In this document: one piece after another, positions 1 to 64,000 of the stretch | How positions within the stretch are numbered: position 1 is the stretch's first letter | Layout: the number at the start of each line of letters is the position of its first letter | Program-made: the position numbers and the translations under genes | NCBI GenBank assembly: GCA_041661385.1 | Contig: JBAZUP010000003.1 | Span: 36,299-100,298 of the forward strand | DNA length: 64,000 nt | Source of the DNA: Patescibacteria group bacterium | GTDB taxonomy: Bacteria > Patescibacteriota > Patescibacteriia > Magasanikbacterales > GWA2-37-8 | Direction: 5' to 3' | The notes under the pieces: generated by a model | Seen by the model: the letters and a program-made list of their open reading frames with translations, nothing else | The model's database searches: none | What the model was told of the DNA's origin: nothing

Positions 1-124
1 GAACGTGCGGATATGCCATACTCTCGTCAAACCGCAATATCCCGTATCATTGCAATTTGACTTCGTGCACGGCCGTAGTATAGCTCAAGTATTAACAGGC
101 TTTAGCCGAAGGAGAAATATTAGA

Positions 125-586
125 ATGTCTAACAGCTACACCAACTACATAACCCCCGACATGGAATATCACGGCAAACATATTATCCAATGGTTAATTG
201 AAGAATTATCCAATCCAGGAAGGTTTACTTTTGGAAGTAAAACTATCGACGAATATATGCACAAATCCATTCTAAATAATTTAGAAAGCGTTACGTATAT
301 TACTAAGCACAACGAATGTTATACATCAGAACGCCTAATATTACGAGACAACAACGCTGTTTTCGTCGAGGGTTTATCCGCTTTGCTGGACAAAGATTTC
401 GATTCACTGACAATGCGTTTTTATTCTCGCTCAGTTATGAATAGTTTTGTCAGCAACATGTCTTATTTGTTCCCGAACACAGCGATATCTTTACACGCCT
501 ACGACTATTGCATAGGAAGTGATTATAAATTCGCGTTTCACAACGGCCACATGACAGATTATATATATAAAAATATCTACGATTAA
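125..586 (+). CDS. hypothetical protein (start set at internal ATG; track ORF opens at 5 with GTG inside an intergenic-type repeat)
   Basis: ORF track frame; followed by hairpin plus T-run at 615-662; no recognisable motifs. Confidence 0.4.
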   Translation: MSNSYTNYITPDMEYHGKHIIQWLIEELSNPGRFTFGSKTIDEYMHKSILNNLESVTYITKHNECYTSERLILRDNNAVFVEGLSALLDKDFDSLTMRFYSRSVMNSFVSNMSYLFPNTAISLHAYDYCIGSDYKFAFHNGHMTDYIYKNIYD

Positions 587-614
587 CCACCGTAGATGTC
601 ACACACAAAAGACA

Positions 615-662
615 GCACAAGGGTAAATACACCGCTACGCGGCCCTTGTGCAATCTTTTTTT
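615..662 (+). terminator. rho-independent terminator
   Basis: GCACAAGGG...CCCTTGTGC stem followed by TCTTTTTTT. Confidence 0.75.
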
Positions 663-740
663 AAGTGCGTGGCAGTCTATAAGCATAACTAAAACAAATC
701 AAAAAACGCTGGCGAGCAATAATCGCAACAGGAGATTGTT

Positions 741-842
741 ATGCTGTTTGAAAATTTAGAAATCAATTACACCGTATCACGCCCGGACGGTTGCGATACA
801 GATTGGGACACAATCGACGCACTCGTTGGCCAATACAATTAA
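741..842 (+). CDS. small hypothetical protein (33 aa)
   Basis: ATG preceded by AACAGGAGA RBS; short, weak. Confidence 0.3.
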   Translation: MLFENLEINYTVSRPDGCDTDWDTIDALVGQYN

Positions 843-871
843 TATACGGTTGCTCATGTTCCATAGAGGCG

Positions 872-923
872 AGTTGGACTCCAAATCCGACTGTGGTGAG
901 TGCAAGTCTCACAGCTTCCGCCA
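872..923 (+). other. tRNA-like 3' half (anticodon arm with CCA anticodon, T-arm GTGAG/CTCAC, acceptor 3' strand, G, CCA) with no matching 5' half; pseudo-tRNA or att-type scar
   Basis: TTGGA-CTCCAAA-TCCGA stem-loop, GTGAG-TGCAAGT-CTCAC, AGCTTCC-G-CCA; T-loop has G55 (non-canonical); no GGAAGCT 5' strand upstream. Confidence 0.3.
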
Positions 924-951
924 AACATGTTTATTTTAAGGAGTTAACATC

Positions 952-1176
952 ATGCAAACTATAGAACAATCTTTAGAACGCAATAGACAATTTTTACTAA
1001 GAAAATGCGGAAAAACAAAAATAAGCTCTGCGATAAAAAATTTACGCAAAGCATTAGATAACAATTCTGATTTTTCCAAACAATTAACAATTGCAAAATT
1101 AGAAATGGAAACAATACTTATTGCAATCAAGTCTTGCGAAAAAGAACTTGAACAGCTTAATTTACGTATACAATAA
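952..1176 (+). CDS. hypothetical protein (74 aa)
   Basis: TAAGGAG RBS 9 nt upstream of ATG. Confidence 0.5.
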   Translation: MQTIEQSLERNRQFLLRKCGKTKISSAIKNLRKALDNNSDFSKQLTIAKLEMETILIAIKSCEKELEQLNLRIQ

Positions 1177-1185
1177 AACTCATTC

Positions 1186-1274
1186 GGAATGGTGTCTGAG
1201 AGGTTTAAAGAGCTGGCCTTGAAAACCAGTGACTCTGCAAAGAGCCGTGGGTTCGAATCCCACCCATTCCGCCA
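1186..1274 (+). tRNA. tRNA-Ser (anticodon UGA), long variable arm
   Basis: acceptor GGAATGG/CCATTCC, anticodon loop CTTGAAA, T-arm GTGGG-TTCGAAT-CCCAC, genomic CCA. Confidence 0.85.
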
Positions 1275-1303
1275 AATCATTTCTTTTCATCTGTTTTTTA
1301 TTT

Positions 1304-1387
1304 AGAAGGGTTCCCGAGCGGTTAAAGGGAGCAGACTGTAAATCTGCCGGTTCGCCTTCGCTGGTTCAAATCCAGCCCCTTCCACCA
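1304..1387 (+). tRNA. tRNA-Tyr (anticodon GUA), long variable arm
   Basis: anticodon stem GCAGA/TCTGC loop CTGTAAA, T-arm GCTGG-TTCAAAT-CCAGC, acceptor ..CCCTTCC-A-CCA. Confidence 0.85.
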
Positions 1388-1421
1388 TTTTATATGTATA
1401 ACCTTATTTTAAGGAGTTTTT

Positions 1422-1580
1422 ATGAACACTTCAGAACAAAACCGCGCCAACCGGCGCGACCGCAAAATTGCAAAAAGAAATGCGCCGATAACGCTAGGAT
1501 TGCCATTAGGCAAACCAAAATACGCTCGATTAGCATCAGACAAAAAACGTCGTCAAGCAGCGAACCACGCTATAGCTTGA
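1422..1580 (+). CDS. small basic hypothetical protein (52 aa)
   Basis: AAGGAG RBS; Arg/Lys-rich. Confidence 0.4.
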   Translation: MNTSEQNRANRRDRKIAKRNAPITLGLPLGKPKYARLASDKKRRQAANHAIA

Positions 1581-1616
1581 CACCAATTGTTGTCTGAGCA
1601 ACATTTATATCAAATT

Positions 1617-1679
1617 TAATTAATTAGGTTGGATCGACAGCCGTAAGCCAGAGTGCATCGACATAAAAGGAACTTAACA
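1617..1679 (+). promoter_or_regulatory. conserved upstream element TGGATCGAC..GCC.TAAG.CAGAG..CATCGACA.AAAAGGAA (copy 1 of 2)
   Basis: ~85% identical to 36985-37049 directly upstream of ssb. Confidence 0.5.
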
Positions 1680-2051
1680 ATGAAAACAACAAACGCAACA
1701 ATCTCGTTCGTAGGCGCACCGATCACAATCAACGGAAAAAAACGCGCACACATTAGTTTAACAAACGAAAACGGCGAAGTAACCCGCGCATACGCTTGGG
1801 ACAAAACAGCCTTTGCTTTGCAAAAAGTAGCAAAAGGCACTCAAGCCGAAGTAACTACCGCACAAAATGCCTTCTTGCCTAAAGAACATGCTTTAGCAGG
1901 TTTTTCGATGGCATATAGCCGGCACATGGCCGGTGAAATCACACAGAAAGCCGCTGCTGCTTTATGTGGCGTAAGTGCCGCAACATATAAACGTCGTGTA
2001 ATTGACGCTATTAAAGTTGACAATATTTTGTCCTTTAAAGTTGCTGCATAA
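1680..2051 (+). CDS. hypothetical protein (start at MKTTNAT); shares its upstream element with ssb
   Basis: AAAGGAA RBS; conserved upstream element also found before ssb at 36985-37049. Confidence 0.55.
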   Translation: MKTTNATISFVGAPITINGKKRAHISLTNENGEVTRAYAWDKTAFALQKVAKGTQAEVTTAQNAFLPKEHALAGFSMAYSRHMAGEITQKAAAALCGVSAATYKRRVIDAIKVDNILSFKVAA

Positions 2052-2057
2052 AAAAAC

Positions 2058-2102
2058 AAGCTGGCTCGTTAAATTTTAACGAGCCAGCTTTAATTTGCTT
2101 TT
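2058..2102 (+). terminator. rho-independent terminator
   Basis: AAGCTGGCTCGTTAAA/TTTAACGAGCCAGCTT hairpin followed by T-rich tract. Confidence 0.8.
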
Positions 2103-2243
2103 AAACTCAAAAACAACTTTTAATAAAAATTCAGTTTATTGCCACCCTTGAAAGGAGGTGATATACTTACCCCTGCCGCCACATCGATTAAAAATCATAT
2201 TTAATTGATTTGACGGTACTCCTGAAGAAAGGAGGTGGTCCCG

Positions 2244-2384
2244 ATGGTTGCAATAACCGTCGCGCTTTCTGTGATTCTGGCAAAACTGGCAACAGCAATT
2301 TGGTTGTTAACTCAATCAATTAACCTGTGGCGAAGTTGGTCAAGAAAAGCAAAAAGCCAGCGTAAGTCCTGGCGGAAACGCTGA
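2244..2384 (+). CDS. small hydrophobic peptide with basic C-terminus (46 aa); type I toxin-like or holin-like
   Basis: AAAGGAGGTG RBS; RBS can pair with upstream ACTCCT; MVAITVALSVILAKLATAIWLL... then RKAKSQRKSWRKR. Confidence 0.45.
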   Translation: MVAITVALSVILAKLATAIWLLTQSINLWRSWSRKAKSQRKSWRKR

Positions 2385-2483
2385 CCATTATCTAAGATGG
2401 ATGTCGGACTGACCTCCGGCATCTGTCTATGGGGTAATTATCTAACATATTCATTGATTTGTCAAGAAAATTGGAGGTTTAAA

Positions 2484-2681
2484 ATGAGCTTACGAACAAA
2501 CAATATTATAACCCTGGTAGCTATAATAGCGGTATTGATAGAAAGTTTTATTGATCCCGTTAAATATGTTGGCCAGTATGTATATATCGGCTGGAACATA
2601 CTGCTTACCGTGATTATAGCATACGCTTTGTACTGCCGGTTCTTCCGGAAGAAAACCCAAAAAAGAAAAATATCGTTTTGA
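2484..2681 (+). CDS. small membrane protein (65 aa)
   Basis: TTGGAGGTTTAAA RBS; two hydrophobic segments, basic tail. Confidence 0.45.
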   Translation: MSLRTNNIITLVAIIAVLIESFIDPVKYVGQYVYIGWNILLTVIIAYALYCRFFRKKTQKRKISF

Positions 2682-2690
2682 TAACCAAAA

Positions 2691-2727
2691 AAAGACAGAT
2701 TGCTAACGCGGTCTGTCTTTTTTTATA
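2691..2727 (+). terminator. rho-independent terminator
   Basis: AAAGACAGA...TCTGTCTTT followed by TTTTTT. Confidence 0.75.
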
Positions 2728-2741
2728 AATTTGGAGAGAAA

Positions 2742-3050
2742 ATGGGAATACTAAAACATATCAAAAGAAACAACCTTGACAGAGAATTGTTTTTAAACAA
2801 CAGAGAATCCACTAAAGATATGTGGCTTGAAGGCATTTTCACAAAAATCAATAGACGAGAAATAACCAAACAAAAAGCAAGAAATAGTCTTGCTGGTAAG
2901 TTTTGTGATTGCGGACAAAAATTATTAAAAAGATATGGCAAAAATATGTATATCAAAGATGTAGGCAACGGATGCGGTCACATAATATACGTTTGTGATT
3001 TTTGCCGAGACAAAATGATTGCGCAAGGATACGGACCATCATGGTTATGA
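2742..3050 (+). CDS. Cys-rich hypothetical protein
   Basis: GGAGAGAAA RBS; CDCG..CGH..CDFC motifs. Confidence 0.45.
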   Translation: MGILKHIKRNNLDRELFLNNRESTKDMWLEGIFTKINRREITKQKARNSLAGKFCDCGQKLLKRYGKNMYIKDVGNGCGHIIYVCDFCRDKMIAQGYGPSWL

Positions 3051-3149
3051 AACTTAATTTTTTCGCATTATGCAAATGCGTTGATGAGGCAAAAAACACA
3101 CAAATAGACGAAAACGCATTTAAATTTGTTCTAAAATAATGAATACTCA

Positions 3150-3186
3150 AACCTCGTAACTTCGGTTACGGGGTTCTTTTATTTTA
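3150..3186 (+). terminator. rho-independent terminator (UUCG tetraloop)
   Basis: AACCTCGTAAC-TTCG-GTTACGGGGTT followed by TCTTTTATTTT. Confidence 0.7.
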
Positions 3187-3253
3187 TACTAACAAAAAAC
3201 AATTCTTCCTTTCAGAAGTTACCACCGTCACGTATTAATAAACTTCCCCGTCG

Positions 3254-3475
3254 CTCCCTTCGCGCATTACGCAAGGTAAATACTCGCACTAGACGATAAA
3301 TGTGCGAACAGCAAAGCGGCGTGTTTGAGTGAAACGAGTTTGCCGTTTGCGGCACATCGCCATAGAACGAGTTTACCTGAAGTACGGCGCTTGACTTTTT
3401 TGCTTGCTTTTTGTGTCAAGACAAAAAGCAAGACGCGCCAGCGAAAAACGCACTCGTTCCATCTAACAAAAACAA
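3254..3475 (+). repeat. structured ~220-bp intergenic repeat, copy 1 of 3 (GC-enriched, nested hairpins)
   Basis: ~85-90% identical to 15838-16050 and 17263-17474; 12-bp perfect hairpin CTTGCTTTTTGT/ACAAAAAGCAAG. Confidence 0.85.
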
Positions 3476-3496
3476 AAAAGTTCCAAAGGAGAAAAA

Positions 3497-3634
3497 ATGA
3501 AAACATTCAATGTTATCGTCGAATTCACGGTTGAAGCAATCGACGAACAAGAGGCTGACGATAAAATTACACCTGCTCTTATCGATTTTAAATATGATTA
3601 TACCGACATTACTTTTTATGAAATAGAAAACTAA
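3497..3634 (+). CDS. small acidic hypothetical protein (45 aa)
   Basis: AAAGGAGAAAAA RBS immediately downstream of repeat copy 1. Confidence 0.4.
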   Translation: MKTFNVIVEFTVEAIDEQEADDKITPALIDFKYDYTDITFYEIEN

Positions 3635-3643
3635 GGAGCCTCA

Positions 3644-4012
3644 ATGTATTCAAAAATCAATCCCTTCGAATACTATAAAAACGATATCACCCACAACGAC
3701 CTGCTCATCGCCTTAGACAACCAAATCAAATCCGTATACCCAGAAATGTATAACAACCTGCACTGGGGCTTTGAATGCAAATATGGCGAAGAGCGATTTC
3801 AAATAGTTAGCCATAACGCTTTTTATATTGCCGCACCATATCCCGGCGATAACGAAGGACTAATAATTGGAATTTATCAAGACTTCGGCAACCAAGCACA
3901 AAGAATCGGTTGTGCCAAAATACTCGACACCGGCTACGACGGAAAAAAATTCGTCTGCAAACTATCCGGAATCATCAACCAATGGTTCCTGCAAAACGCA
4001 ATCTACAACTAA
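3644..4012 (+). CDS. hypothetical protein
   Basis: CTAAGGAGCC RBS; upstream of radC-like gene. Confidence 0.55.
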   Translation: MYSKINPFEYYKNDITHNDLLIALDNQIKSVYPEMYNNLHWGFECKYGEERFQIVSHNAFYIAAPYPGDNEGLIIGIYQDFGNQAQRIGCAKILDTGYDGKKFVCKLSGIINQWFLQNAIYN

Positions 4013-4035
4013 AAATACAGAAATTGGAGATGTTT

Positions 4036-4662
4036 ATGGATCACAGAAAACAAATACTGGAAATACGCGAACAAATGACCGAGTACGGTGCAACCGGCGT
4101 AAACGACATCGACCTTCTGATGTCCAGTCTAGCCGTCGATAAAACCACCGCCAAGCGAGTTTTAGCGGCATTAGATGAAAACTTCGACAACTTAAACGTG
4201 TCAAAACTAAAAGAACAAGTTGGCAACACAACCGGAAACAAAATTGTAGCCTTCCAGGAACTATTTCGAAGACGCTACAAACCATCATTTGACAAAATTA
4301 TCAAACCGACCGACGCATTAAAATACATTCAACATTACGCGCAAAACAAACAAGAACATTTAATAGTAATACTGCTTAACGGCGCCTGTGAAGTTATTAA
4401 AACATCCGTCATCACCATTGGTTTATTAGACCGATCTTTAGCACATCCGAGAGAAGTCTTTGCTGAAGCAGTTAACGAACGAGCCGCCAACATAATAATC
4501 GCCCACAACCATCCAAGCGGACAACTTTCCCCAAGCAACGAAGATCGAAAACTAACCATTCGCTTACAACAAGCCGGAGAGTTATTAGGAATACCACTAA
4601 TAGATCACTTGATATTTTCCACAAAAGGCCACTATTCATTCAAAGAACACGGCGAACTATAA
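4036..4662 (+). CDS. radC: RadC-like JAB/MPN domain protein (DUF2466)
   Basis: HNHPSG and downstream Glu/Asp JAB signature; start moved to ATG after GGAGA RBS (track ORF begins 3910, overlapping previous gene). Confidence 0.8.
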   Translation: MDHRKQILEIREQMTEYGATGVNDIDLLMSSLAVDKTTAKRVLAALDENFDNLNVSKLKEQVGNTTGNKIVAFQELFRRRYKPSFDKIIKPTDALKYIQHYAQNKQEHLIVILLNGACEVIKTSVITIGLLDRSLAHPREVFAEAVNERAANIIIAHNHPSGQLSPSNEDRKLTIRLQQAGELLGIPLIDHLIFSTKGHYSFKEHGEL

Positions 4663-4679
4663 CTATTTAAGAGGTAACT

Positions 4680-4907
4680 ATGATTGTTGCAATAACAAAT
4701 TTAAATGAAATACCAAAAATGTGCTCTTGCGTAAATATAATCCATAATTGCACCCAAACACAACGCTGTAATTATTTTCACTACGACGATAATATAAAAA
4801 AACACATTTGCCTTATCACCGGCAATGCAATAACTACAACCGACATCGAAAACACACCGCGGCCACCGTGGTGTATGCTGAGAAAATTACCAATAATTAA
4901 TATTTAA
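4680..4907 (+). CDS. Cys-rich small protein
   Basis: AAGAGGTAAC RBS. Confidence 0.4.
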   Translation: MIVAITNLNEIPKMCSCVNIIHNCTQTQRCNYFHYDDNIKKHICLITGNAITTTDIENTPRPPWCMLRKLPIINI

Positions 4908-4922
4908 AGGATATACAACACT

Positions 4923-5252
4923 ATGAGCTACAACAAAATGATGAATTGGACAAAAAAACACACAAAACGACCAAAACAACCAATATTCGGCATGCCTTTC
5001 AAAGCCGGAGAAAAAGTTGAATCCGGTCCCGGCATGTGTAAAAGACTTTTCGAAGAAAGACGTGGCTCAAAATGGTTTTGTGTAATGGCATGGAACAAAG
5101 AACAACGAGACTATACCGACCAAGTATCAGAAACCTTCATTGAATGGGATGATGCGGTAAATTTTGCTAGAGAATATGAGAAAACTCACAATCTATCAGA
5201 AAACGCAACCGCTATTTACAACAGCTTTGGTATGAAATCATATGGATATTAA
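4923..5252 (+). CDS. hypothetical protein
   Basis: AAAGGATATAC RBS. Confidence 0.5.
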   Translation: MSYNKMMNWTKKHTKRPKQPIFGMPFKAGEKVESGPGMCKRLFEERRGSKWFCVMAWNKEQRDYTDQVSETFIEWDDAVNFAREYEKTHNLSENATAIYNSFGMKSYGY

Positions 5253-5268
5253 CAATAACGAGGTAATA

Positions 5269-6888
5269 ATGAACTTATTTGACATCTGCGAACCAAAAAA
5301 CCAATTTTACCCTACGCCGGATAATTTAATTGACAAAATGCTGCTAAAAATTGATTTTAACAAAATTAACACTATCCTCGAACCAAACGCAGGAACAGGG
5401 AACATCCTGGATGCCATAAATCGCAAAATTAAATCAAATTGGGATTTACGCCACAACAAATACGACATCGATGCAATTGAAATAGACCACAATTTTCAAC
5501 ACATACTCCGAGGAAATAAACATCGTATCGTACACGACGACTTTTTAACTTTTGACACCTTAAAACACTACGACCTAATAATAATGAACCCTCCTTTTGC
5601 AAACGGCGAAGAACATCTGCTAAAAGCCATGAAAATGCAGGAATCCGGCGGCAATATCATTTGTATTTTAAATGCGCAAACGCTACACAATCCATATTCA
5701 CTAACCCGAAAAGATTTATTGAGAAAACTCAACGACCTTAACGAGAACGTTGAAATTTCTTACCATGATAACGCCTTTTTAGATTCAGAAAGAAAAACAG
5801 CGGTAAAAATAGCGCTGATCAAAATCACAATTCCACTAACAAAACTCAACAGTGTTTTTATTGACGGTCTAAAAGCCGAAGAACGTTATAAACAGGAAAA
5901 CAACGTCAATTATATTGCAAAATCTGAATTAATCGACAATATAGTTGATCAATACAAAATGGAAGTAAAAGCCGGGATAAAACTGATTAACGAATACAAT
6001 GCAATGCTTCCATATATCCAAAACCATTATGATCCCAATTATGAATACTCAAAACCTATTATTAAATTAGAAATTGAACACGGCGAACATAATAACAGCG
6101 ACATCAACAATTATGTCAGACAAGTTCGTATGAAATACTGGCAAGCTTTGTTTGCAAAACCGGAATTTACAAACCTGTTCACATCCGAACTACAAACAAT
6201 TTATCACAACATGGTTGAAGACTTTATCAATTATGATTTTTCCGCATACAACATAAACCAAATCAAAAACCGTATAATGGCACAATTATCAACCAGTGTA
6301 GAAGACACTATAATCAAACTATTCGACGAGTTTTCACACAAATACCACTGGATGAACGAAACATCGAAAAACATCCACTACTATAACGGATGGAAAACAA
6401 ACAAATCTTGGAAAATAAATAAGAAAATCATACTTTTGCTAAATGGATATAGCAGATATAGTCCGGGAAATTTCGATCCGGACAATTATGAAACCGGCCG
6501 CAAAATTCGTGATATCGAAAAAGTCTTCAACTATTTAAACACCGAAGACACCGACCATATTGACCTAGTACGTGCCTTGAAATATGCAAAAATAAATGAA
6601 CAAACCAATAAAATCAAAACAAAATATTTTAATTTAACATTTTACAAAAAAGGCACCTGCCACATCGAAATCACCAACGACCGCCTATTGAAAAAATTCA
6701 ACATCTTCGGCAGCCAACGCAAAGGCTGGTTGCCGCCAAATTACGCAAAAAGCAAATATACCGACATGACCGCCGAAGAAAAAAGCGTAATCGACGAATT
6801 TGAAGGCGAAGCAGAATACAACAAAACCCTAATAAACAAAGACTACTACATCACCCAAAACAGCCAATTGTTGCTGAATTGTGCCTAA
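5269..6888 (+). CDS. N6-adenine DNA methyltransferase (gamma-type; motif I EPNAGTGN, motif IV NPPF) with large C-terminal target-recognition region; apparently orphan
   Basis: LEPNAGTGNILD and IIMNPPFANGE motifs; GAGGTAATA RBS before internal ATG. Confidence 0.85.
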   Translation: MNLFDICEPKNQFYPTPDNLIDKMLLKIDFNKINTILEPNAGTGNILDAINRKIKSNWDLRHNKYDIDAIEIDHNFQHILRGNKHRIVHDDFLTFDTLKHYDLIIMNPPFANGEEHLLKAMKMQESGGNIICILNAQTLHNPYSLTRKDLLRKLNDLNENVEISYHDNAFLDSERKTAVKIALIKITIPLTKLNSVFIDGLKAEERYKQENNVNYIAKSELIDNIVDQYKMEVKAGIKLINEYNAMLPYIQNHYDPNYEYSKPIIKLEIEHGEHNNSDINNYVRQVRMKYWQALFAKPEFTNLFTSELQTIYHNMVEDFINYDFSAYNINQIKNRIMAQLSTSVEDTIIKLFDEFSHKYHWMNETSKNIHYYNGWKTNKSWKINKKIILLLNGYSRYSPGNFDPDNYETGRKIRDIEKVFNYLNTEDTDHIDLVRALKYAKINEQTNKIKTKYFNLTFYKKGTCHIEITNDRLLKKFNIFGSQRKGWLPPNYAKSKYTDMTAEEKSVIDEFEGEAEYNKTLINKDYYITQNSQLLLNCA

Positions 6889-6898
6889 AGGAGAAAAC

Positions 6899-7159
6899 AT
6901 GGTCAAAAAGAAAACCACCACCCCGCAAAACTTCGAGTATCTTGGAATGTTAGTGAAACCATACAAAAAACTAACCGGCATCGACGCTGATTTTGCAAGA
7001 AAGGTTTCTCGCGCCTCTCGTTCTGCTACGCCACCGGGCTGGAACTACGACGAATTTTACAAAACCGCCAAAGCCCACAATTGCGGCGATTTTGATTTAT
7101 TCGAAGTAGACGGAAAACTGCGAATAGCAGGAAAACCTTGTTTTTTCGTCTACGAATAA
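6899..7159 (+). CDS. hypothetical protein
   Basis: TAAAGGAGAAAAC RBS. Confidence 0.5.
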   Translation: MVKKKTTTPQNFEYLGMLVKPYKKLTGIDADFARKVSRASRSATPPGWNYDEFYKTAKAHNCGDFDLFEVDGKLRIAGKPCFFVYE

Positions 7160-7294
7160 TCCCGAAAAACCTCCGTCACAAAACGACCGACGCTTTGCAA
7201 ACCCCGTTACCGGCTTGCAAAACGCGGTCTTATTTGTCCGAATGAACTCATTTCTTTTCAGAAGTTAAATCAAAACTATAAGGAGTTTTAAATT

Positions 7295-7504
7295 ATGAGC
7301 TACCAAGGAAGTTTAAGAATCAAAGACAATAAAATCATGTTTATGGAATATAGAGTCATCGGCGAAATAATAAATAACATTGCCCACGTCGATCCGATGT
7401 ACCACTGCGGCGAAGTATCCGACGGTCTCGACCACAACGGATTTAGCGAAAGCAACAAGAATCTTGTTTGGACTAAAAAACCCGAAACCGCAAACAAATT
7501 ATAA
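7295..7504 (+). CDS. hypothetical protein, paralog of 7517-7834
   Basis: shared IINNIAHV...GL.HNG...N.NL.WT..PETA motif. Confidence 0.45.
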   Translation: MSYQGSLRIKDNKIMFMEYRVIGEIINNIAHVDPMYHCGEVSDGLDHNGFSESNKNLVWTKKPETANKL

Positions 7505-7516
7505 GGAGCAATATTC

Positions 7517-7834
7517 GTGGAAAATCGTAATATACTAAAAACAAATAACGCAGAAAATTTTGCAAAAATAAACGGAATGTTAGACGTTTTTTATGCACAT
7601 AAAAAGCTGTTTGACGCCGTGCCACGCCTTGAAATTAAGCACGTAAGAATATACGACAACACCTTGATCTACAAAGGCTACATAATTATTGGAAAATTAA
7701 TCAACAACATTGCGCACGTAAAAGACATTTATAATCAAGCAGAAGTAATAGCCGGCTTAACCCACAACGGCTACAACCAAGAAAACCAAAATCTGATCTG
7801 GACAACACAACCGGAAACCGCAGGCGTTTTATGA
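7517..7834 (+). CDS. hypothetical protein, paralog of 7295-7504
   Basis: AAGGAG RBS, GTG start. Confidence 0.5.
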   Translation: MENRNILKTNNAENFAKINGMLDVFYAHKKLFDAVPRLEIKHVRIYDNTLIYKGYIIIGKLINNIAHVKDIYNQAEVIAGLTHNGYNQENQNLIWTTQPETAGVL

Positions 7835-8031
7835 ATGATTTACTCGAAGATTGTAAAAAAGTGACAAGTGAAGAATTTTACGAAAATCTTAAAGCGACAG
7901 CTACGGCGGGAAGAGATATAATGCCGCGCATCATTAATGATAGAGTTCCTTACATAGAAGAATGGAAGGATAAACGCGATCGAAAAACATTTGGCTATAC
8001 ATTTGGTGCAGAATATTTTTTAGTAAAGTAA
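7831..8031 (+). CDS. hypothetical protein
   Basis: overlapping start (ATGA). Confidence 0.35.
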   Translation: MNDLLEDCKKVTSEEFYENLKATATAGRDIMPRIINDRVPYIEEWKDKRDRKTFGYTFGAEYFLVK

Positions 8032-8059
8032 ACCGAAAAAGAATTAGGAGACAAACGAA

Positions 8060-8497
8060 ATGAGCATCAAAATCTTAGACGCTAGCAGAATATTATCCGC
8101 CTACCAAGCCTTCAAAACCGAAGACAGGTTACACATCGAGCGCGGATATTACGAATACATTGATACAGACTGGGACAAGCACGGATTTTGCCACCTGCAA
8201 ACACTAATAAACGCCAACAGACTAAGCTTCGCCAACAAATACAAAGAAACCGAAAACGTCGAGATTTTAACCATCGCAAAATACGAAGCGCTCATATCAA
8301 AATGGAACTCCGAAAAAACGACCCCCGAACAAGCGTTAATGACGTTGAAGTGCTTGTTCTACAACATCGAACTAGAATATCTACCACCGCTACCACTCTA
8401 CGAAAACGCCTTAAAACAACTCGATTACACCATCAAAGACCTAACCGAGCATATACTAAAGAAAAATCCGGCATATTTAGCCGCAAAATGGGGATAA
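8060..8497 (+). CDS. hypothetical protein
   Basis: TTAGGAGACAAAC RBS. Confidence 0.5.
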   Translation: MSIKILDASRILSAYQAFKTEDRLHIERGYYEYIDTDWDKHGFCHLQTLINANRLSFANKYKETENVEILTIAKYEALISKWNSEKTTPEQALMTLKCLFYNIELEYLPPLPLYENALKQLDYTIKDLTEHILKKNPAYLAAKWG

Positions 8498-8498
8498 A

Positions 8499-9158
8499 AT
8501 GGTTCGAGTAATCACCTACGACGAATACCAAAGCAACGCGACCATCCATATAGGTAAACGCATCGTCGAAATCGACGATTATGTTATTGATGAGGAAGGA
8601 GCGAGCTGGACACATATTTGCAAAACCTGCGCCCGGAAGTTGTGCATCCCTAAACACTATATTTCCGAAGGCGGCTCCGGCGAAGCCATATGCGGAATTG
8701 CCGGTTGCGAAAGACGAGCAACTGCTGGATATTTCGACATCCCACACCCAGGGACGCTGTGTGCAAAAAACTCAACCGACTGGTTTAAAACCGACGATTA
8801 TCAATTATGTCAAAAATTATCCGAGACCAAATTCAGCATAATCGAATTTAGAACGTTCATGGGAGCGCAAATACATCCAAACACAAAATTCCCAAATTCA
8901 ACAGTGTATATAGGAACTAAGTTTGAGTTCGATATTTCCGAAATGTCAAAAACGGATATTGTCGAAACAATCCAATCTTACGGCTACAACTCAATCGAAG
9001 CAGTGAGTGCCGCTTATCCGGAAAACGCCGACCAAATAATTGCCGAATGTCTGGCAGAAAGTTGGCCAATATCCGAAGGTAAAATTGTATTCAAAGGAAC
9101 AAAACAACAAGCCGACGCTTGGATTACTGAATTTATTTCAAAGGAGAACAAATCATGA
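8499..9158 (+). CDS. Cys-rich (zinc-binding?) hypothetical protein
   Basis: CKTCARKLC...CGIAGC cluster. Confidence 0.5.
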   Translation: MVRVITYDEYQSNATIHIGKRIVEIDDYVIDEEGASWTHICKTCARKLCIPKHYISEGGSGEAICGIAGCERRATAGYFDIPHPGTLCAKNSTDWFKTDDYQLCQKLSETKFSIIEFRTFMGAQIHPNTKFPNSTVYIGTKFEFDISEMSKTDIVETIQSYGYNSIEAVSAAYPENADQIIAECLAESWPISEGKIVFKGTKQQADAWITEFISKENKS

Positions 9159-9340
9159 CCGGAGACTGCACCCAAATATCAACCGAACTACTAGAAATCC
9201 AATGCCCGGCATGTGGCAACACGCAAGAATATAATTGGAACGGTAAAAACATCTTCGGAACAACTAAATGCGACAACATCGAGTGTGACGAAATATTTCG
9301 TTTCCAATACCACCCCGAAAAACTAAAAAAAGCCGCATAA
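9155..9340 (+). CDS. zinc-ribbon small protein
   Basis: CPACG...CDNIEC. Confidence 0.45.
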   Translation: MTGDCTQISTELLEIQCPACGNTQEYNWNGKNIFGTTKCDNIECDEIFRFQYHPEKLKKAA

Positions 9341-9376
9341 CAAACTAACTTATATTAGTTAGCTATAAGGAGAAAT

Positions 9377-9778
9377 GTGTTCAAAGAGCAAAAACGAGAC
9401 TACCGTAGCACCATACTAAACATTCTAAAAAGACACCCGCAACTCTGCCAAAAACTAATTGTCCTTTCAATCGGCTACTTAACGCCAAATAAAGCCGCCG
9501 ACATGATCCGCGCCTACCAACAAAAAACCGGCTGTTACTGCGAATGGATATCCAGCATAGTAGACCGACGAATCAATAAACCAATTTGGAAAACTATGAC
9601 GCCGACCGAACGCCACGATTTCGAGTTGTCTGAAAAACAAATGTACGCTACCGTAACAAAAGAACTAATCTGCGATGCCATCCGCTTGCGAAAACAAACT
9701 TATGGCGCAAAACAAGCTAAAGAAGCTATAAACGCCCAATTAACCGGAACACAAGTGCTATTTGCATCATTCTTTTAA
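9377..9778 (+). CDS. hypothetical protein
   Basis: AAGGAG RBS, GTG start. Confidence 0.5.
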   Translation: MFKEQKRDYRSTILNILKRHPQLCQKLIVLSIGYLTPNKAADMIRAYQQKTGCYCEWISSIVDRRINKPIWKTMTPTERHDFELSEKQMYATVTKELICDAIRLRKQTYGAKQAKEAINAQLTGTQVLFASFF

Positions 9779-9787
9779 GGAGTTATC

Positions 9788-9958
9788 ATGTCCGACAACA
9801 TTAGACATCGAATTTCATATATTCAAGATACCACCGACCAACTTTGGGAAGCAATAATCAACAAAGAACACTCAAAATCATGCGAATTAACCGAAATCCT
9901 GGCAAAACAATCCAAAGAACTAGAAATCGCAATAGAAAAGGAATTAGGAAATGGCTAA
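9788..9958 (+). CDS. small hypothetical protein (56 aa)
   Basis: TAAGGAG RBS; not in ORF track (<60 aa). Confidence 0.4.
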   Translation: MSDNIRHRISYIQDTTDQLWEAIINKEHSKSCELTEILAKQSKELEIAIEKELGNG

Positions 9959-10655
9959 ATTTAAAATAAACGTCCACTGGGAAATGTACGACATAATTGA
10001 AATTGAAGCGCCGACGCTAAAAGACGCAATAGCAATAGTCAATCACGAAAACTTCCCATTGCCGGCAACCGGCGAGTATTTAGACGACAGCTTTCGCGTC
10101 GATGAAGAATATTGCGAAACAATCGAGGAAGATTTTGTAACTATTTCAATCAACGATCATCAAGCTGAATTGCTAAAACAATTTGCCTCCAGCGACAATA
10201 ACACCACGAAAACAGTAATCGAACTATGCCCGCACTGCGAACATGAAGCAACGCTGGAGCTGGAACTCCACGACAATATTCTTGCAAAAACATGTCCGAA
10301 TTGCGGGAAACAATTAATGCTTTGTAGCGAATGTCCCAATAGCCGTTGCAACACTTGCCCGCACAAACCAACCGTTTTGAAAAAATACTCCGTAATGGTG
10401 GAATCCACAGTCATGGCAAGAAACGAAGACGAAGCAATGTGTATAGCCGACACAATACCTTTCAACTCTTTTTACGAAGGTGAAGTACTAAACGCAAGCT
10501 CTGTTAGCGTAGTCGAATTACAACCACAAATACACACAGTATCAGTGCGTATCGAAGTAAACGCAAATAACGCCTGTGAAGCCCAACGTTTAACTGAAGC
10601 AGCAATAAACGTCCTGGACACCGGCATAAATATAAAGGAGCTAAAATGCGCATAA
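9951..10655 (+). CDS. hypothetical protein with internal repeats and a CxxC zinc-ribbon
   Basis: QAELLKQFASS motif repeated in next ORF. Confidence 0.5.
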   Translation: MAKFKINVHWEMYDIIEIEAPTLKDAIAIVNHENFPLPATGEYLDDSFRVDEEYCETIEEDFVTISINDHQAELLKQFASSDNNTTKTVIELCPHCEHEATLELELHDNILAKTCPNCGKQLMLCSECPNSRCNTCPHKPTVLKKYSVMVESTVMARNEDEAMCIADTIPFNSFYEGEVLNASSVSVVELQPQIHTVSVRIEVNANNACEAQRLTEAAINVLDTGINIKELKCA

Positions 10656-10957
10656 GTATTGAAATCACAAACCGCCAAGCCGAATTATTAAAACAATTTG
10701 CCACAAGCAACAACATGGCAACCAGAGATCCGATAGTGCAAATCATCAACAACGACACCAAACTGCCGGTTGCATACTTCTTCACGGTAGAAGAAGCACG
10801 TCGAGTATTCAAACTACGCCGCTACGCATACACCAATCATTCAATTTATCTCGACGCACCAGGCGAGGGAACAGAAGATAGCGACTGGACTCATTTTTAT
10901 CAACTGTTGAAATACATTGCAACAAATATCTGCAACGTCCAGGAGACTACGCCATGA
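10646..10957 (+). CDS. hypothetical protein (shares N-terminal motif with 9951 ORF)
   Basis: NRQAELLKQFATSNN. Confidence 0.45.
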   Translation: MRISIEITNRQAELLKQFATSNNMATRDPIVQIINNDTKLPVAYFFTVEEARRVFKLRRYAYTNHSIYLDAPGEGTEDSDWTHFYQLLKYIATNICNVQETTP

Positions 10958-11071
10958 TTTTTTATATTATATTAGCAATATGGGTTGTATTAATACTACT
11001 TATATCAAAATCGACAAAGCCAATAGAGTTACTAACTAACTTAGTAAGTTAATTAGTAAACAGGAGTAATT

Positions 11072-11665
11072 ATGAAAATACTACAACTAAAAACTTACCC
11101 GTTTTCTGAACTATCAACAAAAGCCAAAACTAAAGTTATTAAAAACTGGAATCACAATATTAACAGCATAAATGAATGCAGTTATCAAGAAATAATTGAA
11201 CAAGCTGCTAATATCATTGGCGTCAAAGTTGTAAATTGGAGCATTGACATCTACACCAAATATTTTGAACTCGAATTCGACCCTTGTTATTACCCGGAAC
11301 AAATAAAATCTTTAACCGGTACCAGATTATACAAATATATCCATAATTTCATCATACCACAAATAACCATTGCAGAACCAAACGACAACGACGGTTATAT
11401 CTGGCTCCGTGACGATTATTACGGCGATGACGGGGCACAATATATCTTTTCGAAAATGTTAGACTTTAACCCCAAAGAAAATAAAAACACAACTTACGAA
11501 ATGTTATCTTTTGCCGTAATCGACTATATTTTTGACATGTGGCAAACAGATGCACAATATCGCGAATTCGAAGAATACTTAGCTGAATATTTTAACCAAA
11601 ACGAATACCTTTTTGACATAGAAAGTAATATAATAAACCAAAGATTATTCAAAGAAGTAGCTTAA
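11072..11665 (+). CDS. hypothetical protein
   Basis: ACAGGAGTAAT RBS. Confidence 0.5.
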   Translation: MKILQLKTYPFSELSTKAKTKVIKNWNHNINSINECSYQEIIEQAANIIGVKVVNWSIDIYTKYFELEFDPCYYPEQIKSLTGTRLYKYIHNFIIPQITIAEPNDNDGYIWLRDDYYGDDGAQYIFSKMLDFNPKENKNTTYEMLSFAVIDYIFDMWQTDAQYREFEEYLAEYFNQNEYLFDIESNIINQRLFKEVA

Positions 11666-11753
11666 GATAGAACAAAAGAGTGATAAATGTATAAAAATAT
11701 TACGCCGTTGCCACCCTGCTTTTTGAAAAATTAATTAACCCAAAGGAGCCTTT

Positions 11754-12164
11754 ATGAACTACAAACGTTTCTGTTTTGGATGGGGAATATTGTTGACATT
11801 TTATTTTCTAATGTGGTATTTCACCGGGTACAACACACTTAACACTTTAATCTTGGCATTGTTAACACAAATAGCACTATTTGCATACGATTTACACAAA
11901 AAAAACAAAATAATATCAACCATGCGAAAACAAATTGAATTTCCGCGAACAAGCACCGAAGGATTGATATTAGAATCAACTTATGCCGTATGGTTTATCA
12001 CCTTAACCAGCATAATAACATATTCAATCCTCATCAGAACAGATATGAAATTATTGATCATTTGCAACTTGGCAATTATCGTATTTTTTCAAATAAGTTA
12101 TCTACACATGAGAGATAATTATATTAAAATTTTGAAACACCTAATTAACGAACAAAATAATTAA
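11754..12164 (+). CDS. small membrane protein (paralog family with 12723 and 22802 ORFs)
   Basis: AAAGGAGCC RBS; TM helices. Confidence 0.5.
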   Translation: MNYKRFCFGWGILLTFYFLMWYFTGYNTLNTLILALLTQIALFAYDLHKKNKIISTMRKQIEFPRTSTEGLILESTYAVWFITLTSIITYSILIRTDMKLLIICNLAIIVFFQISYLHMRDNYIKILKHLINEQNN

Positions 12165-12182
12165 AAACACAAACATGTTCTC

Positions 12183-12214
12183 AAGCCAGCGTTTTAAGCT
12201 GGTTTCTTTATTTT
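12183..12214 (+). terminator. rho-independent terminator
   Basis: AAGCCAGC...GCTGGTT followed by TCTTTATTTT. Confidence 0.7.
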
Positions 12215-12266
12215 AAACTATAAATCAAAAAATATGTTATCATATTAAAAAACAGGAGTATTAAAA

Positions 12267-12701
12267 ATGTTATATTACATAAGCTTAGGAATAGCTATTC
12301 TATCATTTATAATGGTATTCATAACACTTGCTTTAAATAATTTTTCCCGCTTAATATATTTAGCATGTGTAGCATTAATAATATCCATGCCACTAGCACT
12401 TTTATCCGCAAATAGTTATTCTTATTTACCAATTAAGCCTAACTATCTACAAGAATGGATTATGCCTATTGTGCAAAGCAACGAAAAACTATATACTACC
12501 GATAAGGATTTCACATATGTTTATATTGGCAATAACAACAACTCAACCCGTTGGAGTTTAGATATGAATGCCGAAAAAATAATAATAATTAAAGACGCTG
12601 CCGGACCGGGTTCGTCATATATTATCAAAAAAACGTCTCCAATGACTTTTATCTCATTACCGGTAAGCTATTACGAAATTCACATACCACCAAATTATTA
12701 A
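12267..12701 (+). CDS. membrane-anchored protein, C-terminal YEIHIPPNY (paralog of 27131 ORF)
   Basis: AACAGGAGTA RBS. Confidence 0.5.
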   Translation: MLYYISLGIAILSFIMVFITLALNNFSRLIYLACVALIISMPLALLSANSYSYLPIKPNYLQEWIMPIVQSNEKLYTTDKDFTYVYIGNNNNSTRWSLDMNAEKIIIIKDAAGPGSSYIIKKTSPMTFISLPVSYYEIHIPPNY

Positions 12702-12722
12702 CAAAAAGAGAAGGTAATCAAA

Positions 12723-12938
12723 ATGTGGCTTAAACCAGTATATATGGGATGGCTAGCAATAATTGCTATAGAATTTCTTATTTGGATAATTTCCGGGTAT
12801 AATATGAGCTGGCCAATAATAGGCACGCTTGCGGCTACCACTATTTGTTTAGCTTATGAAATTAGAAGCTTACACAAATACATAGAAAATTACGAAAAAA
12901 ACGTCAAATTACTGCTCGATAACAAAGACGGTTTTTAA
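12723..12938 (+). CDS. small TM protein with YIENYEK motif (paralog of 22802 ORF)
   Basis: GAGAAGGTAA RBS. Confidence 0.5.
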   Translation: MWLKPVYMGWLAIIAIEFLIWIISGYNMSWPIIGTLAATTICLAYEIRSLHKYIENYEKNVKLLLDNKDGF

Positions 12939-12967
12939 ACAAACACTTCTATAATATCAAAATAACC

Positions 12968-13000
12968 AAAGCCAGCATTTTATGCTGGCTTCTTTCTTTT
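12968..13000 (+). terminator. rho-independent terminator
   Basis: AAAGCCAGCA...TGCTGGCTT followed by CTTTCTTTT. Confidence 0.7.
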
Positions 13001-13024
13001 AAATTAACCCAACAGGAGGCACAC

Positions 13025-13315
13025 ATGAACCTAAAAATCAAAACACTCGCCGGTTGCAACAAACCAACCTACTCCGAATACCTACAACCAAACGACCAGG
13101 TAGATGAAGACATGGTAGATTATTTCAACGAAGTACTACCACCACTAAAAACCCGTGCCGGTTTAATTCAGTGCAGCGAACCCTACGACCACGTAAACGG
13201 AAAAGCAACATTCACAACTTTTGAGCAAATTGGCAAAGATTGGTTTTATCGCGGCCACTGCCACCACAACGAAACAGAACACAAAATTGGAATTTTTGAA
13301 TTAAATACTAACTAA
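13025..13315 (+). CDS. hypothetical protein
   Basis: AACAGGAGGC RBS. Confidence 0.5.
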   Translation: MNLKIKTLAGCNKPTYSEYLQPNDQVDEDMVDYFNEVLPPLKTRAGLIQCSEPYDHVNGKATFTTFEQIGKDWFYRGHCHHNETEHKIGIFELNTN

Positions 13316-13326
13316 TATTAGTTAGT
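13307..13326. promoter_or_regulatory. perfect 20-bp palindrome ACTAACTAATATTAGTTAGT (member of intergenic operator family)
   Basis: upstream of ligA RBS. Confidence 0.6.
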
Positions 13327-13340
13327 AAACTTAGTAATAA

Positions 13341-15374
<2,034 letters not shown>

Positions 15375-15389
15375 GAAAGGAATATTATC

Positions 15390-15824
15390 ATGAACGATTA
15401 TTTAGCACTAAAAAAGAATCAGGCAGACCGATTAGACCTATTCACAAAAGACAATATGTTTTTTGCATTTAGCAAACAACAACTCGAAGAAGGTATGAAA
15501 AGTTTAGGCGTAACAGATACGTCACAATTATCAAGCATACCGGGCGGTGGTATTATTTTGAAAGATAAAGTTGCTGAATATAAAGAACTCGGGACAGCTT
15601 TCAGCGACGAAATGCAAAAAGCCATTGACTCGGACACAACCGGAGAAGGCTTTATTTACAACATGTTCTTGTACGAACTAGACAACCACGAATACAGCTA
15701 CACCGGCGAACTAGACCAAACACTAGACGCTTTAGACTTAACCTTAGAAGCAGTAAACGCAAGCCAACCCTTGCTAAACGGACTTAACTTAGCCATTAAA
15801 AAGCAAAGACAAATGTACGCTTAA
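15390..15824 (+). CDS. hypothetical protein
   Basis: GAAAGGAATATT RBS. Confidence 0.5.
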   Translation: MNDYLALKKNQADRLDLFTKDNMFFAFSKQQLEEGMKSLGVTDTSQLSSIPGGGIILKDKVAEYKELGTAFSDEMQKAIDSDTTGEGFIYNMFLYELDNHEYSYTGELDQTLDALDLTLEAVNASQPLLNGLNLAIKKQRQMYA

Positions 15825-15837
15825 TCACCACTCGCCA

Positions 15838-16050
15838 TCCCCTCCGCGCAATTACGCAAGACAATTACTCGCTCTAGGCGAAAAATGTACGAACAGCAAA
15901 GCGGCGTGTTTGAGTGAAACGAGTTTGCCGTTTGCGGTACATCGCCGTAGAGCGAGTTTGCCTGAAGTACGGCGCTTGACTTTTTTGCTTCCTTTTTGTG
16001 TCAAGACAAAAAGCAAGACGCGAACAGCGGAACACGCACCACGTCCACTG
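15838..16050 (+). repeat. structured intergenic repeat, copy 2 of 3
   Basis: see 3254-3475. Confidence 0.85.
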
Positions 16051-16066
16051 AAAAAAGGATATTATA

Positions 16067-16516
16067 ATGAAAAAATATAAAACCAAATACATCCAACACT
16101 TCGACGACGAGCGCCAAATCGGCAACGGAATAATAGTCACCCTGCACTATGGCTGGTCATACGAGCCAAACGAACACCAAGGCGTGCGAGGTTTTGATAA
16201 AATAACCGAAGCTATCTCGGCATCAAGGCACAAGAACATCTACCCGTGCAAATGTGAATTATGCTTAAGAAACTTAAGGCAGAAAGGAAATAAAATAAAT
16301 GAAAAATTGCAAAAAACAATAAAAGAGCATTATCTAACCCCGGAACTAATAAAACTTCGCGACATCGTTAGTTGTATTGTAGTTATGTGCTACCTGCCCA
16401 AGAAAAAAGAATACGTTGTCTGGTTTTACAACGAAAGTTCCGGATTTTTTCTAGGTTGTTATTACCAAAGCCGCGATGCAGCTGAAATAAAATTCGAAGA
16501 AAGAATTAGTTGCTAA
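16067..16516 (+). CDS. hypothetical protein
   Basis: AAAAGGATATT RBS right after repeat copy 2. Confidence 0.5.
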   Translation: MKKYKTKYIQHFDDERQIGNGIIVTLHYGWSYEPNEHQGVRGFDKITEAISASRHKNIYPCKCELCLRNLRQKGNKINEKLQKTIKEHYLTPELIKLRDIVSCIVVMCYLPKKKEYVVWFYNESSGFFLGCYYQSRDAAEIKFEERISC

Positions 16517-16587
16517 GTTATATAACTAATATAACTTAGTTAGTATAATAAAAGATTTTATGAACATTTAATTAAAAGGAGAATATT

Positions 16588-16935
16588 ATGGGCTTTTTCA
16601 GTTGGAAAACCAAAGACACCAGTGTATCAATCCCTTCTTGTTATAGCAAAAGAAAAACGATTAAGGTTTATATGGTCCTGCCGGACAAAACGGTGTACGA
16701 AGAAAGCAATTATGAAGGATATGGGTTTTTTGGTGGCAAAAACTATTATGAAGCATTAAGCGAAATTAATGGCGGGCCGTCCGACGATAATTACGGTATA
16801 AACATCGAACATAACTTACGCGGTAAGTGTACCAACTTAGTGTTTCCTCAATTAGTAGAAGATCCAAATTCGCTAACACCCGATTCATTTAAAACGCCAA
16901 ACGACAATTGCGAGTATCAGGGATATTTTTATTAA
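16588..16935 (+). CDS. hypothetical protein
   Basis: AAAAGGAGAATATT RBS. Confidence 0.5.
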   Translation: MGFFSWKTKDTSVSIPSCYSKRKTIKVYMVLPDKTVYEESNYEGYGFFGGKNYYEALSEINGGPSDDNYGINIEHNLRGKCTNLVFPQLVEDPNSLTPDSFKTPNDNCEYQGYFY

Positions 16936-16963
16936 AACCAACATTTCTTTTTAAGGAGTCGCC

Positions 16964-17236
16964 ATGCCACAACGACCATTAACGAAAAAACTACTATCCA
17001 TAATCATTGCAGTACAAGATTATGCGAAATATCACAGAAGTCACAACATTATGCTTCGTAACAACAACATACAAGAAACCAGTTATTGGTTTGAAGAAAC
17101 ACGAGATTATTATTTTGGGTTACCAACAAAAATACTCAAAAACGCCAAGTTAAAACCTTCTACCGACGATTTTGAATATGTTTTATCATTTAAAGTAACG
17201 CCAGAAATGTTAAAAATCGAATTCAAAAACTCTTAA
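16964..17236 (+). CDS. hypothetical protein
   Basis: TAAGGAGTCGCC RBS. Confidence 0.5.
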   Translation: MPQRPLTKKLLSIIIAVQDYAKYHRSHNIMLRNNNIQETSYWFEETRDYYFGLPTKILKNAKLKPSTDDFEYVLSFKVTPEMLKIEFKNS

Positions 17237-17262
17237 TATTCTCCTCGTCGTTCCCCTCCGCG

Positions 17263-17474
17263 CATTACGCAGGGAAACTACTCGCACTAGGCGAAAATTG
17301 TGCGAACAGCAAAGCGGCGTGTTTGAGTGAAACGAGTTTGCCGTTTGCGGCACATCGCCGTAGAGTGAGTTTAACCGGAGTACGGCGCTTGATTTTTTTG
17401 CCTCCTTTTTTTATCAAGAAAAAAAGCAGGACGCGCCAGCGGAAAACGCACTCGTTCCACCTAACGAAAACAAA
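17263..17474 (+). repeat. structured intergenic repeat, copy 3 of 3 (carries compensatory changes)
   Basis: see 3254-3475. Confidence 0.85.
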
Positions 17475-17697
17475 GACTACCAAAAATTCATCGACTATTG
17501 CCAGATACAACTCGACCACTACAGCAACCCATTGGGCAGTCAACCAAGCCGACCAAAAGAGCAAAACAAAGTGTTCCACTTCGATGGCACAAAACTAAAA
17601 CATATTGATTTCACCAAAACAAAATAACTCCTGAAAACCGTTTACCAATAAAACAACGTATACGCCCGCGCAGCGTAACGAGTTTTCACAAAAACAA

Positions 17698-17742
17698 ACG
17701 TCCCGCAAGCATCCGACATAGCTTGCAGGACGTATTTTTTTG
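17698..17742 (+). terminator. rho-independent terminator
   Basis: ACGTCCCGCAAGC...GCTTGCAGGACGT followed by ATTTTTTT. Confidence 0.8.
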
Positions 17743-17777
17743 CAACTATGCGGCAGCATTATTTTTTAGGAGTAAAA

Positions 17778-17927
17778 ATGAAACAACCACCAACTAGGCA
17801 AGAGAATATTCAACAACTTCAAGAACTAACCGACAAAGAATATGACAAATATTTTTGGACCCTTTTTTCTGAAGAAGACATATATCCAGAAAAAGTTATT
17901 TTTCCTTGTTTTGCTCTAAGAAGGTAA
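17778..17927 (+). CDS. small hypothetical protein (49 aa)
   Basis: TTAGGAGTAAAA RBS. Confidence 0.35.
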   Translation: MKQPPTRQENIQQLQELTDKEYDKYFWTLFSEEDIYPEKVIFPCFALRR

Positions 17928-17975
17928 ACCGCAGCAAACATAGTGGACACAGATTTAAAAATATTGGAGGCATAA

Positions 17976-18299
17976 ATGACTTTACTTGAAAGAATACACC
18001 CGCGCGTAGATGTTGTTGATGTTATCAGGGAACAAATCGAAACGTTCAGTGCAGAACAACTAATCAGTATCTGTTATAACCGCTCGTTAGTTGCTGTTGC
18101 CAACCTCATCAGCGATAAGGTATACGAAATGTTGGCGGAGGTAGTACTAAACGAAAACGATAAATTAGAAGACATCAAAATAAAATGGTGCTTTGAAGAT
18201 GCCAGTTCAGAAATAATTAAACTCGGTATTGACATAGCAGTTAGAAAAGATACCAACCTGAGAATAGATTTAATAGATACGATGGAGATTAGCGGTTGA
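17976..18299 (+). CDS. hypothetical protein
   Basis: ATTGGAGGCATAA RBS. Confidence 0.5.
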   Translation: MTLLERIHPRVDVVDVIREQIETFSAEQLISICYNRSLVAVANLISDKVYEMLAEVVLNENDKLEDIKIKWCFEDASSEIIKLGIDIAVRKDTNLRIDLIDTMEISG

Positions 18300-18688
18300 T
18301 GGTTGAAAAAATAAGTTTCCGGGTTACCTTTGTTGATCCAGATTATAGAACAAGTGAACTGGAAGAGAAAATGCACGAATTATTCGCAAACGCAGACGAT
18401 AAAACCGGTATGGCGGTTAAAATCAACATTGAAGAAATTTTCGGACACATACCAAGTATAATAGATCCGCACTGCAACGACACTCCTTCGTTACGAACAT
18501 TTGTTGTTGATGATGTTATTATGAACTACTTCAGTCAGGAGCCAATAGACTTAGACACCACAAAAGGTAAGTCTTTCTATATTCACACCTGTGAAGCACT
18601 ACAACAATACCAACAACGTGATGCTGATTGGGAAGGCATAGAACCTTACGTAAAGAAAGCTTTTGAAGAAAGCGCTTTTAAAATTTAA
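18296..18688 (+). CDS. hypothetical protein (translationally coupled)
   Basis: ATGA-type start/stop overlap. Confidence 0.5.
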   Translation: MMVEKISFRVTFVDPDYRTSELEEKMHELFANADDKTGMAVKINIEEIFGHIPSIIDPHCNDTPSLRTFVVDDVIMNYFSQEPIDLDTTKGKSFYIHTCEALQQYQQRDADWEGIEPYVKKAFEESAFKI

Positions 18689-18736
18689 TACTCAACTATG
18701 TACTAATAACTAAAACAATAATCAAAGAGGTAATAT

Positions 18737-18919
18737 ATGGATGCCTTTCAAAGAATTGTCACAAAATCCATGAGCAACTGCAGAGGTGGCTATAAATGCC
18801 GCCTCTGTGCAGCCTACGGCCAGAAACGTAAAAAATTAGCAAAAGGCAAACAATTATACCGCCAAATAGCCCGAAGCCGACTAAAAAGAATTCTTAAAAC
18901 AATAGATATAGAAAATTAA
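18737..18919 (+). CDS. small basic Cys-containing protein
   Basis: AAAGAGGTAATA RBS. Confidence 0.45.
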   Translation: MDAFQRIVTKSMSNCRGGYKCRLCAAYGQKRKKLAKGKQLYRQIARSRLKRILKTIDIEN

Positions 18920-18986
18920 TTAATATTGATTAACAAATAAATTTAACCACTATATTATACATACTGTATAATAAGGAATAACAATT

Positions 18987-19217
18987 ATGAACGAAAATGA
19001 AATGGCTTTAATTGTTGCAATACTATCACCAAAAACATTAACCATTGAAGCCTCTTTTGCTCGAATAAGCAACGAGTTTGCAAAATATTCAAATGAAGAT
19101 ATTGTAGATATGATCGAATTAAAGAAAACAATGACCTACAAACAAATTGCTGATATTTATAACATCACCCCGGATGCAGTATATAACAAAATACGCCGAT
19201 TCACCGGGAAAATATAA
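18987..19217 (+). CDS. small HTH protein (sigma-70 region 4 / LuxR-like C-terminal helix-turn-helix)
   Basis: MTYKQIADIYNITPDAVYNKIRR. Confidence 0.5.
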   Translation: MNENEMALIVAILSPKTLTIEASFARISNEFAKYSNEDIVDMIELKKTMTYKQIADIYNITPDAVYNKIRRFTGKI

Positions 19218-19246
19218 AACACTATAATAGGAGAGAACTAAACAAC

Positions 19247-19519
19247 ATGCTAAACCTTCTCGCGCTAATACTCCCATCTATAATTGTAGGTAACATTTTA
19301 GCGTATTTAATCACTAAACATCCCGAACAAACCAGACAATTCGGGCTTTTTATTCAAAATGAAAATACCGTTCTAATAACATCCATTATAACAACTATTA
19401 TGCTCGTTAAGACAATACTATTTGCCGAAACAACTAAACGAAAGATGAACACTTTAATCGGTGCATTAATAGTATCAATTATTTTCAATGGCATATTCGT
19501 CTACATAAAATTTCAATAA
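19247..19519 (+). CDS. membrane protein
   Basis: hydrophobic helices. Confidence 0.45.
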   Translation: MLNLLALILPSIIVGNILAYLITKHPEQTRQFGLFIQNENTVLITSIITTIMLVKTILFAETTKRKMNTLIGALIVSIIFNGIFVYIKFQ

Positions 19520-19534
19520 AACTAAGAGGTAATA

Positions 19535-20068
19535 ATGAACCTGATAAAAAAACGTATTATTTTAGATGCAGCTTTGCTAATAACTACTCTTTTGTTAATA
19601 ATTGCCACTATTCTCATCATACCTATTTATTTTGAAGCACTCTTTTCAGTGTTGTTTCAACACCTGACGCTTTTCACAATTTGGCTCAAAATTAACATGT
19701 ATTGGTTACTTGCCACGTCAGTATTATTAATAATCATTACAACGTTTTTCAAAACAAATATCTATGTTAAACTTACCATAAACAACGTATTTAAATACAT
19801 AATAATAGCAGCTGTGTATTTTACGTGGACAAAATTTACCGAATTTCACAATATCACAGAATGTAGCGGTGGAAAATACAACACCAATCTTTTTTGTCTC
19901 TACACAATATTCTTTTCAATTTATTTTATACTCAAATTAGTCGACATCGCGGGGCGTCAAACCAACTATTATAAAAACCATCTTATCAAACAGGAAAAAC
20001 TAAGAAAAGAAAAAGAACTTGATATAATACGTACAGAATTTAGTAAAAAAATGTGGCATCACGAATAA
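19535..20068 (+). CDS. polytopic membrane protein
   Basis: AAGAGGTAATA RBS. Confidence 0.5.
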   Translation: MNLIKKRIILDAALLITTLLLIIATILIIPIYFEALFSVLFQHLTLFTIWLKINMYWLLATSVLLIIITTFFKTNIYVKLTINNVFKYIIIAAVYFTWTKFTEFHNITECSGGKYNTNLFCLYTIFFSIYFILKLVDIAGRQTNYYKNHLIKQEKLRKEKELDIIRTEFSKKMWHHE

Positions 20069-20384
20069 TTAGGAGAAATATGGGCCCAATAATAGAAGAT
20101 AAATTCCCGATAAAAATCGGATTGCCACCTGAAAAAGAGTGTAAACACCTAATACGCCGCTGTTATTCTCCAAATGATCCGACAAAAAGCCACAAAAACT
20201 TGCAAATATTAAGATTTTAGAATTAATAATAAAACCATGGTGCAATAAAAAAAATACCTGGTGTCATCGTAAGAATTGTTTAGACGCACCAAAACCAACC
20301 GAAAAAACCAATTTCTCTTACACTCCAAACGGTTGGGCGACAATTCGCTAAATATAATTGTAAAATTAAGAAAGCACAGAAAAT

Positions 20385-20807
20385 ATGAACAATCTCACAA
20401 TTTATGAATGGATACCAGAATATCATTGGGTAGCATTTAGACACATGTGCGCCGACCGCAATTTACTGTATATGACCGAACTAATGCCACTAATCGATGA
20501 GCTGCAAAGTTGGGAAGGAATCGGACCAAAGAGATATGCTGAATTGCGAGATAAACTGCTGCCGTATAATACTGCAGATATTAAAAACTATCGACTAACG
20601 ATAGCTGGTGCTTTTAATCCTCCTGCATTCGTTAAATTTCGATTGTGGTGCAAAGAACAAGGATTTCAACACTTTGACGAACTAAACGAAGAAATTTTCA
20701 ATAATAAAATATTACCATTGAAAAAAGGTAATCTTTACGATACGAGAAAAAGATACGACGTAATCAAAACACGAGTATTCGAACTACGTGGAAAAAGATT
20801 TTTGTAA
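20385..20807 (+). CDS. hypothetical protein
   Basis: ORF track; weak RBS. Confidence 0.45.
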   Translation: MNNLTIYEWIPEYHWVAFRHMCADRNLLYMTELMPLIDELQSWEGIGPKRYAELRDKLLPYNTADIKNYRLTIAGAFNPPAFVKFRLWCKEQGFQHFDELNEEIFNNKILPLKKGNLYDTRKRYDVIKTRVFELRGKRFL

Positions 20808-20835
20808 AAGCAAAAAAATTAATGAGGTAATAGTA

Positions 20836-21237
20836 ATGTTAGGTGATAAAATAAAACAATTACGTATTGACAAGGAAGTGCAACAAAAAGAACTCGCAAA
20901 TATAATGAATGTCACTGTTAGCGCTGTCAGTATGTGGGAAACTAACATGCGTGTTCCGGAAGTAGCCACATTACAACGCATAGCCGAGTATTTCGGTGTA
21001 ACTATTGATTCTTTACTTGGGACAAATAAACAATCAGTATTACCAATCCCGGAAACTAAAGATGAAATAATTATCTGTTTTAGATGCGAAGGTAAAGGCA
21101 TCAGAGACAGTTGTTTCGGATGGCCATCTTACGGCACAGAAAAATGTGATGAATGCCGCGGCAGTGGTAGATTGTTAAAACAAACTAGTTATGTTGCATA
21201 TAAACCTGAAAAGGCAGTAAAAAATGATAAAAACTAG
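20836..21237 (+). CDS. XRE-family HTH regulator fused to DnaJ-type CxxCxGxG zinc-finger
   Basis: N-terminal IKQLRIDKEVQQKELANIMNVTVSAVSMWE...; C-terminal CFRCEGKG...CDECRGSG; GAGGTAATA RBS. Confidence 0.6.
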   Translation: MLGDKIKQLRIDKEVQQKELANIMNVTVSAVSMWETNMRVPEVATLQRIAEYFGVTIDSLLGTNKQSVLPIPETKDEIIICFRCEGKGIRDSCFGWPSYGTEKCDECRGSGRLLKQTSYVAYKPEKAVKNDKN

Positions 21238-21565
21238 AAACATTTACCCCTGTGACACAAAAATAGTATTTACAACTACTGACGTTAGAAGTAATTTAAG
21301 CGACGACGGAAAACCAATAAGCTTGAAACACGCACTAAATACCGGTATCTGCACTCATTTCAACGAAAAAGAACTTACCGCTGAAGAACAAGTATGCTTT
21401 GCAACCATCGTGAAGCTATATGAGCAAAATCACAACTTAAATAACAACCAGCCAATACCAAAAAATATTTTTAATCATTTTCGTCTAATATTCTCGTTGA
21501 TTAAAAATGACAACGAAACCGCAAATTTATTGCTAAAAAAACTATCGGAAACTGAGGCAACATAA
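21224..21565 (+). CDS. hypothetical protein (paralog of 32355-32630)
   Basis: EEQVCFATIVKLYEQN motif shared. Confidence 0.45.
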   Translation: MIKTRNIYPCDTKIVFTTTDVRSNLSDDGKPISLKHALNTGICTHFNEKELTAEEQVCFATIVKLYEQNHNLNNNQPIPKNIFNHFRLIFSLIKNDNETANLLLKKLSETEAT

Positions 21566-21867
21566 TGTTTGAAACGATTAATATAGTTTTATGTTCTTGG
21601 ATTACACAGTTCATTCTTTCGCTATTATCAACGATAATATTTTGTTTACTCATGTTAGTACCTAGAGAATTTGATTTTGGCTGTTTTTTAGGTGCAATTT
21701 TAGGAATCACGGGTATGATCTTTTTTATAGTGTTTCCACAAAACATAATGTTTATAAATTCTATTTTTACCGCGATATTTACCACGTTAATCGGTGTTAT
21801 AGTTTTCGTAATGGCAATTTTAACAAGCATAGGAACTTTTTATAATTTCAAAAAAATAAAATCATAA
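21565..21867 (+). CDS. membrane protein
   Basis: hydrophobic. Confidence 0.45.
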   Translation: MFETINIVLCSWITQFILSLLSTIIFCLLMLVPREFDFGCFLGAILGITGMIFFIVFPQNIMFINSIFTAIFTTLIGVIVFVMAILTSIGTFYNFKKIKS

Positions 21868-21899
21868 AAATATCGACATCAAGGAGAACATTAATAATT

Positions 21900-22085
21900 A
21901 TGAACAAATGTACATTTTGTGGCCGCGAAAGCGAAAGTCATAAAACTAAATTCGTAGGCGGACACGGAATTTTGGAGTGCTGCACTGATTGCGAAGCAGA
22001 AATATTAGAAGGTCAATTAGAATACGAAAACGATTTTGGAAACGAATCGTTAGAAAACAATCCAAAAAGTCAAACAGATAATTAG
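21900..22085 (+). CDS. zinc-ribbon small protein
   Basis: CTFCG...CCTDC. Confidence 0.45.
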   Translation: MNKCTFCGRESESHKTKFVGGHGILECCTDCEAEILEGQLEYENDFGNESLENNPKSQTDN

Positions 22086-22217
22086 CAACTTTAATCCAAT
22101 CTTGAAACCCGAAAATAACTCGAACGTCCTCTGTGTCAAGTTCGTGTATTCGCCACACTTGACACACCGTCCTGTTCTTCATTACTTCTAATATTGATAT
22201 GTTTATTGGGGGTTAAT

Positions 22218-22760
22218 ATGAAAAATCTAATTCATTCCGGCGGCGCACTTGGCGCTGACAGTATCTTCGGTGACATCGGCATTGCCAATAATTATTCAGT
22301 GGCACATCACAGTTTCTACGGACACACCTGTAACGGCGCCGGCACCAGAATTATACATTCCGCTTCAGAGTTGGCGTTAGCCGACAATGCGCTGATAAAA
22401 GCTAACGCCACCCTGAAACGCTTTTATCCACCAAAAAGCGCCTACGTCCAGAAATTGCTACAACGTAATTACTATCAAATTTTAAATAGTCAATTCGTTG
22501 TTGCAATCGCTACCATTAATAAATACACCGACACAGTTAACGGCGGCACCGGTTGGGCAACGCAAATGGCAGTTGATATGCAAATACCCGTCTATGTTTT
22601 CGATTGCGCCGACAATAAGTGGTACAAAAAATTGCCTGGCACAAAATTCACACCCTGTTCCCTGTCAGACGTTCCCAACACCGGAGTATTCGCCGGCATT
22701 GGCAGCCGCGAAATCACGCCACAGGGCCGCGAACAGATACGATTGTTGCTAGAGTCTTGA
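22218..22760 (+). CDS. DprA/Smf-like Rossmann (SLOG-type) domain protein
   Basis: SGGALGADS...GGTGWATQMAVDMQIPVYVF resembles the DprA Rossmann core; GGGGGT RBS. Confidence 0.5.
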   Translation: MKNLIHSGGALGADSIFGDIGIANNYSVAHHSFYGHTCNGAGTRIIHSASELALADNALIKANATLKRFYPPKSAYVQKLLQRNYYQILNSQFVVAIATINKYTDTVNGGTGWATQMAVDMQIPVYVFDCADNKWYKKLPGTKFTPCSLSDVPNTGVFAGIGSREITPQGREQIRLLLES

Positions 22761-22801
22761 ATTTTGATGTATAATGCAAACAATTTTAAGGAATGAATAT
22801 T

Positions 22802-23011
22802 ATGAAAACTTATTTAACGCCAATGTATTTTTTATGGGGCGCGTTGATATCTAGTGAACTACTAGCGTGGTATTTTAACGGTTTTAATCCAATAGCAATA
22901 TTTGCTTTAATTGGAACCCTATCTGCGATCGTTATCTGCCTAATATCTGAAATTTGCAGATTAAACGAATATATTGAAAATTACGAAAAAAGTAAAACTA
23001 ATGTTATATGA
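22802..23011 (+). CDS. small TM protein (YIENYEK family)
   Basis: paralog of 12723-12938. Confidence 0.45.
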   Translation: MKTYLTPMYFLWGALISSELLAWYFNGFNPIAIFALIGTLSAIVICLISEICRLNEYIENYEKSKTNVI

Positions 23012-23141
23012 AATTCACATACCAAAAAAATAAAACATTGAACATTTAAATAATTTTGCGTATAATAACATTAAAACAACAAACAATTATGTTAAAAACA
23101 TAACAAAACTAATCAAATATTTAAAGAAAGAAGTGATCAAA

Positions 23142-23309
23142 ATGGCAACTGCAAGTTTCACTAAAAACTTTGCTGTTAAATCAAAAAACAATGCTAAAAA
23201 ATTAGCAAATGCCCTCGACAACTCAAAAAACATTGAGATGAAATTAAGTCGTCCAATGCAATTTACAACAGGTAAAGAATTAAAAGCTATGTTTTCAAAA
23301 GGAAAATAA
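23142..23309 (+). CDS. small Lys-rich protein (55 aa), candidate antitoxin partner of the GNAT toxin
   Basis: 4 nt upstream of GNAT ORF; not DUF1778-like. Confidence 0.35.
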   Translation: MATASFTKNFAVKSKNNAKKLANALDNSKNIEMKLSRPMQFTTGKELKAMFSKGK

Positions 23310-23311
23310 TT

Positions 23312-23875
23312 ATGATTCCTCAAATAGTGAGCCTCGAAGAATTTATCGAAGATTTCGGCGTACAGGATTTTAATAATCTTGCCGCCGTTTTTTCTTGTCC
23401 AAAAGACATCGAGCTTGAAGCTTTTTTAAAAGATAAAGCTATAATTAATAACTCTTTGTCAATGTCACGAACCTATCTTGTAGTTGGCAAAGACGAAACA
23501 AATAACGTTCCAATTATCATGGCATATTTCGCTTTAGCGTTGAAAAGTATTGATATTAACGCGGGGATTTCTAAAACACAAAGACAAAAATTCACAGGTA
23601 CACGAAATAACAATATGAAACACATACCAGTTTATCTAATTGGTCAATTTGCGAAAAATTTTGCCATTCCCGAAAACGACCGAATTACCGGCAATGACCT
23701 TATGACACTAACAAAAGCAACCATCAACAACGCACACAAAAGAGTAGGAGGAAGAATTGTTTTAGTTGAGTGTTCCGACGTACCACAATTACACACTTTT
23801 TATAATACTCACGGTTTTGCGTTTTACGATATTGATTCCGAAGATAGGTTGCATAGATTTGTTATGAAACTATAA
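23312..23875 (+). CDS. GNAT-family acetyltransferase, TacT/AtaT-like toxin
   Basis: FSCP..ELEAFLKDKAI...SRTYLV, IPVYLIGQFA, GGRIVLVEC...FYNTHGF resemble TacT. Confidence 0.6.
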   Translation: MIPQIVSLEEFIEDFGVQDFNNLAAVFSCPKDIELEAFLKDKAIINNSLSMSRTYLVVGKDETNNVPIIMAYFALALKSIDINAGISKTQRQKFTGTRNNNMKHIPVYLIGQFAKNFAIPENDRITGNDLMTLTKATINNAHKRVGGRIVLVECSDVPQLHTFYNTHGFAFYDIDSEDRLHRFVMKL

Positions 23876-23998
23876 TTAAAAACATCCAAGGGTGAACCAT
23901 ATGTATTGGCTCAGCACATTGTTACATCAACTATTTATATAGTTTTTTCAGCAGTGTATAATTATTAGATAAAACATATATCAAATTAGGAGAGCATC

Positions 23999-24511
23999 AT
24001 GCTTGTAACAAAAGAGAATAATTTAGAAACAACATTCGCGTTTTACAAAAACGCAAAACATCCGAATGATTTGTGTAGTTTTTGCAAAATAAACGATAAA
24101 CATATAGGAAAAAGAATATTTTACATTAAAGGACATTGGGACAGTTCGACAAATAAGTGTAATTTTGATTTATATGATAGTGATTTACCCGACAAAAAAC
24201 TGTTAGATAATCAAAACAAAGAAATTGAATATGGCTACAGCGGTACCAAAGAACAAATTTACAAAAGAAACCACACAATTTTTCTAAAATCTATGTTTGA
24301 AAAATATAATATTAATGACGTTATAGTAAGAGTAAGAAATAATTTTTGTTGTAATTGTGATTGGTTTAACGACGAAAAAAGTGAATGTCAGTTTGACATA
24401 ACGGCAATAAAGAAAAACGAAAAAGATTTTTGTAAAAACTGGAGATGTGAAACAGATGAACCAGTCGTATTAAGCGAAACAGAACTAGCACTCCAAAGAT
24501 TACACAAATAA
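23999..24511 (+). CDS. Cys-rich hypothetical protein
   Basis: ATTAGGAGAGC RBS. Confidence 0.5.
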   Translation: MLVTKENNLETTFAFYKNAKHPNDLCSFCKINDKHIGKRIFYIKGHWDSSTNKCNFDLYDSDLPDKKLLDNQNKEIEYGYSGTKEQIYKRNHTIFLKSMFEKYNINDVIVRVRNNFCCNCDWFNDEKSECQFDITAIKKNEKDFCKNWRCETDEPVVLSETELALQRLHK

Positions 24512-24530
24512 CAACAAAACATCATAGAGA

Positions 24531-24575
24531 AAAACTCCGTTCACCCGGAGTTTTTCTCTATTTTAAAGTATACCT
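24531..24575 (+). terminator. rho-independent terminator
   Basis: AAAAACTCCG...CGGAGTTTTT followed by CTCTATTTT. Confidence 0.7.
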
Positions 24576-24674
24576 TTTTATATACCCCAATTTAACTATA
24601 TAATAACCTTGCTTTAAGGAGTTTTTATATATATAATAACCAAAAGAGACTTTTTCTTATAGTTTGAGGTATTA

Positions 24675-25259
24675 ATGTCAAAAATTGGTTATATACGTGT
24701 TTCGTCCAAAGAACAAAATTTGGATCGACAAATTGAAGTAATGAAAAAACATAATATTCAGAAAATTTTTTCAGAAAAAATTTCTGGAAACAGTACTTTG
24801 CGTCCGGAATTAAATAAAATGTTAGATTTTATTCGCGAAGGTGATATTGTTTATGTAGAAAGCTACTCACGACTTGGCCGTAATCCACGACATTTTTATG
24901 AAATAATAGATGTATTCAACACTAAAGGCGTTGCGCTATACAGCGACAAAGAAAACATCGACACACAAACAGCGACCGGTAAATTAATTTTAGGATTTAT
25001 TATAAGCATATGTGCATGGGAACGAGAAATAACAAAAGAACGTCAAAAAGAGGGAATAGCAGCCGCAAAGAAACGTGGCGTACTTGGAGGCAGACCAAGC
25101 AAATTTGACGAAAAAATATTCAACGTCATTTATCAAGAATATATTAAAAACACCATCTCCGCGCTTGAAGCAGCAAGAAGATTAAAAATAACTCCGATAA
25201 CATTTTACAAATGGTGCAAAATTTACAAAAACCATGTTTTTAACAAAAAAGAAGTGTAA
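24675..25259 (+). CDS. serine recombinase (resolvase/invertase family)
   Basis: IGYIRVSSKEQNLDRQ catalytic-Ser motif; C-terminal HTH. Confidence 0.85.
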   Translation: MSKIGYIRVSSKEQNLDRQIEVMKKHNIQKIFSEKISGNSTLRPELNKMLDFIREGDIVYVESYSRLGRNPRHFYEIIDVFNTKGVALYSDKENIDTQTATGKLILGFIISICAWEREITKERQKEGIAAAKKRGVLGGRPSKFDEKIFNVIYQEYIKNTISALEAARRLKITPITFYKWCKIYKNHVFNKKEV

Positions 25260-25343
25260 TAAATAGAAAATCGGAAATTAACCCACTAGAAAAATTCATT
25301 AATCACTAATTAAACAAGAATAGAAAGGATTAAAATAATAATT

Positions 25344-25859
25344 ATGGAATGGTTGGCATATTTTGCTCTTTTTTCTGGTTTTGTGGCAGGCTACATATTT
25401 ACAATAAGTTTTTTATCAATAAAAAACTCCATAAATGCCAAAAATATCTACCTATTATATACAAAACACATCCCAAATTCCTTTATAGAAATAGATCAAA
25501 GAGTTAATAAAACATTTAGATACACAAAATGGTTTCATTCGCAAAATGCAGCGCTTTCATGGCTTAACAAAAACAGAAAATCTATCCTAGATTTTAAATT
25601 AATTGTTTATGATAAAAACAATCTTCCAAATATCGAGCAAGTTTTACAACCACCATTACAAGACTGGACACCCGCAGAACATATTTCGCCTGAAACTAGC
25701 GGAAATTATCTTGTAACTACAAAATTATCGAACGACGAGTTTGAAACCGGTATTTTATTTTACTCAGCCGAAAAAAAACAATGGCTTAACACCTGCGGAG
25801 TAGAAATACTAGCATGGCAACCCAAACCAAAAGCATACCAACCGCCGAAAGACAAATAA
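25344..25859 (+). CDS. membrane-anchored hypothetical protein
   Basis: N-terminal TM. Confidence 0.45.
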   Translation: MEWLAYFALFSGFVAGYIFTISFLSIKNSINAKNIYLLYTKHIPNSFIEIDQRVNKTFRYTKWFHSQNAALSWLNKNRKSILDFKLIVYDKNNLPNIEQVLQPPLQDWTPAEHISPETSGNYLVTTKLSNDEFETGILFYSAEKKQWLNTCGVEILAWQPKPKAYQPPKDK

Positions 25860-25913
25860 CGCAAAATCAATTAATCAACCACCTATCAATCTAAACATTT
25901 AAGGAGATTTCAC

Positions 25914-26120
25914 ATGTACATATTACTGGCACTGCCATTTCTTTTTACTATTTTATCACTCAATAACTCTTCACCATCAACACAACCACAATCATATGAC
26001 GAAATATTAAACAACTTAACGGGTACGTTAACTTCGTCACCCTTACTTGGATTTACCGCATTTTTCGCGTTGATCTTATTGATTGCATACTGTTGGGAAA
26101 GATCAAGACAAACTAACTAA
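25914..26120 (+). CDS. small membrane protein
   Basis: TAAGGAGATTTC RBS. Confidence 0.4.
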   Translation: MYILLALPFLFTILSLNNSSPSTQPQSYDEILNNLTGTLTSSPLLGFTAFFALILLIAYCWERSRQTN

Positions 26121-26137
26121 TTAGAAAGGACTTTATT

Positions 26138-26614
26138 ATGTTAAAACTCTTCAAACAATATTACAATTTTCGAAAACATAATTATCATCCACTGACAATA
26201 TTTGCTTTCCCGTTTAGTGTAATAGGACTGCTTTTAATAAAAGCTTGGTTTCCTTACATGAAAATTCTCACTACTCTATTACGCTTATCGTTTCTCGCAA
26301 CGTTGTTTATATCAATCATTTTAATTTTGGATTTTCTATATATTTGTTTGATTTGCGAAAAATATAAATGTTCACCAAACACCGCCTATTCACATGACGT
26401 CGCCGAAAAATTAGTGGCAATCACAAATCTTTGTTTAACTATTGGATTGATAGCAATAATAATCTACATCAGTTTATTCGGCATCAACACAAACAGCAAT
26501 GATTTTACCTTTAATTTATTAATAAAACTAAACATTTTAGCCGCTTATATTTTTTATGGAACATTCATCTTAACAGAACGGCACCAAGCAAACAAAATAC
26601 TAAAACAACATTAA
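26138..26614 (+). CDS. polytopic membrane protein
   Basis: GAAAGGACTTT RBS. Confidence 0.45.
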   Translation: MLKLFKQYYNFRKHNYHPLTIFAFPFSVIGLLLIKAWFPYMKILTTLLRLSFLATLFISIILILDFLYICLICEKYKCSPNTAYSHDVAEKLVAITNLCLTIGLIAIIIYISLFGINTNSNDFTFNLLIKLNILAAYIFYGTFILTERHQANKILKQH

Positions 26615-26622
26615 GGAGCTAA

Positions 26623-27072
26623 ATGACCATTTATTTTTACGGATTATGTGCAGGAATATTAATAAGCAGTCTTATTTCTTGTGCAATATTCTTATATTTC
26701 CACAATAAAAAAACCGCATACATAAACAATTTAAACAAAACAATCGGCGACTACCGAGGTATTTACAAAACAATAGACGAATATCGCGAATTCATATTTT
26801 GGTTAAGAAAAAAATATCCGACATTTGACCTAGACATAGAAACTGATATTCAAAAATCCCGACTTATTTTTGATTTAGACAGTTTTTTACTAAAAATAGC
26901 AAAACTTCAAACAAGTGAGATCAGACGACAGCAAGCCAGAACTAGTATAATATGTGCATATCCATTATACAGAACCGACAATTTTTTTGACAACTCAATA
27001 AATATTGAAAATTTTGACGAAAAAGTAGCAAACGATACAGAAATTGCTAAAAACTGTCCACACGCCAAATAA
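26623..27072 (+). CDS. membrane-anchored protein
   Basis: TAAGGAGCTAA RBS. Confidence 0.45.
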   Translation: MTIYFYGLCAGILISSLISCAIFLYFHNKKTAYINNLNKTIGDYRGIYKTIDEYREFIFWLRKKYPTFDLDIETDIQKSRLIFDLDSFLLKIAKLQTSEIRRQQARTSIICAYPLYRTDNFFDNSINIENFDEKVANDTEIAKNCPHAK

Positions 27073-27130
27073 TATAAATAAAATTTTTACTCCGAAACCT
27101 ACAATACAATTAATTATTATGGAGTTTATT

Positions 27131-27514
27131 ATGAAAAGCACTCTTACAAAAATAACAATCCTACTTTCGATCATAACTTTAGGAATAATCTATGTAAATC
27201 ATATTTTACCTATCCCATCTGTTCCATTTTCCAACAGCTTAAATACCATTTCCACCGATGTAAAAAATTACAAACAAGAATGGTTGATGCCAGTAACTGA
27301 AATCAAACAAAACATTTATACTCAAGGAACGGCCCAATATAGCGAAACACTCTTTGTAAACGTAGGAAACAACGATGGAATAACAATAATGGAAATTCCA
27401 ATAAGTACACTCAAAATAATCAAAGATACTAAAGATGTAAACACTTCGTATATTCGTAAAATGACAAAAGACTCCGACGTACTATATGAACTTCATATAC
27501 CTATAAATTACTAA
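27131..27514 (+). CDS. membrane-anchored protein, C-terminal YELHIPINY (paralog of 12267 ORF)
   Basis: GGAG then ATG. Confidence 0.45.
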   Translation: MKSTLTKITILLSIITLGIIYVNHILPIPSVPFSNSLNTISTDVKNYKQEWLMPVTEIKQNIYTQGTAQYSETLFVNVGNNDGITIMEIPISTLKIIKDTKDVNTSYIRKMTKDSDVLYELHIPINY

Positions 27515-27529
27515 TATTAAGAGGTGTGA

Positions 27530-27898
27530 ATGAATATTACATTAGGACAACGAATTCTTGAGCTTAGGAAACAAAGAAATATTTCGAGAAAAGAGCTTTC
27601 TGAAATACTGAATGTCTCTTACTCAACTTTAGCTGGTTATGAGACTGACTATAGTTCGCCCGATTATTCGACATTAAAGAAAATATGCTGGTTCTTCAGC
27701 GTTACTGCGGATCATCTGCTTGATCTTCCTGAATATGCCGATCCTGAAAAACGAGAATTGCGTTATTTTTTGACTACTAAGGACATTACGTTCAACGGCA
27801 TAAAGATTAATGAAGATGAACGAGAAGCAGCGAAAATTGCTTTAAATCTAGTTTTTAGAATTCGACCACAAAACACGCAACACTCTGCCAGAGGTTAA
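27530..27898 (+). CDS. XRE-family HTH transcriptional regulator
   Basis: LGQRILELRKQRNISRKELSEILNVSYSTLAGYE. Confidence 0.7.
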   Translation: MNITLGQRILELRKQRNISRKELSEILNVSYSTLAGYETDYSSPDYSTLKKICWFFSVTADHLLDLPEYADPEKRELRYFLTTKDITFNGIKINEDEREAAKIALNLVFRIRPQNTQHSARG

Positions 27899-27899
27899 A

Positions 27900-28340
27900 A
27901 TGAAATTTTCTAGCACTAATTTTGGACTAAAACTAAGATCGCTAAGAGAACGGTCTAATATTTCGATTTCTCAGCTTTCAAAAATGCTTGATTGTTCTAA
28001 AAGTACAGTCAGCATGATCGAAAACGGAGAACGCTCACCAAGTATCGAGTTGTTCGTTGATATTGCCAATGTTTTCAATACCACCCTGGACAGCTTTTTT
28101 TCAGAAGTAAACGAAAACCTCATTACAAACTACGAACAATCTACCGAAGAACTAATAACTATCATTTCAAAAGCCAAATCGTTAGCAAGTTTAGTAGCAT
28201 CAAATAATCCCGCCTTTACAAACGCCAATGATTTATGGTTAGAGTTAGACAAATATATCAAAAAAAGCCGTTATCAAAATCCGCAAACCAGCGCACAAAT
28301 AAAACAGATAGCGTTTGCTCAATTTTCATTAGTTGAATAA
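27900..28340 (+). CDS. XRE-family HTH transcriptional regulator
   Basis: GLKLRSLRERSNISISQLSKMLDCSKSTVSMIENG. Confidence 0.65.
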   Translation: MKFSSTNFGLKLRSLRERSNISISQLSKMLDCSKSTVSMIENGERSPSIELFVDIANVFNTTLDSFFSEVNENLITNYEQSTEELITIISKAKSLASLVASNNPAFTNANDLWLELDKYIKKSRYQNPQTSAQIKQIAFAQFSLVE

Positions 28341-28359
28341 ATAACTGAAAGTAGATTTT

Positions 28360-28959
28360 ATGGCAAAATTTGGAACAATACTAAAAAAGTTGCGTTTAAA
28401 TGAGAAAATCACGCAAAAACAACTGGCCACTAATTTAGATATTGAGCGTCAAACATATTGTAATTATGAACAAGGCATTCGTGAACCAAGCCGAGAAACA
28501 TTAATTAAAATTGCTAAGTACTATGATGTCAGCATGGATTATCTTTTCGAGCTTACCGATCAACCAAGTAAGCAAAACAATCACTACACTATAGAAAAAA
28601 ACCGCTTTGTTATACACGCAATCCATAATATAAAGTGCCACGAAGAAACCTTTTTTATTAGTAGTTTTTTGTTTGATAATTTAATATTGCTTTTTGAAAA
28701 ATTACACACAATGAAAATCGTTAAAAACAATTACGTAGGCTCAACTTATGATTCCTCAAATAACATCGGCGAATATTCATTTAACGTAGAAACAATCAAA
28801 GAATTTATTGAACATTTTGGTGTTATCGCAAAATCGCTTGACCTTCAATCTGTTTCAATATTAAATATTGAGGAATTACAAGAATTAAAAAACTTTTTTG
28901 TTACAGCGCTTAATATTTATGACAAAAACAATACCTATATTTCGACTTTTTGTTATTAG
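28360..28959 (+). CDS. XRE-family HTH regulator with C-terminal domain
   Basis: ILKKLRLNEKITQKQLATNLDIERQTYCNYEQG. Confidence 0.65.
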   Translation: MAKFGTILKKLRLNEKITQKQLATNLDIERQTYCNYEQGIREPSRETLIKIAKYYDVSMDYLFELTDQPSKQNNHYTIEKNRFVIHAIHNIKCHEETFFISSFLFDNLILLFEKLHTMKIVKNNYVGSTYDSSNNIGEYSFNVETIKEFIEHFGVIAKSLDLQSVSILNIEELQELKNFFVTALNIYDKNNTYISTFCY

Positions 28960-28988
28960 GCACTTATTATTTTTAAGGAGATTCACCC

Positions 28989-29450
28989 ATGAAATACCAA
29001 ATCCACAAAAACAGCTCCCACACCGCAACAATCACCCCCGTAGGCCTCGAATACGACACACCACTAGAATGCTTCAACGATTTCACCAACCAACCCGGGA
29101 AAGGCAAAATAACCCAAAAAACTTCAGCGCAATTAATGGCCGATCACCTGAATTTAAATGAAGAAAACGAAGCAATGTTAAGTTTTGACGAATATTGTGG
29201 AATATATCATACAACCGCAATTGATGTAATGGAAGCCGAAACCATTTATCAAGTAAACGACGATTGCGATAAAAACGAAATATTTTGTTTTAAAAACGAA
29301 CCAACGATTTACGATTACAACGAAATGCTCAGCTACGCTTACGGTAGCGTAACTTCCCCGCGCGGCACAGAAAACACGTATGAAATCAAACCTATACCAA
29401 CCATTAATAATAATGCAACAACTTCAAGGAGAAACTATGATAAAAACTAA
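28989..29450 (+). CDS. hypothetical protein
   Basis: TAAGGAGATTCACCC RBS. Confidence 0.5.
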   Translation: MKYQIHKNSSHTATITPVGLEYDTPLECFNDFTNQPGKGKITQKTSAQLMADHLNLNEENEAMLSFDEYCGIYHTTAIDVMEAETIYQVNDDCDKNEIFCFKNEPTIYDYNEMLSYAYGSVTSPRGTENTYEIKPIPTINNNATTSRRNYDKN

Positions 29451-29751
29451 TTTTCTTACTCGTTTTATTGAAAATCGCATTATCCCTAAAGATTTCAACA
29501 ACCTTTCACTAATCGATTGCCTAATAATTGTTTCTTTTTGTTTAATAATCGCAATACCAATTGCTTATCTTCTACATGTATTAGCAACTTACTTTTGCTA
29601 CTACTTTAATTTTAGCAACGAACGTAACGTACTCTCTTTTATATTTTCTTCTATATTCCCTATTGCATTAATATATCTTTTATGGACGCCAATACTAAAA
29701 ATACTAAAAGACATTGTAAAAAAAATTATCAAAAAAATCAGAAACCATTAA
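29437..29751 (+). CDS. membrane protein
   Basis: CAAGGAGAAACT RBS. Confidence 0.45.
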   Translation: MIKTNFLTRFIENRIIPKDFNNLSLIDCLIIVSFCLIIAIPIAYLLHVLATYFCYYFNFSNERNVLSFIFSSIFPIALIYLLWTPILKILKDIVKKIIKKIRNH

Positions 29752-29810
29752 CTTATAACTAAAACTTTCGTGTTTAATAACGCCAACTACCAACAATTAA
29801 AGGAGTTCTT

Positions 29811-30002
29811 ATGGAATATATCAACGGATTAATGGTAGGAATGCTCATAGGAATACTGGGCACGGCAGCCCTCTTCATAACAAAAAGTAAAATCGACGAA
29901 ACTATTAAACAACTTGAAAGCAATCACAACTCTTTAATTAACAAATTTGAAACGCTAAAACAAAAATATCCCGAACTCTTTAAAACACATCCTCCGGCTT
30001 AA
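29811..30002 (+). CDS. small TM protein
   Basis: AAAGGAGTTCTT RBS. Confidence 0.45.
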   Translation: MEYINGLMVGMLIGILGTAALFITKSKIDETIKQLESNHNSLINKFETLKQKYPELFKTHPPA

Positions 30003-30055
30003 GTACTAATCCAAAACAACTCGTAACCAAAACATAAACATTTTAAGGAGCTTTT

Positions 30056-30220
30056 ATGGAAACTATCTACGGAATAATGCTAGGAATATTAATCGGAACC
30101 TATGTTACATATCGCATTATGGTAAAAAAATACACAAAATTACTCGAGGCGTATTTAAGCAATAATCTTCAAACAACTGAATTTCAAACATACCTACTCA
30201 ACAAAAAATACTTTAGCTAA
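30056..30220 (+). CDS. small TM protein (paralog of 29811 ORF; 54 aa)
   Basis: TAAGGAGCTTTT RBS; not in track. Confidence 0.35.
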   Translation: METIYGIMLGILIGTYVTYRIMVKKYTKLLEAYLSNNLQTTEFQTYLLNKKYFS

Positions 30221-30239
30221 AACAAATCGAGGTGACTTT

Positions 30240-30467
30240 ATGCCCGCAACCAAACACTACTATTACATCGCCGGCAAAGGCAACGACTACGGAAACGTGG
30301 CGATCGCATCCACACCAACTGAAGCAATCTGTTTACACGTAGGCGAAGTTTACATAAACGACGAAGAACACTTAACAAACGAATACACCATTTGCAGAGA
30401 ATGTGCCGACAAATTGGTTAGATCGGACGAAAACTTGGAAGGAATAAGTGTAATTGATGTTGAATAA
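30240..30467 (+). CDS. hypothetical protein
   Basis: GAGGTGACTTT RBS. Confidence 0.45.
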   Translation: MPATKHYYYIAGKGNDYGNVAIASTPTEAICLHVGEVYINDEEHLTNEYTICRECADKLVRSDENLEGISVIDVE

Positions 30468-31032
30468 TTCAGAAAATGCAGAAAAAACAATCGAAATTGA
30501 GTATTTTTTATCAAACGAACTGCAAAAACAACTCTACCTAAACAACGAGGACTACAACAATAAGCGTATTATAATTGTACCGGCTACGCCGACAATAATG
30601 AAATATGCAGAACTTAACCGCACAACCAATACATATCGAATATCACTATGTAGATTCTTTGACAACCTGCAAACAAAAGAAAGTATTTTAAAAACAATAC
30701 AAGAATGTGAACCTGATAATCGAACCTCGATAAAAGCAGATTTTCACAAATTATCTAAAACAAATAAAATAATCTTCGTTTTCACAGCGTTCTTTATTTG
30801 TTTAATTACTTCGCTTTCGTTTCTAAAATTATTTGACATATCAAGACCTGTGTTTTTAGCGCTTTTTATTGCTGACGTTTTCTTTTATTTCTACATTATT
30901 AACATTTTAAACCCATACCATCATCCTGTTAACGCAAAGCTTACACCAAGTCCTTTTATTAATAAAGCGTTGGCAGCATTGGGTATATTTATTGGAATAC
31001 TCACCGGTGCTGGTTTTGTTTTTCATGCGTAA
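30454..31032 (+). CDS. membrane protein
   Basis: C-terminal TM helices. Confidence 0.45.
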   Translation: MMLNNSENAEKTIEIEYFLSNELQKQLYLNNEDYNNKRIIIVPATPTIMKYAELNRTTNTYRISLCRFFDNLQTKESILKTIQECEPDNRTSIKADFHKLSKTNKIIFVFTAFFICLITSLSFLKLFDISRPVFLALFIADVFFYFYIINILNPYHHPVNAKLTPSPFINKALAALGIFIGILTGAGFVFHA

Positions 31033-31765
31033 CGCGCAGAATTTAGAGAAAATTGAAATTATTGAACTAATCGACGACAACGTAGACGAATGTGCATACT
31101 GCGATTATTCAAGTTTTTATGTATTTGATTTATCACGTTGTTGTAGCATCACCGGCACCCGGATAGAAAACATATATGAACGCAATTGGGATTGCCCATA
31201 CGACGACCCGAAATACGGAAGAAAACCAAGAGAAATACAAATAATAGAACGTAAATTAACACTCACTAGCGATTGTGAACTGCCACCAGCTCCAATAAAA
31301 CAAGAAGTTACACACATCCATATAACCCCTAATAACGTTGAAAATAGCAACGGCTATAGTTGCTACATAGCGCCCAACGGCGACATCTTCCTAACCACCC
31401 CTTTCACCGTCATGAGTATGTTAAACCCCGGCAATTCCGAATATTTCACCCACGACGAATTTGCATACGAATATATTCACCAAAATAATTTGCACCAAGA
31501 TTATTCCGAAAAACAAACCGAAACCCAAGACCTGGAAGATTATTATTTGCGGATCGTCAACGAAAAAGACTATCTTTTGTTAACCCTGAATTTCGTTTCA
31601 GTAAGTTTAGGCGGTATAATGGATTTAACAATTATCAGAGAACCAAACAACAGAAAACTAACCAACGCACAACACAACACGTTGAAACGCTATTGCGAAA
31701 TCAACGAAAACCTAAATGCCTACAACAATTTCGTTGAACAAGAGCTGGCGCTAAGTAACATGTAA
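31025..31765 (+). CDS. hypothetical protein (start coupled to previous stop, ATGCGTAA)
   Basis: ORF track frame. Confidence 0.45.
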   Translation: MRNAQNLEKIEIIELIDDNVDECAYCDYSSFYVFDLSRCCSITGTRIENIYERNWDCPYDDPKYGRKPREIQIIERKLTLTSDCELPPAPIKQEVTHIHITPNNVENSNGYSCYIAPNGDIFLTTPFTVMSMLNPGNSEYFTHDEFAYEYIHQNNLHQDYSEKQTETQDLEDYYLRIVNEKDYLLLTLNFVSVSLGGIMDLTIIREPNNRKLTNAQHNTLKRYCEINENLNAYNNFVEQELALSNM

Positions 31766-31848
31766 CACGCAAATTAACACACATATTTTTAGGAGAGATT
31801 CATGACTGACACAAATTTTCTTATTAAACCAAATACAACATATATAAA

Positions 31849-32322
31849 ATGACCATTAAGCAAATTATCGACGAACTTGAAGTACGCCATGGAGTAATGG
31901 TATGCCGTGACGGATTTGAATATACATACATATTACCTAATAAAGAACTACTAAGACGTACAGATTATGATGAATATGAAAAAATTACTGATTTATTTCG
32001 AAATCTACGTCGTCTGGCAGCAATAGAAGAGCAAAAATATCTGCAAACAGAATTAAAAAATACGGGATTACCGGCGCGCTACATCCTTCCGGACAAACGA
32101 ATTATCTATATTGGCAAATTAGTTAAAAACTTTGGTGCTTTTACATTAAGTAAAAGCGGAAAAATAAGTCGTTACAAACACGACGGTTTGATCCTGAAGA
32201 AAACATTTGAAGAAGCCCAGGCTGATTTAGACGCTTTTGCAATTTTTAACAAATTAACAATCCATAATTTTCAAAAAGAAAACAAAACACTGAACACCGG
32301 CACTCTTTTTAACGATAAATAA
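31849..32322 (+). CDS. hypothetical protein preceded by a 16-codon leader ORF (31802-31852)
   Basis: AGGAGAGATTC RBS on the leader; ATGA overlap. Confidence 0.5.
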   Translation: MTIKQIIDELEVRHGVMVCRDGFEYTYILPNKELLRRTDYDEYEKITDLFRNLRRLAAIEEQKYLQTELKNTGLPARYILPDKRIIYIGKLVKNFGAFTLSKSGKISRYKHDGLILKKTFEEAQADLDAFAIFNKLTIHNFQKENKTLNTGTLFNDK

Positions 32323-32354
32323 TAACGCCAGACATTTATATTTATGAGGTAAGT

Positions 32355-32630
32355 ATGAAAATAAACCACAACGTCGAAAGTCTTAAAAACTTACTCAAAA
32401 CCAAAACATTTGCTTGGAATGGTGCAAAACTTTCTCCAGAAGAACAACTATGTTTTGCTACAATAATTGATATATACCAAAAAAACAGAGACATTCCCGA
32501 AGGAACAATTATTACAACCGAACACATGAATCGTTTATTTTCAATATTTTCTATTATAAAAAACAACGATATTATGAAAGAAATAATTTTATCGAACGAC
32601 GATTTTAAAACCGGCATTTTATTAAAATAA
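32355..32630 (+). CDS. hypothetical protein (paralog of 21224 ORF)
   Basis: ATGAGGTAAGT RBS. Confidence 0.45.
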   Translation: MKINHNVESLKNLLKTKTFAWNGAKLSPEEQLCFATIIDIYQKNRDIPEGTIITTEHMNRLFSIFSIIKNNDIMKEIILSNDDFKTGILLK

Positions 32631-32632
32631 CA

Positions 32633-32658
32633 AAACTTAGTTTACTAACTAAGTTTTA
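32633..32658. promoter_or_regulatory. 10-bp inverted repeat AAAACTTAGT..ACTAAGTTTT (operator family)
   Basis: seen directly. Confidence 0.5.
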
Positions 32659-32812
32659 TAACTAACATTAGTTAAATAAGTTAACCAGACTTATACTACC
32701 AATACCCCACCCTCGTCAAACCGTCAATATTTCGCATCATTGACCGCTTGACATCGTGTATGGAAAAATTTTGCCATAATTCAAATTAATTCTAACAAAA
32801 AGGAAAAAGAAA

Positions 32813-33016
32813 ATGATAAAAAACATTAACATACCAACAAATAACGGCAAGTTTTACCAATGCTACGAAATAAAATGCGACAAATGCGGTGAAATATATT
32901 GGTTTCCTAAACGCAATTTTAGTAGCGACAATCATTTTTATAACTTTCTTGGCCAATCAGGCCGCGATCAATTAGGAAATCACATAAACTGCCACGAAAT
33001 GGATTTTCCTTTTTAA
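32813..33016 (+). CDS. Cys/His-rich small protein
   Basis: AAAAGGAAAAAG RBS. Confidence 0.45.
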   Translation: MIKNINIPTNNGKFYQCYEIKCDKCGEIYWFPKRNFSSDNHFYNFLGQSGRDQLGNHINCHEMDFPF

Positions 33017-33100
33017 GAAGCTTTCAAAACTCGCAAAGCGCTTATGCTTCGTTATAGTCCGATACCATTTAAACTAATTAAAAACCAAACAAGGTATATT

Positions 33101-33370
33101 ATGAAAACAGAACTAACAATTACCGGTAACCCGGACGAAGTATTAGAAACCATTGCTAATATATGCAACACAGAAATACAACCATATATTAACGTAAAAA
33201 ATAATTACGGTACAAAAGCCATAATTATTACAACAACGACAAAAGGTATTTATAATATTGTCGCAAAAGCCAGTTCACTAAATACCAACGTAAATATAAA
33301 ATATAAATTCACATATAAAAATTGGGAAGAAACATATATCTTCTCAGCCGGAAAAACAATACTAAATTAA
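33101..33370 (+). CDS. hypothetical protein
   Basis: internal ATG chosen; weak RBS. Confidence 0.4.
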   Translation: MKTELTITGNPDEVLETIANICNTEIQPYINVKNNYGTKAIIITTTTKGIYNIVAKASSLNTNVNIKYKFTYKNWEETYIFSAGKTILN

Positions 33371-33559
33371 TAGCCACCAGGTACAAACTTGGTGGCTATT
33401 TTCATGAAAAACACCACTAAAAAGACAAAACACAAGATATACCCTGCCCTAGTCAAACCCTCAACACATTCCGTCTTGACTACAGTGTTGACCGTTCGAC
33501 TTCGCGCATAAAACATTCAGTTCAAGTTTTAATTGGCTTTAAGCCGAAAGAGAGACAAA

Positions 33560-33925
33560 ATGGGGTTAATTGCAAATTTTTATCGTTGCAAAGATAAACA
33601 ACAAATAGGCACCGAACTACGAGAAAATTATTTTGTTGACAATTTCGCGAAAAAACTAAAAAACGCAAAATTTGACAATTGTCACGTTACGGCAAGATTT
33701 GAAATTGACGACATACTTATGCTTAAAAACGAAATTGAATTGTGGTTTGAAATTCAACTAACAGTTACACAGGTAATTTATTTTAAAAAATTAAGTAAAT
33801 CTAAAAATTTTATCTGTTATCCAAACACCCGTATTTTCGTTTACCTAATGAGACGCGACGCATTAAACATAGCAAAAAAAATGTTGCTAGAAAACACCCC
33901 AATGCGATATTTTTCAATTCACTAA
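33560..33925 (+). CDS. hypothetical protein
   Basis: GAGAGACAAA RBS. Confidence 0.4.
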   Translation: MGLIANFYRCKDKQQIGTELRENYFVDNFAKKLKNAKFDNCHVTARFEIDDILMLKNEIELWFEIQLTVTQVIYFKKLSKSKNFICYPNTRIFVYLMRRDALNIAKKMLLENTPMRYFSIH

Positions 33926-34369
33926 CACACCCGCCCAAGCGAGTCAAGCAGCGCGAATTACGCGTTATAGCTTGACTACCCTCTCGCCGGTTTGTTAGCG
34001 TTAATATCATTAAATTTAAAGCACAAAACACTAATGGAAAGAAAAAAATGAATAAAAGCTACAGCGGTTACTTAGCACGTGACAAATATTGTTTTACACA
34101 AGATTTTTCATTCAGAACATACATAAACACTATTGCAAAAAAACGCAATTACAAAAAATAAATTTTCAAGGTAAAGAAAAATGACAGAATTACTCAATTC
34201 TCCAATATTATTCACAGAAAACATATTTATTTCCAGTTTTTTAGTGTTTTCCCTTTCAAATTTCTTTTCAAAAAAGATGAATTAAAAAACACTAAATTAA
34301 TAATATAAGTCATTACGACAAACGTCCTGGATAAGACGTTAAACTTTCCTCTTATATCTTTAATGTTTT

Positions 34370-34650
34370 ACTATATCGGCGCACCGGTTTCCGACTCTTT
34401 GCACTTGTGAGCAAAGAAAAACTATGCCGATAGACATTAAAGCTTTAACACTCGCCCGAGGATCGGAATTGTCCGGTCAGCCGCGCAGGACCAGCGGCCA
34501 GTTATCGGTTGAGTGTTTCGAGCGGACACCTGCCACCCGCTCGCAGCGCATTTACCTTATGCAGATTGCGCCCAACCCTCCGGCTTGATCGACCGGATTG
34601 TGGTTGCCAGATCGCGAAGCGTTGTTTATAAACAGCGCTTCGTTTTTATT
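34370..34650 (+). other. GC-rich (~55-60%) highly structured non-coding element ending in an intrinsic terminator that abuts the RBS of the next gene
   Basis: several hairpins; conserved-loop hairpin GAGCG-GACACCTGCCACC-CGCTC; terminator GAAGCGTTGTTTATAAACAGCGCTTC followed by GTTTTTATT. Confidence 0.5.
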
Positions 34651-34663
34651 ATAAGGAGTTAAA

Positions 34664-34945
34664 ATGAGAACAGCAGAACAAAATTTAGAGTTTCAAACGC
34701 AATTTGCTATCCGAAAAGCTATACGAATAATTGAATTAGGAAGTGAAATACTCAGCGTAACAAACAAACCGCGTAAACTCGCAAACCGATTAGCAGTAGC
34801 CAGAGAAAATCTAGCAGAAATGCTTGAATCACTTCAGTTTTGTGAAAATGAAATCAAAGAATTAATTAACAAAGAAAACACTAATAGCGACGGCGTTTAT
34901 TCTGAAGTTATTGAGCATTGTTGTCTGCGAAGTGATTACAACTAA
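34664..34945 (+). CDS. hypothetical protein
   Basis: TAAGGAGTTAAA RBS. Confidence 0.5.
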   Translation: MRTAEQNLEFQTQFAIRKAIRIIELGSEILSVTNKPRKLANRLAVARENLAEMLESLQFCENEIKELINKENTNSDGVYSEVIEHCCLRSDYN

Positions 34946-34961
34946 GTTATATAACTTAGTT
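34940..34961. promoter_or_regulatory. perfect 22-bp palindrome AACTAAGTTATATAACTTAGTT (operator family)
   Basis: upstream of 34979 ORF. Confidence 0.6.
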
Positions 34962-34978
34962 ATGTTTTAGGAGTTCCA

Positions 34979-35209
34979 ATGAAACGAAAATGCTGCCTAC
35001 TAACAAAAAGTCGAACACCTAAAAAAACAGCCGCCAAACAATGCCCGTTTCACATCGAATGTCTAAAAATAAAAAAAGGCGGAACCGGCTGTATATTTGG
35101 AATCAACAACTCAACCACCCGAACATATAACCGCGTTGATTTTAAAACCAACCCAGAGTTAAGCCCACAACAATTTAAGAAAAAAGGCATACACTACGAT
35201 TTGTATTAA
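34979..35209 (+). CDS. small basic Cys-containing protein
   Basis: TTAGGAGTTCC RBS. Confidence 0.45.
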   Translation: MKRKCCLLTKSRTPKKTAAKQCPFHIECLKIKKGGTGCIFGINNSTTRTYNRVDFKTNPELSPQQFKKKGIHYDLY

Positions 35210-35225
35210 CAAAAAAGGAGCTTTG

Positions 35226-35744
35226 ATGTTTACAATCAAAATCAAAGAAACCATCGGCGAAAACTGCATAACCCGAGTTCAAGGCGGCAAAATTTTTAAA
35301 CTTTTAACCTCGCCGAGCCGTTTTCCATACAAAACAACCCTGGACTTCGCCGGTGTCAAAATCATCTCCGCGCCATTTATAAACGCAGCAATCGGCAGAT
35401 TGTTTGAAGTCAATGGAAACACCGAGCCGCATAAAGTCCCGTCATTTGTAAATCTTAGCCATCAAGACGAAACGATGATCAAACACGTTATAGACGGCGC
35501 AAAAGACTATTATACAAAATCCCTATACGAACGCACTCAGCACGACAATATCGTCGCCAACGCAATCCGACATGCAAACGAGTGCTCAACAGAACCAAAT
35601 ACATCGAACGATTTTTGTGACAAGCTAAAATGGCTAACGAACAACCTTAATACACTCAGCTACGACCAGCTTTCCAAAATAAGCAAATTATCAAAATTAA
35701 CGAATATGGAAATTCACAAAAGATTTCCACCTAAACCACAATAA
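35226..35744 (+). CDS. hypothetical protein
   Basis: AAAAGGAGCTTTG RBS. Confidence 0.5.
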   Translation: MFTIKIKETIGENCITRVQGGKIFKLLTSPSRFPYKTTLDFAGVKIISAPFINAAIGRLFEVNGNTEPHKVPSFVNLSHQDETMIKHVIDGAKDYYTKSLYERTQHDNIVANAIRHANECSTEPNTSNDFCDKLKWLTNNLNTLSYDQLSKISKLSKLTNMEIHKRFPPKPQ

Positions 35745-35939
35745 TTCTTTTTAAGGAGTTCCCGTGAATAATAAATATCATCCACCGTAGCGTACCTCCC
35801 TAGTAAACCAATATACAACAAATTATATATTAAACATAAGACTAATAAATCAACGCCTGTGTAAACTCGGCCACACGCCGCACTTTTACCCAGGCGTTTT
35901 ATTTTACTTACTAACTAATAATAGTTAGTAAGCTTTTAT

Positions 35940-36085
35940 GGTCTATTGCCAAGTTTGGAATATCCAAACAATCGTACAGGATTAACGAGGCATTAGTACC
36001 ATTCCGTCGGACACCTGTCACCCGACGCGCCCACCCAAACAGATGTGACCTCTTCTCCACGTTTGTTTGGGTGTTTTTTAATTTT
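35940..36085 (+). ncRNA. candidate small RNA: three hairpins then intrinsic terminator
   Basis: GTTTGGA/TCCAAAC, CGTCGG-ACACCTGTCACC-CGACG, CCCAAACA...TGTTTGGG followed by TGTTTTTTAATTTT; preceded by palindromic promoter motif. Confidence 0.3.
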
Positions 36086-36255
36086 AAAAGCTAATTGCTA
36101 ATTTTCACAATTAGCACAAAACACGCAACAGCAACTACCATCACCGCTTCGACAAATCAAATCCCGTTACACTCTTACGATTTGACATGTCTCTCACGTT
36201 GCTGGCGAGTAATAATCATTAAATTTAGGCTATAAAGAGCCACAGAGGAGAAAAA

Positions 36256-36474
36256 ATGACAATATTTAAGGGACAAAAAGTTGTTAGAAAATCGACCGCA
36301 GCAAAAGTACTACAAGAATGTAACACTTTAAGCTTATTCGATACTACATCAAAATATGCGGTTGCAAACCGTCAAATCTTGAATAGCTTACCGACAAGTA
36401 TTCCAACACTTTTCACTGTTGTTACCGAAGAAAACGGGAACAAAGCCATTCAAGAATATTTCGTAACTAACTAA
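36256..36474 (+). CDS. hypothetical protein
   Basis: AGAGGAGAAAAA RBS. Confidence 0.45.
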   Translation: MTIFKGQKVVRKSTAAKVLQECNTLSLFDTTSKYAVANRQILNSLPTSIPTLFTVVTEENGNKAIQEYFVTN

Positions 36475-36615
36475 TATTACTAAGTAAACTTAGTTAGTGA
36501 TATTAGTTATGGAGAGTTCTCCGTTGCTAAATGCGTAATCCCGGAAAAGCGATTTATTCGCACTCTCCCCTACTCCCTATTTCTTATTAATAATAAATAT
36601 TTTTTGGAGAAGAAA

Positions 36616-36819
36616 ATGAAAAACATCTTTTTGAATTTACCACAAAAACAAACTTGCTTACCGCAAGAAGTCTACGAAGAAGCGAGATTCCTTAAAACTC
36701 GTTATCAACGCTTCCATTCTCAAAAATCCCGCTTAGGTGTTGTTATGGAAATCAGACGATTTATAGATAAACACACCCAATACACTACACCGATTAAACA
36801 AGTGATTTGGAGTTCATAA
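36616..36819 (+). CDS. hypothetical protein
   Basis: GGAGAAGAAA RBS. Confidence 0.4.
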   Translation: MKNIFLNLPQKQTCLPQEVYEEARFLKTRYQRFHSQKSRLGVVMEIRRFIDKHTQYTTPIKQVIWSS

Positions 36820-36984
36820 CTTTCCATATAAACGTTCCCTACGCCGATCACGGTTGTCAAGCGCCGAAAATTCGCTTGACAACCGCTCCGGCATTGGGCG
36901 AAATTATCTTAGATTTCCTCAGCAGGAAGAAAAACTGCTTGAACCTTATGTCCTAAGTAAGACGAAAAACTACTTATTTTTCTC

Positions 36985-37049
36985 AATAAATCGGCTGGAT
37001 CGACCGCCATATAAGTCAGAGCACATCGACAAAAAAAGGAATTATTATC
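36985..37049 (+). promoter_or_regulatory. conserved upstream element (copy 2 of 2) in front of ssb
   Basis: ~85% identical to 1617-1679. Confidence 0.5.
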
Positions 37050-37364
37050 ATGAACAAAGTAATCTTAGTAGGCAATCTTACCCGTGATCCAAATGTCAAA
37101 ATCACTTCCACAGGCAAATCTGTTGTAAACTTCAACATCGCTACCAATGAAGGATTTGGCGACAAAAAACGCGGTGAATTTCACAATATCGTGGGTTGGG
37201 AAAAACACGCTGAAGCAGTTGGAAACAACCTCAGCACAGGTTCTACCGTTCTAATTGAAGGACGACTTCAGACACGCAATTACGAAGGTAAAGACGGCAA
37301 CAAACGTTCCATTACCGAAGTGGTAATGACAGCCATGCCACAATTTCTTTCCCCTCGTAAATAA
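37050..37364 (+). CDS. ssb: single-stranded DNA-binding protein (OB-fold only, no acidic C-terminal tail)
   Basis: MNKVILVGNLTRDP...KSVVNFNIATNE...IVGWEK...GSTVLIEGRLQTRNYEGKDG. Confidence 0.8.
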   Translation: MNKVILVGNLTRDPNVKITSTGKSVVNFNIATNEGFGDKKRGEFHNIVGWEKHAEAVGNNLSTGSTVLIEGRLQTRNYEGKDGNKRSITEVVMTAMPQFLSPRK

Positions 37365-37390
37365 AACTACCGCTTAACAGCAACTATTCA

Positions 37391-37427
37391 AACCCAGTAG
37401 CTCCGGCTACAGGGTTTTCTTTGTTTT
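37391..37427 (+). terminator. rho-independent terminator
   Basis: AACCCAGTAGC-TCCG-GCTACAGGGTT followed by TTCTTTGTTTT. Confidence 0.65.
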
Positions 37428-37492
37428 AGACCAAAATAAAATTGCGCCACTAACATAAGTTAGTAGCTGCATAACGAAAAGGAGTTTTTCAA

Positions 37493-37624
37493 ATGACAAC
37501 ATCACAAGAAGTCATTCAACTCAAACGCGAACTACGCAAAGCCAACAACGAGAAAAGAGATTTCGAAATTCTTTTTCTGGTAGCCGTAACCGCACTGTCC
37601 TCTTTCGCAATTTTTGCTTATTAA
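37493..37624 (+). CDS. small tail-anchored protein (43 aa)
   Basis: AAAGGAGTTTTTC RBS; not in track. Confidence 0.35.
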   Translation: MTTSQEVIQLKRELRKANNEKRDFEILFLVAVTALSSFAIFAY

Positions 37625-37704
37625 TTTTCATGCCAATATTTGACAACCACGTAAAACGGTTATATAATTAAATTGTTACATGAAACGTTGCAAAGGAGGC
37701 TGAA

Positions 37705-37923
37705 ATGGCTACAAATATTAATCAACGAGTACAAAAACACCGCGCGAATTTACGAGCTTCAGGGTTGCGTCCTATTCAATTGTGGGTGCCAGATACAAGA
37801 AGCCCTGGATTTGCTGAAGAATGTCGCCGACAGTCGCTTGCGCTTAAAAACGACCCGCAAGAAAAAGAGGTCATGGACTGGGTTGAAGCTGTTGCTGATA
37901 CCGAAGGATGGAAATGGGATTAA
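37705..37923 (+). CDS. antitoxin of PemK/MazF-family toxin
   Basis: 4-nt overlap with toxin gene; AAAGGAGGCTG RBS; locally GC-rich. Confidence 0.6.
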   Translation: MATNINQRVQKHRANLRASGLRPIQLWVPDTRSPGFAEECRRQSLALKNDPQEKEVMDWVEAVADTEGWKWD

Positions 37924-38246
37924 CACGTGGTGATATAGTTACAGTGGCGCCACCAGGCGAATTTGGAAAACCACGACCAGCTATCGTCATTCAATCTGAT
38001 TTTTTTGCACAGACTGAAACGGTTGTTGTTTTATTAATCACTAGCGAATTAAGAGACTTACCGCTTATCAGAGTCTCAATAGAAACTGACCAATTCAGCG
38101 GGTTAAATAAACCATCACAAATTATGTTAGACAAAATAATGACCGTTAAACGAGAAAAAATAGGAACGGTATTTGGAAAAATAACCAAAGACAAACTGCT
38201 GGACATTGAAATAAAACTAGCGGTATTTTTAGGAATAGCAAAATAA
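37908..38246 (+). CDS. PemK/MazF-family endoribonuclease toxin
   Basis: GLTRGDIVTVAPPGEFGKPRPAIVIQSD...VVVLLITSE. Confidence 0.75.
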   Translation: MEMGLTRGDIVTVAPPGEFGKPRPAIVIQSDFFAQTETVVVLLITSELRDLPLIRVSIETDQFSGLNKPSQIMLDKIMTVKREKIGTVFGKITKDKLLDIEIKLAVFLGIAK

Positions 38247-38253
38247 CAAAAAA

Positions 38254-38285
38254 ACAGGTCCGCTTCGGCGGATCTGTTTTTTTCT
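38254..38285 (+). terminator. rho-independent terminator (UUCG loop)
   Basis: ACAGGTCCGC-TTCG-GCGGATCTGT followed by TTTTTTTC. Confidence 0.8.
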
Positions 38286-38361
38286 TTCAACACTAAACAA
38301 ATTTAACCAATTAACAAAACTAACTTATATAACTTAGTTTTGTTAATCCAAAAGGATTTTT

Positions 38362-38943
38362 ATGAAAAAACGCATAGATGACGATTCAATTTTTAACCCT
38401 TTAAATTCCATGCTTGACATCACATATCCTGCGACAGCAAATATTGAAGATACTCACAACCCCGACAACCCAATATATGACCTTGTTGACAAAAACGGCG
38501 ACGATCTTGAACCGCCTAAAGATTCGCAACAAAACGATACCGACCAAGAAACTTCGTCGCTAACTGAAGAAACAAACACAACACCGGCAAAGCCGGCCAC
38601 CACTGTTAAAGAAAAAATGTCCTCAAATCAACTCGTAACTTGTATGCAGCAACAAGTAAACGTATGTGAAGGAATTATTGCACTAATAGAAAAATACGAA
38701 ACCCATAAAATAACAACCCAAGACACTACCCTTCCCGACCTTCCCGAAGAAATCAAACAAGGCTTAACTGAGCATACTGCCAAATATAAATCATGGTGCA
38801 AAACGACCGAAATAATCGCTAAATATTTTGCAAAAATTGAAACGCCGATACCCACAAAGAAAACGACTACAACCGCAAAAACAACCACACCCAAAACGCC
38901 CGAAAAGCCCAAAGAGGAACAATTTTCGTTTGATTTTAACTAA
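38362..38943 (+). CDS. hypothetical protein with Thr/Pro/Lys-rich C-terminus
   Basis: AAAAGGATTTTT RBS. Confidence 0.5.
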   Translation: MKKRIDDDSIFNPLNSMLDITYPATANIEDTHNPDNPIYDLVDKNGDDLEPPKDSQQNDTDQETSSLTEETNTTPAKPATTVKEKMSSNQLVTCMQQQVNVCEGIIALIEKYETHKITTQDTTLPDLPEEIKQGLTEHTAKYKSWCKTTEIIAKYFAKIETPIPTKKTTTTAKTTTPKTPEKPKEEQFSFDFN

Positions 38944-39003
38944 AAATTGACACTCATTTATATGTACATTATAATGTACGCATAGAATAGGAGGTGTTTT
39001 ATA

Positions 39004-39258
39004 ATGTTAATTACCAACGCCACAAACTTTAGAAAAAACATTTTTAGTATGTTAGAACAAACAATTAAATATAACGAACCAATAAACATCAACACCAAAG
39101 ACGGTAACGCAATAATCGTCAGCGAAGAAGATTACAACGGATTGATTGAAACGTTATATTTGTATTCCATACCCGGCATGAAGGATTCTTTATTAGAAGG
39201 AATGAACACTCCAATAAGTGAGTATGTTCCATCAAACGAGGTTAATTGGAATGTATGA
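39004..39258 (+). CDS. yefM: YefM/Phd-family antitoxin
   Basis: MLITNATNFRKNIFSMLEQTIKYNEPININTKDGNAIIVSEEDYNGLIETLYL. Confidence 0.75.
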   Translation: MLITNATNFRKNIFSMLEQTIKYNEPININTKDGNAIIVSEEDYNGLIETLYLYSIPGMKDSLLEGMNTPISEYVPSNEVNWNV

Positions 39259-39511
39259 AGTCTTTTTTAGTAAAAAAGCTATATCCGACATTCCGAAATT
39301 GAAAGCCGCCAACCTTATTGACAAAGCAAAAGCACTAGAAAATATTATTAGAGACAATCCACTTAAAAATCCACCGCCTTATGAAAAATTACAAGGAAGC
39401 GCACAAGGATTATATTCACGACGAATTAATATTAAACATCGCCTTGTGTATCAAGTATTCGAAACAGAAAAAATAGTGAAAATCATAAGAATGTGGAGCC
39501 ACTACGAATAA
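39251..39511 (+). CDS. yoeB: YoeB/Txe-family toxin
   Basis: ...HRLVYQVFETEKIVKIIRMWSHYE; 8-nt overlap with yefM. Confidence 0.75.
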   Translation: MYEVFFSKKAISDIPKLKAANLIDKAKALENIIRDNPLKNPPPYEKLQGSAQGLYSRRINIKHRLVYQVFETEKIVKIIRMWSHYE

Positions 39512-39540
39512 AAACCAACCTTAATCGGTTGGTTTTTTTA
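39512..39540 (+). terminator. rho-independent terminator
   Basis: AACCAACC...GGTTGGTT followed by TTTTTAT. Confidence 0.75.
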
Positions 39541-39560
39541 TTTATCGACTAAATTCACTA

Positions 39561-39594
39561 GAACCAAGTTATACTAACTTATATAACTTGGTTC
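39561..39594. promoter_or_regulatory. 13-bp-arm inverted repeat GAACCAAGTTATA..TATAACTTGGTTC
   Basis: upstream of 39609 ORF. Confidence 0.5.
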
Positions 39595-39608
39595 CAAAGG
39601 AACATTTT

Positions 39609-39995
39609 ATGACAAAATCATCTTTTAAAATAACCCTACTTGACGCAGCTGACAGTGATGCCGATTTCGCCAAAACAATTATAATCGAAGCATTAACAAA
39701 AGCTTTTTCCTCTCCTAACTCCAACGTGTCCTTCCAAATAGAAAACTCCTACCGTAATATTCCAAACCGAGAATACCCGGATAAAGCAGACGGAATTGGT
39801 AATTGGTGTATAAAAGACATTTGTAACCATTTTAATATTTCTGAAGAACTAGTTAACAACCAGACATTTTACGAGCAAGCGCTTACTGCCCTGGAACAAG
39901 TCGAAAACAAAGCCGACGCAGACTGGGAAGCCCTAGACTATTACTGCAACGAACATATCAATAAATGTTATATAGAACAAGAAAATGAAAATTAA
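39609..39995 (+). CDS. hypothetical protein
   Basis: AAAGGAACATTTT RBS. Confidence 0.45.
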   Translation: MTKSSFKITLLDAADSDADFAKTIIIEALTKAFSSPNSNVSFQIENSYRNIPNREYPDKADGIGNWCIKDICNHFNISEELVNNQTFYEQALTALEQVENKADADWEALDYYCNEHINKCYIEQENEN

Positions 39996-40017
39996 CTAAT
40001 TATTCAGGAGAAAAAAC

Positions 40018-40473
40018 ATGGCATACATGACGCAAGAAGACAAGAAAGCTAAAGCAATTTTATTGAAACCAATTTTAGCAAAATACAATATCAAAGGCAC
40101 TTTATCAATCAATAATCATTCGACGCTAGTCTGCAAAATAAGTTCCGGGAAAATCGATTTTTTAAAAAACCACATTGAAATCATGACAAAAGAATATTCA
40201 CGAACTGCACGCTACGAAGATGGTGCAGAACGAATCAAATACCTGCAAGAACGCAAATACATCGTCGTCAACATTTATCACTTTGAAAAAGAATTTTCAG
40301 GTGTTGCTCTGGAATGTTTAAAAGAGATAAAAGCTGTACTATTTGCCGGCAATCACAACAACAGTGACAGCATGACTGATTATTTTGACGTGGGCTGGTA
40401 CGTGGATATAAACATTGGAAATTGGGACAAACCATACATACTAACCCAAAACCAACAACTCCAAGCAGCATAA
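40018..40473 (+). CDS. hypothetical protein
   Basis: CAGGAGAAAAAAC RBS. Confidence 0.5.
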   Translation: MAYMTQEDKKAKAILLKPILAKYNIKGTLSINNHSTLVCKISSGKIDFLKNHIEIMTKEYSRTARYEDGAERIKYLQERKYIVVNIYHFEKEFSGVALECLKEIKAVLFAGNHNNSDSMTDYFDVGWYVDINIGNWDKPYILTQNQQLQAA

Positions 40474-40509
40474 ATTTCTTTTCAGAAGTTCACATCACCC
40501 AACCCATCT

Positions 40510-40551
40510 AAACTAAGTAAACTAACTAATATTAATTAGTTTACTTAGTTT
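40510..40551. promoter_or_regulatory. 16-bp-arm inverted repeat AAACTAAGTAAACTAA-10-TTAGTTTACTTAGTTT (operator family)
   Basis: upstream of 40565 ORF. Confidence 0.6.
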
Positions 40552-40564
40552 GCCAGGAGATAAA

Positions 40565-42193
40565 TTGAAAACACTAATGACCGTATCAATCCCTGTCATG
40601 TTCGACGGCTACTATTATGGCGTCAACACTAAAGACTTAACAACACAACCCAACGCCAGCTGGAATCGTGCCATCCAAATATATTGTTCACATTGCAAAA
40701 AATATCACGTCCTGGCCTTTGCTGCCGTGTGTACAATGATGGGTGGCGCCGACGCAAATCAACGAAGACACTGCCCAAATTGCGGCAAATTCTTAAACAA
40801 CTGGAATTGCCAAACACACGGCGTAAATCAATTGGAGCCGCTATCGGGAAATATATCCTTGATTGAACATAAAAACATGATCGGCTTATCTTTTAAAGGC
40901 AAAGGCATAACTTTTGGCGATTTATCCTACAAAAAAAGTGACTACTCTGAGATAGTTCTGTTTGATTTAGAAAACAACACAACCCATTGGAAAATCGGTA
41001 AAATAACCTACCGACTAGGCAATCCCGACGACAAAACATTTTACGAAAAAAGTTTTTTCGATTATCTATACCGCAATTGCCATTTATACAAGGAAGATAA
41101 AACCTACAAACAAGACCTTGATATTTTATTTAAGGAGTTATTGACGCAACTATCCGCAAAAATGAATAAACTCCATTTTTCCAAACAATCGCTCTATACA
41201 AATTACGGCAGCATTGAACAACACGGCCGCTATTTACCGCAAATATTTAATATCGCCTACCGAATCGCATTCCCGGATTGTACTAACCTGTCAAGAAACT
41301 TCTCCAACAGATATGAAGCGCCTTCCTGCCCTTCAATCGGCAAGAACTATCAAACCATCAAAACCGCAATTGCGAACGGTGCAGATAGCATTACGGCGAT
41401 AATAACTGCGGTAGAATTACCGAACACCAAACTGATTCGAAAAATAGTATCCCAAAGTATTTTATCAATTGAACGTTTAAAAATGATTTTTAATCACATC
41501 AAAAATTATGACAACGCCATGAAAATTTGGAATGCTAATGAATACAGCAGCTATCAGGAACAAGAACTTATTTTCCTAAAATCGTTAACCAAAATTTACG
41601 ACGAAACACAATTAGTAAATTACTATCTAACAAAACACGCAGATTTTGGAGAAACAAAACGACTCTACGACTATAACTATTTCTCTACCACACAACTCAA
41701 AAAAGAAAAAGTGAAATTCTCCGACTTACATAACTGGTGCGTTGAAAAAAACAAACTTCGCCAAGAAAAAGAAGAATTATTAAAAACAAGAGATCCGGAA
41801 ACAAAATTCGAACTACCACCCGCAATTATCCGACGATTAGAAATGCAACGCGATATATTCAGCTTTTTCCTACCGGAATCACAAGCCGAATTAAACTTCG
41901 CCGGCAACCAACTTCACAATTGTTTAAGAACCTACGATAAAGAAATGGAAAACAAAGCCGACGCTTCAGCAAAAATTGTGTTAGTGGCTGATGATTTTGG
42001 AAAACTCGTAGCCGCAGTTAGGATTAATAATTTTGTGATTACTGAAGCAAAATTAAAATACAATAAATCTGCCAAAACCGATTCGGAAATAAACAGTAAA
42101 ATAATCCAGTGGGCAAAAACCGTAAAATTAACAATCAATACCAATGATATAGACGAAAATTTAGAGTTTGATATCACAAAACTAGCAGCATAA
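40565..42193 (+). CDS. large hypothetical protein with N-terminal Cys4-type zinc-binding motifs (start uncertain: TTG 40565 or ATG 40577)
   Basis: CSHCKKYH...CPNCGKF; CCAGGAGA RBS. Confidence 0.5.
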   Translation: MKTLMTVSIPVMFDGYYYGVNTKDLTTQPNASWNRAIQIYCSHCKKYHVLAFAAVCTMMGGADANQRRHCPNCGKFLNNWNCQTHGVNQLEPLSGNISLIEHKNMIGLSFKGKGITFGDLSYKKSDYSEIVLFDLENNTTHWKIGKITYRLGNPDDKTFYEKSFFDYLYRNCHLYKEDKTYKQDLDILFKELLTQLSAKMNKLHFSKQSLYTNYGSIEQHGRYLPQIFNIAYRIAFPDCTNLSRNFSNRYEAPSCPSIGKNYQTIKTAIANGADSITAIITAVELPNTKLIRKIVSQSILSIERLKMIFNHIKNYDNAMKIWNANEYSSYQEQELIFLKSLTKIYDETQLVNYYLTKHADFGETKRLYDYNYFSTTQLKKEKVKFSDLHNWCVEKNKLRQEKEELLKTRDPETKFELPPAIIRRLEMQRDIFSFFLPESQAELNFAGNQLHNCLRTYDKEMENKADASAKIVLVADDFGKLVAAVRINNFVITEAKLKYNKSAKTDSEINSKIIQWAKTVKLTINTNDIDENLEFDITKLAA

Positions 42194-42242
42194 ACTAACT
42201 AAGTTTAGTTAGTAATATTAGTTAGTAGAAAGGTTTTAATTT

Positions 42243-42413
42243 ATGAAAACAGAAACAGTAAAAGAATGTTATGAAAAATTTGTAAGTAAATGCCGAATTA
42301 CAGAATGTGAAGATTGTGAATATGGTGAACGAATTGGTAAAACTTGTGAAAGCGTCGAAGGTTCTTTCGCAGAAGAATTAATGAAAAACGATAGAAAATT
42401 AATCATTTGTTAA
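42243..42413 (+). CDS. small Cys-rich protein (56 aa)
   Basis: GAAAGGTTTTAATTT RBS. Confidence 0.35.
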   Translation: MKTETVKECYEKFVSKCRITECEDCEYGERIGKTCESVEGSFAEELMKNDRKLIIC

Positions 42414-42463
42414 TCATCAAAAAAGATTAATCCAAACAATAACATACAAATGAGGTTGTGATA

Positions 42464-44074
42464 ATGACAGAAATAATCGTTGACAACTTTGCCGGTGGCG
42501 GTGGCGCAAGCACCGGAATTTCTCAAGCTATAGGCAGAAGCGTCGATATTGCAATCAATCACGACAAAATCGCAATACAAATGCACAAACGCAACCACCC
42601 GGATACCAAACACTATATAGAAGATGTTTGGGCAATTGATCCAATAGAAGCTTGTGCTGGAAGGCCAGTAGGATTAGCCTGGTTTTCACCAGACTGTACA
42701 CACCACAGCAAAGCACGTGGCGGAAAACCACGCGACAAAAACATTCGCGGCTTATCCTGGTTAGCAACAAAATGGGCGTTACTCGTAAAACCACGAGTAA
42801 TCATGTTAGAAAACGTCGAAGAAATTCAAACATGGGGACCACTTTTAGCCAACGGCAAACCGAGTAAAAAAAAGAAAGGAAAAACTTGGAAAGCATTTAT
42901 TCAATCGCTTGAAGAATTAGGCTACAAAGTTGAATGGCAATTATTAAGAGCCTGCGACTACGGCGCACCAACCACAAGAAAACGTCTTTTTCTAATTGCC
43001 CGCTGCGATGGCAAGCCCATTATTTGGCCAGAACCGTCACACGCTAATCCAAAAGATCCGCGAGTTGTCAAAGAACAAATGAAACCCTGGCCGGCAGCAG
43101 CAGAAATAATTGACTGGTCCTTGCCCTGTCCGTCAATCTTCAACCGCAAAAAACCGTTAGTTGAAAAAACCATGATACGAATAGCAAAAGGATTGAAAAA
43201 ATTCGTATTAGACGCAGACACACCTTTTATTATTAGCATCGATAATCAAAACGGAACAGGAGTAAACGATATACAAACACCACTAACAACAATAACCACA
43301 AAAGCACGACATTGTATAGTTTCGCCACACATCGTTAAATTCCGCGGTGATTCTTCCGGAACGGACATACAACACCCGCTGCCAACAATAACAAGCGGAG
43401 CCGGTTCCGTACGACCGGCAGGCAATGCACACGCAATGGGTTTATGTGCCGCCTTCGTCGCAAGACATTTTGGACAATCGGTAGGAACAACACTTGAATC
43501 GCCGCTAGGAACACAAACGGCTAAAACTAAAGATTCAATGATTGTAAGCTTTTTATCAAAAGCTTACGGTGGTGGATATACCGGAAGCGGCACAAATGTC
43601 GAAGCGCCTGTAGATACAATAACAACTATTGATCATAATCACTTATGTACAACTCATTTAATAAAATTCAAAGGCGACAACTACGGTTCGCCGATAACAG
43701 AGCCAGTACAAACCATCTGTGCCGGTGGCACACACATCGGCGAAATCCGTGCATTCTTGCTAAAATACTATGGAACATCCGCAAACGGACAATCAATAGA
43801 CACACCATTAGATACAATCACAACGAAAGACCGGTTTGGAATCGTCATGATAGAAAACCAACCTTATGAAATAGTCGATATAGGATTAAGAATGCTAGCA
43901 GCACACGAACTTTACGCCGCACAAGGATTCCCGGAAGATTACAATATAAGCGGAATGACAAAAACACAACAAGTTGCTAAATGCGGGAATTCAGTCAGCC
44001 CGGCAATCCCTAAAGCGCTAGTTAAAGCCAATTTGCCCGAATTATGTAATACAAATACAAAAATAGCAGCATAA
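42464..44074 (+). CDS. DNA (cytosine-5) methyltransferase, multispecific phage-type with repeated TRD-like modules; orphan
   Basis: motif I NFAGGGG, ENV (MLENVEE), RKRLFLIA, C-terminal GNSVSP; variable region with four repeated T.ITT(K)/KF(R/K)GD modules; catalytic motif reads SPDC rather than canonical PCQ. Confidence 0.8.
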   Translation: MTEIIVDNFAGGGGASTGISQAIGRSVDIAINHDKIAIQMHKRNHPDTKHYIEDVWAIDPIEACAGRPVGLAWFSPDCTHHSKARGGKPRDKNIRGLSWLATKWALLVKPRVIMLENVEEIQTWGPLLANGKPSKKKKGKTWKAFIQSLEELGYKVEWQLLRACDYGAPTTRKRLFLIARCDGKPIIWPEPSHANPKDPRVVKEQMKPWPAAAEIIDWSLPCPSIFNRKKPLVEKTMIRIAKGLKKFVLDADTPFIISIDNQNGTGVNDIQTPLTTITTKARHCIVSPHIVKFRGDSSGTDIQHPLPTITSGAGSVRPAGNAHAMGLCAAFVARHFGQSVGTTLESPLGTQTAKTKDSMIVSFLSKAYGGGYTGSGTNVEAPVDTITTIDHNHLCTTHLIKFKGDNYGSPITEPVQTICAGGTHIGEIRAFLLKYYGTSANGQSIDTPLDTITTKDRFGIVMIENQPYEIVDIGLRMLAAHELYAAQGFPEDYNISGMTKTQQVAKCGNSVSPAIPKALVKANLPELCNTNTKIAA

Positions 44075-44079
44075 ACTAA

Positions 44080-44115
44080 CTAATATTACTAACTAAGTTT
44101 AGTTAGTAATATTAG
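44080..44115. promoter_or_regulatory. ~17-bp-arm inverted repeat TAATATTACTAACTAAG/TTTAGTTAGTAATATTA (operator family) with embedded TAATAT -10
   Basis: upstream of 44129 ORF. Confidence 0.55.
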
Positions 44116-44128
44116 TAAAAGAGGTAAA

Positions 44129-44437
44129 ATGAAAAACTCCTCCGAATTAAACAAAATGCACGCTTGTAAGAAAAACGCAGAACTGCTACAAGAATTTTAT
44201 GAATTTTTAATCCACAAAAAGAAAATATATTTGGCCCGATACGAAACACGTGAAGAAGAAAAAATTGTTAACGTTTTTACTGGTACAACAAAAACCTACC
44301 AATATGAAGAACTAACCCTTATTCCGGAAACTGCATTAGAAAAACTATTTGCAGATTTCTTTGAAATTGATTTGAACGAATGCGAAAAGGAAAAAAGAAT
44401 ACTACTTGCATCGTGTCGTGAGGAAAAAGTTAAATGA
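44129..44437 (+). CDS. hypothetical protein
   Basis: AAAAGAGGTAAA RBS. Confidence 0.45.
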   Translation: MKNSSELNKMHACKKNAELLQEFYEFLIHKKKIYLARYETREEEKIVNVFTGTTKTYQYEELTLIPETALEKLFADFFEIDLNECEKEKRILLASCREEKVK

Positions 44438-44709
44438 AAATTGAAGTTAAATCAGTAGCAATCAGTTCAGAATGGAATTTAAGTATTCAACTACAAAAAA
44501 TTCACGAAGAACATCAAGAATTTACTAAAGCGTTACGCGAATATATACGTTTTGGAAAGCCAATAATGAAAGCAGCAGAAGAACTTGCAGATTTAATGAT
44601 AGCATGCGCTACAATGGCTGAATTAATGAGGATACCCTTTGAACAGGTCATGCGTCAGGTTGAAACTAAGAACGAAACAAGAGGATATTACGACAACAAT
44701 CAAAATTGA
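44434..44709 (+). CDS. MazG-like nucleotide pyrophosphohydrolase domain protein
   Basis: IHEEHQEF...AAEELADLMIA (EExxE...EELxDL). Confidence 0.55.
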   Translation: MKIEVKSVAISSEWNLSIQLQKIHEEHQEFTKALREYIRFGKPIMKAAEELADLMIACATMAELMRIPFEQVMRQVETKNETRGYYDNNQN

Positions 44710-44793
44710 ATTATTTTTAATAACACAATTTTACTAAGTAAACTAACTAACATTACTAACTAAGTTTACTTAGTTTAATAACTAAGGAGAAAT

Positions 44794-45999
44794 ATGATAA
44801 CCATAAAAACAAAAGAACTCACTACAACACTAAACCTGATTCATAAAACCTTTGCATCGGATTTTTCTAGTAAAACCGGCATCGATCGCATCCATATCGC
44901 AACACTCCCGGCTAAAGACGTTCTCGGAACAGGCATATTAAGCATTACCGCTTATTCAAAAGACAAGCACATGAGTGCAACTATTCCATGCAATATTGAA
45001 ACAGATTTGACTGCGTATGTAGCCGGCTCGTCTTTTTGCAATCTAATTGCATCCTTAACCGACTATGACGAAATTAAACTTTCGCTGCAAGACACTTCTC
45101 TGAAAATTATCGCTAAAGCCTCTAAATACGTATTACGCACCGCAAATTTAGAAGATTTCCCTAAAATGCCGGAATATGTCAAAAACAATTCTGTAACATT
45201 GACTGCGGCAGAATTACGAAAAGTATTAAACAATACTGCCTTTTGTACATCAAACGACGAGGCTCGACCGTTATTTACCGGTTTGTGTATGGAATTTAAT
45301 GCAGCAGATAATTCACTAATTGTCACTGGTACAGATACTCATCGAATGGGCATTGATAAAATTTCTAATCTGCAAACTTTGTCGTTAATCGATGATAATA
45401 ATAAAATAATTGTACCGGCAAAAGCGCTATCTGACGCAGTTTCGTTTTTAGGAAAAGATGATACCGCAGAAATTTTGCTATATTGGAACAAAAACAAAAT
45501 CACCTTCGTTATTAATAATAACAATTTGATTTTTCAAACCGCTTTAATAGACGGCCAATTTCCAAATTGCCAAAGGGTTGTTCCACTCGATGAAAATATA
45601 GCTTTCTCCGTTGACTTGCCCCGTGAGAAACTGGAAAAATCCATAACCCGTATTTTAGTAATGGCAAAATCCTCAAAAAACAAATTTAACACCCTTAAAT
45701 GTTCGTTAAAAATGCCAAACGAAGTTTTAGTCATCACAACTGTAAATCTTGACCTGGGCGAAGGAGCAGAGGCGCTGCAAGGCAAAGTAAGCGGAACCGC
45801 AATTGAAAACTTTGAAATTGGCATTAATGCACAATACTTATTGGATATTTGCAAAAAAACAACGACTGACAACATAAAATTTGATTTTACTTCAAACCAG
45901 TTACCAATCCGGACCAATTTCAACAATAGTGCTATACACGTTTTAACCCCGATCCGGGTTAATGATATGAAAAATACTATAACGGAAAAAGCCGCTTAA
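44794..45999 (+). CDS. dnaN: DNA polymerase III beta sliding-clamp (DnaN) homologue
   Basis: ~400 aa three-domain layout; N-terminal ...L...L..v...v......ilsn.. pattern, LEDFPKMPE motif; CTAAGGAGAAATATG RBS. Confidence 0.7.
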   Translation: MITIKTKELTTTLNLIHKTFASDFSSKTGIDRIHIATLPAKDVLGTGILSITAYSKDKHMSATIPCNIETDLTAYVAGSSFCNLIASLTDYDEIKLSLQDTSLKIIAKASKYVLRTANLEDFPKMPEYVKNNSVTLTAAELRKVLNNTAFCTSNDEARPLFTGLCMEFNAADNSLIVTGTDTHRMGIDKISNLQTLSLIDDNNKIIVPAKALSDAVSFLGKDDTAEILLYWNKNKITFVINNNNLIFQTALIDGQFPNCQRVVPLDENIAFSVDLPREKLEKSITRILVMAKSSKNKFNTLKCSLKMPNEVLVITTVNLDLGEGAEALQGKVSGTAIENFEIGINAQYLLDICKKTTTDNIKFDFTSNQLPIRTNFNNSAIHVLTPIRVNDMKNTITEKAA

Positions 46000-46080
46000 T
46001 CACGAATAAGAAATTATTACATAAACTAACATTACTAAGTAAACTTAGTTAGTAATGTTAGTTATACACAAAGGAGAATA

Positions 46081-46497
46081 ATGACCTTTAAATTAATCGA
46101 ACTATTGAAAACCGATAACATAACGAAAGACACCGACGCCGATATTGTAATCCAAACCATCAAAACAATGTACCTAAAACATAAACCAAAAAAAACAACC
46201 ATTATTATTTCATTTAGACAAATAAAATTTGTCAGCTCTGTTTTCTTGTCTAAGTTGTTTTACTGGCTCTACGAAGAAAAATATTTAAAATATGACGAAA
46301 AAAAAGAAATTTTCAATTTTACAAAAACCATAACTTTGGACACGGAACGTATTGAATATTTTTGCATACGCCAAATTAATATTATTAAAGAAGAAATTGA
46401 CCACTACGACGAAATTATTAATCCAAGAACAAAAGAGAAGAAACCCGAACAACCATATAACAACCAACCATTAACTGCTTGGAACGCAACAATTTAA
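46081..46497 (+). CDS. hypothetical protein
   Basis: AAAGGAGAATA RBS. Confidence 0.45.
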   Translation: MTFKLIELLKTDNITKDTDADIVIQTIKTMYLKHKPKKTTIIISFRQIKFVSSVFLSKLFYWLYEEKYLKYDEKKEIFNFTKTITLDTERIEYFCIRQINIIKEEIDHYDEIINPRTKEKKPEQPYNNQPLTAWNATI

Positions 46498-46512
46498 CAA
46501 AGGAGCTTTACA

Positions 46513-46716
46513 ATGAATGAAATACTCCACTTGCCGATTTGGCATATATCGCAAAACAAAACAGATATAGCACCAATTATACATTTTGCCTGGTGGAAAA
46601 GTTTAGATAAAGAATCACCAAACGCCGAAGCTGCTAATAATTTCATAACGTCCTTCATAAGAACCCACGGCGAAACAGCTTTTTTTCAAAGCCTGAGCAC
46701 GCCACTAAGCATATAA
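46513..46716 (+). CDS. hypothetical protein
   Basis: CAAAGGAGCTTTAC RBS. Confidence 0.4.
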   Translation: MNEILHLPIWHISQNKTDIAPIIHFAWWKSLDKESPNAEAANNFITSFIRTHGETAFFQSLSTPLSI

Positions 46717-46724
46717 TTTATCTA

Positions 46725-46790
46725 TTGACAAAACTAATATTACTAAGTAAACTTAGTTAGTAATATTAGTTTTATTAGTTAAGTTAGTAG
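46725..46790 (+). promoter_or_regulatory. sigma70-like promoter (TTGACA-17-TAAACT) overlapped by ~40-bp ACTAA/TTAGT palindromic operator
   Basis: TTGACAaaactaatattactaagTAAACT; AACTAATATTACTAAGT / ACTTAGTTAGTAATATTAGTT inverted repeat. Confidence 0.55.
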
Positions 46791-46823
46791 TTTGAATTAA
46801 TAAATTAAAAGGAAAGAACGTTA

Positions 46824-47186
46824 ATGCTTTTTACTATACTTATATTCCTCTCATTAGGATTTGCAATTATCTTCGCAATAGTTAAAACAGATACCGACAA
46901 ACAACAAAAAGTCTGTATCCGATTATCAATAATATCGTTTTTGATATTTTTAGCACTTATTGCATACATCAACCTAAAACCAGCCGAATATGTGACATTA
47001 ACCGTTGCTCGTATTAATTCAAATACCACTTCAAACGCATGTGATATTTTATCTGACAAAGATTATTACTCCGACGTATATAGATTTGGAAACGTAAAAA
47101 CCGGCGATAAAATAACATTAGAGAAAAGAACGTTTATACCCGGTTGGATCGTTATAAAAATTAACGAAATATCAACAACAAATTAA
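46824..47186 (+). CDS. membrane-anchored protein
   Basis: AAAAGGAAAGAACG RBS. Confidence 0.45.
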   Translation: MLFTILIFLSLGFAIIFAIVKTDTDKQQKVCIRLSIISFLIFLALIAYINLKPAEYVTLTVARINSNTTSNACDILSDKDYYSDVYRFGNVKTGDKITLEKRTFIPGWIVIKINEISTTN

Positions 47187-47200
47187 AAAAGGAGTCTAAT

Positions 47201-47638
47201 GTGTCATATTTATCTTTTTTCACTTCAACATCTTTCATAGCTTTTGTAGTCCTAATATTTTTTCAATTATTTATCTTAAATTTTTCCAATCTTGCATTTT
47301 TAACCTCGATAATCACGTCGTTAGCATTCGCGATACTTTATGTAGCGATAAAATTTTTCACCGAAAAACAACGTGAAAAGGAAAATGAAAATTTCTGGAC
47401 AACAGAAAGCGACCGAGAAAAATTGTGCAAAGATTTTATATCACGCTATAACTTTTCAGAAACTGAAGCTGATTTGTATTTTAATTTATGTCTAAAAAGC
47501 GAGAATTTTCTCAAAGAATCACTTAAACCTCAACGAACAAATAAAGACAAATTAGAGTTTAGATTAATGCAAAACAAAGTTAATACAATTAAAACAATGA
47601 TGGAAATGTTTAAACTAGAAATACGAATAAAAAACTAA
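47201..47638 (+). CDS. membrane protein
   Basis: AAAGGAGTCTAA RBS; GTG start. Confidence 0.45.
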   Translation: MSYLSFFTSTSFIAFVVLIFFQLFILNFSNLAFLTSIITSLAFAILYVAIKFFTEKQREKENENFWTTESDREKLCKDFISRYNFSETEADLYFNLCLKSENFLKESLKPQRTNKDKLEFRLMQNKVNTIKTMMEMFKLEIRIKN

Positions 47639-47666
47639 CTAATATAACTTAGTTGCAAGGAGAAAT

Positions 47667-47858
47667 ATGCAAGTAGGAGACAGAGTTTTAGTAAAATCTG
47701 CCGCCGGTACACGTGAACGAATTATTGACAGAGAAACCAAATTATATTGGATAATCAACGGTTTAAAATATCACAAAAAAACTCTATGCAGAGCAAGTGC
47801 AGATGGTTGGAACACTGGTTATATCAAAGAAATCGAACGACAAAATATTAAAAACTAA
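47667..47858 (+). CDS. hypothetical protein
   Basis: CAAGGAGAAATATG. Confidence 0.45.
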   Translation: MQVGDRVLVKSAAGTRERIIDRETKLYWIINGLKYHKKTLCRASADGWNTGYIKEIERQNIKN

Positions 47859-47900
47859 CTAAGTTTACTTAGTAACATTAGTTGAAACGAAAGGAGAAAT

Positions 47901-48677
47901 ATGGCAAAAATAATTACCATAGCCAACCAAAAAGGTGGCGTTGGAAAAACCACCACCGCACACGCATTGGCAACCGGATTAAAATTACTCCACAAAAAAC
48001 TCCGTATTTTAACAATTGATCTCGACGCCCAGGGAAGTCTCAGTTTTGCATATGGAGCTGAAACCGAAAAAGCGCCAACAATTTATGACGCACTAAAAAA
48101 TCAAATGGAAACAAAAGATTCCAAAATCAAAGAAATTATCCAAAAACTTCCGCAAGGAGATATTATTCCCGGTGACCTGCGTTTATCCGGCGCGGATCTC
48201 GAATTCAACAAAACCGGCCGGGAATATTTACTAAAAGAAACATTAGAAACTATTACAAACGATTATGACTATATAATCATCGACACACCACCCTCATTGG
48301 GAATTTTAACAGTAATGGCGTTCACGGCCAGTAATGAAGTATTAATCCCAATCGGCGCCGATATTTTATCTTATCGCGGTCTGGGGCAACTCAATGAATC
48401 AATGAGTTCAGTAATTAAATACTCGAACAAAGAATTGAAAATATCAGGAATATTAATCACGCAGCACAATGCAAAAACCAATCTAGGCAAAGGTATGGAA
48501 GAAAAAATACAGCGTGCAGCTGCAATGTTAGACACTAAACTCTTTAAAACCCATATTAAAAACATCACAGCAGTGAAAGAAGCTCAATTTAATCAAAAGT
48601 CACTGTTTGAATACTCACCAACATCAATAGCAACCAACAATTATCGTGATTTTATTCAAGAATATTTGAAAGGTTAA
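47901..48677 (+). CDS. parA: ParA/Soj-family partition ATPase
   Basis: deviant Walker A KGGVGKTT. Confidence 0.85.
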   Translation: MAKIITIANQKGGVGKTTTAHALATGLKLLHKKLRILTIDLDAQGSLSFAYGAETEKAPTIYDALKNQMETKDSKIKEIIQKLPQGDIIPGDLRLSGADLEFNKTGREYLLKETLETITNDYDYIIIDTPPSLGILTVMAFTASNEVLIPIGADILSYRGLGQLNESMSSVIKYSNKELKISGILITQHNAKTNLGKGMEEKIQRAAAMLDTKLFKTHIKNITAVKEAQFNQKSLFEYSPTSIATNNYRDFIQEYLKG

Positions 48678-48682
48678 AGAAA

Positions 48683-48922
48683 ATGTCAAAAAAACAAGAA
48701 TTAGATCGACAAATTTTCATTAACGATAACGGCGATATAGCTGACTATAGCGACAGACCAGAAAGTTATTTGCTAGAAGAAAACGGAAAAATCTGCAGTA
48801 TTTGTGGTGCGAAAATTATTGGCTTAGATATTAATGCACACCAATGGCCTTGTGGCAAAATCACTTGTGGCATAAGTTGTGAAATAATGAGCAACAGTTT
48901 AAAAACTAAGGAGGATTTATGA
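48683..48922 (+). CDS. small Cys-rich (zinc-ribbon?) protein
   Basis: CSICG...CGKITCGISC. Confidence 0.45.
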   Translation: MSKKQELDRQIFINDNGDIADYSDRPESYLLEENGKICSICGAKIIGLDINAHQWPCGKITCGISCEIMSNSLKTKEDL

Positions 48923-49173
48923 AAAAAAATGATTTTGGCGCTTCCCGGGAAAACCCCGCAGATAAATTTTTCTCAAAACAAAAAATTGAAGAAAATTTAC
49001 AAAGCACTCCAGTTATTAGTGCCAAACCCGAAGAAAAGTTATTCAAAACCTTTCTGTTACGGCTTCCTTTGGACCTTCACCAAAAAATTAAAATTCAAGC
49101 AACAATTAACGAACTCTCAATCCACGATTACATGCTTAAAGTTATGCGTTCTATTGTGGGGGAAAAGGGTTAA
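48919..49173 (+). CDS. ribbon-helix-helix (ParG/CopG-like) protein, probable centromere-binding partner of ParA
   Basis: KTFLLRLPLDLHQKIKIQATINELSIHDYMLKVM. Confidence 0.55.
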   Translation: MKKNDFGASRENPADKFFSKQKIEENLQSTPVISAKPEEKLFKTFLLRLPLDLHQKIKIQATINELSIHDYMLKVMRSIVGEKG

Positions 49174-49254
49174 ATTTCGTTTTTAATGACTTGGACGCAA
49201 CTTTCCCCGTCTCAACTCTTTTAAATCTGTTTTACGGGCAAATAAATCGTTTTT

Positions 49255-49287
49255 AAACCGACGCATTCTCGTCGGTTTCTCTTTTTT
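49255..49287 (+). terminator. rho-independent terminator
   Basis: AAACCGACG...CGTCGGTTT followed by CTCTTTTTT. Confidence 0.7.
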
Positions 49288-49341
49288 AAAATTAACAACA
49301 ACATATCCCGGTATTTCCATTTTGTTGTTGTTTTAAATATA

Positions 49342-49373
49342 TTTTAAGAACGATTTTAAGAACGATTTTAAAG
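49342..49373 (+). repeat. tandem 12-bp direct repeat TTTTAAGAACGA x2 (protein-binding site candidate: parS or DnaA-box-like)
   Basis: seen directly. Confidence 0.5.
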
Positions 49374-49412
49374 AGTCTCGCAAGTCCCGCCAATGTTGAG
49401 CTACAGAGGACG

Positions 49413-49603
49413 AACTACGACAGAAATATGGTCAACTACGACAAAATTCGTGTTAACTACGACAGAAATATGGTCAACTACGACAAAATTCGTGCCGAAC
49501 TACGACAAAAATATGGTTTCTACGACGTAAATATGGTCAACTACGACATAAACCGTGCCACTTACGACAAAAAAATGGTCACTTACGACATAAATATGGT
49601 ATA
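49413..49603 (+). repeat. iteron array: ~9 direct 21-22-bp repeats AACTACGACA(R)AAATATGGTC, alternating with AACTACGACAAAATTCGTGYY
   Basis: directly upstream of rep; contiguous, no spacers. Confidence 0.85.
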
Positions 49604-49628
49604 CTAAACAAAAAAATTAGAGGGAATT

Positions 49629-50831
49629 ATGCCTAAATTAAATAATGACGCTGCTGAAGTAGATAATAACGCCTCAAAACGCCTCATTGCTTATAAGCAT
49701 AATAAAATTATTGATTTTCGCAATTATATAGTAAAACACATTGATAAATTGACGATTAACCAATTTAAATTAATGATGCTATCTTGTGCGAAAGTTAAAG
49801 ACAATGATACTGGAAATACTGATTACACAATATCTTTTAAAGAATTTACAAAACTGACCGGTGCAAAACGAGAAGATTATAAAACAATTTACAAAGAAGC
49901 CAAAGCACTGGCATCGCTCGGAGTGGATGTAGTTGACACCGATGGCAATATACTAATTTTTAAATGGTTAACCAGGGTTATGATAGTACCAGGAACCGGC
50001 GTAATTGAATATCGTATAGATGACAGATTGCTTCCGTTTTACAAAACCGATCCGTGCACAAAAGAATACACGAAAATAATCATAGATAACTTAATGACAA
50101 TGCGCAGTAAATATGCGCTTGTTCTTTATGAGTTATTTTCACAATGGCAAAACAAAGGATATTATAAACAAACAGTAAATCAACTAAAAGTATTATTTGA
50201 AATAAAAGAAAACGAATACAAAAGACAAACAGATTTTATAAATAAATGTGTAATCAAAGCGGTTGAAGAAATTAATGAAAAAGCACAATCAATATTCAAT
50301 ATTGAAATTGAATTTGTATATGGTGCACGCAAAAGCGTATCGTCTGTCATATTTCATATTAATAAAAGTAAAAATCTGTTAGAAGAACAACAAATAGTAG
50401 AAATCGAAGCCGAGGTAGAAATTATAGACGACACAATATCTAAAAAGTCTCAAATTGATATTTTGTTAGACACAAATTTTTCATTCACACCGGAAATAAT
50501 AGTTAAAATTAAAAACACCCATCCTGAAAATAAAATATTAATGTGTTACAAAATTTTTAAGAACAAAAAACAGCAACAAAACATTCCAAATCCGGAAGGA
50601 TATTTTTTAGGAATACTAAATTATTTTAACTATGAGGAATATTTACAAAAAGAACAGGAAATAGAACGAAATAAAAATAACAATATTCGACAACAAAATG
50701 AAATGCTTTTAAAACTTGAACAAGAAATTGAAACAGAATTAATGAAAAATATCGACATCGACAACATAGATCCTAAAATTATGGAAATGTTTTCTAAAAT
50801 TAATCCCGCAAAAAACATTTCAGGAAAATAA
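49629..50831 (+). CDS. rep: Rep_3-family (RepB/RepA-like) replication initiator
   Basis: LTINQFKLMMLSCAKV...ISFKEFTKLTG, RSKYALVLYELF, EFVYGARKSVSSVIFHI; flanked by iterons. Confidence 0.8.
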   Translation: MPKLNNDAAEVDNNASKRLIAYKHNKIIDFRNYIVKHIDKLTINQFKLMMLSCAKVKDNDTGNTDYTISFKEFTKLTGAKREDYKTIYKEAKALASLGVDVVDTDGNILIFKWLTRVMIVPGTGVIEYRIDDRLLPFYKTDPCTKEYTKIIIDNLMTMRSKYALVLYELFSQWQNKGYYKQTVNQLKVLFEIKENEYKRQTDFINKCVIKAVEEINEKAQSIFNIEIEFVYGARKSVSSVIFHINKSKNLLEEQQIVEIEAEVEIIDDTISKKSQIDILLDTNFSFTPEIIVKIKNTHPENKILMCYKIFKNKKQQQNIPNPEGYFLGILNYFNYEEYLQKEQEIERNKNNNIRQQNEMLLKLEQEIETELMKNIDIDNIDPKIMEMFSKINPAKNISGK

Positions 50832-50839
50832 CAAAAACA

Positions 50840-50912
50840 AACTACGACAAAATTATGGTCTAAACATAATCACTTACGAAGAAAATATGGTCAACTACGA
50901 CAAAAATATGGT
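50840..50912 (+). repeat. three further iterons downstream of rep
   Basis: AACTACGACAAAATTATGGTC, ACTTACGAAGAAAATATGGTC, AACTACGACAAAAATATGGTT. Confidence 0.75.
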
Positions 50913-50956
50913 TACATTTTTTTCATAAATAAAAAAACAAAAAAAGGAGCAACAAA

Positions 50957-51364
50957 ATGGAAATTAACAAACAAGACACGTCAGGCTTTATCAAAAAAGG
51001 CGAATTCAAATACATTACATTCAAAGAGTTTCTAATCAATGAAAAACTTTTCAACGAAACCGAATATTCGAAGTTAACAAAAAAAGAAATCGACGACATT
51101 TATGCCAAACGCCAAATGGAATTTTTTGATTACGCCCGGTTGCAAGACGCTCATATGTTAGCGCCGGAATACGGCCACAATAAATTCAAAAACACTTTAA
51201 CATTTGAAATGTTCTGCAGCGATTTTGGATTATTGTCCGGTGAAGATTTTAACGTCAAAAACAATTTTAAAAAAGCTGACGAAATGTGGGATTTGCATAA
51301 AGACGATTTTTTGAAATTTTGCGAAGACTATAATTTAGATTTTGTCGAATATGTAAAACACTGA
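50957..51364 (+). CDS. hypothetical protein
   Basis: AAAAGGAGCAACAAA RBS. Confidence 0.5.
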   Translation: MEINKQDTSGFIKKGEFKYITFKEFLINEKLFNETEYSKLTKKEIDDIYAKRQMEFFDYARLQDAHMLAPEYGHNKFKNTLTFEMFCSDFGLLSGEDFNVKNNFKKADEMWDLHKDDFLKFCEDYNLDFVEYVKH

Positions 51365-51383
51365 AAACATAAAATTTAATATA

Positions 51384-51421
51384 AAAAAGAGCTAAATTGA
51401 AAAAATTTAGCTCTTTTTTTT
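51384..51421 (+). terminator. rho-independent terminator
   Basis: AAAAAGAGCTAAATT...AATTTAGCTCTTTTTTTT. Confidence 0.85.
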
Positions 51422-51502
51422 GTGGATTTTTCAAAACAGCTCTAAATGTAACAGGAATGTAACGGACGAGTGATATTATTAAAATATAGAGGAAAAAAAT
51501 TA

Positions 51503-52423
51503 ATGATTGATAAACAAGAAATTAAAAAATTATTGCCAAATTATTTATCTTCATTAGGAATTGATTATAACAAAAATTTTTGTTGTCTCGTCCCGGGCCA
51601 CTCCGATAAAACACCTTCGATGATTTATCGCAAAAACAGCGAAACGGTAAAATGCTTTGGCTGCGGATTTTTTGGAGACGTAATTAATTTGATTGGCGAA
51701 CAATATGGAATATCAAATTCATCAGAAGCATTTGTAAAAGCCGCAGAAATTTTATTAAACAAAGATTTCACAAAAAAAATAAATACACAGATTACTGCAC
51801 AACAAAAAAAACCAAAGAAAAAACTTATCGATTCAAAACTACTGAACTTTTCCAACTTAATCAACAAAGCACATTCAAACGTAAACCAAACAAATTATTT
51901 TAAGCTACGCGGCATTTCACAAAAAAACATAAACAAATATCGGCTGGGATATATTAAATCACTAAACCAAATTGTGCTGCCGATTGAAAACTACTATTAC
52001 ATCAAACGCAACATAGCAAAAAAACAATATTACAATATGCCGGATTTCATTCTACCGATTTTTAACGAGAAATATATTCACGAAAATAAAGACACGGTTT
52101 TTGTCACAGAAGGAATTATCGACGCAATCACAATTGAAGAATATGGATATTATGCTATAGCAACAAATTCAGCAGACAATATTTACGAACTAATCAAAAT
52201 CATTGAGAAAAATAAATTTAACGGGAAAATAATAATTGCATTCGATCAAGATTATGCCGGTGAAATTTTTGCAAACAAACTCCAAGAAAATTTAACACAA
52301 CTTGAAATTGAAAATCAGATTTTAATATTAAAAAACTTCAAAGATATAAATCAGGCACATTTAGCAAACACTCTTTATTTAAGAAGTACACTAAATAATA
52401 TTTTCCAAAATCTCAAGGAGTGA
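51503..52423 (+). CDS. DnaG-like DNA primase (CHC2 zinc finger + Toprim)
   Basis: CCLVPGHSDKTPSM...CFGCG zinc finger; Toprim EGIIDAITIEEYGYYAIA...DQD; AGAGGAAAAAAAT RBS. Confidence 0.8.
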   Translation: MIDKQEIKKLLPNYLSSLGIDYNKNFCCLVPGHSDKTPSMIYRKNSETVKCFGCGFFGDVINLIGEQYGISNSSEAFVKAAEILLNKDFTKKINTQITAQQKKPKKKLIDSKLLNFSNLINKAHSNVNQTNYFKLRGISQKNINKYRLGYIKSLNQIVLPIENYYYIKRNIAKKQYYNMPDFILPIFNEKYIHENKDTVFVTEGIIDAITIEEYGYYAIATNSADNIYELIKIIEKNKFNGKIIIAFDQDYAGEIFANKLQENLTQLEIENQILILKNFKDINQAHLANTLYLRSTLNNIFQNLKE

Positions 52424-52425
52424 AA

Positions 52426-53073
52426 ATGAATAAAAGTGAAATTGAAAAAATCACCGATATTGCCGAATTAACAATTACTGAATTTGACAAACTATCAACT
52501 GAAAAACTTGAGCAACTTTTAACTGAAGCAAATGTCAAATTAAATATCCAACTTGACAAGTTATTAGAAGAAGCCGAAATGAAAATCAAAGAAGGATTAA
52601 TTTCAAAAGAGATTTTAACTTTATCCGATGCGTTAAGATTTGCAACTTACCAAATTGAACACATGGCAACACTGAGAAAAAATCTCACATTCGAATTGCA
52701 AAATCTATTCAGAGTAAACGTAGCTGAATACAAAATTTCCACTAACAGTATTTACGATATTCTTGAAAAACAAAACGCGGAAATTCAGGAAAAAAATAAC
52801 GAATATATTAACGAAATCACGAATCACTTTAATTGCGAATTACAAAATAAATTATTGACGCAAGATACAACTTTAACAAAAATGCAAAATTCAGTTTCGG
52901 CGTTTATGAACAAGTCAATTTCCAAGAACAAATATATTGCCGAATTTGATAAATATTCAAACTCAATAAAATGGTTTTGGCGATATGTAGTTTTCATAAG
53001 TTTATACAATTTGATATCCCAAATTTTTAACACAAATATTTTTCAAACTTTACGATTGATGTTATTGCCGTAA
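52426..53073 (+). CDS. coiled-coil hypothetical protein
   Basis: AAGGAG RBS. Confidence 0.45.
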   Translation: MNKSEIEKITDIAELTITEFDKLSTEKLEQLLTEANVKLNIQLDKLLEEAEMKIKEGLISKEILTLSDALRFATYQIEHMATLRKNLTFELQNLFRVNVAEYKISTNSIYDILEKQNAEIQEKNNEYINEITNHFNCELQNKLLTQDTTLTKMQNSVSAFMNKSISKNKYIAEFDKYSNSIKWFWRYVVFISLYNLISQIFNTNIFQTLRLMLLP

Positions 53074-53104
53074 ATCAAAAATACTAAAACAAACCAAACG
53101 TAAA

Positions 53105-53290
53105 TCCAAACTCACGTGAGAAACGACCAACGTAAACGGCGCCCCTTCCGACATTTTTTGTGTTCGGCAAAAAATAGAAGGCGCAATACCGCGTTTCTAA
53201 AGAAACAGCTTGCGAAACTGCGTTTAGCTAATCAACCCAAACCCTTCGGTTTCGTGTTTGAACTGCCAGCGGCAGTTAAGGATTTTGCGA
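53105..53290 (+). promoter_or_regulatory. putative oriT: CTCACGTGAG palindrome, RSF1010-like nick-region motif CGTAAACGGCGCCCCT, 36-bp inverted repeat GCGCCCCTTCCGACATTTTTTG..CAAAAAATAGAAGGCGC, extra hairpin AACTGCC-AGC-GGCAGTT
   Basis: directly upstream of MOBQ relaxase; compare RSF1010 nic GTAAGTGCGCCCT. Confidence 0.5.
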
Positions 53291-53300
53291 GGAGAGAAAA

Positions 53301-54695
53301 ATGGCTAGCGCTCATTTTCGAATTAAATCCGGAACAAAAGCTAAGTCAAGCGCCAGCGCACATTCGCAATATATTATGCGCGAAGGCAAGTTCGAAGTTG
53401 ATAAAAAAGACATCGAAAATATCGGATATAGTAATTTACCGGAATGGGCAAATAAACCAAGTGAGTTTTGGCAAGCCAGTGATTATTACGAACGGGCCAA
53501 CGGCAGAGTTTACTCAGAAATGGAAATAGCGCTACCGAACGAACTATCACCTGAAAAACGATTAGAACTTGTAAATGAATTTTGCGAACAACAGTTTGGA
53601 AAAGAAAACACATATTCATTTGCAATTCATAATACCGATTCCGCACTAAAGAAAAATGTAAAAAATGCTCATGTACACATCATGTTTTGTGAAAGAAAGT
53701 TAGACAATATATATCGTGAAAAAGAAAATTTCTTCAAACGATATAACGATAAGAAACCAGAATTAGGTGGAACAAAAAAAGATCGCAAATGGACAAATAT
53801 CAAAATGCCAAAAATTGTCCGCAAGCAATGTTTCGATTTGCAAAATAAATATTTATTAGAAATCGGCGCAGAAAAATTACTCGATCACCGGACACTGCTT
53901 GAGCAAAGAATTGAAGCTTTGCAAAACGGCGATATTACAAAAGCAGAAAAATTGGATCGTGAACCAGAAGTAAAACTCGGACCAAACGCTCATCGCTTAA
54001 AACGAGAAGTTATCGAAATAAAAAGAAACGTTTCCACAAAAGACGAATATGAAAAAAAGAAAGAAGAATATTATGAAAAACAAAAACCAGACGTAAAACT
54101 TGCATATTATATTCGGCTTAGTAATCGAATCGAAACCAAACTTGACGGCTTGGAAAAAGAAATCAATAAACAAGAAATAGAAATTATCGGTCCAAACAAA
54201 AATCACAAGAACTATTATTTAGCGAAAAGAAAAATGAATAATTTCAAACGTCAACTATCTCAGCTAAATTACGAAAAAGAAAAACTGGAAAACAAAATTA
54301 TCACACCTGGGCGAGCGCTAATAATGGCAAAATCAATTTACGAAAAACGACTTACAAATAAAAACATGGTTTTTGTTGATAACGAAAATTCGAGAAACCA
54401 AATTAAAAAAATTGCCGACGGCATATTAAAGAAAGATGAAAAATATCGCAATTTATATTTTGCGATAAAAACCGGCATCGGAAAAACGAACGAGAAAATT
54501 GCTGAATATGAAAAACGAATTGAATTTTACGGGAAAGAAATTTCGGCAGAAAAGAAACATATTTTAGAAAAACAAGCAACCAAAGGCAGTCGCCATAAAT
54601 CACAAGAGGGCAGTGGACATTTAAGCGCAAATTTAGATTTGGATGATGATATTTCAAAATCTGTAAAAGACTTTAGTCAAATTAAAGATTATTAA
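53301..54695 (+). CDS. mobA: MobA/MobL-family (MOBQ) conjugative relaxase
   Basis: N-terminal MASAHFRIKSG...SQYIMREGKF (catalytic Tyr region), YERANGRV, FALPNEL, HVHIMFCER (His motif), FKRYNDKKPELGG, LDHRTL: strong resemblance to RSF1010 MobA. Confidence 0.9.
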   Translation: MASAHFRIKSGTKAKSSASAHSQYIMREGKFEVDKKDIENIGYSNLPEWANKPSEFWQASDYYERANGRVYSEMEIALPNELSPEKRLELVNEFCEQQFGKENTYSFAIHNTDSALKKNVKNAHVHIMFCERKLDNIYREKENFFKRYNDKKPELGGTKKDRKWTNIKMPKIVRKQCFDLQNKYLLEIGAEKLLDHRTLLEQRIEALQNGDITKAEKLDREPEVKLGPNAHRLKREVIEIKRNVSTKDEYEKKKEEYYEKQKPDVKLAYYIRLSNRIETKLDGLEKEINKQEIEIIGPNKNHKNYYLAKRKMNNFKRQLSQLNYEKEKLENKIITPGRALIMAKSIYEKRLTNKNMVFVDNENSRNQIKKIADGILKKDEKYRNLYFAIKTGIGKTNEKIAEYEKRIEFYGKEISAEKKHILEKQATKGSRHKSQEGSGHLSANLDLDDDISKSVKDFSQIKDY

Positions 54696-54720
54696 TATTC
54701 ATTAATATAAAGGAGAAAAC

Positions 54721-56592
54721 GTGAGATTATTTATCGCTGAAAAACCTAGTGTTGCAAAAGAAATTGCCGCAGTACTCGACAGTAATTACAAAAAAGAAAA
54801 CGGTTATTTTCGAACAAAATCCGGATTGGTAAGTTGGGCATATGGACATTTATTCACAGCTTACGAGCCAAAAGATTATGACGAAAAATTTGAAAAATGG
54901 TCACTAAAGGATTTACCGATTATTCCGGAAGAATGGAAAATAAAAGTCAATCCAAATGCAAAAGCACAATTCAAAATTTTACGCGACTTGCTAAAAGATT
55001 GTACCGAAATAGTTCACGCCGGCGACCCCGACCGTGAAGGCCAACGGATTATCGATGACATCATAACTTACACCAAAACAAAAAAACCGGTTGTACGTAT
55101 GATCCTGAATGCGCTGGATGAAGATAGTATAAAAACGGCGTTGAAATCTTTAAAAGATAATCGGGCGTTTTTCAATCTTTCAAAAGCTGCTGAAGCACGA
55201 CAACGATGTGACTGGTTATTGGGAATGAATGGTACAAGATATTATTCATTAATGGCACAAAAAAGCGGATACCCGCTAACGATAAATGTTGGCAGAGTAA
55301 AAATACCAACAATGAATTTAGTAATTAAACGCGAAACAGAAATTAAAGATTTTGTTTCTGAAAATTATTTCACAATCGGCGCGGAATTCAGCACGATAAA
55401 TAAAAATCCGGACACAATTTTTCCAAGTATATGGATAAAAAACGCAAACAAGAAAAATGAAAATATTGGCAAAGAAATCAACGAAGAAAATAACGAAAAC
55501 AAAAACGAAAAAAAAGAAATTCGCTATTCAGAAAAAGACAAAGATTACATTATAAACAAAATGCAATTAATCGGAAAAAATGCGGAAGGATTAATTGAAA
55601 ATATCGAAAATATTCCGAAAATTGTTCCACCGCCGTTGCCGCATTCTTTATCATCGTTGCAAGTGGCAGCCGGCAAAAAATACAAGATATCACCAAGCGA
55701 AGTTCTTGCAACGGTGCAGACACTTTACGAAAAAAAATACGTATCTTATCCGCGATCAGATTGCAATTTTATTCCTGAATCGCAACATCAAGACGCAGAA
55801 ATTATTCTGCAAAATTTGAAACTATATTTTCCAAAAGCGTTACTTGCTGACACGCGAATAAAAAACAAAAGTTTTGATATGACAAAGGTTTCTGCGCATC
55901 ACGCAATCATTCCTACAAAAGTGAGTGTTGATATTGACAAGCTTACTTTAAATGAAAAAAACATTTACACATTAATTGCAAATTCCTACATCGTGCAATT
56001 TATGCAAGCCTGGAAATATACTCACACCGTTTATACGATTTTATTTAATAATGAAACTTTTGAAGCAACGGGAAACGTAACCAACCAACTTGGCTGGAAA
56101 CAAATTTTAGACAACACCGAAACAAAAAAAAGAACAAATTCTGCTGCAGAAATTGTTCTTCCGGAGATGAAAAAATCAGAAAAAGTTCGTTATCTAAAAA
56201 CTACAATCAACGCCAAAAAAACCAAACCGCCGGAACGATATACGCAATCAACTTTACTCGACGCTATGCGAAAAATCGCAAAATATATCGAAGACGAAAA
56301 GCTTGCTAAATTAATGAAAGATATTAAAGGAATTGGCACCGAAGCAACCCGGGCAGAAATAATAAAATCACTATTGTCGCAAGGTTTCTTCGCAGAAACC
56401 GATAAAGTTCTTACCCCAACAGAAAAAGCCTATACAACGGCTGAGTATGTATCTAAAGAATTATTAATGCCTGATCAAACAGCGTTATGGGAATTTAAAT
56501 TAAATTCCATCATGGACGGAACATTAAAATCCGACGTTGTAGTACGAGAATATTCACAATATATTGAAAATATTTGCAAAGGAAACCAATAA
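54721..56592 (+). CDS. topB: type IA DNA topoisomerase (topoisomerase III, TraE-like)
   Basis: MRLFIAEKPSVAKEIA Toprim start; DPDREGQ; GYVSYPRSD active-site Tyr region. Confidence 0.85.
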   Translation: MRLFIAEKPSVAKEIAAVLDSNYKKENGYFRTKSGLVSWAYGHLFTAYEPKDYDEKFEKWSLKDLPIIPEEWKIKVNPNAKAQFKILRDLLKDCTEIVHAGDPDREGQRIIDDIITYTKTKKPVVRMILNALDEDSIKTALKSLKDNRAFFNLSKAAEARQRCDWLLGMNGTRYYSLMAQKSGYPLTINVGRVKIPTMNLVIKRETEIKDFVSENYFTIGAEFSTINKNPDTIFPSIWIKNANKKNENIGKEINEENNENKNEKKEIRYSEKDKDYIINKMQLIGKNAEGLIENIENIPKIVPPPLPHSLSSLQVAAGKKYKISPSEVLATVQTLYEKKYVSYPRSDCNFIPESQHQDAEIILQNLKLYFPKALLADTRIKNKSFDMTKVSAHHAIIPTKVSVDIDKLTLNEKNIYTLIANSYIVQFMQAWKYTHTVYTILFNNETFEATGNVTNQLGWKQILDNTETKKRTNSAAEIVLPEMKKSEKVRYLKTTINAKKTKPPERYTQSTLLDAMRKIAKYIEDEKLAKLMKDIKGIGTEATRAEIIKSLLSQGFFAETDKVLTPTEKAYTTAEYVSKELLMPDQTALWEFKLNSIMDGTLKSDVVVREYSQYIENICKGNQ

Positions 56593-56593
56593 A

Positions 56594-57286
56594 ATGGCTG
56601 TTTTTAATGATCCGCCGGTCAAATTAGGCCGAGAGAAATCCAGAGATGATATGTTTGTGAACGCCAGACAAGAATACGATAACCGGATAGGCTCGGCAAT
56701 TGTTCACGCCTATAACTGGCGATTAGCCTGTTTTGCAACAATAATTCTCTGCATGATATTGGCTTTTGGATTAATTTACCAATCATCAAAAGCAACAGTA
56801 CGACCATATGTTATCGAAGTCGGTACAAACGGAATAGCTAGAGCTGTAGGCATGGCCGATCAACAAAAATACACACCTAAAGCAATAGAGGTAAAACACT
56901 TCCTGGCAGAATGGGTATTGAAAATGCGCTCGGCATCCACCGACACGGTAGTAACTCAAAAAAACTGGGCAGAAGCCTATGGCGTTTTATCGGAAAAAGC
57001 TACATTACAAGTAAAAGAAATGATAAAAGCCAGTGATCCGACAACAATATTAGGAAACGGTTCAAGACAAGTAAAAATCATCGTAGTAATCGCAGTATCA
57101 GAAAAAACTTACCAGGTTCGATGGGAGGAAAAAGAATATGACATCGCCGGCGGCTTGAAAAACGATCAGGTATATACCGGAAATTTCATAGTTGAATTCC
57201 GCGAACTAACTGATGAAACGTCGTTGCTGCAAAATCCGCTCGGTATAGAAATAACCGATATTCGAGTAGCTAAAGATATCAAATAA
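56594..57286 (+). CDS. VirB8/TrbF-like T4SS protein
   Basis: N-terminal TM then NTF2-like periplasmic domain; position in T4SS operon. Confidence 0.65.
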   Translation: MAVFNDPPVKLGREKSRDDMFVNARQEYDNRIGSAIVHAYNWRLACFATIILCMILAFGLIYQSSKATVRPYVIEVGTNGIARAVGMADQQKYTPKAIEVKHFLAEWVLKMRSASTDTVVTQKNWAEAYGVLSEKATLQVKEMIKASDPTTILGNGSRQVKIIVVIAVSEKTYQVRWEEKEYDIAGGLKNDQVYTGNFIVEFRELTDETSLLQNPLGIEITDIRVAKDIK

Positions 57287-57313
57287 CAAACCGCGAGAAA
57301 GGAAAATTCAAAA

Positions 57314-58141
57314 ATGTCAATTTTTTCAAAAACAATCACAAAAACTGCCGCAGCCTTGCTTACGCTGGTTCTAATTGGCGCAATTAACCTCACGCTAATA
57401 AATACGGCAAAAGCCGATGGTGACGTACCAGGCTACGCAACGGAAGCAACGCAAAACAGTTTGAGTTCGATGAATACCGGCGGAGCTTCAGTTTTTTACT
57501 ACACCGACGGCCAACTATACCGGATATACTGCAAACCCGGCAATCTGACCGATATACAGTTACAAGACGGTGAATCAGTAACTTATGTCGGCGTTGGCGA
57601 TACAGTGCGCTGGACGTTAGACAAAGCATCCAGCGGAAAAGGCGCAACCCAACAATGGCATTTATACATCAAGCCGCTTAAAGAAGGTTTAAAAACAAAT
57701 TTAATTATCAACACTGATAAACATTGTTATCAAATGGAAATTGTCAGCACCGACTTCTACAACCCGATGATTGCCTGGAGCTATCCGCAAGAAGACAAAG
57801 CCTGGTACAAAAATACGCCGATGGAAAGATTTTTAGGCAACGACAATGAAGCGGTAAAAGCGCCCGAAGACCTGAATTTCAAATACAGCATCGCGTCAAA
57901 TGGAAAATACGACTGGAGTCCGACAACAGTCTATGATAACGGTAAAAAAACCTTTATCAAACTTAATCCAAGCGTAACCAATGCCGAACTACCGGCATTA
58001 TTCATTAAAGATAAAGACGGTTTGAAATTAGTTAATTATCGGTACAAAGAAAATTGTTTTATAGTGGACCGGTTATTCGATACCGCTGAATTAAGAATTG
58101 GCGACAGCGCAGTAACAATAACCAAAGATAAGAACAAATAA
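57314..58141 (+). CDS. VirB9/TrbG-like T4SS protein
   Basis: signal peptide; beta-rich; operon position. Confidence 0.65.
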   Translation: MSIFSKTITKTAAALLTLVLIGAINLTLINTAKADGDVPGYATEATQNSLSSMNTGGASVFYYTDGQLYRIYCKPGNLTDIQLQDGESVTYVGVGDTVRWTLDKASSGKGATQQWHLYIKPLKEGLKTNLIINTDKHCYQMEIVSTDFYNPMIAWSYPQEDKAWYKNTPMERFLGNDNEAVKAPEDLNFKYSIASNGKYDWSPTTVYDNGKKTFIKLNPSVTNAELPALFIKDKDGLKLVNYRYKENCFIVDRLFDTAELRIGDSAVTITKDKNK

Positions 58142-58149
58142 CCGGGGGC

Positions 58150-59523
58150 ATGATGAATAAAGAAGAAAAAATTAATTATTCAAATGAAGAACAAGAAGAA
58201 GAAATAACCTACATAAGCCCGCCAACAGAACAACTCCGGCCAACAGTGGAAAAAGACATTACCGAACCAATAGCCGCGCCCAAAGGTACAGGTTTTAATA
58301 AAAAAATATTCACGCTTATCGGAATAATAATATTGGCGGGCTTTTTTCTTGGAATAATAATTTCCGGATATAGCACCAAGAAAGGTGAAAAACCCCCGGA
58401 AACATCTGATGTCAATATTTCCCAAAAAGCCGTGCAAAACATGCCGGATAACATCAAAAACATGCCGAAAGATTATTCGGAAAAACAAGATTACGACAAA
58501 AAAATATTACAAAGCACCCAAGACCGAAGCCAAAAACAACCAACTCAACCAAAACAGCCAACATTTAATTTTCAAGATACCACCCCGCCGGTAAGCACAT
58601 ACGGTAACGCAGGAAGGTATAACCCAAGCAGCCCGCAGTACGGTAATTACGGCAGCGGAAGCATGCAGCTTCAACCACAATATGCCGAACAAGAAAAAGA
58701 AGAAACATTAGCGTTAAAAAGTCCGATCGGATTTTTCAGAGGAAACGAATCAAATACCAAAGGAACAACCGGACAGCCCGATTATGCGCAATCGGCATTA
58801 GGCGGGTTAAACAGTAACGGAACTACAAATAACCAACAAAACGGAACAAATAGCGAATACAACGCGCAAAACGCACAAAGCGAGAAAAGACTATTCACAA
58901 AAAACGCTGAAGCAAGTTTTGGCTACTTAAACGGACAACTTGAACGACCAATCTCGCGATTTGAAATTAAATCAGGAACAATTATTCCCGGATTACTTTT
59001 AACAGCAATAAATTCTGATTTACCGGGAATGATAACCGGAACAGTTTCTGAAAACGTTTATGACAGCGCAACTGGTAATTACCTTTTAATTCCGCAAGGA
59101 ACAAAAATTGTCGGAACTTATGATTCGCAAATTTCATTCAATCAGGAAAGAGTGCTCATAGTTTGGAGCAAACTTATTTATCCGAACTCCACAACGCTAT
59201 ATCTCGAAGCAATGCCAGGAACAGATGCAATCGGACAGGCGGGAGTAACAGGCGATGTTGACAATCACGGCTATAAATTAGCCGGCGCAGCGCTAACAAC
59301 AGCGCTCTTAGCGGCTGGCGCACAAATGGCCGCAGGCGGGAATGGTACAAATGTAACCAACGGACAACTGGCGGTATCGGGCGCAGCACAGGCGATATCT
59401 GATGTTGGGCAACAAATCGTATCAAGGGATTTGAATATCCAGCCCACAATCAAAATCGCCTCAGGAACGCGATTTAATGTATTTGTCAACAAAGACATGG
59501 TTTTGAGTCCGTATCGTGGATAA
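58150..59523 (+). CDS. VirB10/TrbI-like T4SS protein
   Basis: N-terminal TM, Pro/Gln-rich linker, conserved C-terminal barrel ...GTDAIGQAGVTGDVDNH... Confidence 0.7.
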   Translation: MMNKEEKINYSNEEQEEEITYISPPTEQLRPTVEKDITEPIAAPKGTGFNKKIFTLIGIIILAGFFLGIIISGYSTKKGEKPPETSDVNISQKAVQNMPDNIKNMPKDYSEKQDYDKKILQSTQDRSQKQPTQPKQPTFNFQDTTPPVSTYGNAGRYNPSSPQYGNYGSGSMQLQPQYAEQEKEETLALKSPIGFFRGNESNTKGTTGQPDYAQSALGGLNSNGTTNNQQNGTNSEYNAQNAQSEKRLFTKNAEASFGYLNGQLERPISRFEIKSGTIIPGLLLTAINSDLPGMITGTVSENVYDSATGNYLLIPQGTKIVGTYDSQISFNQERVLIVWSKLIYPNSTTLYLEAMPGTDAIGQAGVTGDVDNHGYKLAGAALTTALLAAGAQMAAGGNGTNVTNGQLAVSGAAQAISDVGQQIVSRDLNIQPTIKIASGTRFNVFVNKDMVLSPYRG

Positions 59524-61657
59524 GAAATCGTATCTTAAAAAGAAACTGATATTAGGACATATTTGCCTGTTTATCGGAATAATACTCGGATTAATTATCG
59601 CAACACAAACTTTAGTCAAAATATTAGGATACCACGAAATTTTTGGACAACCGTTATTCAAAATAAGCGCTTACAGCGTTTACCCGTTTTGGAAATATCC
59701 CTACTGGTATTACTATTATGCAAACCATCTACCAAAAGCGTTTAACATGGCAAACACCGGGATAATTATTGGATTTGCGTTAGGTGTTGGATTGGCTGTT
59801 ATCGGCAGATTTTACATCAATAAACGCTATTACTCCGATACTCACGGAACCGCGGATTGGGCAAGCATGGAAGACATCGAAAAAACCGGACTTTTAGAAG
59901 AAGACGGCGTTATTCTAGGAATGGACAAAACTGGAAAAAATTTTCTACGGCACAACGGACCAGAACACGTAATCTGTTTTGCACCAACCCGAAGCGGTAA
60001 AGGTGTAGGTGTAATAATACCAACGTTGCTTACATGGTTTCACTCCGTAGTAATTACTGACATTAAAGGCGAAAACTGGGCGATTACCGCAGGATATAGA
60101 AAAAACTGTCTAAAAAACAAAACAATAAAATTCGATCCTATAAAAGTATCAGAAGATGCAACAGCATCAGCAAGTTTTAATCCGTTAAAAGAAATACGAC
60201 TAAGAACAATGACTGAAGTTCGTGACGTACAAAACATTGTAAGTATTTTAGTAGATCCGGACGGCAAAGGCGACGGTGGTCCAGACGCACATTGGAAACA
60301 ATCTGCAGCAGTATTACTTACAGCGTGCATCATACATCTATTATATGTAGATGCTGAAACCTCACTAAATGATTTAGTAACATTTATTTCTTCACCGGAA
60401 AGACCATTAAAAGAAACAGATGAAAGCGAAGGCACGCTTAATTTCATGATTAATTATAAACATGAAATACTTAACAAAGAAGAACTCATAAAAAAACACG
60501 GCAAGGATTCATTATTATTATCAGAAATATATATTAATCAAATAGCAGGAAACAAAACCCACCCAATAGTAGCTGAATCAGCACGCGAAATGCTAAACAA
60601 AAGTGACAATGAATTATCCGGTGTAGTATCAACAGCAGTTACTTTACTTAGCTTATACAGAGATCCGTTAGTAGCACGTTACACAGCTAAAAGTGATTTC
60701 ACAATATCAGATTTAATGAATCACAGTCATCCGGTTTCATTATATTTATGTGTACCACCTTCAGATATTACTCGCCTAAAGCCTTTAACACGAATGATTA
60801 TTAATCTTATTATCTGTCGTTTAACAGAAAAAATGGATTTTAAGGATGGCCAACCAATAAAAAGCTACAAACACCGATTACTTTTGCTAATGGACGAATT
60901 TCCAGCACTGGGGAAATTAGAACTGTTTGAACAATCTATGGCATACATTGCCGGCTATGGCATGAAAGCGTTGCTAATAATTCAAGACTTAGCGCAATTA
61001 ACCAAAGCTTATAAAGCCGACAACGCCATTTTAGGAAACTGCCATATACGAATGGCATACACACCTAACGACATTAAAACTGCCGAATACATATCAAAAC
61101 TTCTCGGCACCCGAACAGTAGTCTTAGAATCAAAATCCTACAATAACGGCAACATTTTCACGCGAGAATCAACATCGATGCAGGAAGTAAAACGCGATTT
61201 ATTAACACCAAGTGAGGTAACACAAATTCCAGCTAATGTTGAAATAGTATTTATTGCCGGACATCCACCAATTTGGGGTAAAAAAATCAAACATTGGAAA
61301 GAGCCGATATTCAAAAAACGTTTGCAAGATCCCCCTAAACAAAGCGACAAAATTAAACTAGTCAAAAAGAAAGAAGATGTTAAATCAAGCGCGCTACCGA
61401 TAAAACAAACAGTAAAAATCGAAAAACAAACCGAAAAAACAATCATTGAAGAAACTAATACCGAACAATTGAAAGGAGACGAAACAGAAACTCAAACCAC
61501 AACAAATTTTCCGAAAAAAGTTTTTACACCAATTATTTACGAACCAACCGGAATTAGCGCCATTATTGAAAACCATGACGCAAACAACACAATCGAAATA
61601 ACTCATGACGAAGAAAACGAAGAAAACTGTGAGTATGAAGAAAACGACGAAGTGTAA
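59516..61657 (+). CDS. VirD4/TraG-family type IV coupling protein
   Basis: two N-terminal TM, Walker A PTRSGKGVG, Walker B LLLMDEFPALG. Confidence 0.85.
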   Translation: MDKKSYLKKKLILGHICLFIGIILGLIIATQTLVKILGYHEIFGQPLFKISAYSVYPFWKYPYWYYYYANHLPKAFNMANTGIIIGFALGVGLAVIGRFYINKRYYSDTHGTADWASMEDIEKTGLLEEDGVILGMDKTGKNFLRHNGPEHVICFAPTRSGKGVGVIIPTLLTWFHSVVITDIKGENWAITAGYRKNCLKNKTIKFDPIKVSEDATASASFNPLKEIRLRTMTEVRDVQNIVSILVDPDGKGDGGPDAHWKQSAAVLLTACIIHLLYVDAETSLNDLVTFISSPERPLKETDESEGTLNFMINYKHEILNKEELIKKHGKDSLLLSEIYINQIAGNKTHPIVAESAREMLNKSDNELSGVVSTAVTLLSLYRDPLVARYTAKSDFTISDLMNHSHPVSLYLCVPPSDITRLKPLTRMIINLIICRLTEKMDFKDGQPIKSYKHRLLLLMDEFPALGKLELFEQSMAYIAGYGMKALLIIQDLAQLTKAYKADNAILGNCHIRMAYTPNDIKTAEYISKLLGTRTVVLESKSYNNGNIFTRESTSMQEVKRDLLTPSEVTQIPANVEIVFIAGHPPIWGKKIKHWKEPIFKKRLQDPPKQSDKIKLVKKKEDVKSSALPIKQTVKIEKQTEKTIIEETNTEQLKGDETETQTTTNFPKKVFTPIIYEPTGISAIIENHDANNTIEITHDEENEENCEYEENDEV

Positions 61658-61678
61658 ATAAATTATAAGGAGAATAAA

Positions 61679-62005
61679 ATGGCAAGCACTAAAACTATTG
61701 AAGAAAAACTAGCTGCGGAAATCGAATCAAGAAAAAAAAGTGACCAAAGAATCAAAAATTACAAAGAAGAAATGCGAAAAAAACGATCTCATCACCTATG
61801 TGAAGTAGGCGGCTTAGTTGTAAAAGCCGAATTAGACAAGATGGAGCCCGAAGTCCTTTTAGGCGCATTTTTGAAAATCAAAGAAATGATGCTTGAAAAC
61901 GAGGGTTATATCAAAGAATGGCAACACATTGGAATACAAGTTTTCGAAAAAGACAAAAAAATAAAAGATACTGAAGCAAAAACCGCAAAAAAAGCAGCAC
62001 AATGA
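61679..62005 (+). CDS. small charged hypothetical protein within transfer operon
   Basis: ATAAGGAGAATAAA RBS. Confidence 0.45.
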   Translation: MASTKTIEEKLAAEIESRKKSDQRIKNYKEEMRKKRSHHLCEVGGLVVKAELDKMEPEVLLGAFLKIKEMMLENEGYIKEWQHIGIQVFEKDKKIKDTEAKTAKKAAQ

Positions 62006-63015
62006 CCAAACCCAAAATGCAAAACGACACACAGCTTACAAATGAAGAAAAACTACTACTAACAATGCTTGAATCTTCATTTGGGCCTGAAATCAACAAA
62101 TATCTTAATGATAATTCGGTAATTGAAATTATGGTTAATCCGGATAGTAAATTATGGGTTGATTATCTAGGCCGTGGCCGCGTCGATACAGGTATAAAGT
62201 TTTCATCGGTTTCAGCCAAACAAATTATTGAGCTAGTTGCTTCCGGTTCAAATTCAATTTGCAACTATGCAAATCCGATAATCAGCGCCGAATTACCCGG
62301 CAGCGGTGCACGTTTTCAAGGAATGTTACCGCCGATTGTAGCAAAACCAACATTTACTATTCGAAAAAAAGCAATTTTAGTTTATACCTTACAAGATTAC
62401 GTAGACCAGAAAATTCTGAGCATTAATCAAAAAAACATAATAATTAACGCCGTAAAAAACAAAAAAAACATGTTGATAGTAGGAGGTACACAATCAGGAA
62501 AAACAACCTTTGCAAATGCGGTCCTAAAAGAAATTGCCAAAACCGGTGACCGACTCGTGCTTATTGAAGACACATTAGAACTCCAATGCCAAGCAGAAGA
62601 CTATTTAACACTAAGAACTTTTAATAACGGTATAAAAGAAATTACTATGACCGAATTATTGAAATCAACAATGCGAATGCGCCCGGACCGAATAATCATC
62701 GGCGAAGTCAGAGGAGCAGAAGCTTTACCGCTATTAAAAGCTTTTAACACGGGACATCCCGGAGGTTTATGTACAATTCACGCGGATGGGGCGCTAGAAG
62801 GACTAACACGACTGGAAGAATTGGTTCAGGAAGCATCAGTAACACCACAAAAGAAAACAATCGCCCGCACAATCAATTTGATAATTTATATCGAAAAAAC
62901 CGTTACTGAAGATGAAAACGGAAAAATGAAACACGGACGAACCGTAAAAGAAATTGTCACAATATATCCGAAGATGACAACAGAAAATGAATATACTTAC
63001 AAATTTGAAGAATAA
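62002..63015 (+). CDS. VirB11/TrbB-family T4SS ATPase
   Basis: Walker A GGTQSGKTT; RPDRIIIGEVRG; His-box. Confidence 0.85.
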   Translation: MTKPKMQNDTQLTNEEKLLLTMLESSFGPEINKYLNDNSVIEIMVNPDSKLWVDYLGRGRVDTGIKFSSVSAKQIIELVASGSNSICNYANPIISAELPGSGARFQGMLPPIVAKPTFTIRKKAILVYTLQDYVDQKILSINQKNIIINAVKNKKNMLIVGGTQSGKTTFANAVLKEIAKTGDRLVLIEDTLELQCQAEDYLTLRTFNNGIKEITMTELLKSTMRMRPDRIIIGEVRGAEALPLLKAFNTGHPGGLCTIHADGALEGLTRLEELVQEASVTPQKKTIARTINLIIYIEKTVTEDENGKMKHGRTVKEIVTIYPKMTTENEYTYKFEE

Positions 63016-63026
63016 GGAGAATTAAA

Positions 63027-63380
63027 ATGAAAAATTCCAACTCAAACAGCACACCAACAACAACTAAGAAAAACTTCTTCAAAACACTTCTATCCAATTA
63101 CACCTTGCAATTAACACTGGTAGTAACAATTTCGACCATTTCCCAAACAAATGTTAGTTATGCTTATCCGTGGGACGGTTTCATATCAAAAGTGAAAGAT
63201 GAATTAACCGGACCACTGGCACAGGGATTAACGGTAATTGCAATAGCGATTTCAGGTTACGCTATGACAATGGGTGAACATCAAGGCCTTACTCAAAAAC
63301 TAATAAAAGTTGCCTTTGGCGCATCTCTGGCAATGGGTGCAATACAATTAATGGATTTGATAAAATCCAGCGCGGGTTAA
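63027..63380 (+). CDS. VirB2/TrbC-like pilin
   Basis: long signal/leader then two hydrophobic segments, Gly/Ala-rich. Confidence 0.55.
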   Translation: MKNSNSNSTPTTTKKNFFKTLLSNYTLQLTLVVTISTISQTNVSYAYPWDGFISKVKDELTGPLAQGLTVIAIAISGYAMTMGEHQGLTQKLIKVAFGASLAMGAIQLMDLIKSSAG

Positions 63381-63392
63381 TTCGAGGTATTT

Positions 63393-63641
63393 ATGGAAGG
63401 ATTTGAAGTACCAATTACTCGCAGCCTAACAGAAAAAATACTGATTATGGGGCTACCGCGCGAAGTATTTTTTATGAACGGTACAATAGCAGCCATTCTT
63501 CTCCTTGGAACACATCAATGGTATTTACTGCCAATAAGTCTCGTAATTCATATCATTGCCAGCCACTATACAAAAAAAGACACATTTTTCTTCGATTGCT
63601 TTAAACGCTATATCAAAAGAGCATCATATTTCGACGCATAA
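63393..63641 (+). CDS. VirB3/TrbD-like protein
   Basis: small, single TM, position before VirB4. Confidence 0.55.
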   Translation: MEGFEVPITRSLTEKILIMGLPREVFFMNGTIAAILLLGTHQWYLLPISLVIHIIASHYTKKDTFFFDCFKRYIKRASYFDA

Positions 63642-63653
63642 AAGAGGTTAATT

Positions 63654-64000
63654 TTGTTAAATTTAAGAGAATATCGACCAAAAAGAAGCCGGATAACAGA
63701 TTATATTCTCTGGCTGCTGATGTGGGAAGACGGATTAGTTGTTAACAAAGATGGAAGTATGCAAAAAACTTTCCGGTTTCGCGGTAACGACCTCGATAGT
63801 GCAACACAGGGAGAATTACTAAACGTTGTTGCACAAGTAAATAACGCCTTGAAACGCTTAACTGAAGGCTGGGTTATTTATGTAGATGCAATCCGTAAAA
63901 AAAACAACTACTACCCAAAATCAGACTTTCCGGATCCGCTTTCATTCATGATTGACGAAGAACGACGAAAACTCTTCAAAAGCGGTGTACATTATGAAAG
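63654..64000 (+). CDS. VirB4/TrbE-family T4SS ATPase, N-terminal part (runs off window; TTG start)
   Basis: LLNLREYRP...DYILWLLMWEDGLVVNKDGSMQKTFRFRGNDLDSAT...IDEERRKLF; AGAGGT RBS. Confidence 0.8.
   Translation, partial: MLNLREYRPKRSRITDYILWLLMWEDGLVVNKDGSMQKTFRFRGNDLDSATQGELLNVVAQVNNALKRLTEGWVIYVDAIRKKNNYYPKSDFPDPLSFMIDEERRKLFKSGVHYE

Follow-up and report, generated by a model that had tools for sequence, protein, structure and literature searches.

What are the three structured repeats that lie between genes of a plasmid-like Patescibacteria contig, and do they belong to its conjugation, as was proposed in an earlier note that read them as single-strand promoters or priming sites on the transferred strand or, alternatively, as a shared leader of establishment genes? 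We analysed a window of 64 kb, this being the whole stretch of DNA under study, and recovered three GC-enriched repeats essentially where that note had placed them (Table 1). A pairwise repeat search delimited them at 3256-3476, 15841-16061 and 17254-17474, with ungapped identities to copy 1 of 79% and 90% for the second and third; their MAFFT alignment gave a mean column identity of 86%, with a 48-nt block identical in all three; and a covariance model built from relatives returned exactly three matches in the window (E values from 1e-8 to 3e-8, the next best being 0.065). The unit is about 220 nt long and has a GC content of 0.50-0.52, against 0.29-0.43 in 2-kb windows (background about 36%). 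All three copies are co-oriented with their upstream gene, copy 2 filling the space between the DUF7659 stop codon and the ribosome-binding site of ORF 16067-16516, and copy 3 beginning directly after the stop codon of ORF 16964-17236. The position just upstream of plus-strand genes that had been claimed for each copy holds for copies 1 and 2, which precede the start codons of ORFs 3498 and 16067 by 50-66 nt in sense orientation, but not for copy 3, where the next ATG-initiated ORF is at 17748.

Each repeat is composed of two modules. The second stem described previously (GCAAAGCGGC/GCCGTTTGC) is present, but RNAfold places it at the top of an imperfect hairpin of about 90 nt (module 1) rather than in a separate structure. 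The lower part of this hairpin competes with the proposed CCGTAG/TACGG pairing, of which no counterpart was seen by eye in relatives. The apex of the hairpin is formed by the invariant block GTTTGAGTGAAACGAGTT, in which conserved flanks, TTTGA on one side and GAGTT on the other, probably make U.U, U.G and tandem G.A pairs of non-Watson-Crick type and surround a mini-hairpin (G-C, T-A, loop GAA) that is kept in the loop variants GAGCGAAGCGAG, GAGCGTAAGCGAG and GAGTGCTAACGAG and in a longer inner hairpin of relatives. Within the stem, G3304-C3353 of copies 1 and 3 is replaced by A-T in copy 2. Module 2, a T-rich linker with a T/A-rich hairpin, lies about 65 nt downstream of the apical motif. Its hairpin loop GTCAAG is indeed complementary to the upstream CTTGAC, and the two double changes reported for copy 3 were confirmed (T-A in place of G-C within the hairpin, and CTTGAT/ATCAAG in place of CTTGAC/GTCAAG), the window copies themselves holding three compensatory double changes; the 12-bp hairpin, however, is perfect only in copy 1, because a C.C mismatch interrupts it in copies 2 and 3.

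Table 1. Coordinates of the repeats and of their parts in the window.
Feature	Position	Strand	Evidence or remark
Copy 1, whole unit	3254..3476	+	Pairwise repeat search, alignment, covariance model
Copy 1, module 1, long imperfect hairpin (ACTCGC...CGAGT)	3282..3375	+	RNAfold; compensatory change; family covariation
Copy 1, hairpin top, GCAAAGCGGC paired with GCCGTTTGC	3311-3320 with 3342-3350	+	
Copy 1, apical module GT-GTTTGAGTGAAACGAGTT-T	3321..3341	+	Exact 18-mer common to >119 genome loci
Copy 1, module 2, whole	3390..3432	+	RNAfold; same architecture with other sequences in relatives
Copy 1, module 2, hexamer a (CTTGAC)	3390-3395	+	
Copy 1, module 2, T-rich linker (TTTTTTG)	3396-3402	+	
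Copy 1, module 2, hairpin arm b	3403-3414	+	
Copy 1, module 2, loop a' (GTCAAG)	3415-3420	+	Pairs with a (pseudoknot or alternative pairing)
Copy 1, module 2, hairpin arm b'	3421-3432	+	
Copy 2, whole unit	15838..16061	+	Pairwise repeat search, alignment, covariance model
Copy 2, module 1, long hairpin	15867..15957	+	RNAfold -41.8 kcal/mol; covariance model
Copy 2, apical 18-mer	15908-15925	+	
Copy 2, module 2 (CTTGAC/GTCAAG; hairpin with one C.C mismatch)	15975..16017	+	RNAfold
Copy 3, whole unit	17254..17474	+	Pairwise repeat search, alignment, covariance model
Copy 3, module 1, long hairpin	17280..17370	+	RNAfold -36.5 kcal/mol; covariance model
Copy 3, apical 18-mer	17321-17338	+	
Copy 3, module 2 (CTTGAT/ATCAAG; TTTTTTT/AAAAAAA; two compensatory double changes)	17388..17430	+	Alignment, RNAfold

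A scan for the exact 18-mer GTTTGAGTGAAACGAGTT over one genome per species (596 Gb) matched at least 119 stretches, where about 17 were expected by chance according to our own calculation from the 596 Gb. In 94 of the 119 matches listed the flanks are complementary at eight or more of nine positions while being unrelated in sequence, and carriers among these listed matches include Fusobacteriota, Bacillota, Bacteroidota, Pseudomonadota, Gastranaerophilales, Patescibacteria, Elusimicrobiota and spirochaetes, the invariance of the apex across phyla being partly an artefact of the exact query, given that most additional copies found with the covariance model have variant loops. All ten pairs of the upper stem covary, with double changes at every one (85 sequences), and the covariation score of 0.591 compares with 0.147 in shuffled alignments (none of 500 reached 0.591) and at most 0.206 in slid controls. 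The selection for base pairing in a single strand that had been deduced from the three copies is thus borne out by far stronger covariation among relatives. Outside the window, about 20 loci also have module 2, its architecture recurring with other sequences in L018, L020, L021, L028, L050, L054, L070, L098, L121, L131 and L132; the loop-to-upstream pairing occurs at a fixed distance in at least nine versions (CTTGAC, CTTGAT, CTTGAA, GGTTCG, AAAGAC, GGCGAA, GGACAG, GCATC and ATGGA), and the hairpin pair adjacent to the loop covaries too. In Flavobacteriia copies this pairing is not clear-cut. Copy numbers can be high, with at least 14 loci in one Lachnospiraceae MAG (14 aligned) and 31-40 matching places within one genome in searches of the Fusobacterium branch. 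No Rfam 15 family matches the element, literature text searches with its sequence returned nothing relevant, and PLSDB held no plasmid with DNA similarity to it. On these sequence comparisons, the three copies are members of a large family of intergenic repeats that fold on themselves and had not been catalogued before.

The strand that folds could be read from the wobble pairs. Once the apex was replaced by GAAA, the + orientation gave the more stable fold in 25 of 29 and in 43 of 51 cases, and G-U pairs, which make up about 5-7% of the pairs in the + strand fold, numbered 37 against 16 and 69 against 17 on the other strand. Judged from these G-U/G-T pairs, the folding strand is the gene-sense (+) strand, which is also the sense of all genes on the contig, so that the element is most likely co-transcribed and folds in mRNA; action at the RNA level is deduced here from orientation and G-U bias, both of which are also expected of an element that folds as single-stranded DNA.

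Relatives in the Fusobacterium branch showed that the element moves. F. nucleatum SB042 has a 189-nt segment containing it that F. vincentii SB055 lacks at the orthologous site, the flanks being 92-96% identical; the empty site in SB055 is a terminator hairpin, AAAAAACTGTTGC-AAATATT-GCAACAGCTTTTTTT, whose loop the element occupies in SB042. At a second site, two F. vincentii strains carry different variants in opposite orientations, with 95.6% identity over the whole 2.5-kb alignment. Mobility, seen as insertion polymorphism, is established for the Fusobacterium branch, from which all the evidence for it comes and which is without module 2. Central deletion in a long palindrome is another possible origin of an "empty" site. 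The window copies showed neither terminal repeats nor a target duplication, and no empty counterpart of their sites was found. The previous rejection of a MITE-type repeat stands as regards the terminal-repeat and target-duplication hallmarks, which are missing, but not as regards mobility, since relatives are insertion-polymorphic.

Among the closest known systems are the ERIC (IRU) sequences, imperfect palindromes of about 100-130 nt that are intergenic, usually transcribed and present in many copies per genome, that vary in presence between related genomes without clear target duplications, and that have no transposase, a role in mRNA stability through RNA structure having been proposed for them. 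Our family resembles them in being an intergenic, multi-copy imperfect palindrome with presence/absence polymorphism, no clear target duplication and no associated transposase. ERIC sequences are, however, restricted to Enterobacteriaceae and Vibrio and conserved in sequence, whereas the present family spans many phyla and conserves the apical module and the architecture alone, with wholly different stems; moreover, one subclass adds the pseudoknot module and another, the Bacillota rods, forms structures of 240-340 nt. We hold with moderate confidence that the window copies are a non-autonomous, self-folding intergenic repeat of this general kind, far wider spread than ERIC or REP and co-transcribed with the plasmid genes.

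A rather unlikely alternative is that the element is a transposition structure, either a non-autonomous transposon of the IS200/IS605-PATE or REP/RAYT type that moves as single-stranded DNA, or the substrate of another hairpin-recognising HUH or tyrosine enzyme, in which one DNA strand folds, the apex is the enzyme binding site and the plasmid copies are passengers. Strand-specific folding, many copies per genome, insertion into a terminator-hairpin loop, a place prone to be single-stranded, with no target duplication to be seen, and reinsertion or replacement at the same site in opposite orientation would all fit, and loop variants, GCGAAGC for example, correspond to a DNA mini-hairpin to which Hirao and co-workers reportedly ascribed extraordinary stability. 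REP/BIME sequences with RAYT and IS200/IS605-derived PATEs likewise share strand-specific hairpins, single-stranded-DNA activity, the lack of target duplication and a location near gene 3' ends. Against this, the neighbours of about 190 copies include no transposase, no Y1/HUH transposase and no other enriched family, the junctions display no visible conserved target tetranucleotide, there is a single central hairpin rather than two subterminal ones, and the G-U pairs, the U-rich pseudoknot and the tandem G.A pairs are more typical of RNA. REPs also differ in being about 35 nt long and lineage-specific, with a conserved GTAG foot and a RAYT gene somewhere in the genome, and neither a RAYT gene nor a foot motif was seen among our neighbours and junctions; REP palindromes are insertion targets of IS1397- and IS110-type elements, whereas in our family the hairpin itself is what was inserted. 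Integron attC sites (for example, Vibrio VCR arrays) are comparable as strand-specific imperfect hairpins between co-oriented genes with structure conserved above sequence, but in our family the apex is conserved and not the outer R''/R' boxes, RYYYAAC...GTTRRRY is not at the required positions and no IntI gene is present.

That the plasmid uses the element on purpose, as a cis-regulatory or factor-binding RNA (processive antitermination of the put/EAR type, for example, or a translation or stability leader of early genes), seems to us unlikely. The sense orientation and spacing of copies 1 and 2, the similar distance to the downstream gene in L131, L021 and L041, and the co-oriented clusters of Bacteroidota within long operons (for example, L028, with four copies between genes that include sugar-nucleotide enzymes) speak for it, and a conserved apex suggests a conserved partner, for example RNA polymerase. 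Yet the neighbouring genes have no common function, the downstream ones being as unrelated as adenylosuccinate lyase, MatE, ValRS, DEAD helicase, nitroreductase and UDP-glucose dehydrogenase; convergent genes flank many of the copies; no gene follows directly on copy 3; and other, related DUF7659-bearing elements are without the repeat. Of the shared leader or riboregulator of establishment genes suggested previously, the orientation, which fits co-transcription, survives, but not the functional link. The two-module class has the orientation of its upstream gene in a ratio of 19:7, and the Bacillota rods are mostly antisense to the gene whose 3' end they abut (44:13). This antisense bias of the rods is poorly compatible with a simple 3' UTR role for the upstream gene.

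The readings tied to conjugation fared worse. The contig carries a primase, an MOBQ relaxase and type IV secretion genes, although no oriT was found on it, and a + strand hairpin recruiting primase, PriA or RNA polymerase could prime complementary-strand synthesis after transfer or during replication, the design resembling that of ssoA-type origins of rolling-circle plasmids (long, orientation-specific hairpins in which a terminal-loop motif and a stem element are conserved) and the mini-hairpin sequences being stable as DNA. We regard this as very unlikely: relatives are overwhelmingly chromosomal, adjoining housekeeping genes in either orientation and not leading regions of mobile elements; the element inserts into terminator loops; no PLSDB plasmid is similar; no CS-6 (TAGCGT) or RSB motif was seen by eye, and there is no rolling-circle Rep; and the fold would lie on the wrong strand if transfer, as in F-like plasmids, moves the strand from which the leading genes are transcribed. 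A Frpo promoter, likewise, needs the template strand of its target genes to be the one that folds. Although the copies precede co-oriented, leading-region-like genes (RadC, DUF4942 methyltransferase, ligase) on a conjugative-type contig, much as Frpo elements recur in leading regions (PMC11541004) and as structured elements lie upstream of co-oriented early genes in F-like and IncI plasmids, the idea that the transferred template strand folds into a duplex-like hairpin whose -35 and -10 drive early transcription in the recipient is most improbable and largely refuted by present evidence, the fold being on the sense strand, no -35/-10 pair occurring inside any of the three copies on either strand, the hairpin measuring about 90 nt instead of a promoter-bearing stem of roughly 300 nt, and no similarity to F or ColIb being seen. 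The element is not a conjugation-specific single-strand promoter, because the combination of hairpin and pseudoknot sits in the chromosomes of many phyla.

Returning to the self-folding intergenic repeat, the plasmid would have gained its copies when a non-autonomous mobile element inserted into spacers between cistrons. They appear not to act as promoters and may have their effect through a highly stable fold in the RNA, in which the long hairpin would block 3' exonucleases or provide a processing site and the pseudoknot would lie on the 5' side of the next cistron, in a manner resembling ERIC/REP elements or the intercistronic RNase III sites of phages. The conserved apex is probably the recognition site for a putative trans-acting factor, which may be a mobilising enzyme or an RNA-binding protein.

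The three structured repeats of the window (copies 1, 2 and 3) are members of a hairpin family and lie in intercistronic spacers. Each contains a long imperfect hairpin capped by a conserved apical module (module 1), followed by a T-rich hairpin whose loop pairs with an upstream hexamer (module 2). The earlier note had described three similar, GC-enriched repeats with compensatory base changes, and this description held: the copies show a mean column identity of 86% and a 48-nt block free of variation in all three, their GC content is 0.50-0.52 against 0.29-0.43 across the window, and a covariance model made from relatives recognized exactly three places in the 64 kb (E 1e-8 to 3e-8; next match E 0.065). 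The long hairpin is predicted in the three copies, with energies of -28 to -42 kcal/mol. Compensatory double changes are three in all. Where copies 1 and 3 have G3304-C3353, copy 2 has A-T; copy 3 has T-A in place of G-C in its module 2 hairpin, and T-A in place of C-G in the pairing between loop and upstream hexamer. The second stem that had been proposed (CCGTAG/TACGG) would have to form at the expense of the lower long hairpin, and the relatives have no visible counterpart. Folding of both strands with RNA and DNA parameters, as had been suggested, gave structured molecules (z -2.4 to -3.9), but the two strands could not be distinguished from single copies.

Positions of the three repeats and of the parts of copy 1
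Feature	Positions	Strand	Details
Copy 1	3256-3476	+	repeat search of the window
Copy 2	15841-16061	+	repeat search of the window
Copy 3	17254-17474	+	repeat search of the window
Copy 1, small hairpin	3262-3272	+	GCGCATTACGC
Copy 1, long imperfect hairpin	3282-3375	+	top GCAAAGCGGC/GCCGTTTGC
Copy 1, apex	3321-3341	+	GT-GTTTGAGTGAAACGAGTT-T
Copy 1, linker		+	14 nt, between long hairpin and module 2
Copy 1, module 2	3390-3432	+	CTTGAC (3390-3395), TTTTTTG, CTTGCTTTTTGT, GTCAAG, ACAAAAAGCAAG
Copy 1, tail		+	about 45 nt, 3' of module 2

Copies 2 and 3 begin directly after a stop codon, and copies 1 and 2 end 50-66 nt upstream of a start codon provided with a Shine-Dalgarno sequence. About 70 nt upstream of copy 1 there is a canonical intrinsic terminator (3150-3185; AACCTCGTAACTTCGGTTACGGGGTT followed by a T-run), and no sigma-70-type promoter was predicted between it and the ORF at 3498. 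We rejected a tie of the element to either DUF7659 or the 149-aa gene downstream, as homologous loci lack it; the hairpin element was absent from the loci of DUF7659 homologues that we examined and is therefore not ancestral to the gene neighbourhood of the window. Another conjugative-type locus with a DUF7659 gene (L146, 6993-16662) carries nine copies of a 63-nt intergenic module, with direct TATATTTTAGGTATATTTT repeats and a GTATAAT -10 box ahead of each small operon, features that make it a repeated promoter/operator and not the hairpin element.

Similarity searches with the whole repeat gave little. Copy 1 had no match by blastn (word 11) among 72,556 PLSDB plasmids nor among the INPHARED phages, and the first 25 kb of the window had none among PLSDB plasmids. 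When metagenomes were scanned for 20 nt of this invariant stretch of 48 nt, two matches appeared, one of which (locus L018) shares only 25 nt with the window and builds the same architecture from different sequences. The apical 18-mer GTTTGAGTGAAACGAGTT was far more widespread: at least 119 stretches in a single exact-match scan with one genome per species, a lower bound, against about 17 expected by chance (596 Gb, both strands, 4^18). Flanks of unrelated sequence were complementary at 8 or more of 9 positions in 94 of the 119 matches listed, the rest being partly probable chance matches within ORFs. Carriers among the matches listed include Fusobacterium, Finegoldia, Lachnospiraceae, Mediterraneibacter, Clostridium, Bacteroidales, Flavobacteriia, Sphingobacterium, Gamma-, Alpha- and Deltaproteobacteria, Campylobacteraceae, Gastranaerophilales, Elusimicrobiaceae, Treponemataceae, Saccharibacteria and other Patescibacteria; the motif was found in none of 5,426 E. 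coli genomes. Copies can be numerous within a genome, with 14 aligned from one Lachnospiraceae MAG and 31-40 matching places in F. vincentii SB055. Hairpin-type matches in PLSDB came from Fusobacterium records only, one of them (2.1 Mb) apparently a chromosome, and four other records gave 18-21-nt matches (E about 4) that are probably due to chance. In viral contigs a stem-pattern scan returned 14 chance matches devoid of further similarity, the loop 21-mer none, and a 17-mer two, neither with the hairpin. Rfam 15 detected nothing at the element at its gathering threshold in the whole window and 18 related loci, and in E-value mode gave chance microRNA-type matches only (copy 1 and the related loci L028 and L036). 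A full-text literature search with the motif, in DNA and RNA letters, and with descriptive terms found nothing relevant, a description under another name being possible. At one related locus, on a contig labelled Bacteroidaceae, two tandem matches to Clostridiales-1 RNA (RF01699) lie about 60 nt upstream of a hairpin copy (L100, 412-732).

Covariation statistics, which the earlier note had proposed among its checks, showed changes on both sides in 10 of 10 pairs of the upper stem, with 89% of cells paired in 85 sequences. The score was 0.591, compared with 0.147 after shuffling (0 of 500 shuffles reached 0.591) and at most 0.206 with partners slid; the alignment of these 85 sequences was fitted to the model and so favours structure, and the raw listing of 18-mer matches presents the same pattern. 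The apex seems invariant because it served as search key. Additional copies that the model found at the same loci carry variant apices (GAGCGAAGCGAG, GAGCGTAAGCGAG, GAGCGTCAGCGAG, GAGTGCTAACGAG, GAGTGCAACGAG, GAGTGAAGCGAG), and a variant in Fusobacterium has GCTGAC-TT-GTCAGC at its centre. All variants retain a small hairpin flanked by the conserved TTTGA and (G)AGTT; in it G-C is followed by U-A, C-G or U.G, and then by either a 3-4-nt loop or an extended stem. The flanks might pair as U.U, U.G and tandem G.A within a symmetric internal loop, to judge from few sequences, and, again in few sequences, the G-C/U-A mini-hairpin appears to suit the variants better than the GUUU/AAAC mini-helix of RNAalifold, which was rejected as it shows no covariation. 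Resemblances noted by eye, of the apex to parS, the hammerhead core, the K-turn, the T-loop and 16S h35-37, and of CTTGAT to the pC194/phiX174 nick site, were dropped, in each case because a defining feature failed or because other family members lack the sequence.

The relatives did distinguish the strands. When the apex was replaced by GAAA, the orientation reading GTTTGAG was the more stable in 25 of 29 loci of the two-module form, which is that of the window, and in 43 of 51 loci of the rod form described below; with the apex kept it was favoured in 99 cases against 14. G-U pairs in the inner 30 nt were likewise more numerous in this orientation (37 versus 16 in the two-module form and 69 versus 17 in the rod form). 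In the window the strand reading GTTTGAG is the gene-sense strand.

Module 2 lies about 65 nt 3' of the apical motif in the window copies and in about 20 other loci, from Bacteroidota, Proteobacteria, Gastranaerophilales, Elusimicrobiaceae and one metagenome contig. Its order is constant: a hexamer (a), a T-rich linker, and a hairpin (b/b') in which a T-run pairs with an A-run and whose loop (a') is complementary to a. As expected of an H-type pseudoknot both helices covary, with at least nine versions of a/a' (CTTGAC, CTTGAT, CTTGAA, GGTTCG, AAAGAC, GGCGAA, GGACAG, GCATC, ATGGA) and a b/b' pair beside the loop that appears as GC, GA/TC, GT/AC, TC/GA or TT/AA. Of 32 automatically parsed cases, 9 had a complementary run of at least 5 bp on the upstream side; the downstream control gave 1 of 32. 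Wobble pairs of b/b', inspected by eye, are G.T on the + strand, and the Flavobacteriia copies have no clear a/a' pairing. The two helices may form simultaneously, as a loop-to-strand pseudoknot possibly with U.A-U triples involving the linker, or they may alternate.

Copies of the two-module form are co-oriented with the upstream gene in a ratio of 19:7 and with the downstream gene in one of 15:9, and sometimes occur in co-oriented clusters, as in L028 (four copies between genes, UDP-glucose dehydrogenase among these) and in L024, L056, L066 and L129 (two or three copies each). The rod form, seen in Bacillota and Fusobacterium, has the hairpin in the middle of a nearly perfect rod of 240-340 nt, down to -252 kcal/mol, with conserved internal loops, and the Lachnospiraceae rods terminate in an A-run, a GC stem and a T-run. 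Genes 3' of rods are convergent in a ratio of 44:13, which our reading does not fully explain. One Lachnospiraceae MAG contains the copies L036, L048, L049, L051, L058, L059, L113, L119 and L136, nearly identical in their inner 80 nt and with 30-38-bp outer stems that diverge strongly between copies, each being almost perfectly self-complementary; towards the outside of these rods the G-U bias is lost or reversed.

Signs of movement come from Fusobacterium. F. nucleatum SB042 (L040) has a 189-nt segment, containing the element, that the orthologous site of F. vincentii SB055 (L150) lacks, the flanks being 92-96% identical. The empty site is a bidirectional terminator (AAAAAACTGTTGC-AAATATT-GCAACAGCTTTTTTT), and the element sits in the loop of this terminator with a junction ambiguity of at most 1 nt and with no target duplication found. 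Such presence/absence polymorphism was detected in the Fusobacterium branch only. Insertion into the terminator loop would explain why the outer arms at L040 pair perfectly and are flanked by A/T runs, and it may account for the location of the elements at gene 3' ends. A site could also look empty after a long palindrome had lost its centre by deletion; nevertheless, the dispersed multi-copy distribution requires insertion at some point. At another chromosomal site two F. vincentii strains (L078, 3170-3420; L151, 1280-1450) carry different variants in opposite orientations within a 2.5-kb region of 95.6% identity, with short outer segments that differ, a pattern that points to repeated targeting or replacement.

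A classical MITE, which would have a target-site duplication and terminal inverted repeats like those of a transposase-encoding IS, was rejected, given the missing duplication at L040, ill-defined A/T-rich ends and neighbours devoid of transposases; around the window copies, as the earlier note had remarked, no MITE hallmarks are visible. PATEs of IS200/IS605 type would leave no target duplication, as observed at L040, and would have two subterminal hairpins and a conserved target tetra- or pentanucleotide 5' of the left end; the single central hairpin here and the lack of a visible common target motif speak against them, as far as eight Fusobacterium copies can show. Integron attC sites were also rejected. 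Their top strand has R'' (RYYYAAC) at its 5' end and R' (GTTRRRY) at its 3' end, whereas inspection by eye placed ATCTAAC/ACCTAAC solely 3' in copies 1 and 3, at the end of the repeat; a scan of 20 of the larger ORFs of the window showed no integrase-type gene, and no mobilising gene was found for the family. The closest known kind are the intergenic palindromes of ERIC/REP type, with which the family shares many dispersed intergenic copies per genome, unrelated neighbours and, in the Fusobacterium branch, presence/absence polymorphism, and from which it differs in carrier breadth, in a conserved apex on unrelated stems, in the pseudoknot module and in terminator-loop insertion. That the repeat is purely a DNA-level transposition structure we regard as unlikely.

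Neighbouring genes on either side are varied housekeeping genes with no enriched family and no transposase. A riboswitch or a common function of the downstream genes was rejected, and so was a general link with tRNA/tmRNA integration sites, prompted by three cases (ARAGORN, 120 loci). A deliberate cis-regulatory or factor-binding RNA is a quite doubtful explanation.

The window belongs to a 105.9-kb metagenome contig (ENA ERZ27249449 k141_1704730), and its long ORFs are all on the + strand. Proteins of the contig include a primase, a Rep3 initiator, which is accompanied by 21-bp iterons, a MOBQ-type relaxase that has its nearest plasmid relatives in Fusobacterium (about 50% identity), topoisomerase III, TrbI, VirD4 and VirB11; genes near the repeats encode RadC, a DUF4942 methyltransferase, an NAD-dependent ligase and a DUF7659 protein. 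At least eight 21-bp direct repeats (CTACGACA-type iterons) at 49373-49614 directly precede the Rep3-family gene (49629-50831), a further pair lies downstream of it at 50875-50914, and the array is probably the vegetative origin. With the NAD-dependent DNA ligase, a DnaN-like sliding clamp and topoisomerase III (13365-15374, 44794-45999 and 54721-56592), the replication and repair set is unusually complete for a plasmid. A second repeat family, of at least 12 copies of about 44 nt, consists of A/T-rich palindromes with TAACTAA/TTAGTTA half-sites (for example, AAACTAACATTACTAAGTAAACTTAGTTAGTAATGTTAGTTATA) at 13296, 16501, 32633, 36455, 40510, 42183, 44077, 44744, 46023, 46731 and 47843, apparently mostly intergenic, and resembles an operator or promoter module shared across the plasmid. 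Genes for tRNA-Ser(TGA) (1186-1274) and tRNA-Tyr(GTA) (1304-1387) are found about 2 kb upstream of copy 1, and direct-repeat pairs with 71-75% identity inside ORFs (12817-12900 and 22908-22991; 10138-10198 and 10653-10713) suggest paralogous small genes in an accessory region. Protein P0003 (15390-15824) has an identical NCBI entry named 'MAG: Patescibacteria group bacterium'. Either a Patescibacteria host for a 106-kb conjugative-type contig is remarkable or the label is a binning artefact, and since binning of plasmid contigs is unreliable we did not rely on it. No RSF1010-type oriT nick sequence was found by which the transferred strand could be assigned.

On such a contig the earlier note had preferred single-strand promoters (Frpo) or priming sites (ssi) acting on the transferred strand. 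Similarity to known Frpo/ssi elements has served as a criterion (PMC11541004), and copy 1, as stated, matched nothing in PLSDB; an ssi/sso-like priming site, in spite of the primase encoded by the contig, is improbable. An Frpo promoter has to fold in the transferred strand, which its downstream genes use as template (PMC11541004), so the fold on the gene-sense strand in the relatives (25/29, 43/51 and 99/113) argues against it and, with no -35/-10 hexamers at 16-18 nt spacing inside any copy on either strand in consensus scans, this reading is very improbable.

We favour, with about even confidence in the whole of it, the reading of the window copies as a mobile self-folding repeat that inserted into intercistronic spacers, whose + strand would be transcribed together with the plasmid genes and which would act, if at all, as a stable RNA structure; from transcription onward each step is one that we infer. 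In the transcript, the repeat might serve as a 3'-end barrier or processing site followed by a 5' pseudoknot. A wider proposal, tentative and on balance unlikely, is that these hairpins constitute a pan-bacterial class of non-autonomous, strand-specific mobile elements spreading into terminator loops, whose apex (a mini-hairpin enclosed by U.U, U.G and tandem G.A pairs) would be bound by a widely conserved enzyme or host factor, and whose two-module form on this plasmid would have been exapted as an RNA device insulating or stabilising cistrons.

For scans of plasmid leading regions the results advise caution, as a GC-rich repeat that covaries and precedes early genes is not necessarily a single-strand promoter. 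Should the family prove to be what it seems, an element of many bacterial phyla has been missed by catalogues of RNA families, one combining an apex that recurs unchanged in many phyla on unrelated stems, a covarying pseudoknot in one subclass and signs of recent movement into terminator loops. Its carriers include cultivable species such as Fusobacterium nucleatum and Finegoldia magna, and it raises the questions of which factor recognises the apex, by what means a 100-330-nt hairpin spreads without a transposase, and whether its insertions retune termination and mRNA stability.

Follow-up and report, generated by a model that had tools for sequence, protein, structure and literature searches.

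Three described regulators of the ribbon-helix-helix (RHH) type, Omega of pSM19035, ParG of TP228 and Reg576 of the p576 establishment regulon, bind DNA cooperatively with one dimer per repeat unit. Direct and inverted 7-bp repeats alike take one Omega dimer each (PMC9499535). Reg576 uses heptamers 2 bp apart (9-bp period), with an inverted copy 11 bp away and a dimer per heptamer (PMC6294495). The arrays described here match these regulators in grammar and setting, Reg576 especially closely. KorA/KorB, to which a sequence-only reading of this DNA had likened the motif, is a more distant model: the likeness stands as a loose functional analogy, but neither a ParB/KorB-type gene nor an OA or OB operator was found in the window, the 64,000-nt stretch analysed.

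The motif lies on a circular conjugative plasmid of ~105.8 kb from an uncultured bacterium, in which arrays of ACTAA/TTAGT boxes precede ~18 gene groups (16-18 intergenic regions). The 20-bp palindrome ACTAA[C/G]TAA-NN-TTA[C/G]TTAGT occurred 18 times at ≤2 mismatches, always between genes. Scanning with the core ACTAASTAANNTTASTTAGT gave 18 matches at ≤2 mismatches (0.01 expected) and 22 at ≤3 mismatches (0.13 expected); every match fell inside one of the 18 sites of the earlier list, which had therefore overlooked none. Clusters of at least three boxes numbered 15, compared with 0.155 in dinucleotide shuffles (shuffle maximum 3), and 14 of them were intergenic. Since 87% of the window is coding, the intergenic-only placement is itself far from chance. 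The sites formed just two blocks, at 9.3-16.5 kb and 32.6-47.9 kb, and none was present at 17-32.6 kb, in the rep/T4SS part of the plasmid or in the 10-kb flanks at both window ends.

All 18 positions of the sequence-only reading carried inverted repeats built on ACTAA/TTAGT, a variant form at 39561 and degenerate forms at 11028 and 32633, and the three palindromes that it had quoted were found in place. Most sites stop 9-44 nt short of the next start codon; at 32633, 35907 and 36463 the distance is 109-166 nt. The sites and two hairpins beside them are as follows.

Site 1, 9343-9364: core ACTAACTTA-TA-TTAGTTAGC; GTG at 9377 lies 13 nt downstream.
Site 2, 11028-11061: degenerate array (>> <<); ATG at 11072 lies 15 nt downstream.
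Site 3, 13306-13335: [ACTAACTAA]TA[TTAGTTAGT][AAACTTAGT], including the quoted palindrome ACTAACTAATATTAGTTAGT (13307-13326); overlaps the stop codon of ORF 13025-13315; NAD-dependent ligase gene (13365) 30 nt downstream.
Site 4, 16512-16544: GCTAAGTTATATAACTAATATAACTTAGTTAGT; gene 16588 downstream.
Site 5, 32633-32676: degenerate, five boxes, directly behind stop codon 32630; next gene 141 nt away.
Site 6, 34940-34961: perfect 22-bp palindrome AACTAAGTTATATAACTTAGTT; genes 34979 and 35226 (DUF4325-like) downstream.
Site 7, 35907-35932: CTTACTAACTAATAATAGTTAGTAAG, alone in a 350-nt gap; also scored as terminator-like in the scan.
Site 8, 36463-36511: four units (two forward, two reverse), overlapping stop codon 36474; gene 36616 and ssb (37050) downstream.
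Terminator-like hairpin, 38245-38286: precedes site 9.
Site 9, 38310-38347: 38-bp palindrome centred on ACTAACTTATATAACTTAGT; gene 38362 downstream.
Terminator, 39510-39537: precedes site 10.
Site 10, 39561-39594: variant palindrome GAACCAAGTTATACTAACTTATATAACTTGGTTC, with AACCAAGTT...AACTTGGTT flanking a single ACTAAC; gene 39609 downstream.
Site 11, 40510-40551: 42-bp palindrome [ACTAAGTAA][ACTAACTAA]TA[TTAATTAGT][TTACTTAGT]; PcfJ-like gene (40565) downstream.
Site 12, 42194-42226: one forward and 2-3 reverse units directly behind stop codon 42193, overlapped by TTGATA-17-TAAACT (42168-42196); genes 42243 and 42464 (C5 cytosine methyltransferase) downstream.
Site 13, 44075-44116: four units, perfect 18-nt arms; genes 44129 and 44434 (MazG-like) downstream.
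Site 14, 44733-44785: seven boxes; DnaN-like sliding-clamp gene (44794) 9 nt downstream.
Site 15, 46023-46064: four units; DUF4325-like gene (46081) downstream.
Site 16, 46725-46790: the largest array, two forward and four reverse units, overlapped by TTGACA-17-TAAACT, the sole strong promoter match; heads the gene run that ends in parA and the RHH gene; candidate main operator or centromere.
Site 17, 47633-47654: ACTAACTAA-TA-TAACTTAGT, overlapping stop codon 47638; 63-aa gene (47667) 14 nt downstream.
Site 18, 47853-47883: [ACTAACTAA]GT[TTACTTAGT][AACATTAGT], overlapping stop codon 47858; parA 19 nt downstream.

A 9-bp unit (ACTAANNNN), consisting of ACTAA and four variable bases, is the module from which the arrays are built. 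Units stand head-to-head around a 2-bp centre, one to four per side, and extra units keep the 9-bp register. Neighbouring boxes of the same orientation were 4 bp apart 21 times and 9 bp apart 17 times, while convergent boxes were separated by 11 bp (nine times) or 7 bp (four times). Each of the eight exact cores in the window had 1-4 further boxes close by. Moreover, an asymmetric 20-mer with a G-G mismatch recurred in five copies, three forward and two reversed. Unpaired extra units were present at 13307, 42194, 46733 and 47854; one HTH dimer per palindrome would be unable to use them, whereas proteins that place a dimer on each unit could.

The parA operon, behind two motif sites, carries the sole recognisable DNA-binding gene that follows motif sites. 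It comprises the following features.

47901-48677, + strand: parA, 258-aa Walker-type ATPase lacking an N-terminal DNA-binding domain (AAA_31, 1.3e-49; CbiA).
48683-48922, + strand: gene for a 79-aa Cys-rich (zinc-ribbon-like) protein, between parA and the RHH gene.
48919-49173, + strand: RHH gene (84 aa), last of the operon, encoding the proposed binder.
49258-49287, + strand: terminator-like hairpin with T run (CCGACG-cattct-CGTCGG), read from the sequence, closing the operon.

The best relatives of ParA were at most 53% identical. The RHH gene has a strong ribosome-binding site (AAGGAGG), and its start overlaps the stop codon of the preceding gene. Its product combines a ~40-residue low-confidence N-terminal tail with a C-terminal RHH domain containing the beta-strand KTFLLRLP, and its Pfam HicB (RHH) match of 23.8 bits exceeds the cut-off of 21. 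Residues 41-80 were modelled by AF2 with high confidence, and the monomer showed a helix at the position expected for the RHH strand. Nearly all top Foldseek matches were RHH proteins, but their E-values were not significant. The family is an orphan, with one remote match among 1.84 billion representatives.

A second replicon carries both a homologous RHH gene and the boxes. When 212 loci (1.39 Mb), fetched by the 20-bp pattern alone, were compared with all window proteins by phmmer, one RHH homolog was recovered (E = 1.1e-5), on L168, a small, unrelated mobilisable plasmid of 11 kb. The two RHH proteins are 35% identical in pairwise BLASTP (E = 6e-11) and share the beta-strand KTFLLRLP without change. 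L168 has a parA-RHH operon with the same boxes on both flanks. The downstream site, [ACTAACTAA]GC[TTACTTAGT][ACACTTAGT], abuts the RHH stop codon. The other ACTAA/TTAGT inverted repeat is a variant in which 5 bp rather than 4 bp separate the boxes; it has a TTGACA promoter on one side and the ribosome-binding site of parA on the other. This operon has no counterpart of the 79-aa Cys-rich protein, and the two ParA proteins have only the P-loop in common. Because the RHH family is an orphan, the link between protein and motif hangs on this single second replicon. Of the candidate binders named in the sequence-only reading, the ParG-like RHH protein is favoured. The earlier proviso that the motif might be a general host feature was not borne out in searchable genomes: the exact core matched only singly, 83 times in 185,579 species genomes, which is about the chance level, and no genome had many copies.

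We consider, with a probability of roughly 55%, that the boxes are docking sites through which the plasmid's own RHH protein exerts plasmid-wide control. The recurrence of one element-specific motif ahead of many gene groups agrees with the "plasmid-wide regulon" proposed before. Each 9-bp unit would take one RHH dimer, and neighbours would bind cooperatively, as in Omega, ParG and Reg576. The protein, a presumed centromere-binding-type partner of ParA, would autoregulate the par operon via sites 46730, 47633 and 47853, which may double as centromere. Furthermore, it would hold down co-oriented establishment genes, including those for the ligase, two DNA methyltransferases, SSB, the sliding clamp and the PcfJ-like and MazG-like proteins. 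In a new recipient cell these genes would fire briefly, because no repressor is present at entry, until the RHH protein accumulates. We infer the "leading region" reading and the direction of transfer from gene content and orientation only. Plasmid-wide control by an RHH protein would be a known kind of regulation; the parts here are new.

The weakest step of this explanation is the role of the sites, which may be promoter-operators or mere protein-binding sites (roadblock or centromere-like). The palindromes had been said to overlap -35/-10 elements. This is correct for the matches at 46725 and 42168, but not for the rest, so that a good sigma-70 match coincides with 2 of ~16 sites. Genes behind the motif had upstream promoter scores practically equal to those of other genes (median 5.2 vs 5.3, p = 0.36), and the proposed -10 element TAAACT falls within the asymmetric 20-mer that occurs in both orientations. 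The two toxin-antitoxin modules of the same region have perfect 12/12 promoters. With overlaps so few and such perfect promoters nearby, repression of many promoters is a tentative reading.

The sites might instead be operators of an HTH dimer, most likely a TetR-family repressor from the clade linked to this exact palindrome elsewhere, encoded in the remaining 22 kb or by the host, or else a plasmid XRE protein; we regard this as rather unlikely. Palindromes of this build, 20 bp long with half-sites of 9 bp, are classic HTH-dimer targets. A conserved TetR-family gene (TetR_N, 66.6 bits) also follows the exact core ACTAACTAA-NN-TTAGTTAGT at a distance of 3-57 nt elsewhere: a strict filter gave at least 16 such loci from GTDB, metagenomes gave 32 of 120, and an HMM search gave 72 of the 212. 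However, tblastn and HMM searches of the window and 10 kb on each side (~84 of 106 kb) detected no TetR homolog, the TetR-linked cores are isolated in 70 of 72 cases, whereas the plasmid has multi-unit arrays with unpaired units, and L168 has boxes and RHH protein without TetR. The ~22 kb beyond the ~84 kb examined may encode another binder. The XRE candidates put forward earlier (three tandem regulators and an XRE-DnaJ fusion) lose ground, as their genes lie in the site-free 17-32.6-kb block with no motif near, and no XRE homolog adjoins the motif in the motif-selected loci. It is quite unlikely that the palindromes act as hairpins rather than duplex protein sites, either as stem-loops at mRNA 5' ends or between cistrons (stability, RNase III processing) or as priming or promoter-like signals on leading-region single-stranded DNA. 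Long sites do fold at -18.9 to -23.5 kcal/mol (z = -4.3 to -6.2), pairing is kept by a symmetric C/G change at 46024/46063, and most sites lack a canonical promoter. The sites also lie between co-oriented genes in a region with SSB, orphan methyltransferases and toxin-antitoxin modules, all leading-region hallmarks (PMC11541004), and the plasmid encodes a DnaG-type primase. But short sites with the boxes fold weakly (-3.5, -6.2 and -7.6 kcal/mol; z = -2.0, -1.0 and -1.4), the G-G mismatch is conserved in five copies, and unpaired extra units keep the box sequence. What the arrays conserve is sequence, not pairing, since short sites fold weakly and the mismatched 20-mer recurs in both orientations. 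Hairpins also leave unexplained why one 5-bp box recurs throughout; the stems (≤20 bp) are too short for -35 plus -10, unlike Frpo, and no Rfam match was obtained.

It is highly unlikely that the motif constitutes a class of promoter or a piece of one, whether recognised by an alternative sigma factor or an activator or working as a weak -10-only promoter (central TATATA/TAATAT). At 38-48 kb nearly all intergenic gaps above 45 nt carry a motif site or a toxin-antitoxin promoter, TAnnnT hexamers are abundant in the motif, and a promoter of some kind is needed at sites 38318 and 39561, since each comes after a terminator-like hairpin. Against this, the asymmetric 20-mer can point towards the downstream gene or away from it, unit number and order vary, and the 84 kb examined holds no sigma factor or RNA polymerase gene. 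Moreover, the L168 boxes, one set behind a canonical TTGACA promoter and the other past the operon stop, occupy operator and centromere positions. Selfish or neutral REP-like palindromes, or stop-codon-rich spacers, with no dedicated binder, are barely plausible. Such elements would suit the intergenic placement; upstream ORFs stop inside the first unit at five sites and directly before it at four, ACTAACTAA has a TAA in each of two frames, stops occur in all six frames of the arrays, and 9 kb before the window begins there is a TnpB gene of the IS605 family. Yet no many-copy genome appeared among the species representatives, and the examined plasmid sequence showed no gene for a Y1 transposase (RAYT). 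In addition, unit number varies in a strict 9-bp register whereas REPs have a fixed length, and a homologous RHH protein accompanies the boxes in L168.

The ACTAA/TTAGT motif had been put forward in the sequence-only reading as a palindromic promoter-operator element in at least 18 intergenic regions. The sequences quoted there were all found where they had been placed, and each of the 18 listed positions bears the motif. Clusters of at least three ACTAA/TTAGT boxes occurred 15 times against 0.155 expected, and the 20-bp core ACTAASTAANNTTASTTAGT was present 18 times with at most two mismatches (0.01 expected) and 22 times with at most three (0.13 expected). Every core match falls within these sites, all in the non-coding 13% of the window. 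The sites were restricted to 9.3-16.5 kb and 32.6-47.9 kb, and none was detected at 17-32.6 kb, at the replication or transfer genes, or in the 10 kb past either window end. They precede the par operon, which includes the gene of an 84-aa ribbon-helix-helix (RHH) protein, and the genes for the ligase, the methyltransferase, the SSB region, the clamp and the PcfJ-like protein. The motif-free 16-kb block at 17000-32600 has a lower GC content (0.31-0.35) and holds a serine recombinase gene, three tandem XRE genes, an XRE-DnaJ zinc-finger fusion and many small membrane proteins. This block looks like an insertion that split the motif-bearing region.

In a cluster, adjacent boxes that point the same way are spaced by 4 bp in 21 cases and by 9 bp in 17, and adjacent boxes that converge are spaced by 11 bp in 9 cases and by 7 bp in 4. 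The repeating unit is the 9-bp ACTAANNNN, made of ACTAA and four variable bases (often CTAA, GTAA, TATT or CATT). Units stand head-to-head around a 2-bp centre and further units are added in the 9-bp register, as in the following sites.

Site 40512: [ACTAAGTAA][ACTAACTAA]TA[TTAATTAGT][TTACTTAGT], two forward and two reverse units
Site 47854: [ACTAACTAA]GT[TTACTTAGT][AACATTAGT], one forward and two reverse units
Site 46733: the largest array, two forward and four reverse units

Parsing of the sites into units showed that several of them hold unpaired units. The asymmetric 20-mer ACTAAGTAAACTTAGTTAGT is present in five copies, three forward and two reversed, which indicates that its function is orientation-independent and that its TAAACT cannot be a general -10 element. 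As a separate observation, ACTAACTAA contains TAA in two frames and the arrays supply stops in all six. The stop codon of the upstream ORF lies within the first unit at 13315, 34945, 36474, 47638 and 47858, and immediately before it at 9340, 16516, 42193 and 44074. With nine upstream ORFs ending in or at the first unit, the sites double as frame-independent translation stops.

The proposed overlap of the palindromes with promoter elements held at 46725 (TTGACA-17-TAAACT) and 42168 (TTGATA-17-TAAACT), and no good match was found at the other sites. The weight-matrix score of the best upstream promoter had a median of 5.2 for motif genes and 5.3 for the rest (p = 0.36), under sigma-70 rules that may not be those of the host. 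A consensus scan revealed two perfect 12/12 sigma-70 promoters (TTGACA-17-TATAAT) at 37640-37668 and 38947-38975. Both precede toxin-antitoxin pairs and carry no ACTAA boxes, and the motif-rich block has no other strong canonical promoter. Between 38 and 48 kb, nearly every gap longer than 45 nt contains a motif site or a toxin-antitoxin promoter, and two sites come after terminator-like hairpins. Judged by these matches, the promoter-operator reading can be upheld for two sites and is no more than a candidate reading for the others.

The real genes in the window are all on the + strand. The features that place the sites are as follows.

24675-25259: serine recombinase, named by sequence, inside the motif-free block
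47901-48677, + strand: ParA (Pfam)
49373-49614 and 50875-50914: Rep3 iterons, 21-bp repeats AAATATGGTCAACTACGAC, at least nine copies upstream of rep and one downstream
49629-50831, + strand: Rep3 initiator (Pfam), with 21-bp iterons on both sides
53301-54695, + strand: MobA/MobL relaxase (Pfam)

An ORF called at 49428-49607 was discarded as an artefact of the iteron repeats. Topoisomerase III and VirD4 were also identified in the window with Pfam. The window proteins recur on the 105,912-bp ENA metagenome contig ERZ27249449 k141_1704730, which runs on into VirB8/9/10, VirB4 and TrbL genes and a PilN/secretin cluster. Both window ends were placed on this contig with a 141-nt discrepancy that equals the k-mer length of the assembler, indicating that the element is a circular plasmid of ~105.8 kb. 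The portion examined covers ~84 kb of the ~106 kb, with ~22 kb outside it (~42,000-64,500 in the ENA record). Megablast with 20 kb of the sequence gave no match in PLSDB or INPHARED. The nearest relatives were at most 53% identical for ParA, 44% for Rep (on 2-3-kb contigs) and 44% for VirD4, and at this distance comparative footprinting of the sites was impossible. The coupling protein was closest (44%) to IncP-type TraG.

A long run of small genes sharing one orientation precedes rep and par. It holds an NAD-dependent ligase, a DUF4942 methyltransferase, a C5 cytosine methyltransferase, a DnaN-like clamp, an SSB-like gene (named by sequence, not from Pfam), a RadC-family gene (from the Pfam record of the ENA contig), PcfJ-like and MazG-like genes, and two toxin-antitoxin pairs named from sequence, PemK-like and Phd/YoeB-like. 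Plasmid leading regions carry these gene classes in a single orientation (PMC11541004). In gene classes and shared orientation the run therefore appears leading-region-like. The relaxase gene is preceded by a 227-bp gap (53074-53300) with the inverted repeat GGCGCC..GAAGGCGC, which is a probable oriT. Two tRNA genes were located at 1186-1271 and 1304-1384 on the + strand (Rfam tRNA, 55.3 and 48.7 bits). NCBI places the source MAG in 'Patescibacteria group'. The plasmid encodes VirB9/CagX, a secretin and a PilN-type pilus cluster, and these suggest a host with an outer membrane, which makes the binning of the plasmid with this MAG doubtful.

The par operon begins with a ParA of 258 aa (AAA_31, 1.3e-49; CbiA, 2.2e-19) with a KGGVGKT motif at residues 11-17, which is of the small Walker type without an N-terminal DNA-binding domain. 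The RHH gene (48919-49173) is the third of the operon, has a strong ribosome-binding site and starts in overlap with the preceding stop codon. In its 84-aa product (NCBI MFA6105962.1), an N-terminal tail modelled at low confidence precedes a C-terminal ribbon-helix-helix domain, which matched Pfam HicB (RHH) with 23.8 bits against a cut-off of 21. Its weak match to Omega_Repress (PF07764; 14.5 bits, E = 0.042) stays below the cut-off of 33.3, and it has a Mnt-like alignment at E = 1. The AF2 pLDDT was 84-92 over residues 41-80 and 56-63 over residues 1-40, and the monomer model is of limited value, having helices only and no beta-strand in the strand region. The top Foldseek matches were almost all RHH proteins (Arc, VapB, AtaR, AmrZ and ParG) at non-significant E-values. 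The NCBI name 'HicB family antitoxin' rests on the domain alone, and the adjoining 79-aa gene has no Pfam match, HicA included. The arrays beside the operon, at 46730-46790 (six units), 47633 and 47853, are all upstream of parA. By sequence, the locus has each part of a putative type Ib-like partition module, namely a ParA, an RHH protein with a flexible tail and a repeat array.

The RHH family is an orphan. A word-index search returned the protein itself only, an exhaustive HMMER search added a single remote match (P0122), and a two-sequence profile found none in viral_contigs. A weak tblastn match in PLSDB (E = 0.1), an RHH gene of Trichlorobacter lovleyi pGLOV01, lies upstream of repA with a different palindrome, TGTATATATAATATACA, and was set aside as uninformative on ACTAA. 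We also searched the exact core in species genomes, IMG/VR and metagenomes, which yielded 212 loci (1.39 Mb). Most of these outside matches were single and at about chance frequency. The composite 29-nt motif was absent from JGI metagenomes, and a search of the literature with the motif string yielded primer and stop-cassette uses only.

When all window proteins were compared with the 18,089 ORFs of the 212 loci, the RHH protein had exactly one match (E = 1.1e-5). It lies in L168, an 11-kb plasmid-like contig retrieved by the motif alone, which carries Rep, a resolvase homolog, a 207-aa ParA, a 76-aa RHH protein and a MobC-like gene (by sequence). Identity between the two RHH proteins is 35% (E = 6e-11) and is complete in the DNA-reading beta-strand KTFLLRLP, and the two ParA proteins have only the P-loop in common. 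The array [ACTAACTAA]GC[TTACTTAGT][ACACTTAGT] abuts the RHH stop codon in L168 and, like sites 13307 and 47854, consists of one forward and two reverse units. Ahead of parA, ACTAA/GCTAA and TTAGC/TTAGT boxes form another inverted repeat, with a TTGACA promoter on one side and the parA ribosome-binding site on the other. Apart from the RHH protein, no window protein had a homolog beside the motif in the 212 loci. L168 alone offers independent evidence tying a protein to the boxes, and by co-occurrence it points to the RHH protein.

The sequences establish the grammar of the boxes, where they are placed, the setting in the par operon and the occurrence of boxes and RHH gene together in L168. We propose from these, with a probability of roughly 0.55, that dimers of the RHH protein regulate the par and establishment genes through the 9-bp units, and the weakest link of this proposal is promoter control at most sites. 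One dimer would occupy each 9-bp unit and neighbours would cooperate in either orientation, by analogy with known RHH systems. The protein would autoregulate the par operon and hold down the establishment genes, and the large arrays may serve as a centromere together with ParA. A new recipient without the repressor would experience a transient burst, as in the case of Reg576, where expression after transfer rises until the repressor builds up (PMC6294495, PMC8708921).

The same palindrome is probably used elsewhere by another type of protein, which has to be weighed against the RHH proposal. At 72 loci, from uncultured Oscillospiraceae/Clostridia and a small number of other lineages, it stands directly before a conserved gene of the TetR family (MKQEDTKQKILDKALELFS...SLYNHF), with ACTAACTAA-NN-TTAGTTAGT exact and 3-57 nt from the TetR gene, often right after TATAAT. 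These loci include L003, L005, L009, L021, L023, L024, L027, L028, L035, L047, L052, L053, L055, L072, L075 and others. Such an arrangement, between the -10 element and the ribosome-binding site and next to the own TetR gene, suggests that the palindrome is probably the autoregulatory operator of that TetR clade. A helix-turn-helix binder of the plasmid sites, whether an XRE protein or a TetR encoded by the host or in the other 22 kb, nevertheless appears unlikely. Neither tblastn nor an HMM from 16 operator-linked TetR genes detected a TetR in 84 of the 106 kb, and no TetR gene with its own isolated palindrome occurs there. The TetR-linked cores were isolated palindromes in 70 of 72 cases, while the plasmid sites are arrays and all eight exact cores in the window have one to four extra boxes nearby. 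The XRE proteins, which the sequence-only reading had named among the candidate binders, lost ground, as their genes lie in the site-free block with no motif nearby. A CI-like/Cro-like pair upstream of the window, whose intergenic region lacks the motif, was also rejected.

Stable hairpins are possible at the long sites (-19 to -23.5 kcal/mol), which would suit a function of the folded motif in RNA or in the transferred strand. The short sites retain the boxes yet fold poorly (z = -1.0 to -2.0), and Rfam gave no family at the motif sites. The common feature of the sites is the box sequence, not pairing, and we consider a hairpin function quite unlikely. It is improbable that the motif represents a promoter class of its own. 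REP-like or stop-cassette spacers are the least credible explanation. The species-representative genomes (596 Gb) gave 83 single matches and no multi-copy genome in a set from which the true host may be absent, and REP/BIME-like extragenic palindromes were dismissed as no genome in this set carries many copies. A long shot is that the arrays act on the incoming single strand, where hairpins would recreate duplex RHH boxes and an AT-rich, -10-like centre before every establishment gene. If true, they would form a class of miniature repeated regulatory elements distinct from the long Frpo promoters, and a partition protein would time the expression of the whole anti-defence leading region.

Regulation by RHH dimers, the reading that we prefer, has its closest parallels in two systems. 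Reg576 of p576 (pLS20 family, Bacillus) is an RHH repressor on a conjugative plasmid (PMC6294495, PMC8708921); each of its heptamers takes one dimer, the heptamers follow one another at 2-bp gaps and hence every 9 bp, and an inverted copy lies at a distance of 11 bp (PMC6294495). As with Reg576, short boxes stand before several establishment operons (named here by sequence), including that of the regulator, and the 9-bp and 11-bp spacings recur in the plasmid arrays. The differences are that the Reg576 box, TTATCCC, has four single copies in the window and no dual motif, that no sequence similarity was detectable, and that Reg576 acts on four promoters against 16-18 sites here. Its promoters are canonical and tested, whereas a promoter match was found here at two sites only. 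Reg576 does not belong to a partition operon and its host is Gram-positive, and the RHH gene here lies inside a partition operon, on a plasmid with a Gram-negative-type T4SS and a secretin. The second parallel is Omega (ParB), which works with Delta (ParA) on pSM19035 (Inc18). This RHH protein has a flexible N-terminal tail and combines two roles, as centromere-binding partner of a Walker ParA and as regulator of several promoters (PMC9499535). One Omega dimer binds each 7-bp repeat, direct or inverted, cooperatively in contiguous arrays, and six parS sites at three promoter types control copy number, partition and toxin-antitoxin functions (PMC9499535). The plasmid likewise mixes short contiguous direct and inverted repeats, but its units are 9-bp ACTAANNNN instead of WATCACW heptads (no contiguous tandem pair in the window), its site genes are establishment genes, and an extra 79-aa gene separates parA from the RHH gene.

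In the ParF/ParG/parH system of TP228 (type Ib), a small Walker ATPase precedes an RHH protein whose N-terminal tail is mobile, and the ParG centromere/operator has degenerate short boxes with AT-rich spacers and tolerates rearrangement (PMC3130281). The order of a ParA-type ATPase and then an RHH gene and the short-box array are alike. The TP228 boxes are ACTC with 4-bp spacers and are confined to the par locus, unlike the plasmid-wide sites, and the protein similarity is limited to the fold, with no sequence similarity detected. KorB of IncP-1 (RK2/RP4) is a sliding helix-turn-helix ParB-CTPase which, with KorA, acts at a distance (PMC11790492, PMC4889941). The plasmid would share with KorB the use of a partition DNA-binding protein as a plasmid-wide regulator through dispersed operators. 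The closer likeness to KorA/KorB suggested earlier did not survive: the sequence examined has no ParB-like gene, the genes after parA encode proteins of 79 and 84 aa and not ParB, OB (TTTAGCSGCTAAA) and OA (GTTTAGCTAAAC) each occur zero times in the window, and the transfer and replication genes have no sites. The plasmid system seems to work like Reg576 and Omega, and more loosely like KorB, but by sequence and operator it belongs to none of these families.

Plasmid-wide control by one small repressor is already known from IncP, Inc18 and the pLS20 family, and the same logic may operate here in an unrelated, uncultured, Gram-negative-type conjugative plasmid of 106 kb. What is new is the orphan RHH family, the 9-bp ACTAA unit, the unusually high number of 16-18 sites over a leading-region-like gene set, and the placement of the regulator in the par operon of a Gram-negative-type plasmid. 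If confirmed, the system would unite Omega-type partition and regulation with Reg576-type establishment timing, which are usually treated apart, in a simple and portable box-and-protein pair.

A non-coding repeat of 220-260 nt with higher GC content is present in three copies (3256-3476, 15841-16061 and 17254-17474) that are 79-90% identical, and the ORFs called on it at 3325-3534, 15910-16080 and 17389-17598 are spurious. As single-stranded DNA its minus strand folds with -46.6 kcal/mol (z = -3.6) and has TTGAC boxes inside the hairpin arms. The Frpo/ssi-like candidate, as a single-strand promoter or priming signal of a leading region, is this repeat and not the motif. The motif itself was rejected as Frpo/ssi, for its stems are only 9-21 bp and those elements are long imperfect hairpins carrying the -35 and -10.

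Among the 212 loci, three phage-like contigs bear tandem 20-bp arrays of this palindrome, [ACTAACTAA]NN[TTAGTTnnn], in several intergenic regions.

L091, IMGVR_UViG_3300031867_000025, 5984-10819: tandem arrays of 16 and 11 copies
L101, Ga0326513_10004585, 6906-9875: tandem 20-bp arrays
L156, Ga0326511_10002175, 6999-10982: tandem 20-bp arrays

These contigs have no protein in common with the window, and Pfam found nothing on the small ORFs of L091 and L101. The loci collected show that one 20-bp palindrome serves at least two unrelated kinds of putative DNA-binding protein, plus the phage-like tandem arrays. In a Treponema MAG (L059), three related palindromes follow a glycosidase gene in a chromosomal context.

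Follow-up and report, generated by a model that had tools for sequence, protein, structure and literature searches.

A GC-rich block in the 64,000-nt window (the whole stretch of DNA analysed here) may be the first of two plus-strand leader RNAs that share a factor-binding hairpin and control terminator read-through before two cassettes of genes. This is our preferred explanation, at a probability of roughly 0.4. The first element, E1, is a structured element of approximately 290-300 nt (34360-34652, plus strand, with the 5' bound given as about 34320/34360). The second, E2, is a unit of approximately 140-145 nt (about 35938-36085) with a terminator at its 3' end. The features of both are collected in Table 1.

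The observation of E1 is real and statistically strong. Its GC content is 52.7% over 34370-34650 and 55.7% over 34441-34650, and 100-nt windows peak at 66%, against 30-38% in the flanks and a mean of 35.9% for the window; it is the highest-GC 281-nt stretch in the 64 kb (top 0.03%). A preliminary description of this DNA had put the GC content at ~55-60%, which captures the rise and is slightly high for the first 70 nt (44%). Folded as plus-strand RNA, E1 has a minimum free energy (MFE) of -110.1 kcal/mol and a z-score of -5.48 against dinucleotide shuffles, none of 100 of which folded as well. The fold is a row of 7-8 stable local short helices, and all of the stems that had been listed by inspection are present in it, with pair probabilities of 0.8-1.0. 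RNA parameters favor the plus strand (z -5.5 vs -3.2 for the minus strand); with DNA parameters both strands fold well (-5.95 plus, -4.9 minus). The raw folding energies of the E1 body are alike on the two strands, so that the strand assignment comes mainly from the terminators and from E2. The earlier statement that no ORF is present holds only approximately, as E1 is overlapped by ORFs of 54, 40 and 49 aa, all of them without a Shine-Dalgarno sequence (SD). A coding role for the 54-aa ORF, the one overlapping ORF that was searched, was rejected, as neither Pfam nor tblastn gave a match.

Table 1. Positions of the features discussed, in coordinates of the window
Feature	Position	Strand	Details
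E1 domain 1, 80-nt imperfect hairpin	34360..34440	+	MFE, pair probabilities 0.91-0.99; stems 34360-67/34433-40 and 34374-81/34425-32, with hairpin 34396-402/34411-17 inside
E1 stem	34374-81 / 34425-32	+	MFE, pair probabilities
E1 stem	34396-402 / 34411-17	+	MFE, pair probabilities
E1 domain 2, branched	34447..34517	+	Pair probabilities 0.94-1.00; closing stem AACACUCG/UGAGUGUU around CCGA/UCGG and hairpins 34461-78 and 34480-98
E1 stem	34480-84 / 34494-98	+	MFE, pair probabilities
H3 hairpin	34519..34543	+	Stem 34519-25 / 34537-43, P 0.98; repeat family D20
H4 and H5 hairpins of E1	34546..34606	+	Fold; H4 34546-50/34567-71, H5 34573-83/34593-606; C-rich box within
E1 stem	34579-83 / 34593-97	+	MFE, pair probabilities
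E1 intrinsic terminator	34614..34652	+	P 0.97; stem 34614-26 / 34631-43
SD and 93-aa orphan gene	34653..34945	+	SD AAGGAG 34653-58, ATG 34664
76-aa (Cys-rich, basic) and 172/173-aa genes	34979..35744	+	Same cassette as the 93-aa gene
Two terminator-like hairpins closing the first cassette	35852..35932	+	35852-35898, then UUUAUUUU; 35907-35932
E2 5' domain, branched hairpin	35938..36002	+	Fold
Second H3 copy	36005..36027	+	CGUCGG-ACACCUGUCAC-CCGACG, within E2
E2 intrinsic terminator	36032..36085	+	Stem 36032-36073, then UUUUUU
GC-rich three-copy repeat	3236-3470, 15826-16045, 17243-17475		About 90% identical
RSF1010-like oriT	53206-53176	-	Inverted repeat (IR) GTTTC-TTTA-GAAAC, then GCGGTATTGCGCC/TTCT; upstream of the MobA/MobL relaxase gene

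E1 and E2 each end in a GC-rich stem-loop with an immediate U-run, as intrinsic terminators do. In E1 the stem is 13 bp long, includes two plus-strand G.U wobbles and closes a 4-nt loop, and UUUUUAUUAU follows; the E2 stem has 16 bp, again with two plus-strand wobbles, and a 10-nt loop, and is followed by UUUUUUAAUUUU. On the minus strand the wobbles of both would be A.C mismatches, and the U-runs are present on the plus strand only. The wobbles and U-runs are the strongest indications that E1 and E2 act as plus-strand RNA.

The preliminary description had noted a terminator directly before a ribosome-binding site (RBS), and this proved to be a genuine plus-strand intrinsic terminator adjoining the SD of the 93-aa gene. 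The order 3' of the 13-bp stem is TTTTTATTAT, AAGGAG and the ATG, with a spacing of 10 nt between the terminator stem and the SD. There is no promoter space between the two, and the 93-aa gene must therefore be reached by read-through. In the sole promoter-like match near the terminator (34625-34652), the -35 falls within the terminator loop and the -10 beyond the stem, and transcription from it would begin after the SD; a search for promoters of E1 and E2 found none above background. A leader/attenuator architecture of E1 is thus supported.

The genes behind E1 and E2 form small cassettes, and several are orphans. In the cassette behind E1, the 93-aa and 172-aa proteins have matches only to themselves among 5.8 billion clusters. 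The AF2 model of the 93-aa protein is a generic three-helix bundle for which Foldseek gave no informative fold match, and the 172-aa protein has a sub-threshold match to DUF4325 (STAS-like). The protein of 121 aa encoded upstream of E1 is likewise an orphan, with an unusable AF2 model (pLDDT 40). Of the two hairpins at the end of the first cassette, the second repeats a 20-bp palindrome of the plasmid, ACTAACTAA..TTAGTTAGT. After E2 come genes for 72-aa (start 36256) and 67-aa proteins and ssb (37050), in a run that ends at a terminator at 37393.

What ties E1 to E2 is the hairpin H3. Written as DNA it is CGAGCGG-ACACCTGCCAC-CCGCTCG, and as RNA CGAGCGG-ACACCUGCCAC-CCGCUCG, a 7-bp stem with an 11-nt loop, and it recurs 1.5 kb downstream in E2. 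The 64 kb contain the 17-mer CGGACACCTGYCACCCG exactly twice, at 34523 and 36008 of the plus strand; 0.09 occurrences are expected by chance, and none of 100 shuffles reached two matches. Conserved between the copies are the loop, ACACCUGYCAC, and the inner three base pairs (CGG/CCG). The outer stem has three base-pair differences, all of them compensatory (G-C to C-G, A-U to G-C, and G-C to U-A), and the probability that complementarity would flank the loop in both copies by chance is ~0.001. The recurring hairpin with a covarying stem that had been pointed out earlier is thereby borne out, by three compensatory pairs in two copies. The further suggestion of a recognition hairpin draws support from the conserved loop and covarying stem, and on these grounds H3 behaves like a recognition-type hairpin, putatively so given that the comparative support consists entirely of the E1/E2 paralogy, that is, of two sequences. 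A C-rich box, GCGCCCAACCC, lies 3' of H3 in E1 (34568-34578) and is resembled by GCGCCCACCC just 3' of the second copy (36027-36036); this likeness was read off the sequence, and an alternative alignment of the segment exists.

E2 folds with a z-score of -6.93 on the plus strand vs -3.75 on the minus strand. It is flanked by terminators on its upstream and downstream sides, and so looks like a promoter-proximal unit of its own. That isolation, together with the long-stem terminator, typical of RNA genes, that closes each unit, could also be read as the mark of stand-alone trans-acting sRNAs of ~300 nt (E1) and ~140 nt (E2), in which the C-rich loop would seed pairing with mRNAs, for example at G-rich SD regions. 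The loop and the neighboring boxes are indeed C-rich, and the prediction ranks first the SD GGAGGUGG of an ORF at 2244 that would encode a toxin-like protein of 46 aa. Among targets within the window, which the scan covered, the best loop-target duplex reached -13.9 kcal/mol, vs a mean best of -15.7 for shuffled loops, and 81% of the shuffles did at least as well. In addition, a multi-domain body of 300 nt is large for the seed type, and the lack of room for a separate promoter of the 93-aa gene means that the E1 terminator must work in cis as well. We consider stand-alone sRNAs unlikely.

We looked for relatives of E1 and E2 in several collections. Rfam covariance models identified only two tRNAs at the gathering score in the whole window, and at E<=10 on 34200-36300 gave only chance hits of at most 19 bits. 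As a positive control, the HEARO RNA that accompanies IscB at another site of the plasmid scored 145.7 bits. Neither megablast nor blastn of E1 and its surroundings matched anything in phage and plasmid collections, and blastn against PLSDB returned no plasmid similar to E1 or E2. Searches for the exact hairpin 16/17-mer retrieved 20 matches from viral contigs and more than 119 from GTDB genomes. Every one lies in GC-rich or coding sequence, with a flanking stem of 3 bp at most, and we judged them to have arisen by chance. Searches of the viral contigs with the relaxase and with the three-copy repeat's core were negative. Among 80 SSB-anchored metagenome loci there was no homologue of E1, E2 or the repeat, the single hairpin-like hit lying within a chromosomal coding region. 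Relatives of the PcfJ-like protein were too short or too distant to help, and the other assemblies of the plasmid are all 100% identical to the window, with no SNPs. E1 is an orphan element that belongs to no described family.

These results bear on the proposal that E1 is a ligand-sensing riboswitch or T-box-like leader acting through its terminator on the 93-aa operon. The order of structured leader, terminator and RBS is that of such a switch, and the preliminary description had offered riboswitch, attenuator or T-box together; the leader/attenuator layout holds, whereas the riboswitch and T-box found no support in the search for an Rfam match, an antiterminator or a homologue. No Rfam family matches E1 or E2 at either threshold, and E1 is an orphan where riboswitch aptamers are widely conserved. 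Constrained folding revealed no competing antiterminator helix with the 3' arm withheld or with the C-rich box or the H3 loop blocked. When the box was blocked in E1, the terminator stayed intact and no stable competitor helix formed; in E2, where the box overlaps the 5' arm of the terminator, blocking it weakened the terminator by 15-21 kcal/mol. The orphan genes downstream have no metabolic signature. We regard a metabolite or T-box switch as highly improbable. A relay antiterminator model for E1 was also considered, and was set aside as unsupported by the constrained folding.

The genomic setting identifies the window as the leading region of a conjugative plasmid of ~106 kb, which is probably circular: exact-protein look-ups led to a contig of 105,912 bp, both ends of which lie within the window. 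The window encodes Rep3 with iterons, ParA, a CHC2/Toprim primase, a MobA/MobL relaxase and topoisomerase III, the VirB/Trb-type type IV secretion system (T4SS) proteins VirB8/9/10/11, VirD4 and TrbC, and also SSB, two type II toxin-antitoxin pairs, two DNA methyltransferases, a PcfJ-like protein and an NAD ligase. It is not from a phage. Nearly all of the window's genes are on the plus strand, in a unidirectional array of at least ~90 kb that begins beside a CI-like S24 repressor of divergent orientation, ~6 kb ahead of the first position of the window, and approximately 10 convincing plus-strand terminators lie within the window. The T4SS extends into a cluster that contains a secretin. At NCBI the metagenome-assembled genome is labeled Patescibacteria, a label that conflicts with a secretin-bearing T4SS.

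The direction of transfer can be predicted from the origin. The minus-strand sequence ahead of the relaxase gene, GTTTCTTTAGAAACGCGGTATTGCGCCTTCT, matches the RSF1010 IR and nick region GTTTCTCGAAGAGAAACCGGTAAGTGCGCCCTCC. In an IncQ1 record the oriT strand is the template strand of the relaxase gene, and the orientation here is the same. By this homology to the RSF1010 oriT, the minus strand is the transferred strand, and the sequence below about 53.17 kb is the leading region. E1 and E2 lie within it, 17-19 kb from the nick, and the genes downstream of them, including ssb, have the transferred strand as template, which is also the layout of the F plasmid.

This location raises the possibility that the hairpins act in single-stranded DNA after transfer, either as an ssi/sso priming site (for the plasmid's DnaG-like primase or a host primase) or as an unconventional promoter of the Frpo kind. 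As Frpo and ssi elements do, E1 and E2 occupy leading-region positions ahead of genes, ssb among them, for which the transferred strand is the template, and a CHC2-Zn/Toprim primase gene adjoins oriT. Both strands of E1 fold well with DNA parameters, as given above. Primases and HUH enzymes read hairpins as a conserved loop on a variable stem, which H3 would fit. The strand evidence points the other way: the minus strand is transferred, but the U-runs and terminator wobbles are specific to the plus strand, and the better z-scores belong to the strand that is not transferred.

The form of the elements differs as well. Published ssDNA promoters are large stem-loops that reconstitute -35 and -10 boxes (PMC11541004, PMC12672017), and as a control we folded F Frpo, which lies upstream of F ssb: it is one imperfect hairpin of ~310 nt, whose z-score is -8.8 for the T-strand and -5.5 for the opposite strand. 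E1 and E2 are strings of short hairpins; E1 is not a single large stem-loop folding best on the transferred strand, its stems hold no -35/-10 pair, and PLSDB blastn brought up no sequence similarity. Nor do the elements look like the single-strand origins of Gram-positive plasmids that had been proposed. An ssoA would carry the CS-6 motif TAGCGW in its terminal loop, share conserved sequence with origins of the pT181/pE194/pLS1 type and act on the displaced strand. TAGCGW is absent from both strands of E1 and E2, PLSDB holds no similar plasmid, the plasmid has a VirB/Trb-type T4SS with a secretin, and the strand-specific features are on the non-transferred strand. An ssDNA role for E1 and E2 appears distinctly unlikely to us.

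Such a role is better suited to another element on the same plasmid, the GC-rich three-copy repeat. It folds as a long hairpin of ~145 nt with six compensatory pairs, and its one-sided substitutions remain paired (as G.U) on the minus strand and become A.C breaks on the plus strand, a wobble compatibility biased to the T-strand. The minus strand has the advantage in MFE by about 10 kcal/mol, and every copy lies directly upstream of a gene. By analogy with Frpo, this repeat, and not E1 or E2, is the plasmid's best candidate for an Frpo-like or priming element. With E1/E2 RNAs and an ssDNA-promoter-like repeat family on one plasmid, the two layers would form a compact system for direct comparison.

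The paired hairpins could instead be HUH nick or recognition sites that bracket a 1.5-kb mobile cassette, or the GC-rich block a decaying foreign insert. The candidate HUH enzymes are the MobA/MobL relaxase and a transposase of the IS200/IS605 type associated with the IscB element of the plasmid. With its GC-rich stem of 7 bp and conserved loop of 11 nt, H3 is similar to the origin hairpins of rolling-circle replication; GCGCCC follows 3' of each H3 copy and resembles the MOBQ nick core; and the plasmid carries IscB with a HEARO RNA whose scaffold contains GACACCUGC. We nevertheless judge both versions very unlikely, for the genuine RSF1010-like oriT occupies a different site on the opposite strand, the scanned ORFs include no Y1 transposase or Rep_HUH, and a decaying insert would neither fold at z -5.5 nor retain a covarying paralogous hairpin. 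Similarity between HEARO and E1/E2 is at chance level. Two related candidates were rejected: orphan IscB omega-RNAs, as the HEARO model hits neither E1 nor E2 and their similarity to the plasmid's HEARO does not exceed chance, and extra oriT copies suggested by the GCGCCC box, once the real oriT had been found.

We therefore return to leader RNAs with control of read-through as the preferred reading, and propose the following sequence of events. E1 and E2 would be transcribed from the plus strand as structured leaders, each before a small leading-region cassette: E1 before the 93/76/172-aa genes and the double terminator that closes them, and E2 before the genes for the 72-aa and 67-aa proteins and ssb, up to the terminator at 37393. 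The unusually long-stemmed terminator at the end of each leader would halt most transcription. The H3 loop, possibly together with the C-rich box, would be the docking site of one trans-acting factor, probably a plasmid or host protein, and the bound factor would let RNA polymerase read through, so that both cassettes are switched together. We infer RNA production, factor binding and regulated read-through from the architecture described above. As no alternative pairing replaces the E1 terminator, modification of the elongation complex, in the manner of nut, put, conAn2 and canT, is by analogy more likely than a terminator/antiterminator switch. Some results count against this reading. Among the window's ORFs we recognized no NusG paralogue and no N-like, ANTAR or CAT-domain protein. 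The boxA sequence TGCTCTTTAACAA, allowing up to 2 mismatches, has 2 sites vs 3.7 expected, none of them near E1 or E2. The lack of promoters above background and the uninformative models of the 93-aa and 121-aa proteins weigh the same way.

A more ambitious proposal is that E1 and E2 represent a new class of paired, hairpin-addressed regulatory RNAs, a leading-region switch that, through antitermination or by other means, would time the expression of establishment genes (ssb and the orphan cassettes) after DNA entry. We hold this to be doubtful; if true, the class would be distinct both from ssDNA promoters and from the Gram-positive conAn/canT operon systems. Whether a plasmid withstands host defences on entry is decided by early expression of its leading region; to our knowledge, Frpo-type ssDNA promoters have so far been almost the only explanation for that expression. 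If E1 and E2 are truly regulatory RNAs, they would add a second, RNA-based layer that gates leading-region cassettes, in a lineage that has no cultured or sequenced relatives. The practical impact is modest, since the case concerns a single orphan sequence with a predicted function.

Among known systems, the Frpo and ssi elements of F and ColIb-P9 are alike in setting, being GC-rich, structured, non-coding leading-region elements upstream of ssb-type genes (PMC11541004, PMC12672017). They differ in form: in Frpo a single long imperfect hairpin gives its best fold on the transferred strand, whereas E1 and E2 consist of short hairpins in a row, carry plus-strand terminators and have no sequence similarity to Frpo or ssi.

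The hairpins themselves recall lambda nutL/nutR and HK022 putL/putR, in which two conserved-loop hairpins with slightly different stems also sit in leaders before terminators; as in lambda nut, a linear box adjoins the hairpin. Unlike lambda nut, the H3 loop has 11 nt and is not a GNRA-like pentaloop, E1 and E2 have no boxA consensus, and no N-like protein was recognized. The H3 copies are in tandem in one orientation, and not in divergent operons as in nut and put. A recognition hairpin repeated before successive terminators of one gene cluster is also found in the PyrR binding loops and the BglG/SacY RAT sites, and, as in protein-dependent attenuators, the first H3 copy precedes a small gene that is possibly a regulator gene. 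In the PyrR, BglG and SacY systems, however, mutually exclusive folds overlap the terminator, whereas H3 lies 70 nt from the E1 terminator with no alternative fold predicted, and the window's ORFs include no protein with a PyrR, CAT or PRD domain.

By analogy, the nearest functional counterparts are conAn2 of pLS20, a large cis-acting antitermination RNA of 260-600 nt (PMC8191782), and canT of Tn916, a processive antitermination RNA of about 450 nt (PMC11658703), both from conjugative elements. Compared by description, E1 and E2 have the same placement, as large, structured, multi-hairpin, intergenic RNAs on the coding strand of a conjugative element, upstream of intrinsic terminators, and they too combine a short GC-rich segment with stem-loops. 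The members of the conAn2 and canT families have no sequence conservation between them, and E1 is likewise an orphan. Unlike conAn2 and canT, E1 and E2 are leading-region elements 17-19 kb away from oriT and do not head a conjugation operon; the distance of E1 from the start of the conjugation genes speaks against antitermination of the conAn2 kind. They form two tandem units with one common hairpin, belong to an element with a Gram-negative-type T4SS, and have no recognized partner like ConAn1, which is encoded just upstream of its RNA. In B. subtilis, terminator stems in a range that takes in the 13 and 16 bp of E1 and E2 reportedly resist, or partly resist, conAn antitermination (PMC10325885), which counts against the putative antitermination here. 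Overall, E1 and E2 most resemble in kind the antitermination and attenuation leaders of mobile elements, from which they differ in location, tandem layout and host element.

The window wraps round both ends of the 105,912-bp ENA contig (pieces L221-L224), and the element that carries it is therefore probably a circular plasmid of about 106 kb. NCBI labels the MAG Patescibacteria, yet the VirB/Trb T4SS and the secretin that the plasmid encodes suggest mis-binning or another, diderm, host. The same plasmid carries a match to HEARO, the IscB omega-RNA, followed by an IscB-like gene; both lie outside the window, at about 68.9-70.4 kb in its numbering, with the T4SS genes on one side and a pilus/secretin cluster on the other (Table).

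Features located in the window and, where marked L222, in a piece of the same plasmid's contig
Feature	Position	Strand	Remarks
tRNA gene, long variable arm	1186-1271		plasmid-borne; 55.3 bits
tRNA gene, long variable arm	1304-1384		plasmid-borne; 48.7 bits
13-bp terminator	2060-2088		within structured intergenic region
46-aa ORF	2244-2384		SD GGAGGTGG; hydrophobic N-terminus, basic tail
Three-copy GC-rich repeat	3236-3470, 15826-16045, 17243-17475		~90% identical
20-bp palindrome ACTAASTN(0-10)ASTTAGT	11031, 13307, 34941, 35910, 36479, 38319, 42194, 44088, 44755, 46034, 46742, 47634, 47854
37-aa short ORF	34049-34162		weak SD; AT-rich spacer just 5' of E1
34-aa hydrophobic short ORF	34182-34286		weak SD; AT-rich spacer just 5' of E1
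Direct repeats ACTACGACAAAAWTATGGT	50840-50910		just 3' of Rep3 gene; read from sequence
RSF1010-like oriT	53176-53206	minus	IR GTTTC-TTTA-GAAAC, then GCGGTATTGCGCC/TTCT
HEARO match	L222:15855-16063		145.7 bits, E 2.6e-31
425-aa RRXRR+HNH (IscB-like) gene	L222:16084-17361		directly 3' of HEARO match

The gene array runs in one direction and starts next to a CI-like repressor (HTH+S24 peptidase) that is transcribed divergently. The window also holds a family of 20-bp palindromes, with 13 distinct sites observed against 0.01 expected, often enclosed in a palindrome of about 46 bp. Most sites overlap a stop codon, the centre is -10-like, and at 12 of the 13 the next SD and start codon lie 14-63 nt downstream; the exception, at 35910, stands directly 5' of E2, the second structured unit. 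A degenerate copy at 34291 precedes E1, the GC-rich structured element. The palindrome is a possible global operator/promoter; alternatively, it may form a hairpin in intercistronic RNA. Should the two short ORFs upstream of E1 prove genuine, E1 would serve as their 3' UTR.

The 17-mer hairpin motif common to E1 and E2, CGGACACCTGTCACCCG, recurs in a near-identical context of about 60 nt at three loci (L102, L141 and L202), two of them from one Planctomycetota MAG. No flanking stem surrounds it at any of the three, and the context probably represents a repeat or IS end unrelated to E1 and E2.

Of all intergenic regions in the window, 2052-2396 has the strongest structure signal (z -8.2 for the plus strand, -7.1 for the minus). 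Judged by its sequence, the 46-aa ORF within it looks like a small membrane toxin, which makes the region a possible type I toxin-antitoxin locus.

The direct repeats beside the Rep3 gene are likely iterons of the vegetative origin, as read from their sequence. An RSF1010-like oriT, with a MobA/MobL relaxase gene downstream, lies on the minus strand, which identifies minus as the transferred strand. A GC-rich repeat is present in three copies, each with a gene starting just downstream. The repeat folds into a long imperfect hairpin of about 145 nt and a second hairpin, with six compensatory pairs; one-sided changes keep G.U pairing on the minus (transferred) strand and break it on the plus, and the minus-strand MFE is better by about 10 kcal/mol. 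The repeat has no match in Rfam or PLSDB and is a candidate for a new class of ssDNA promoter or priming site resembling the Frpo/ssi elements of plasmid leading regions.
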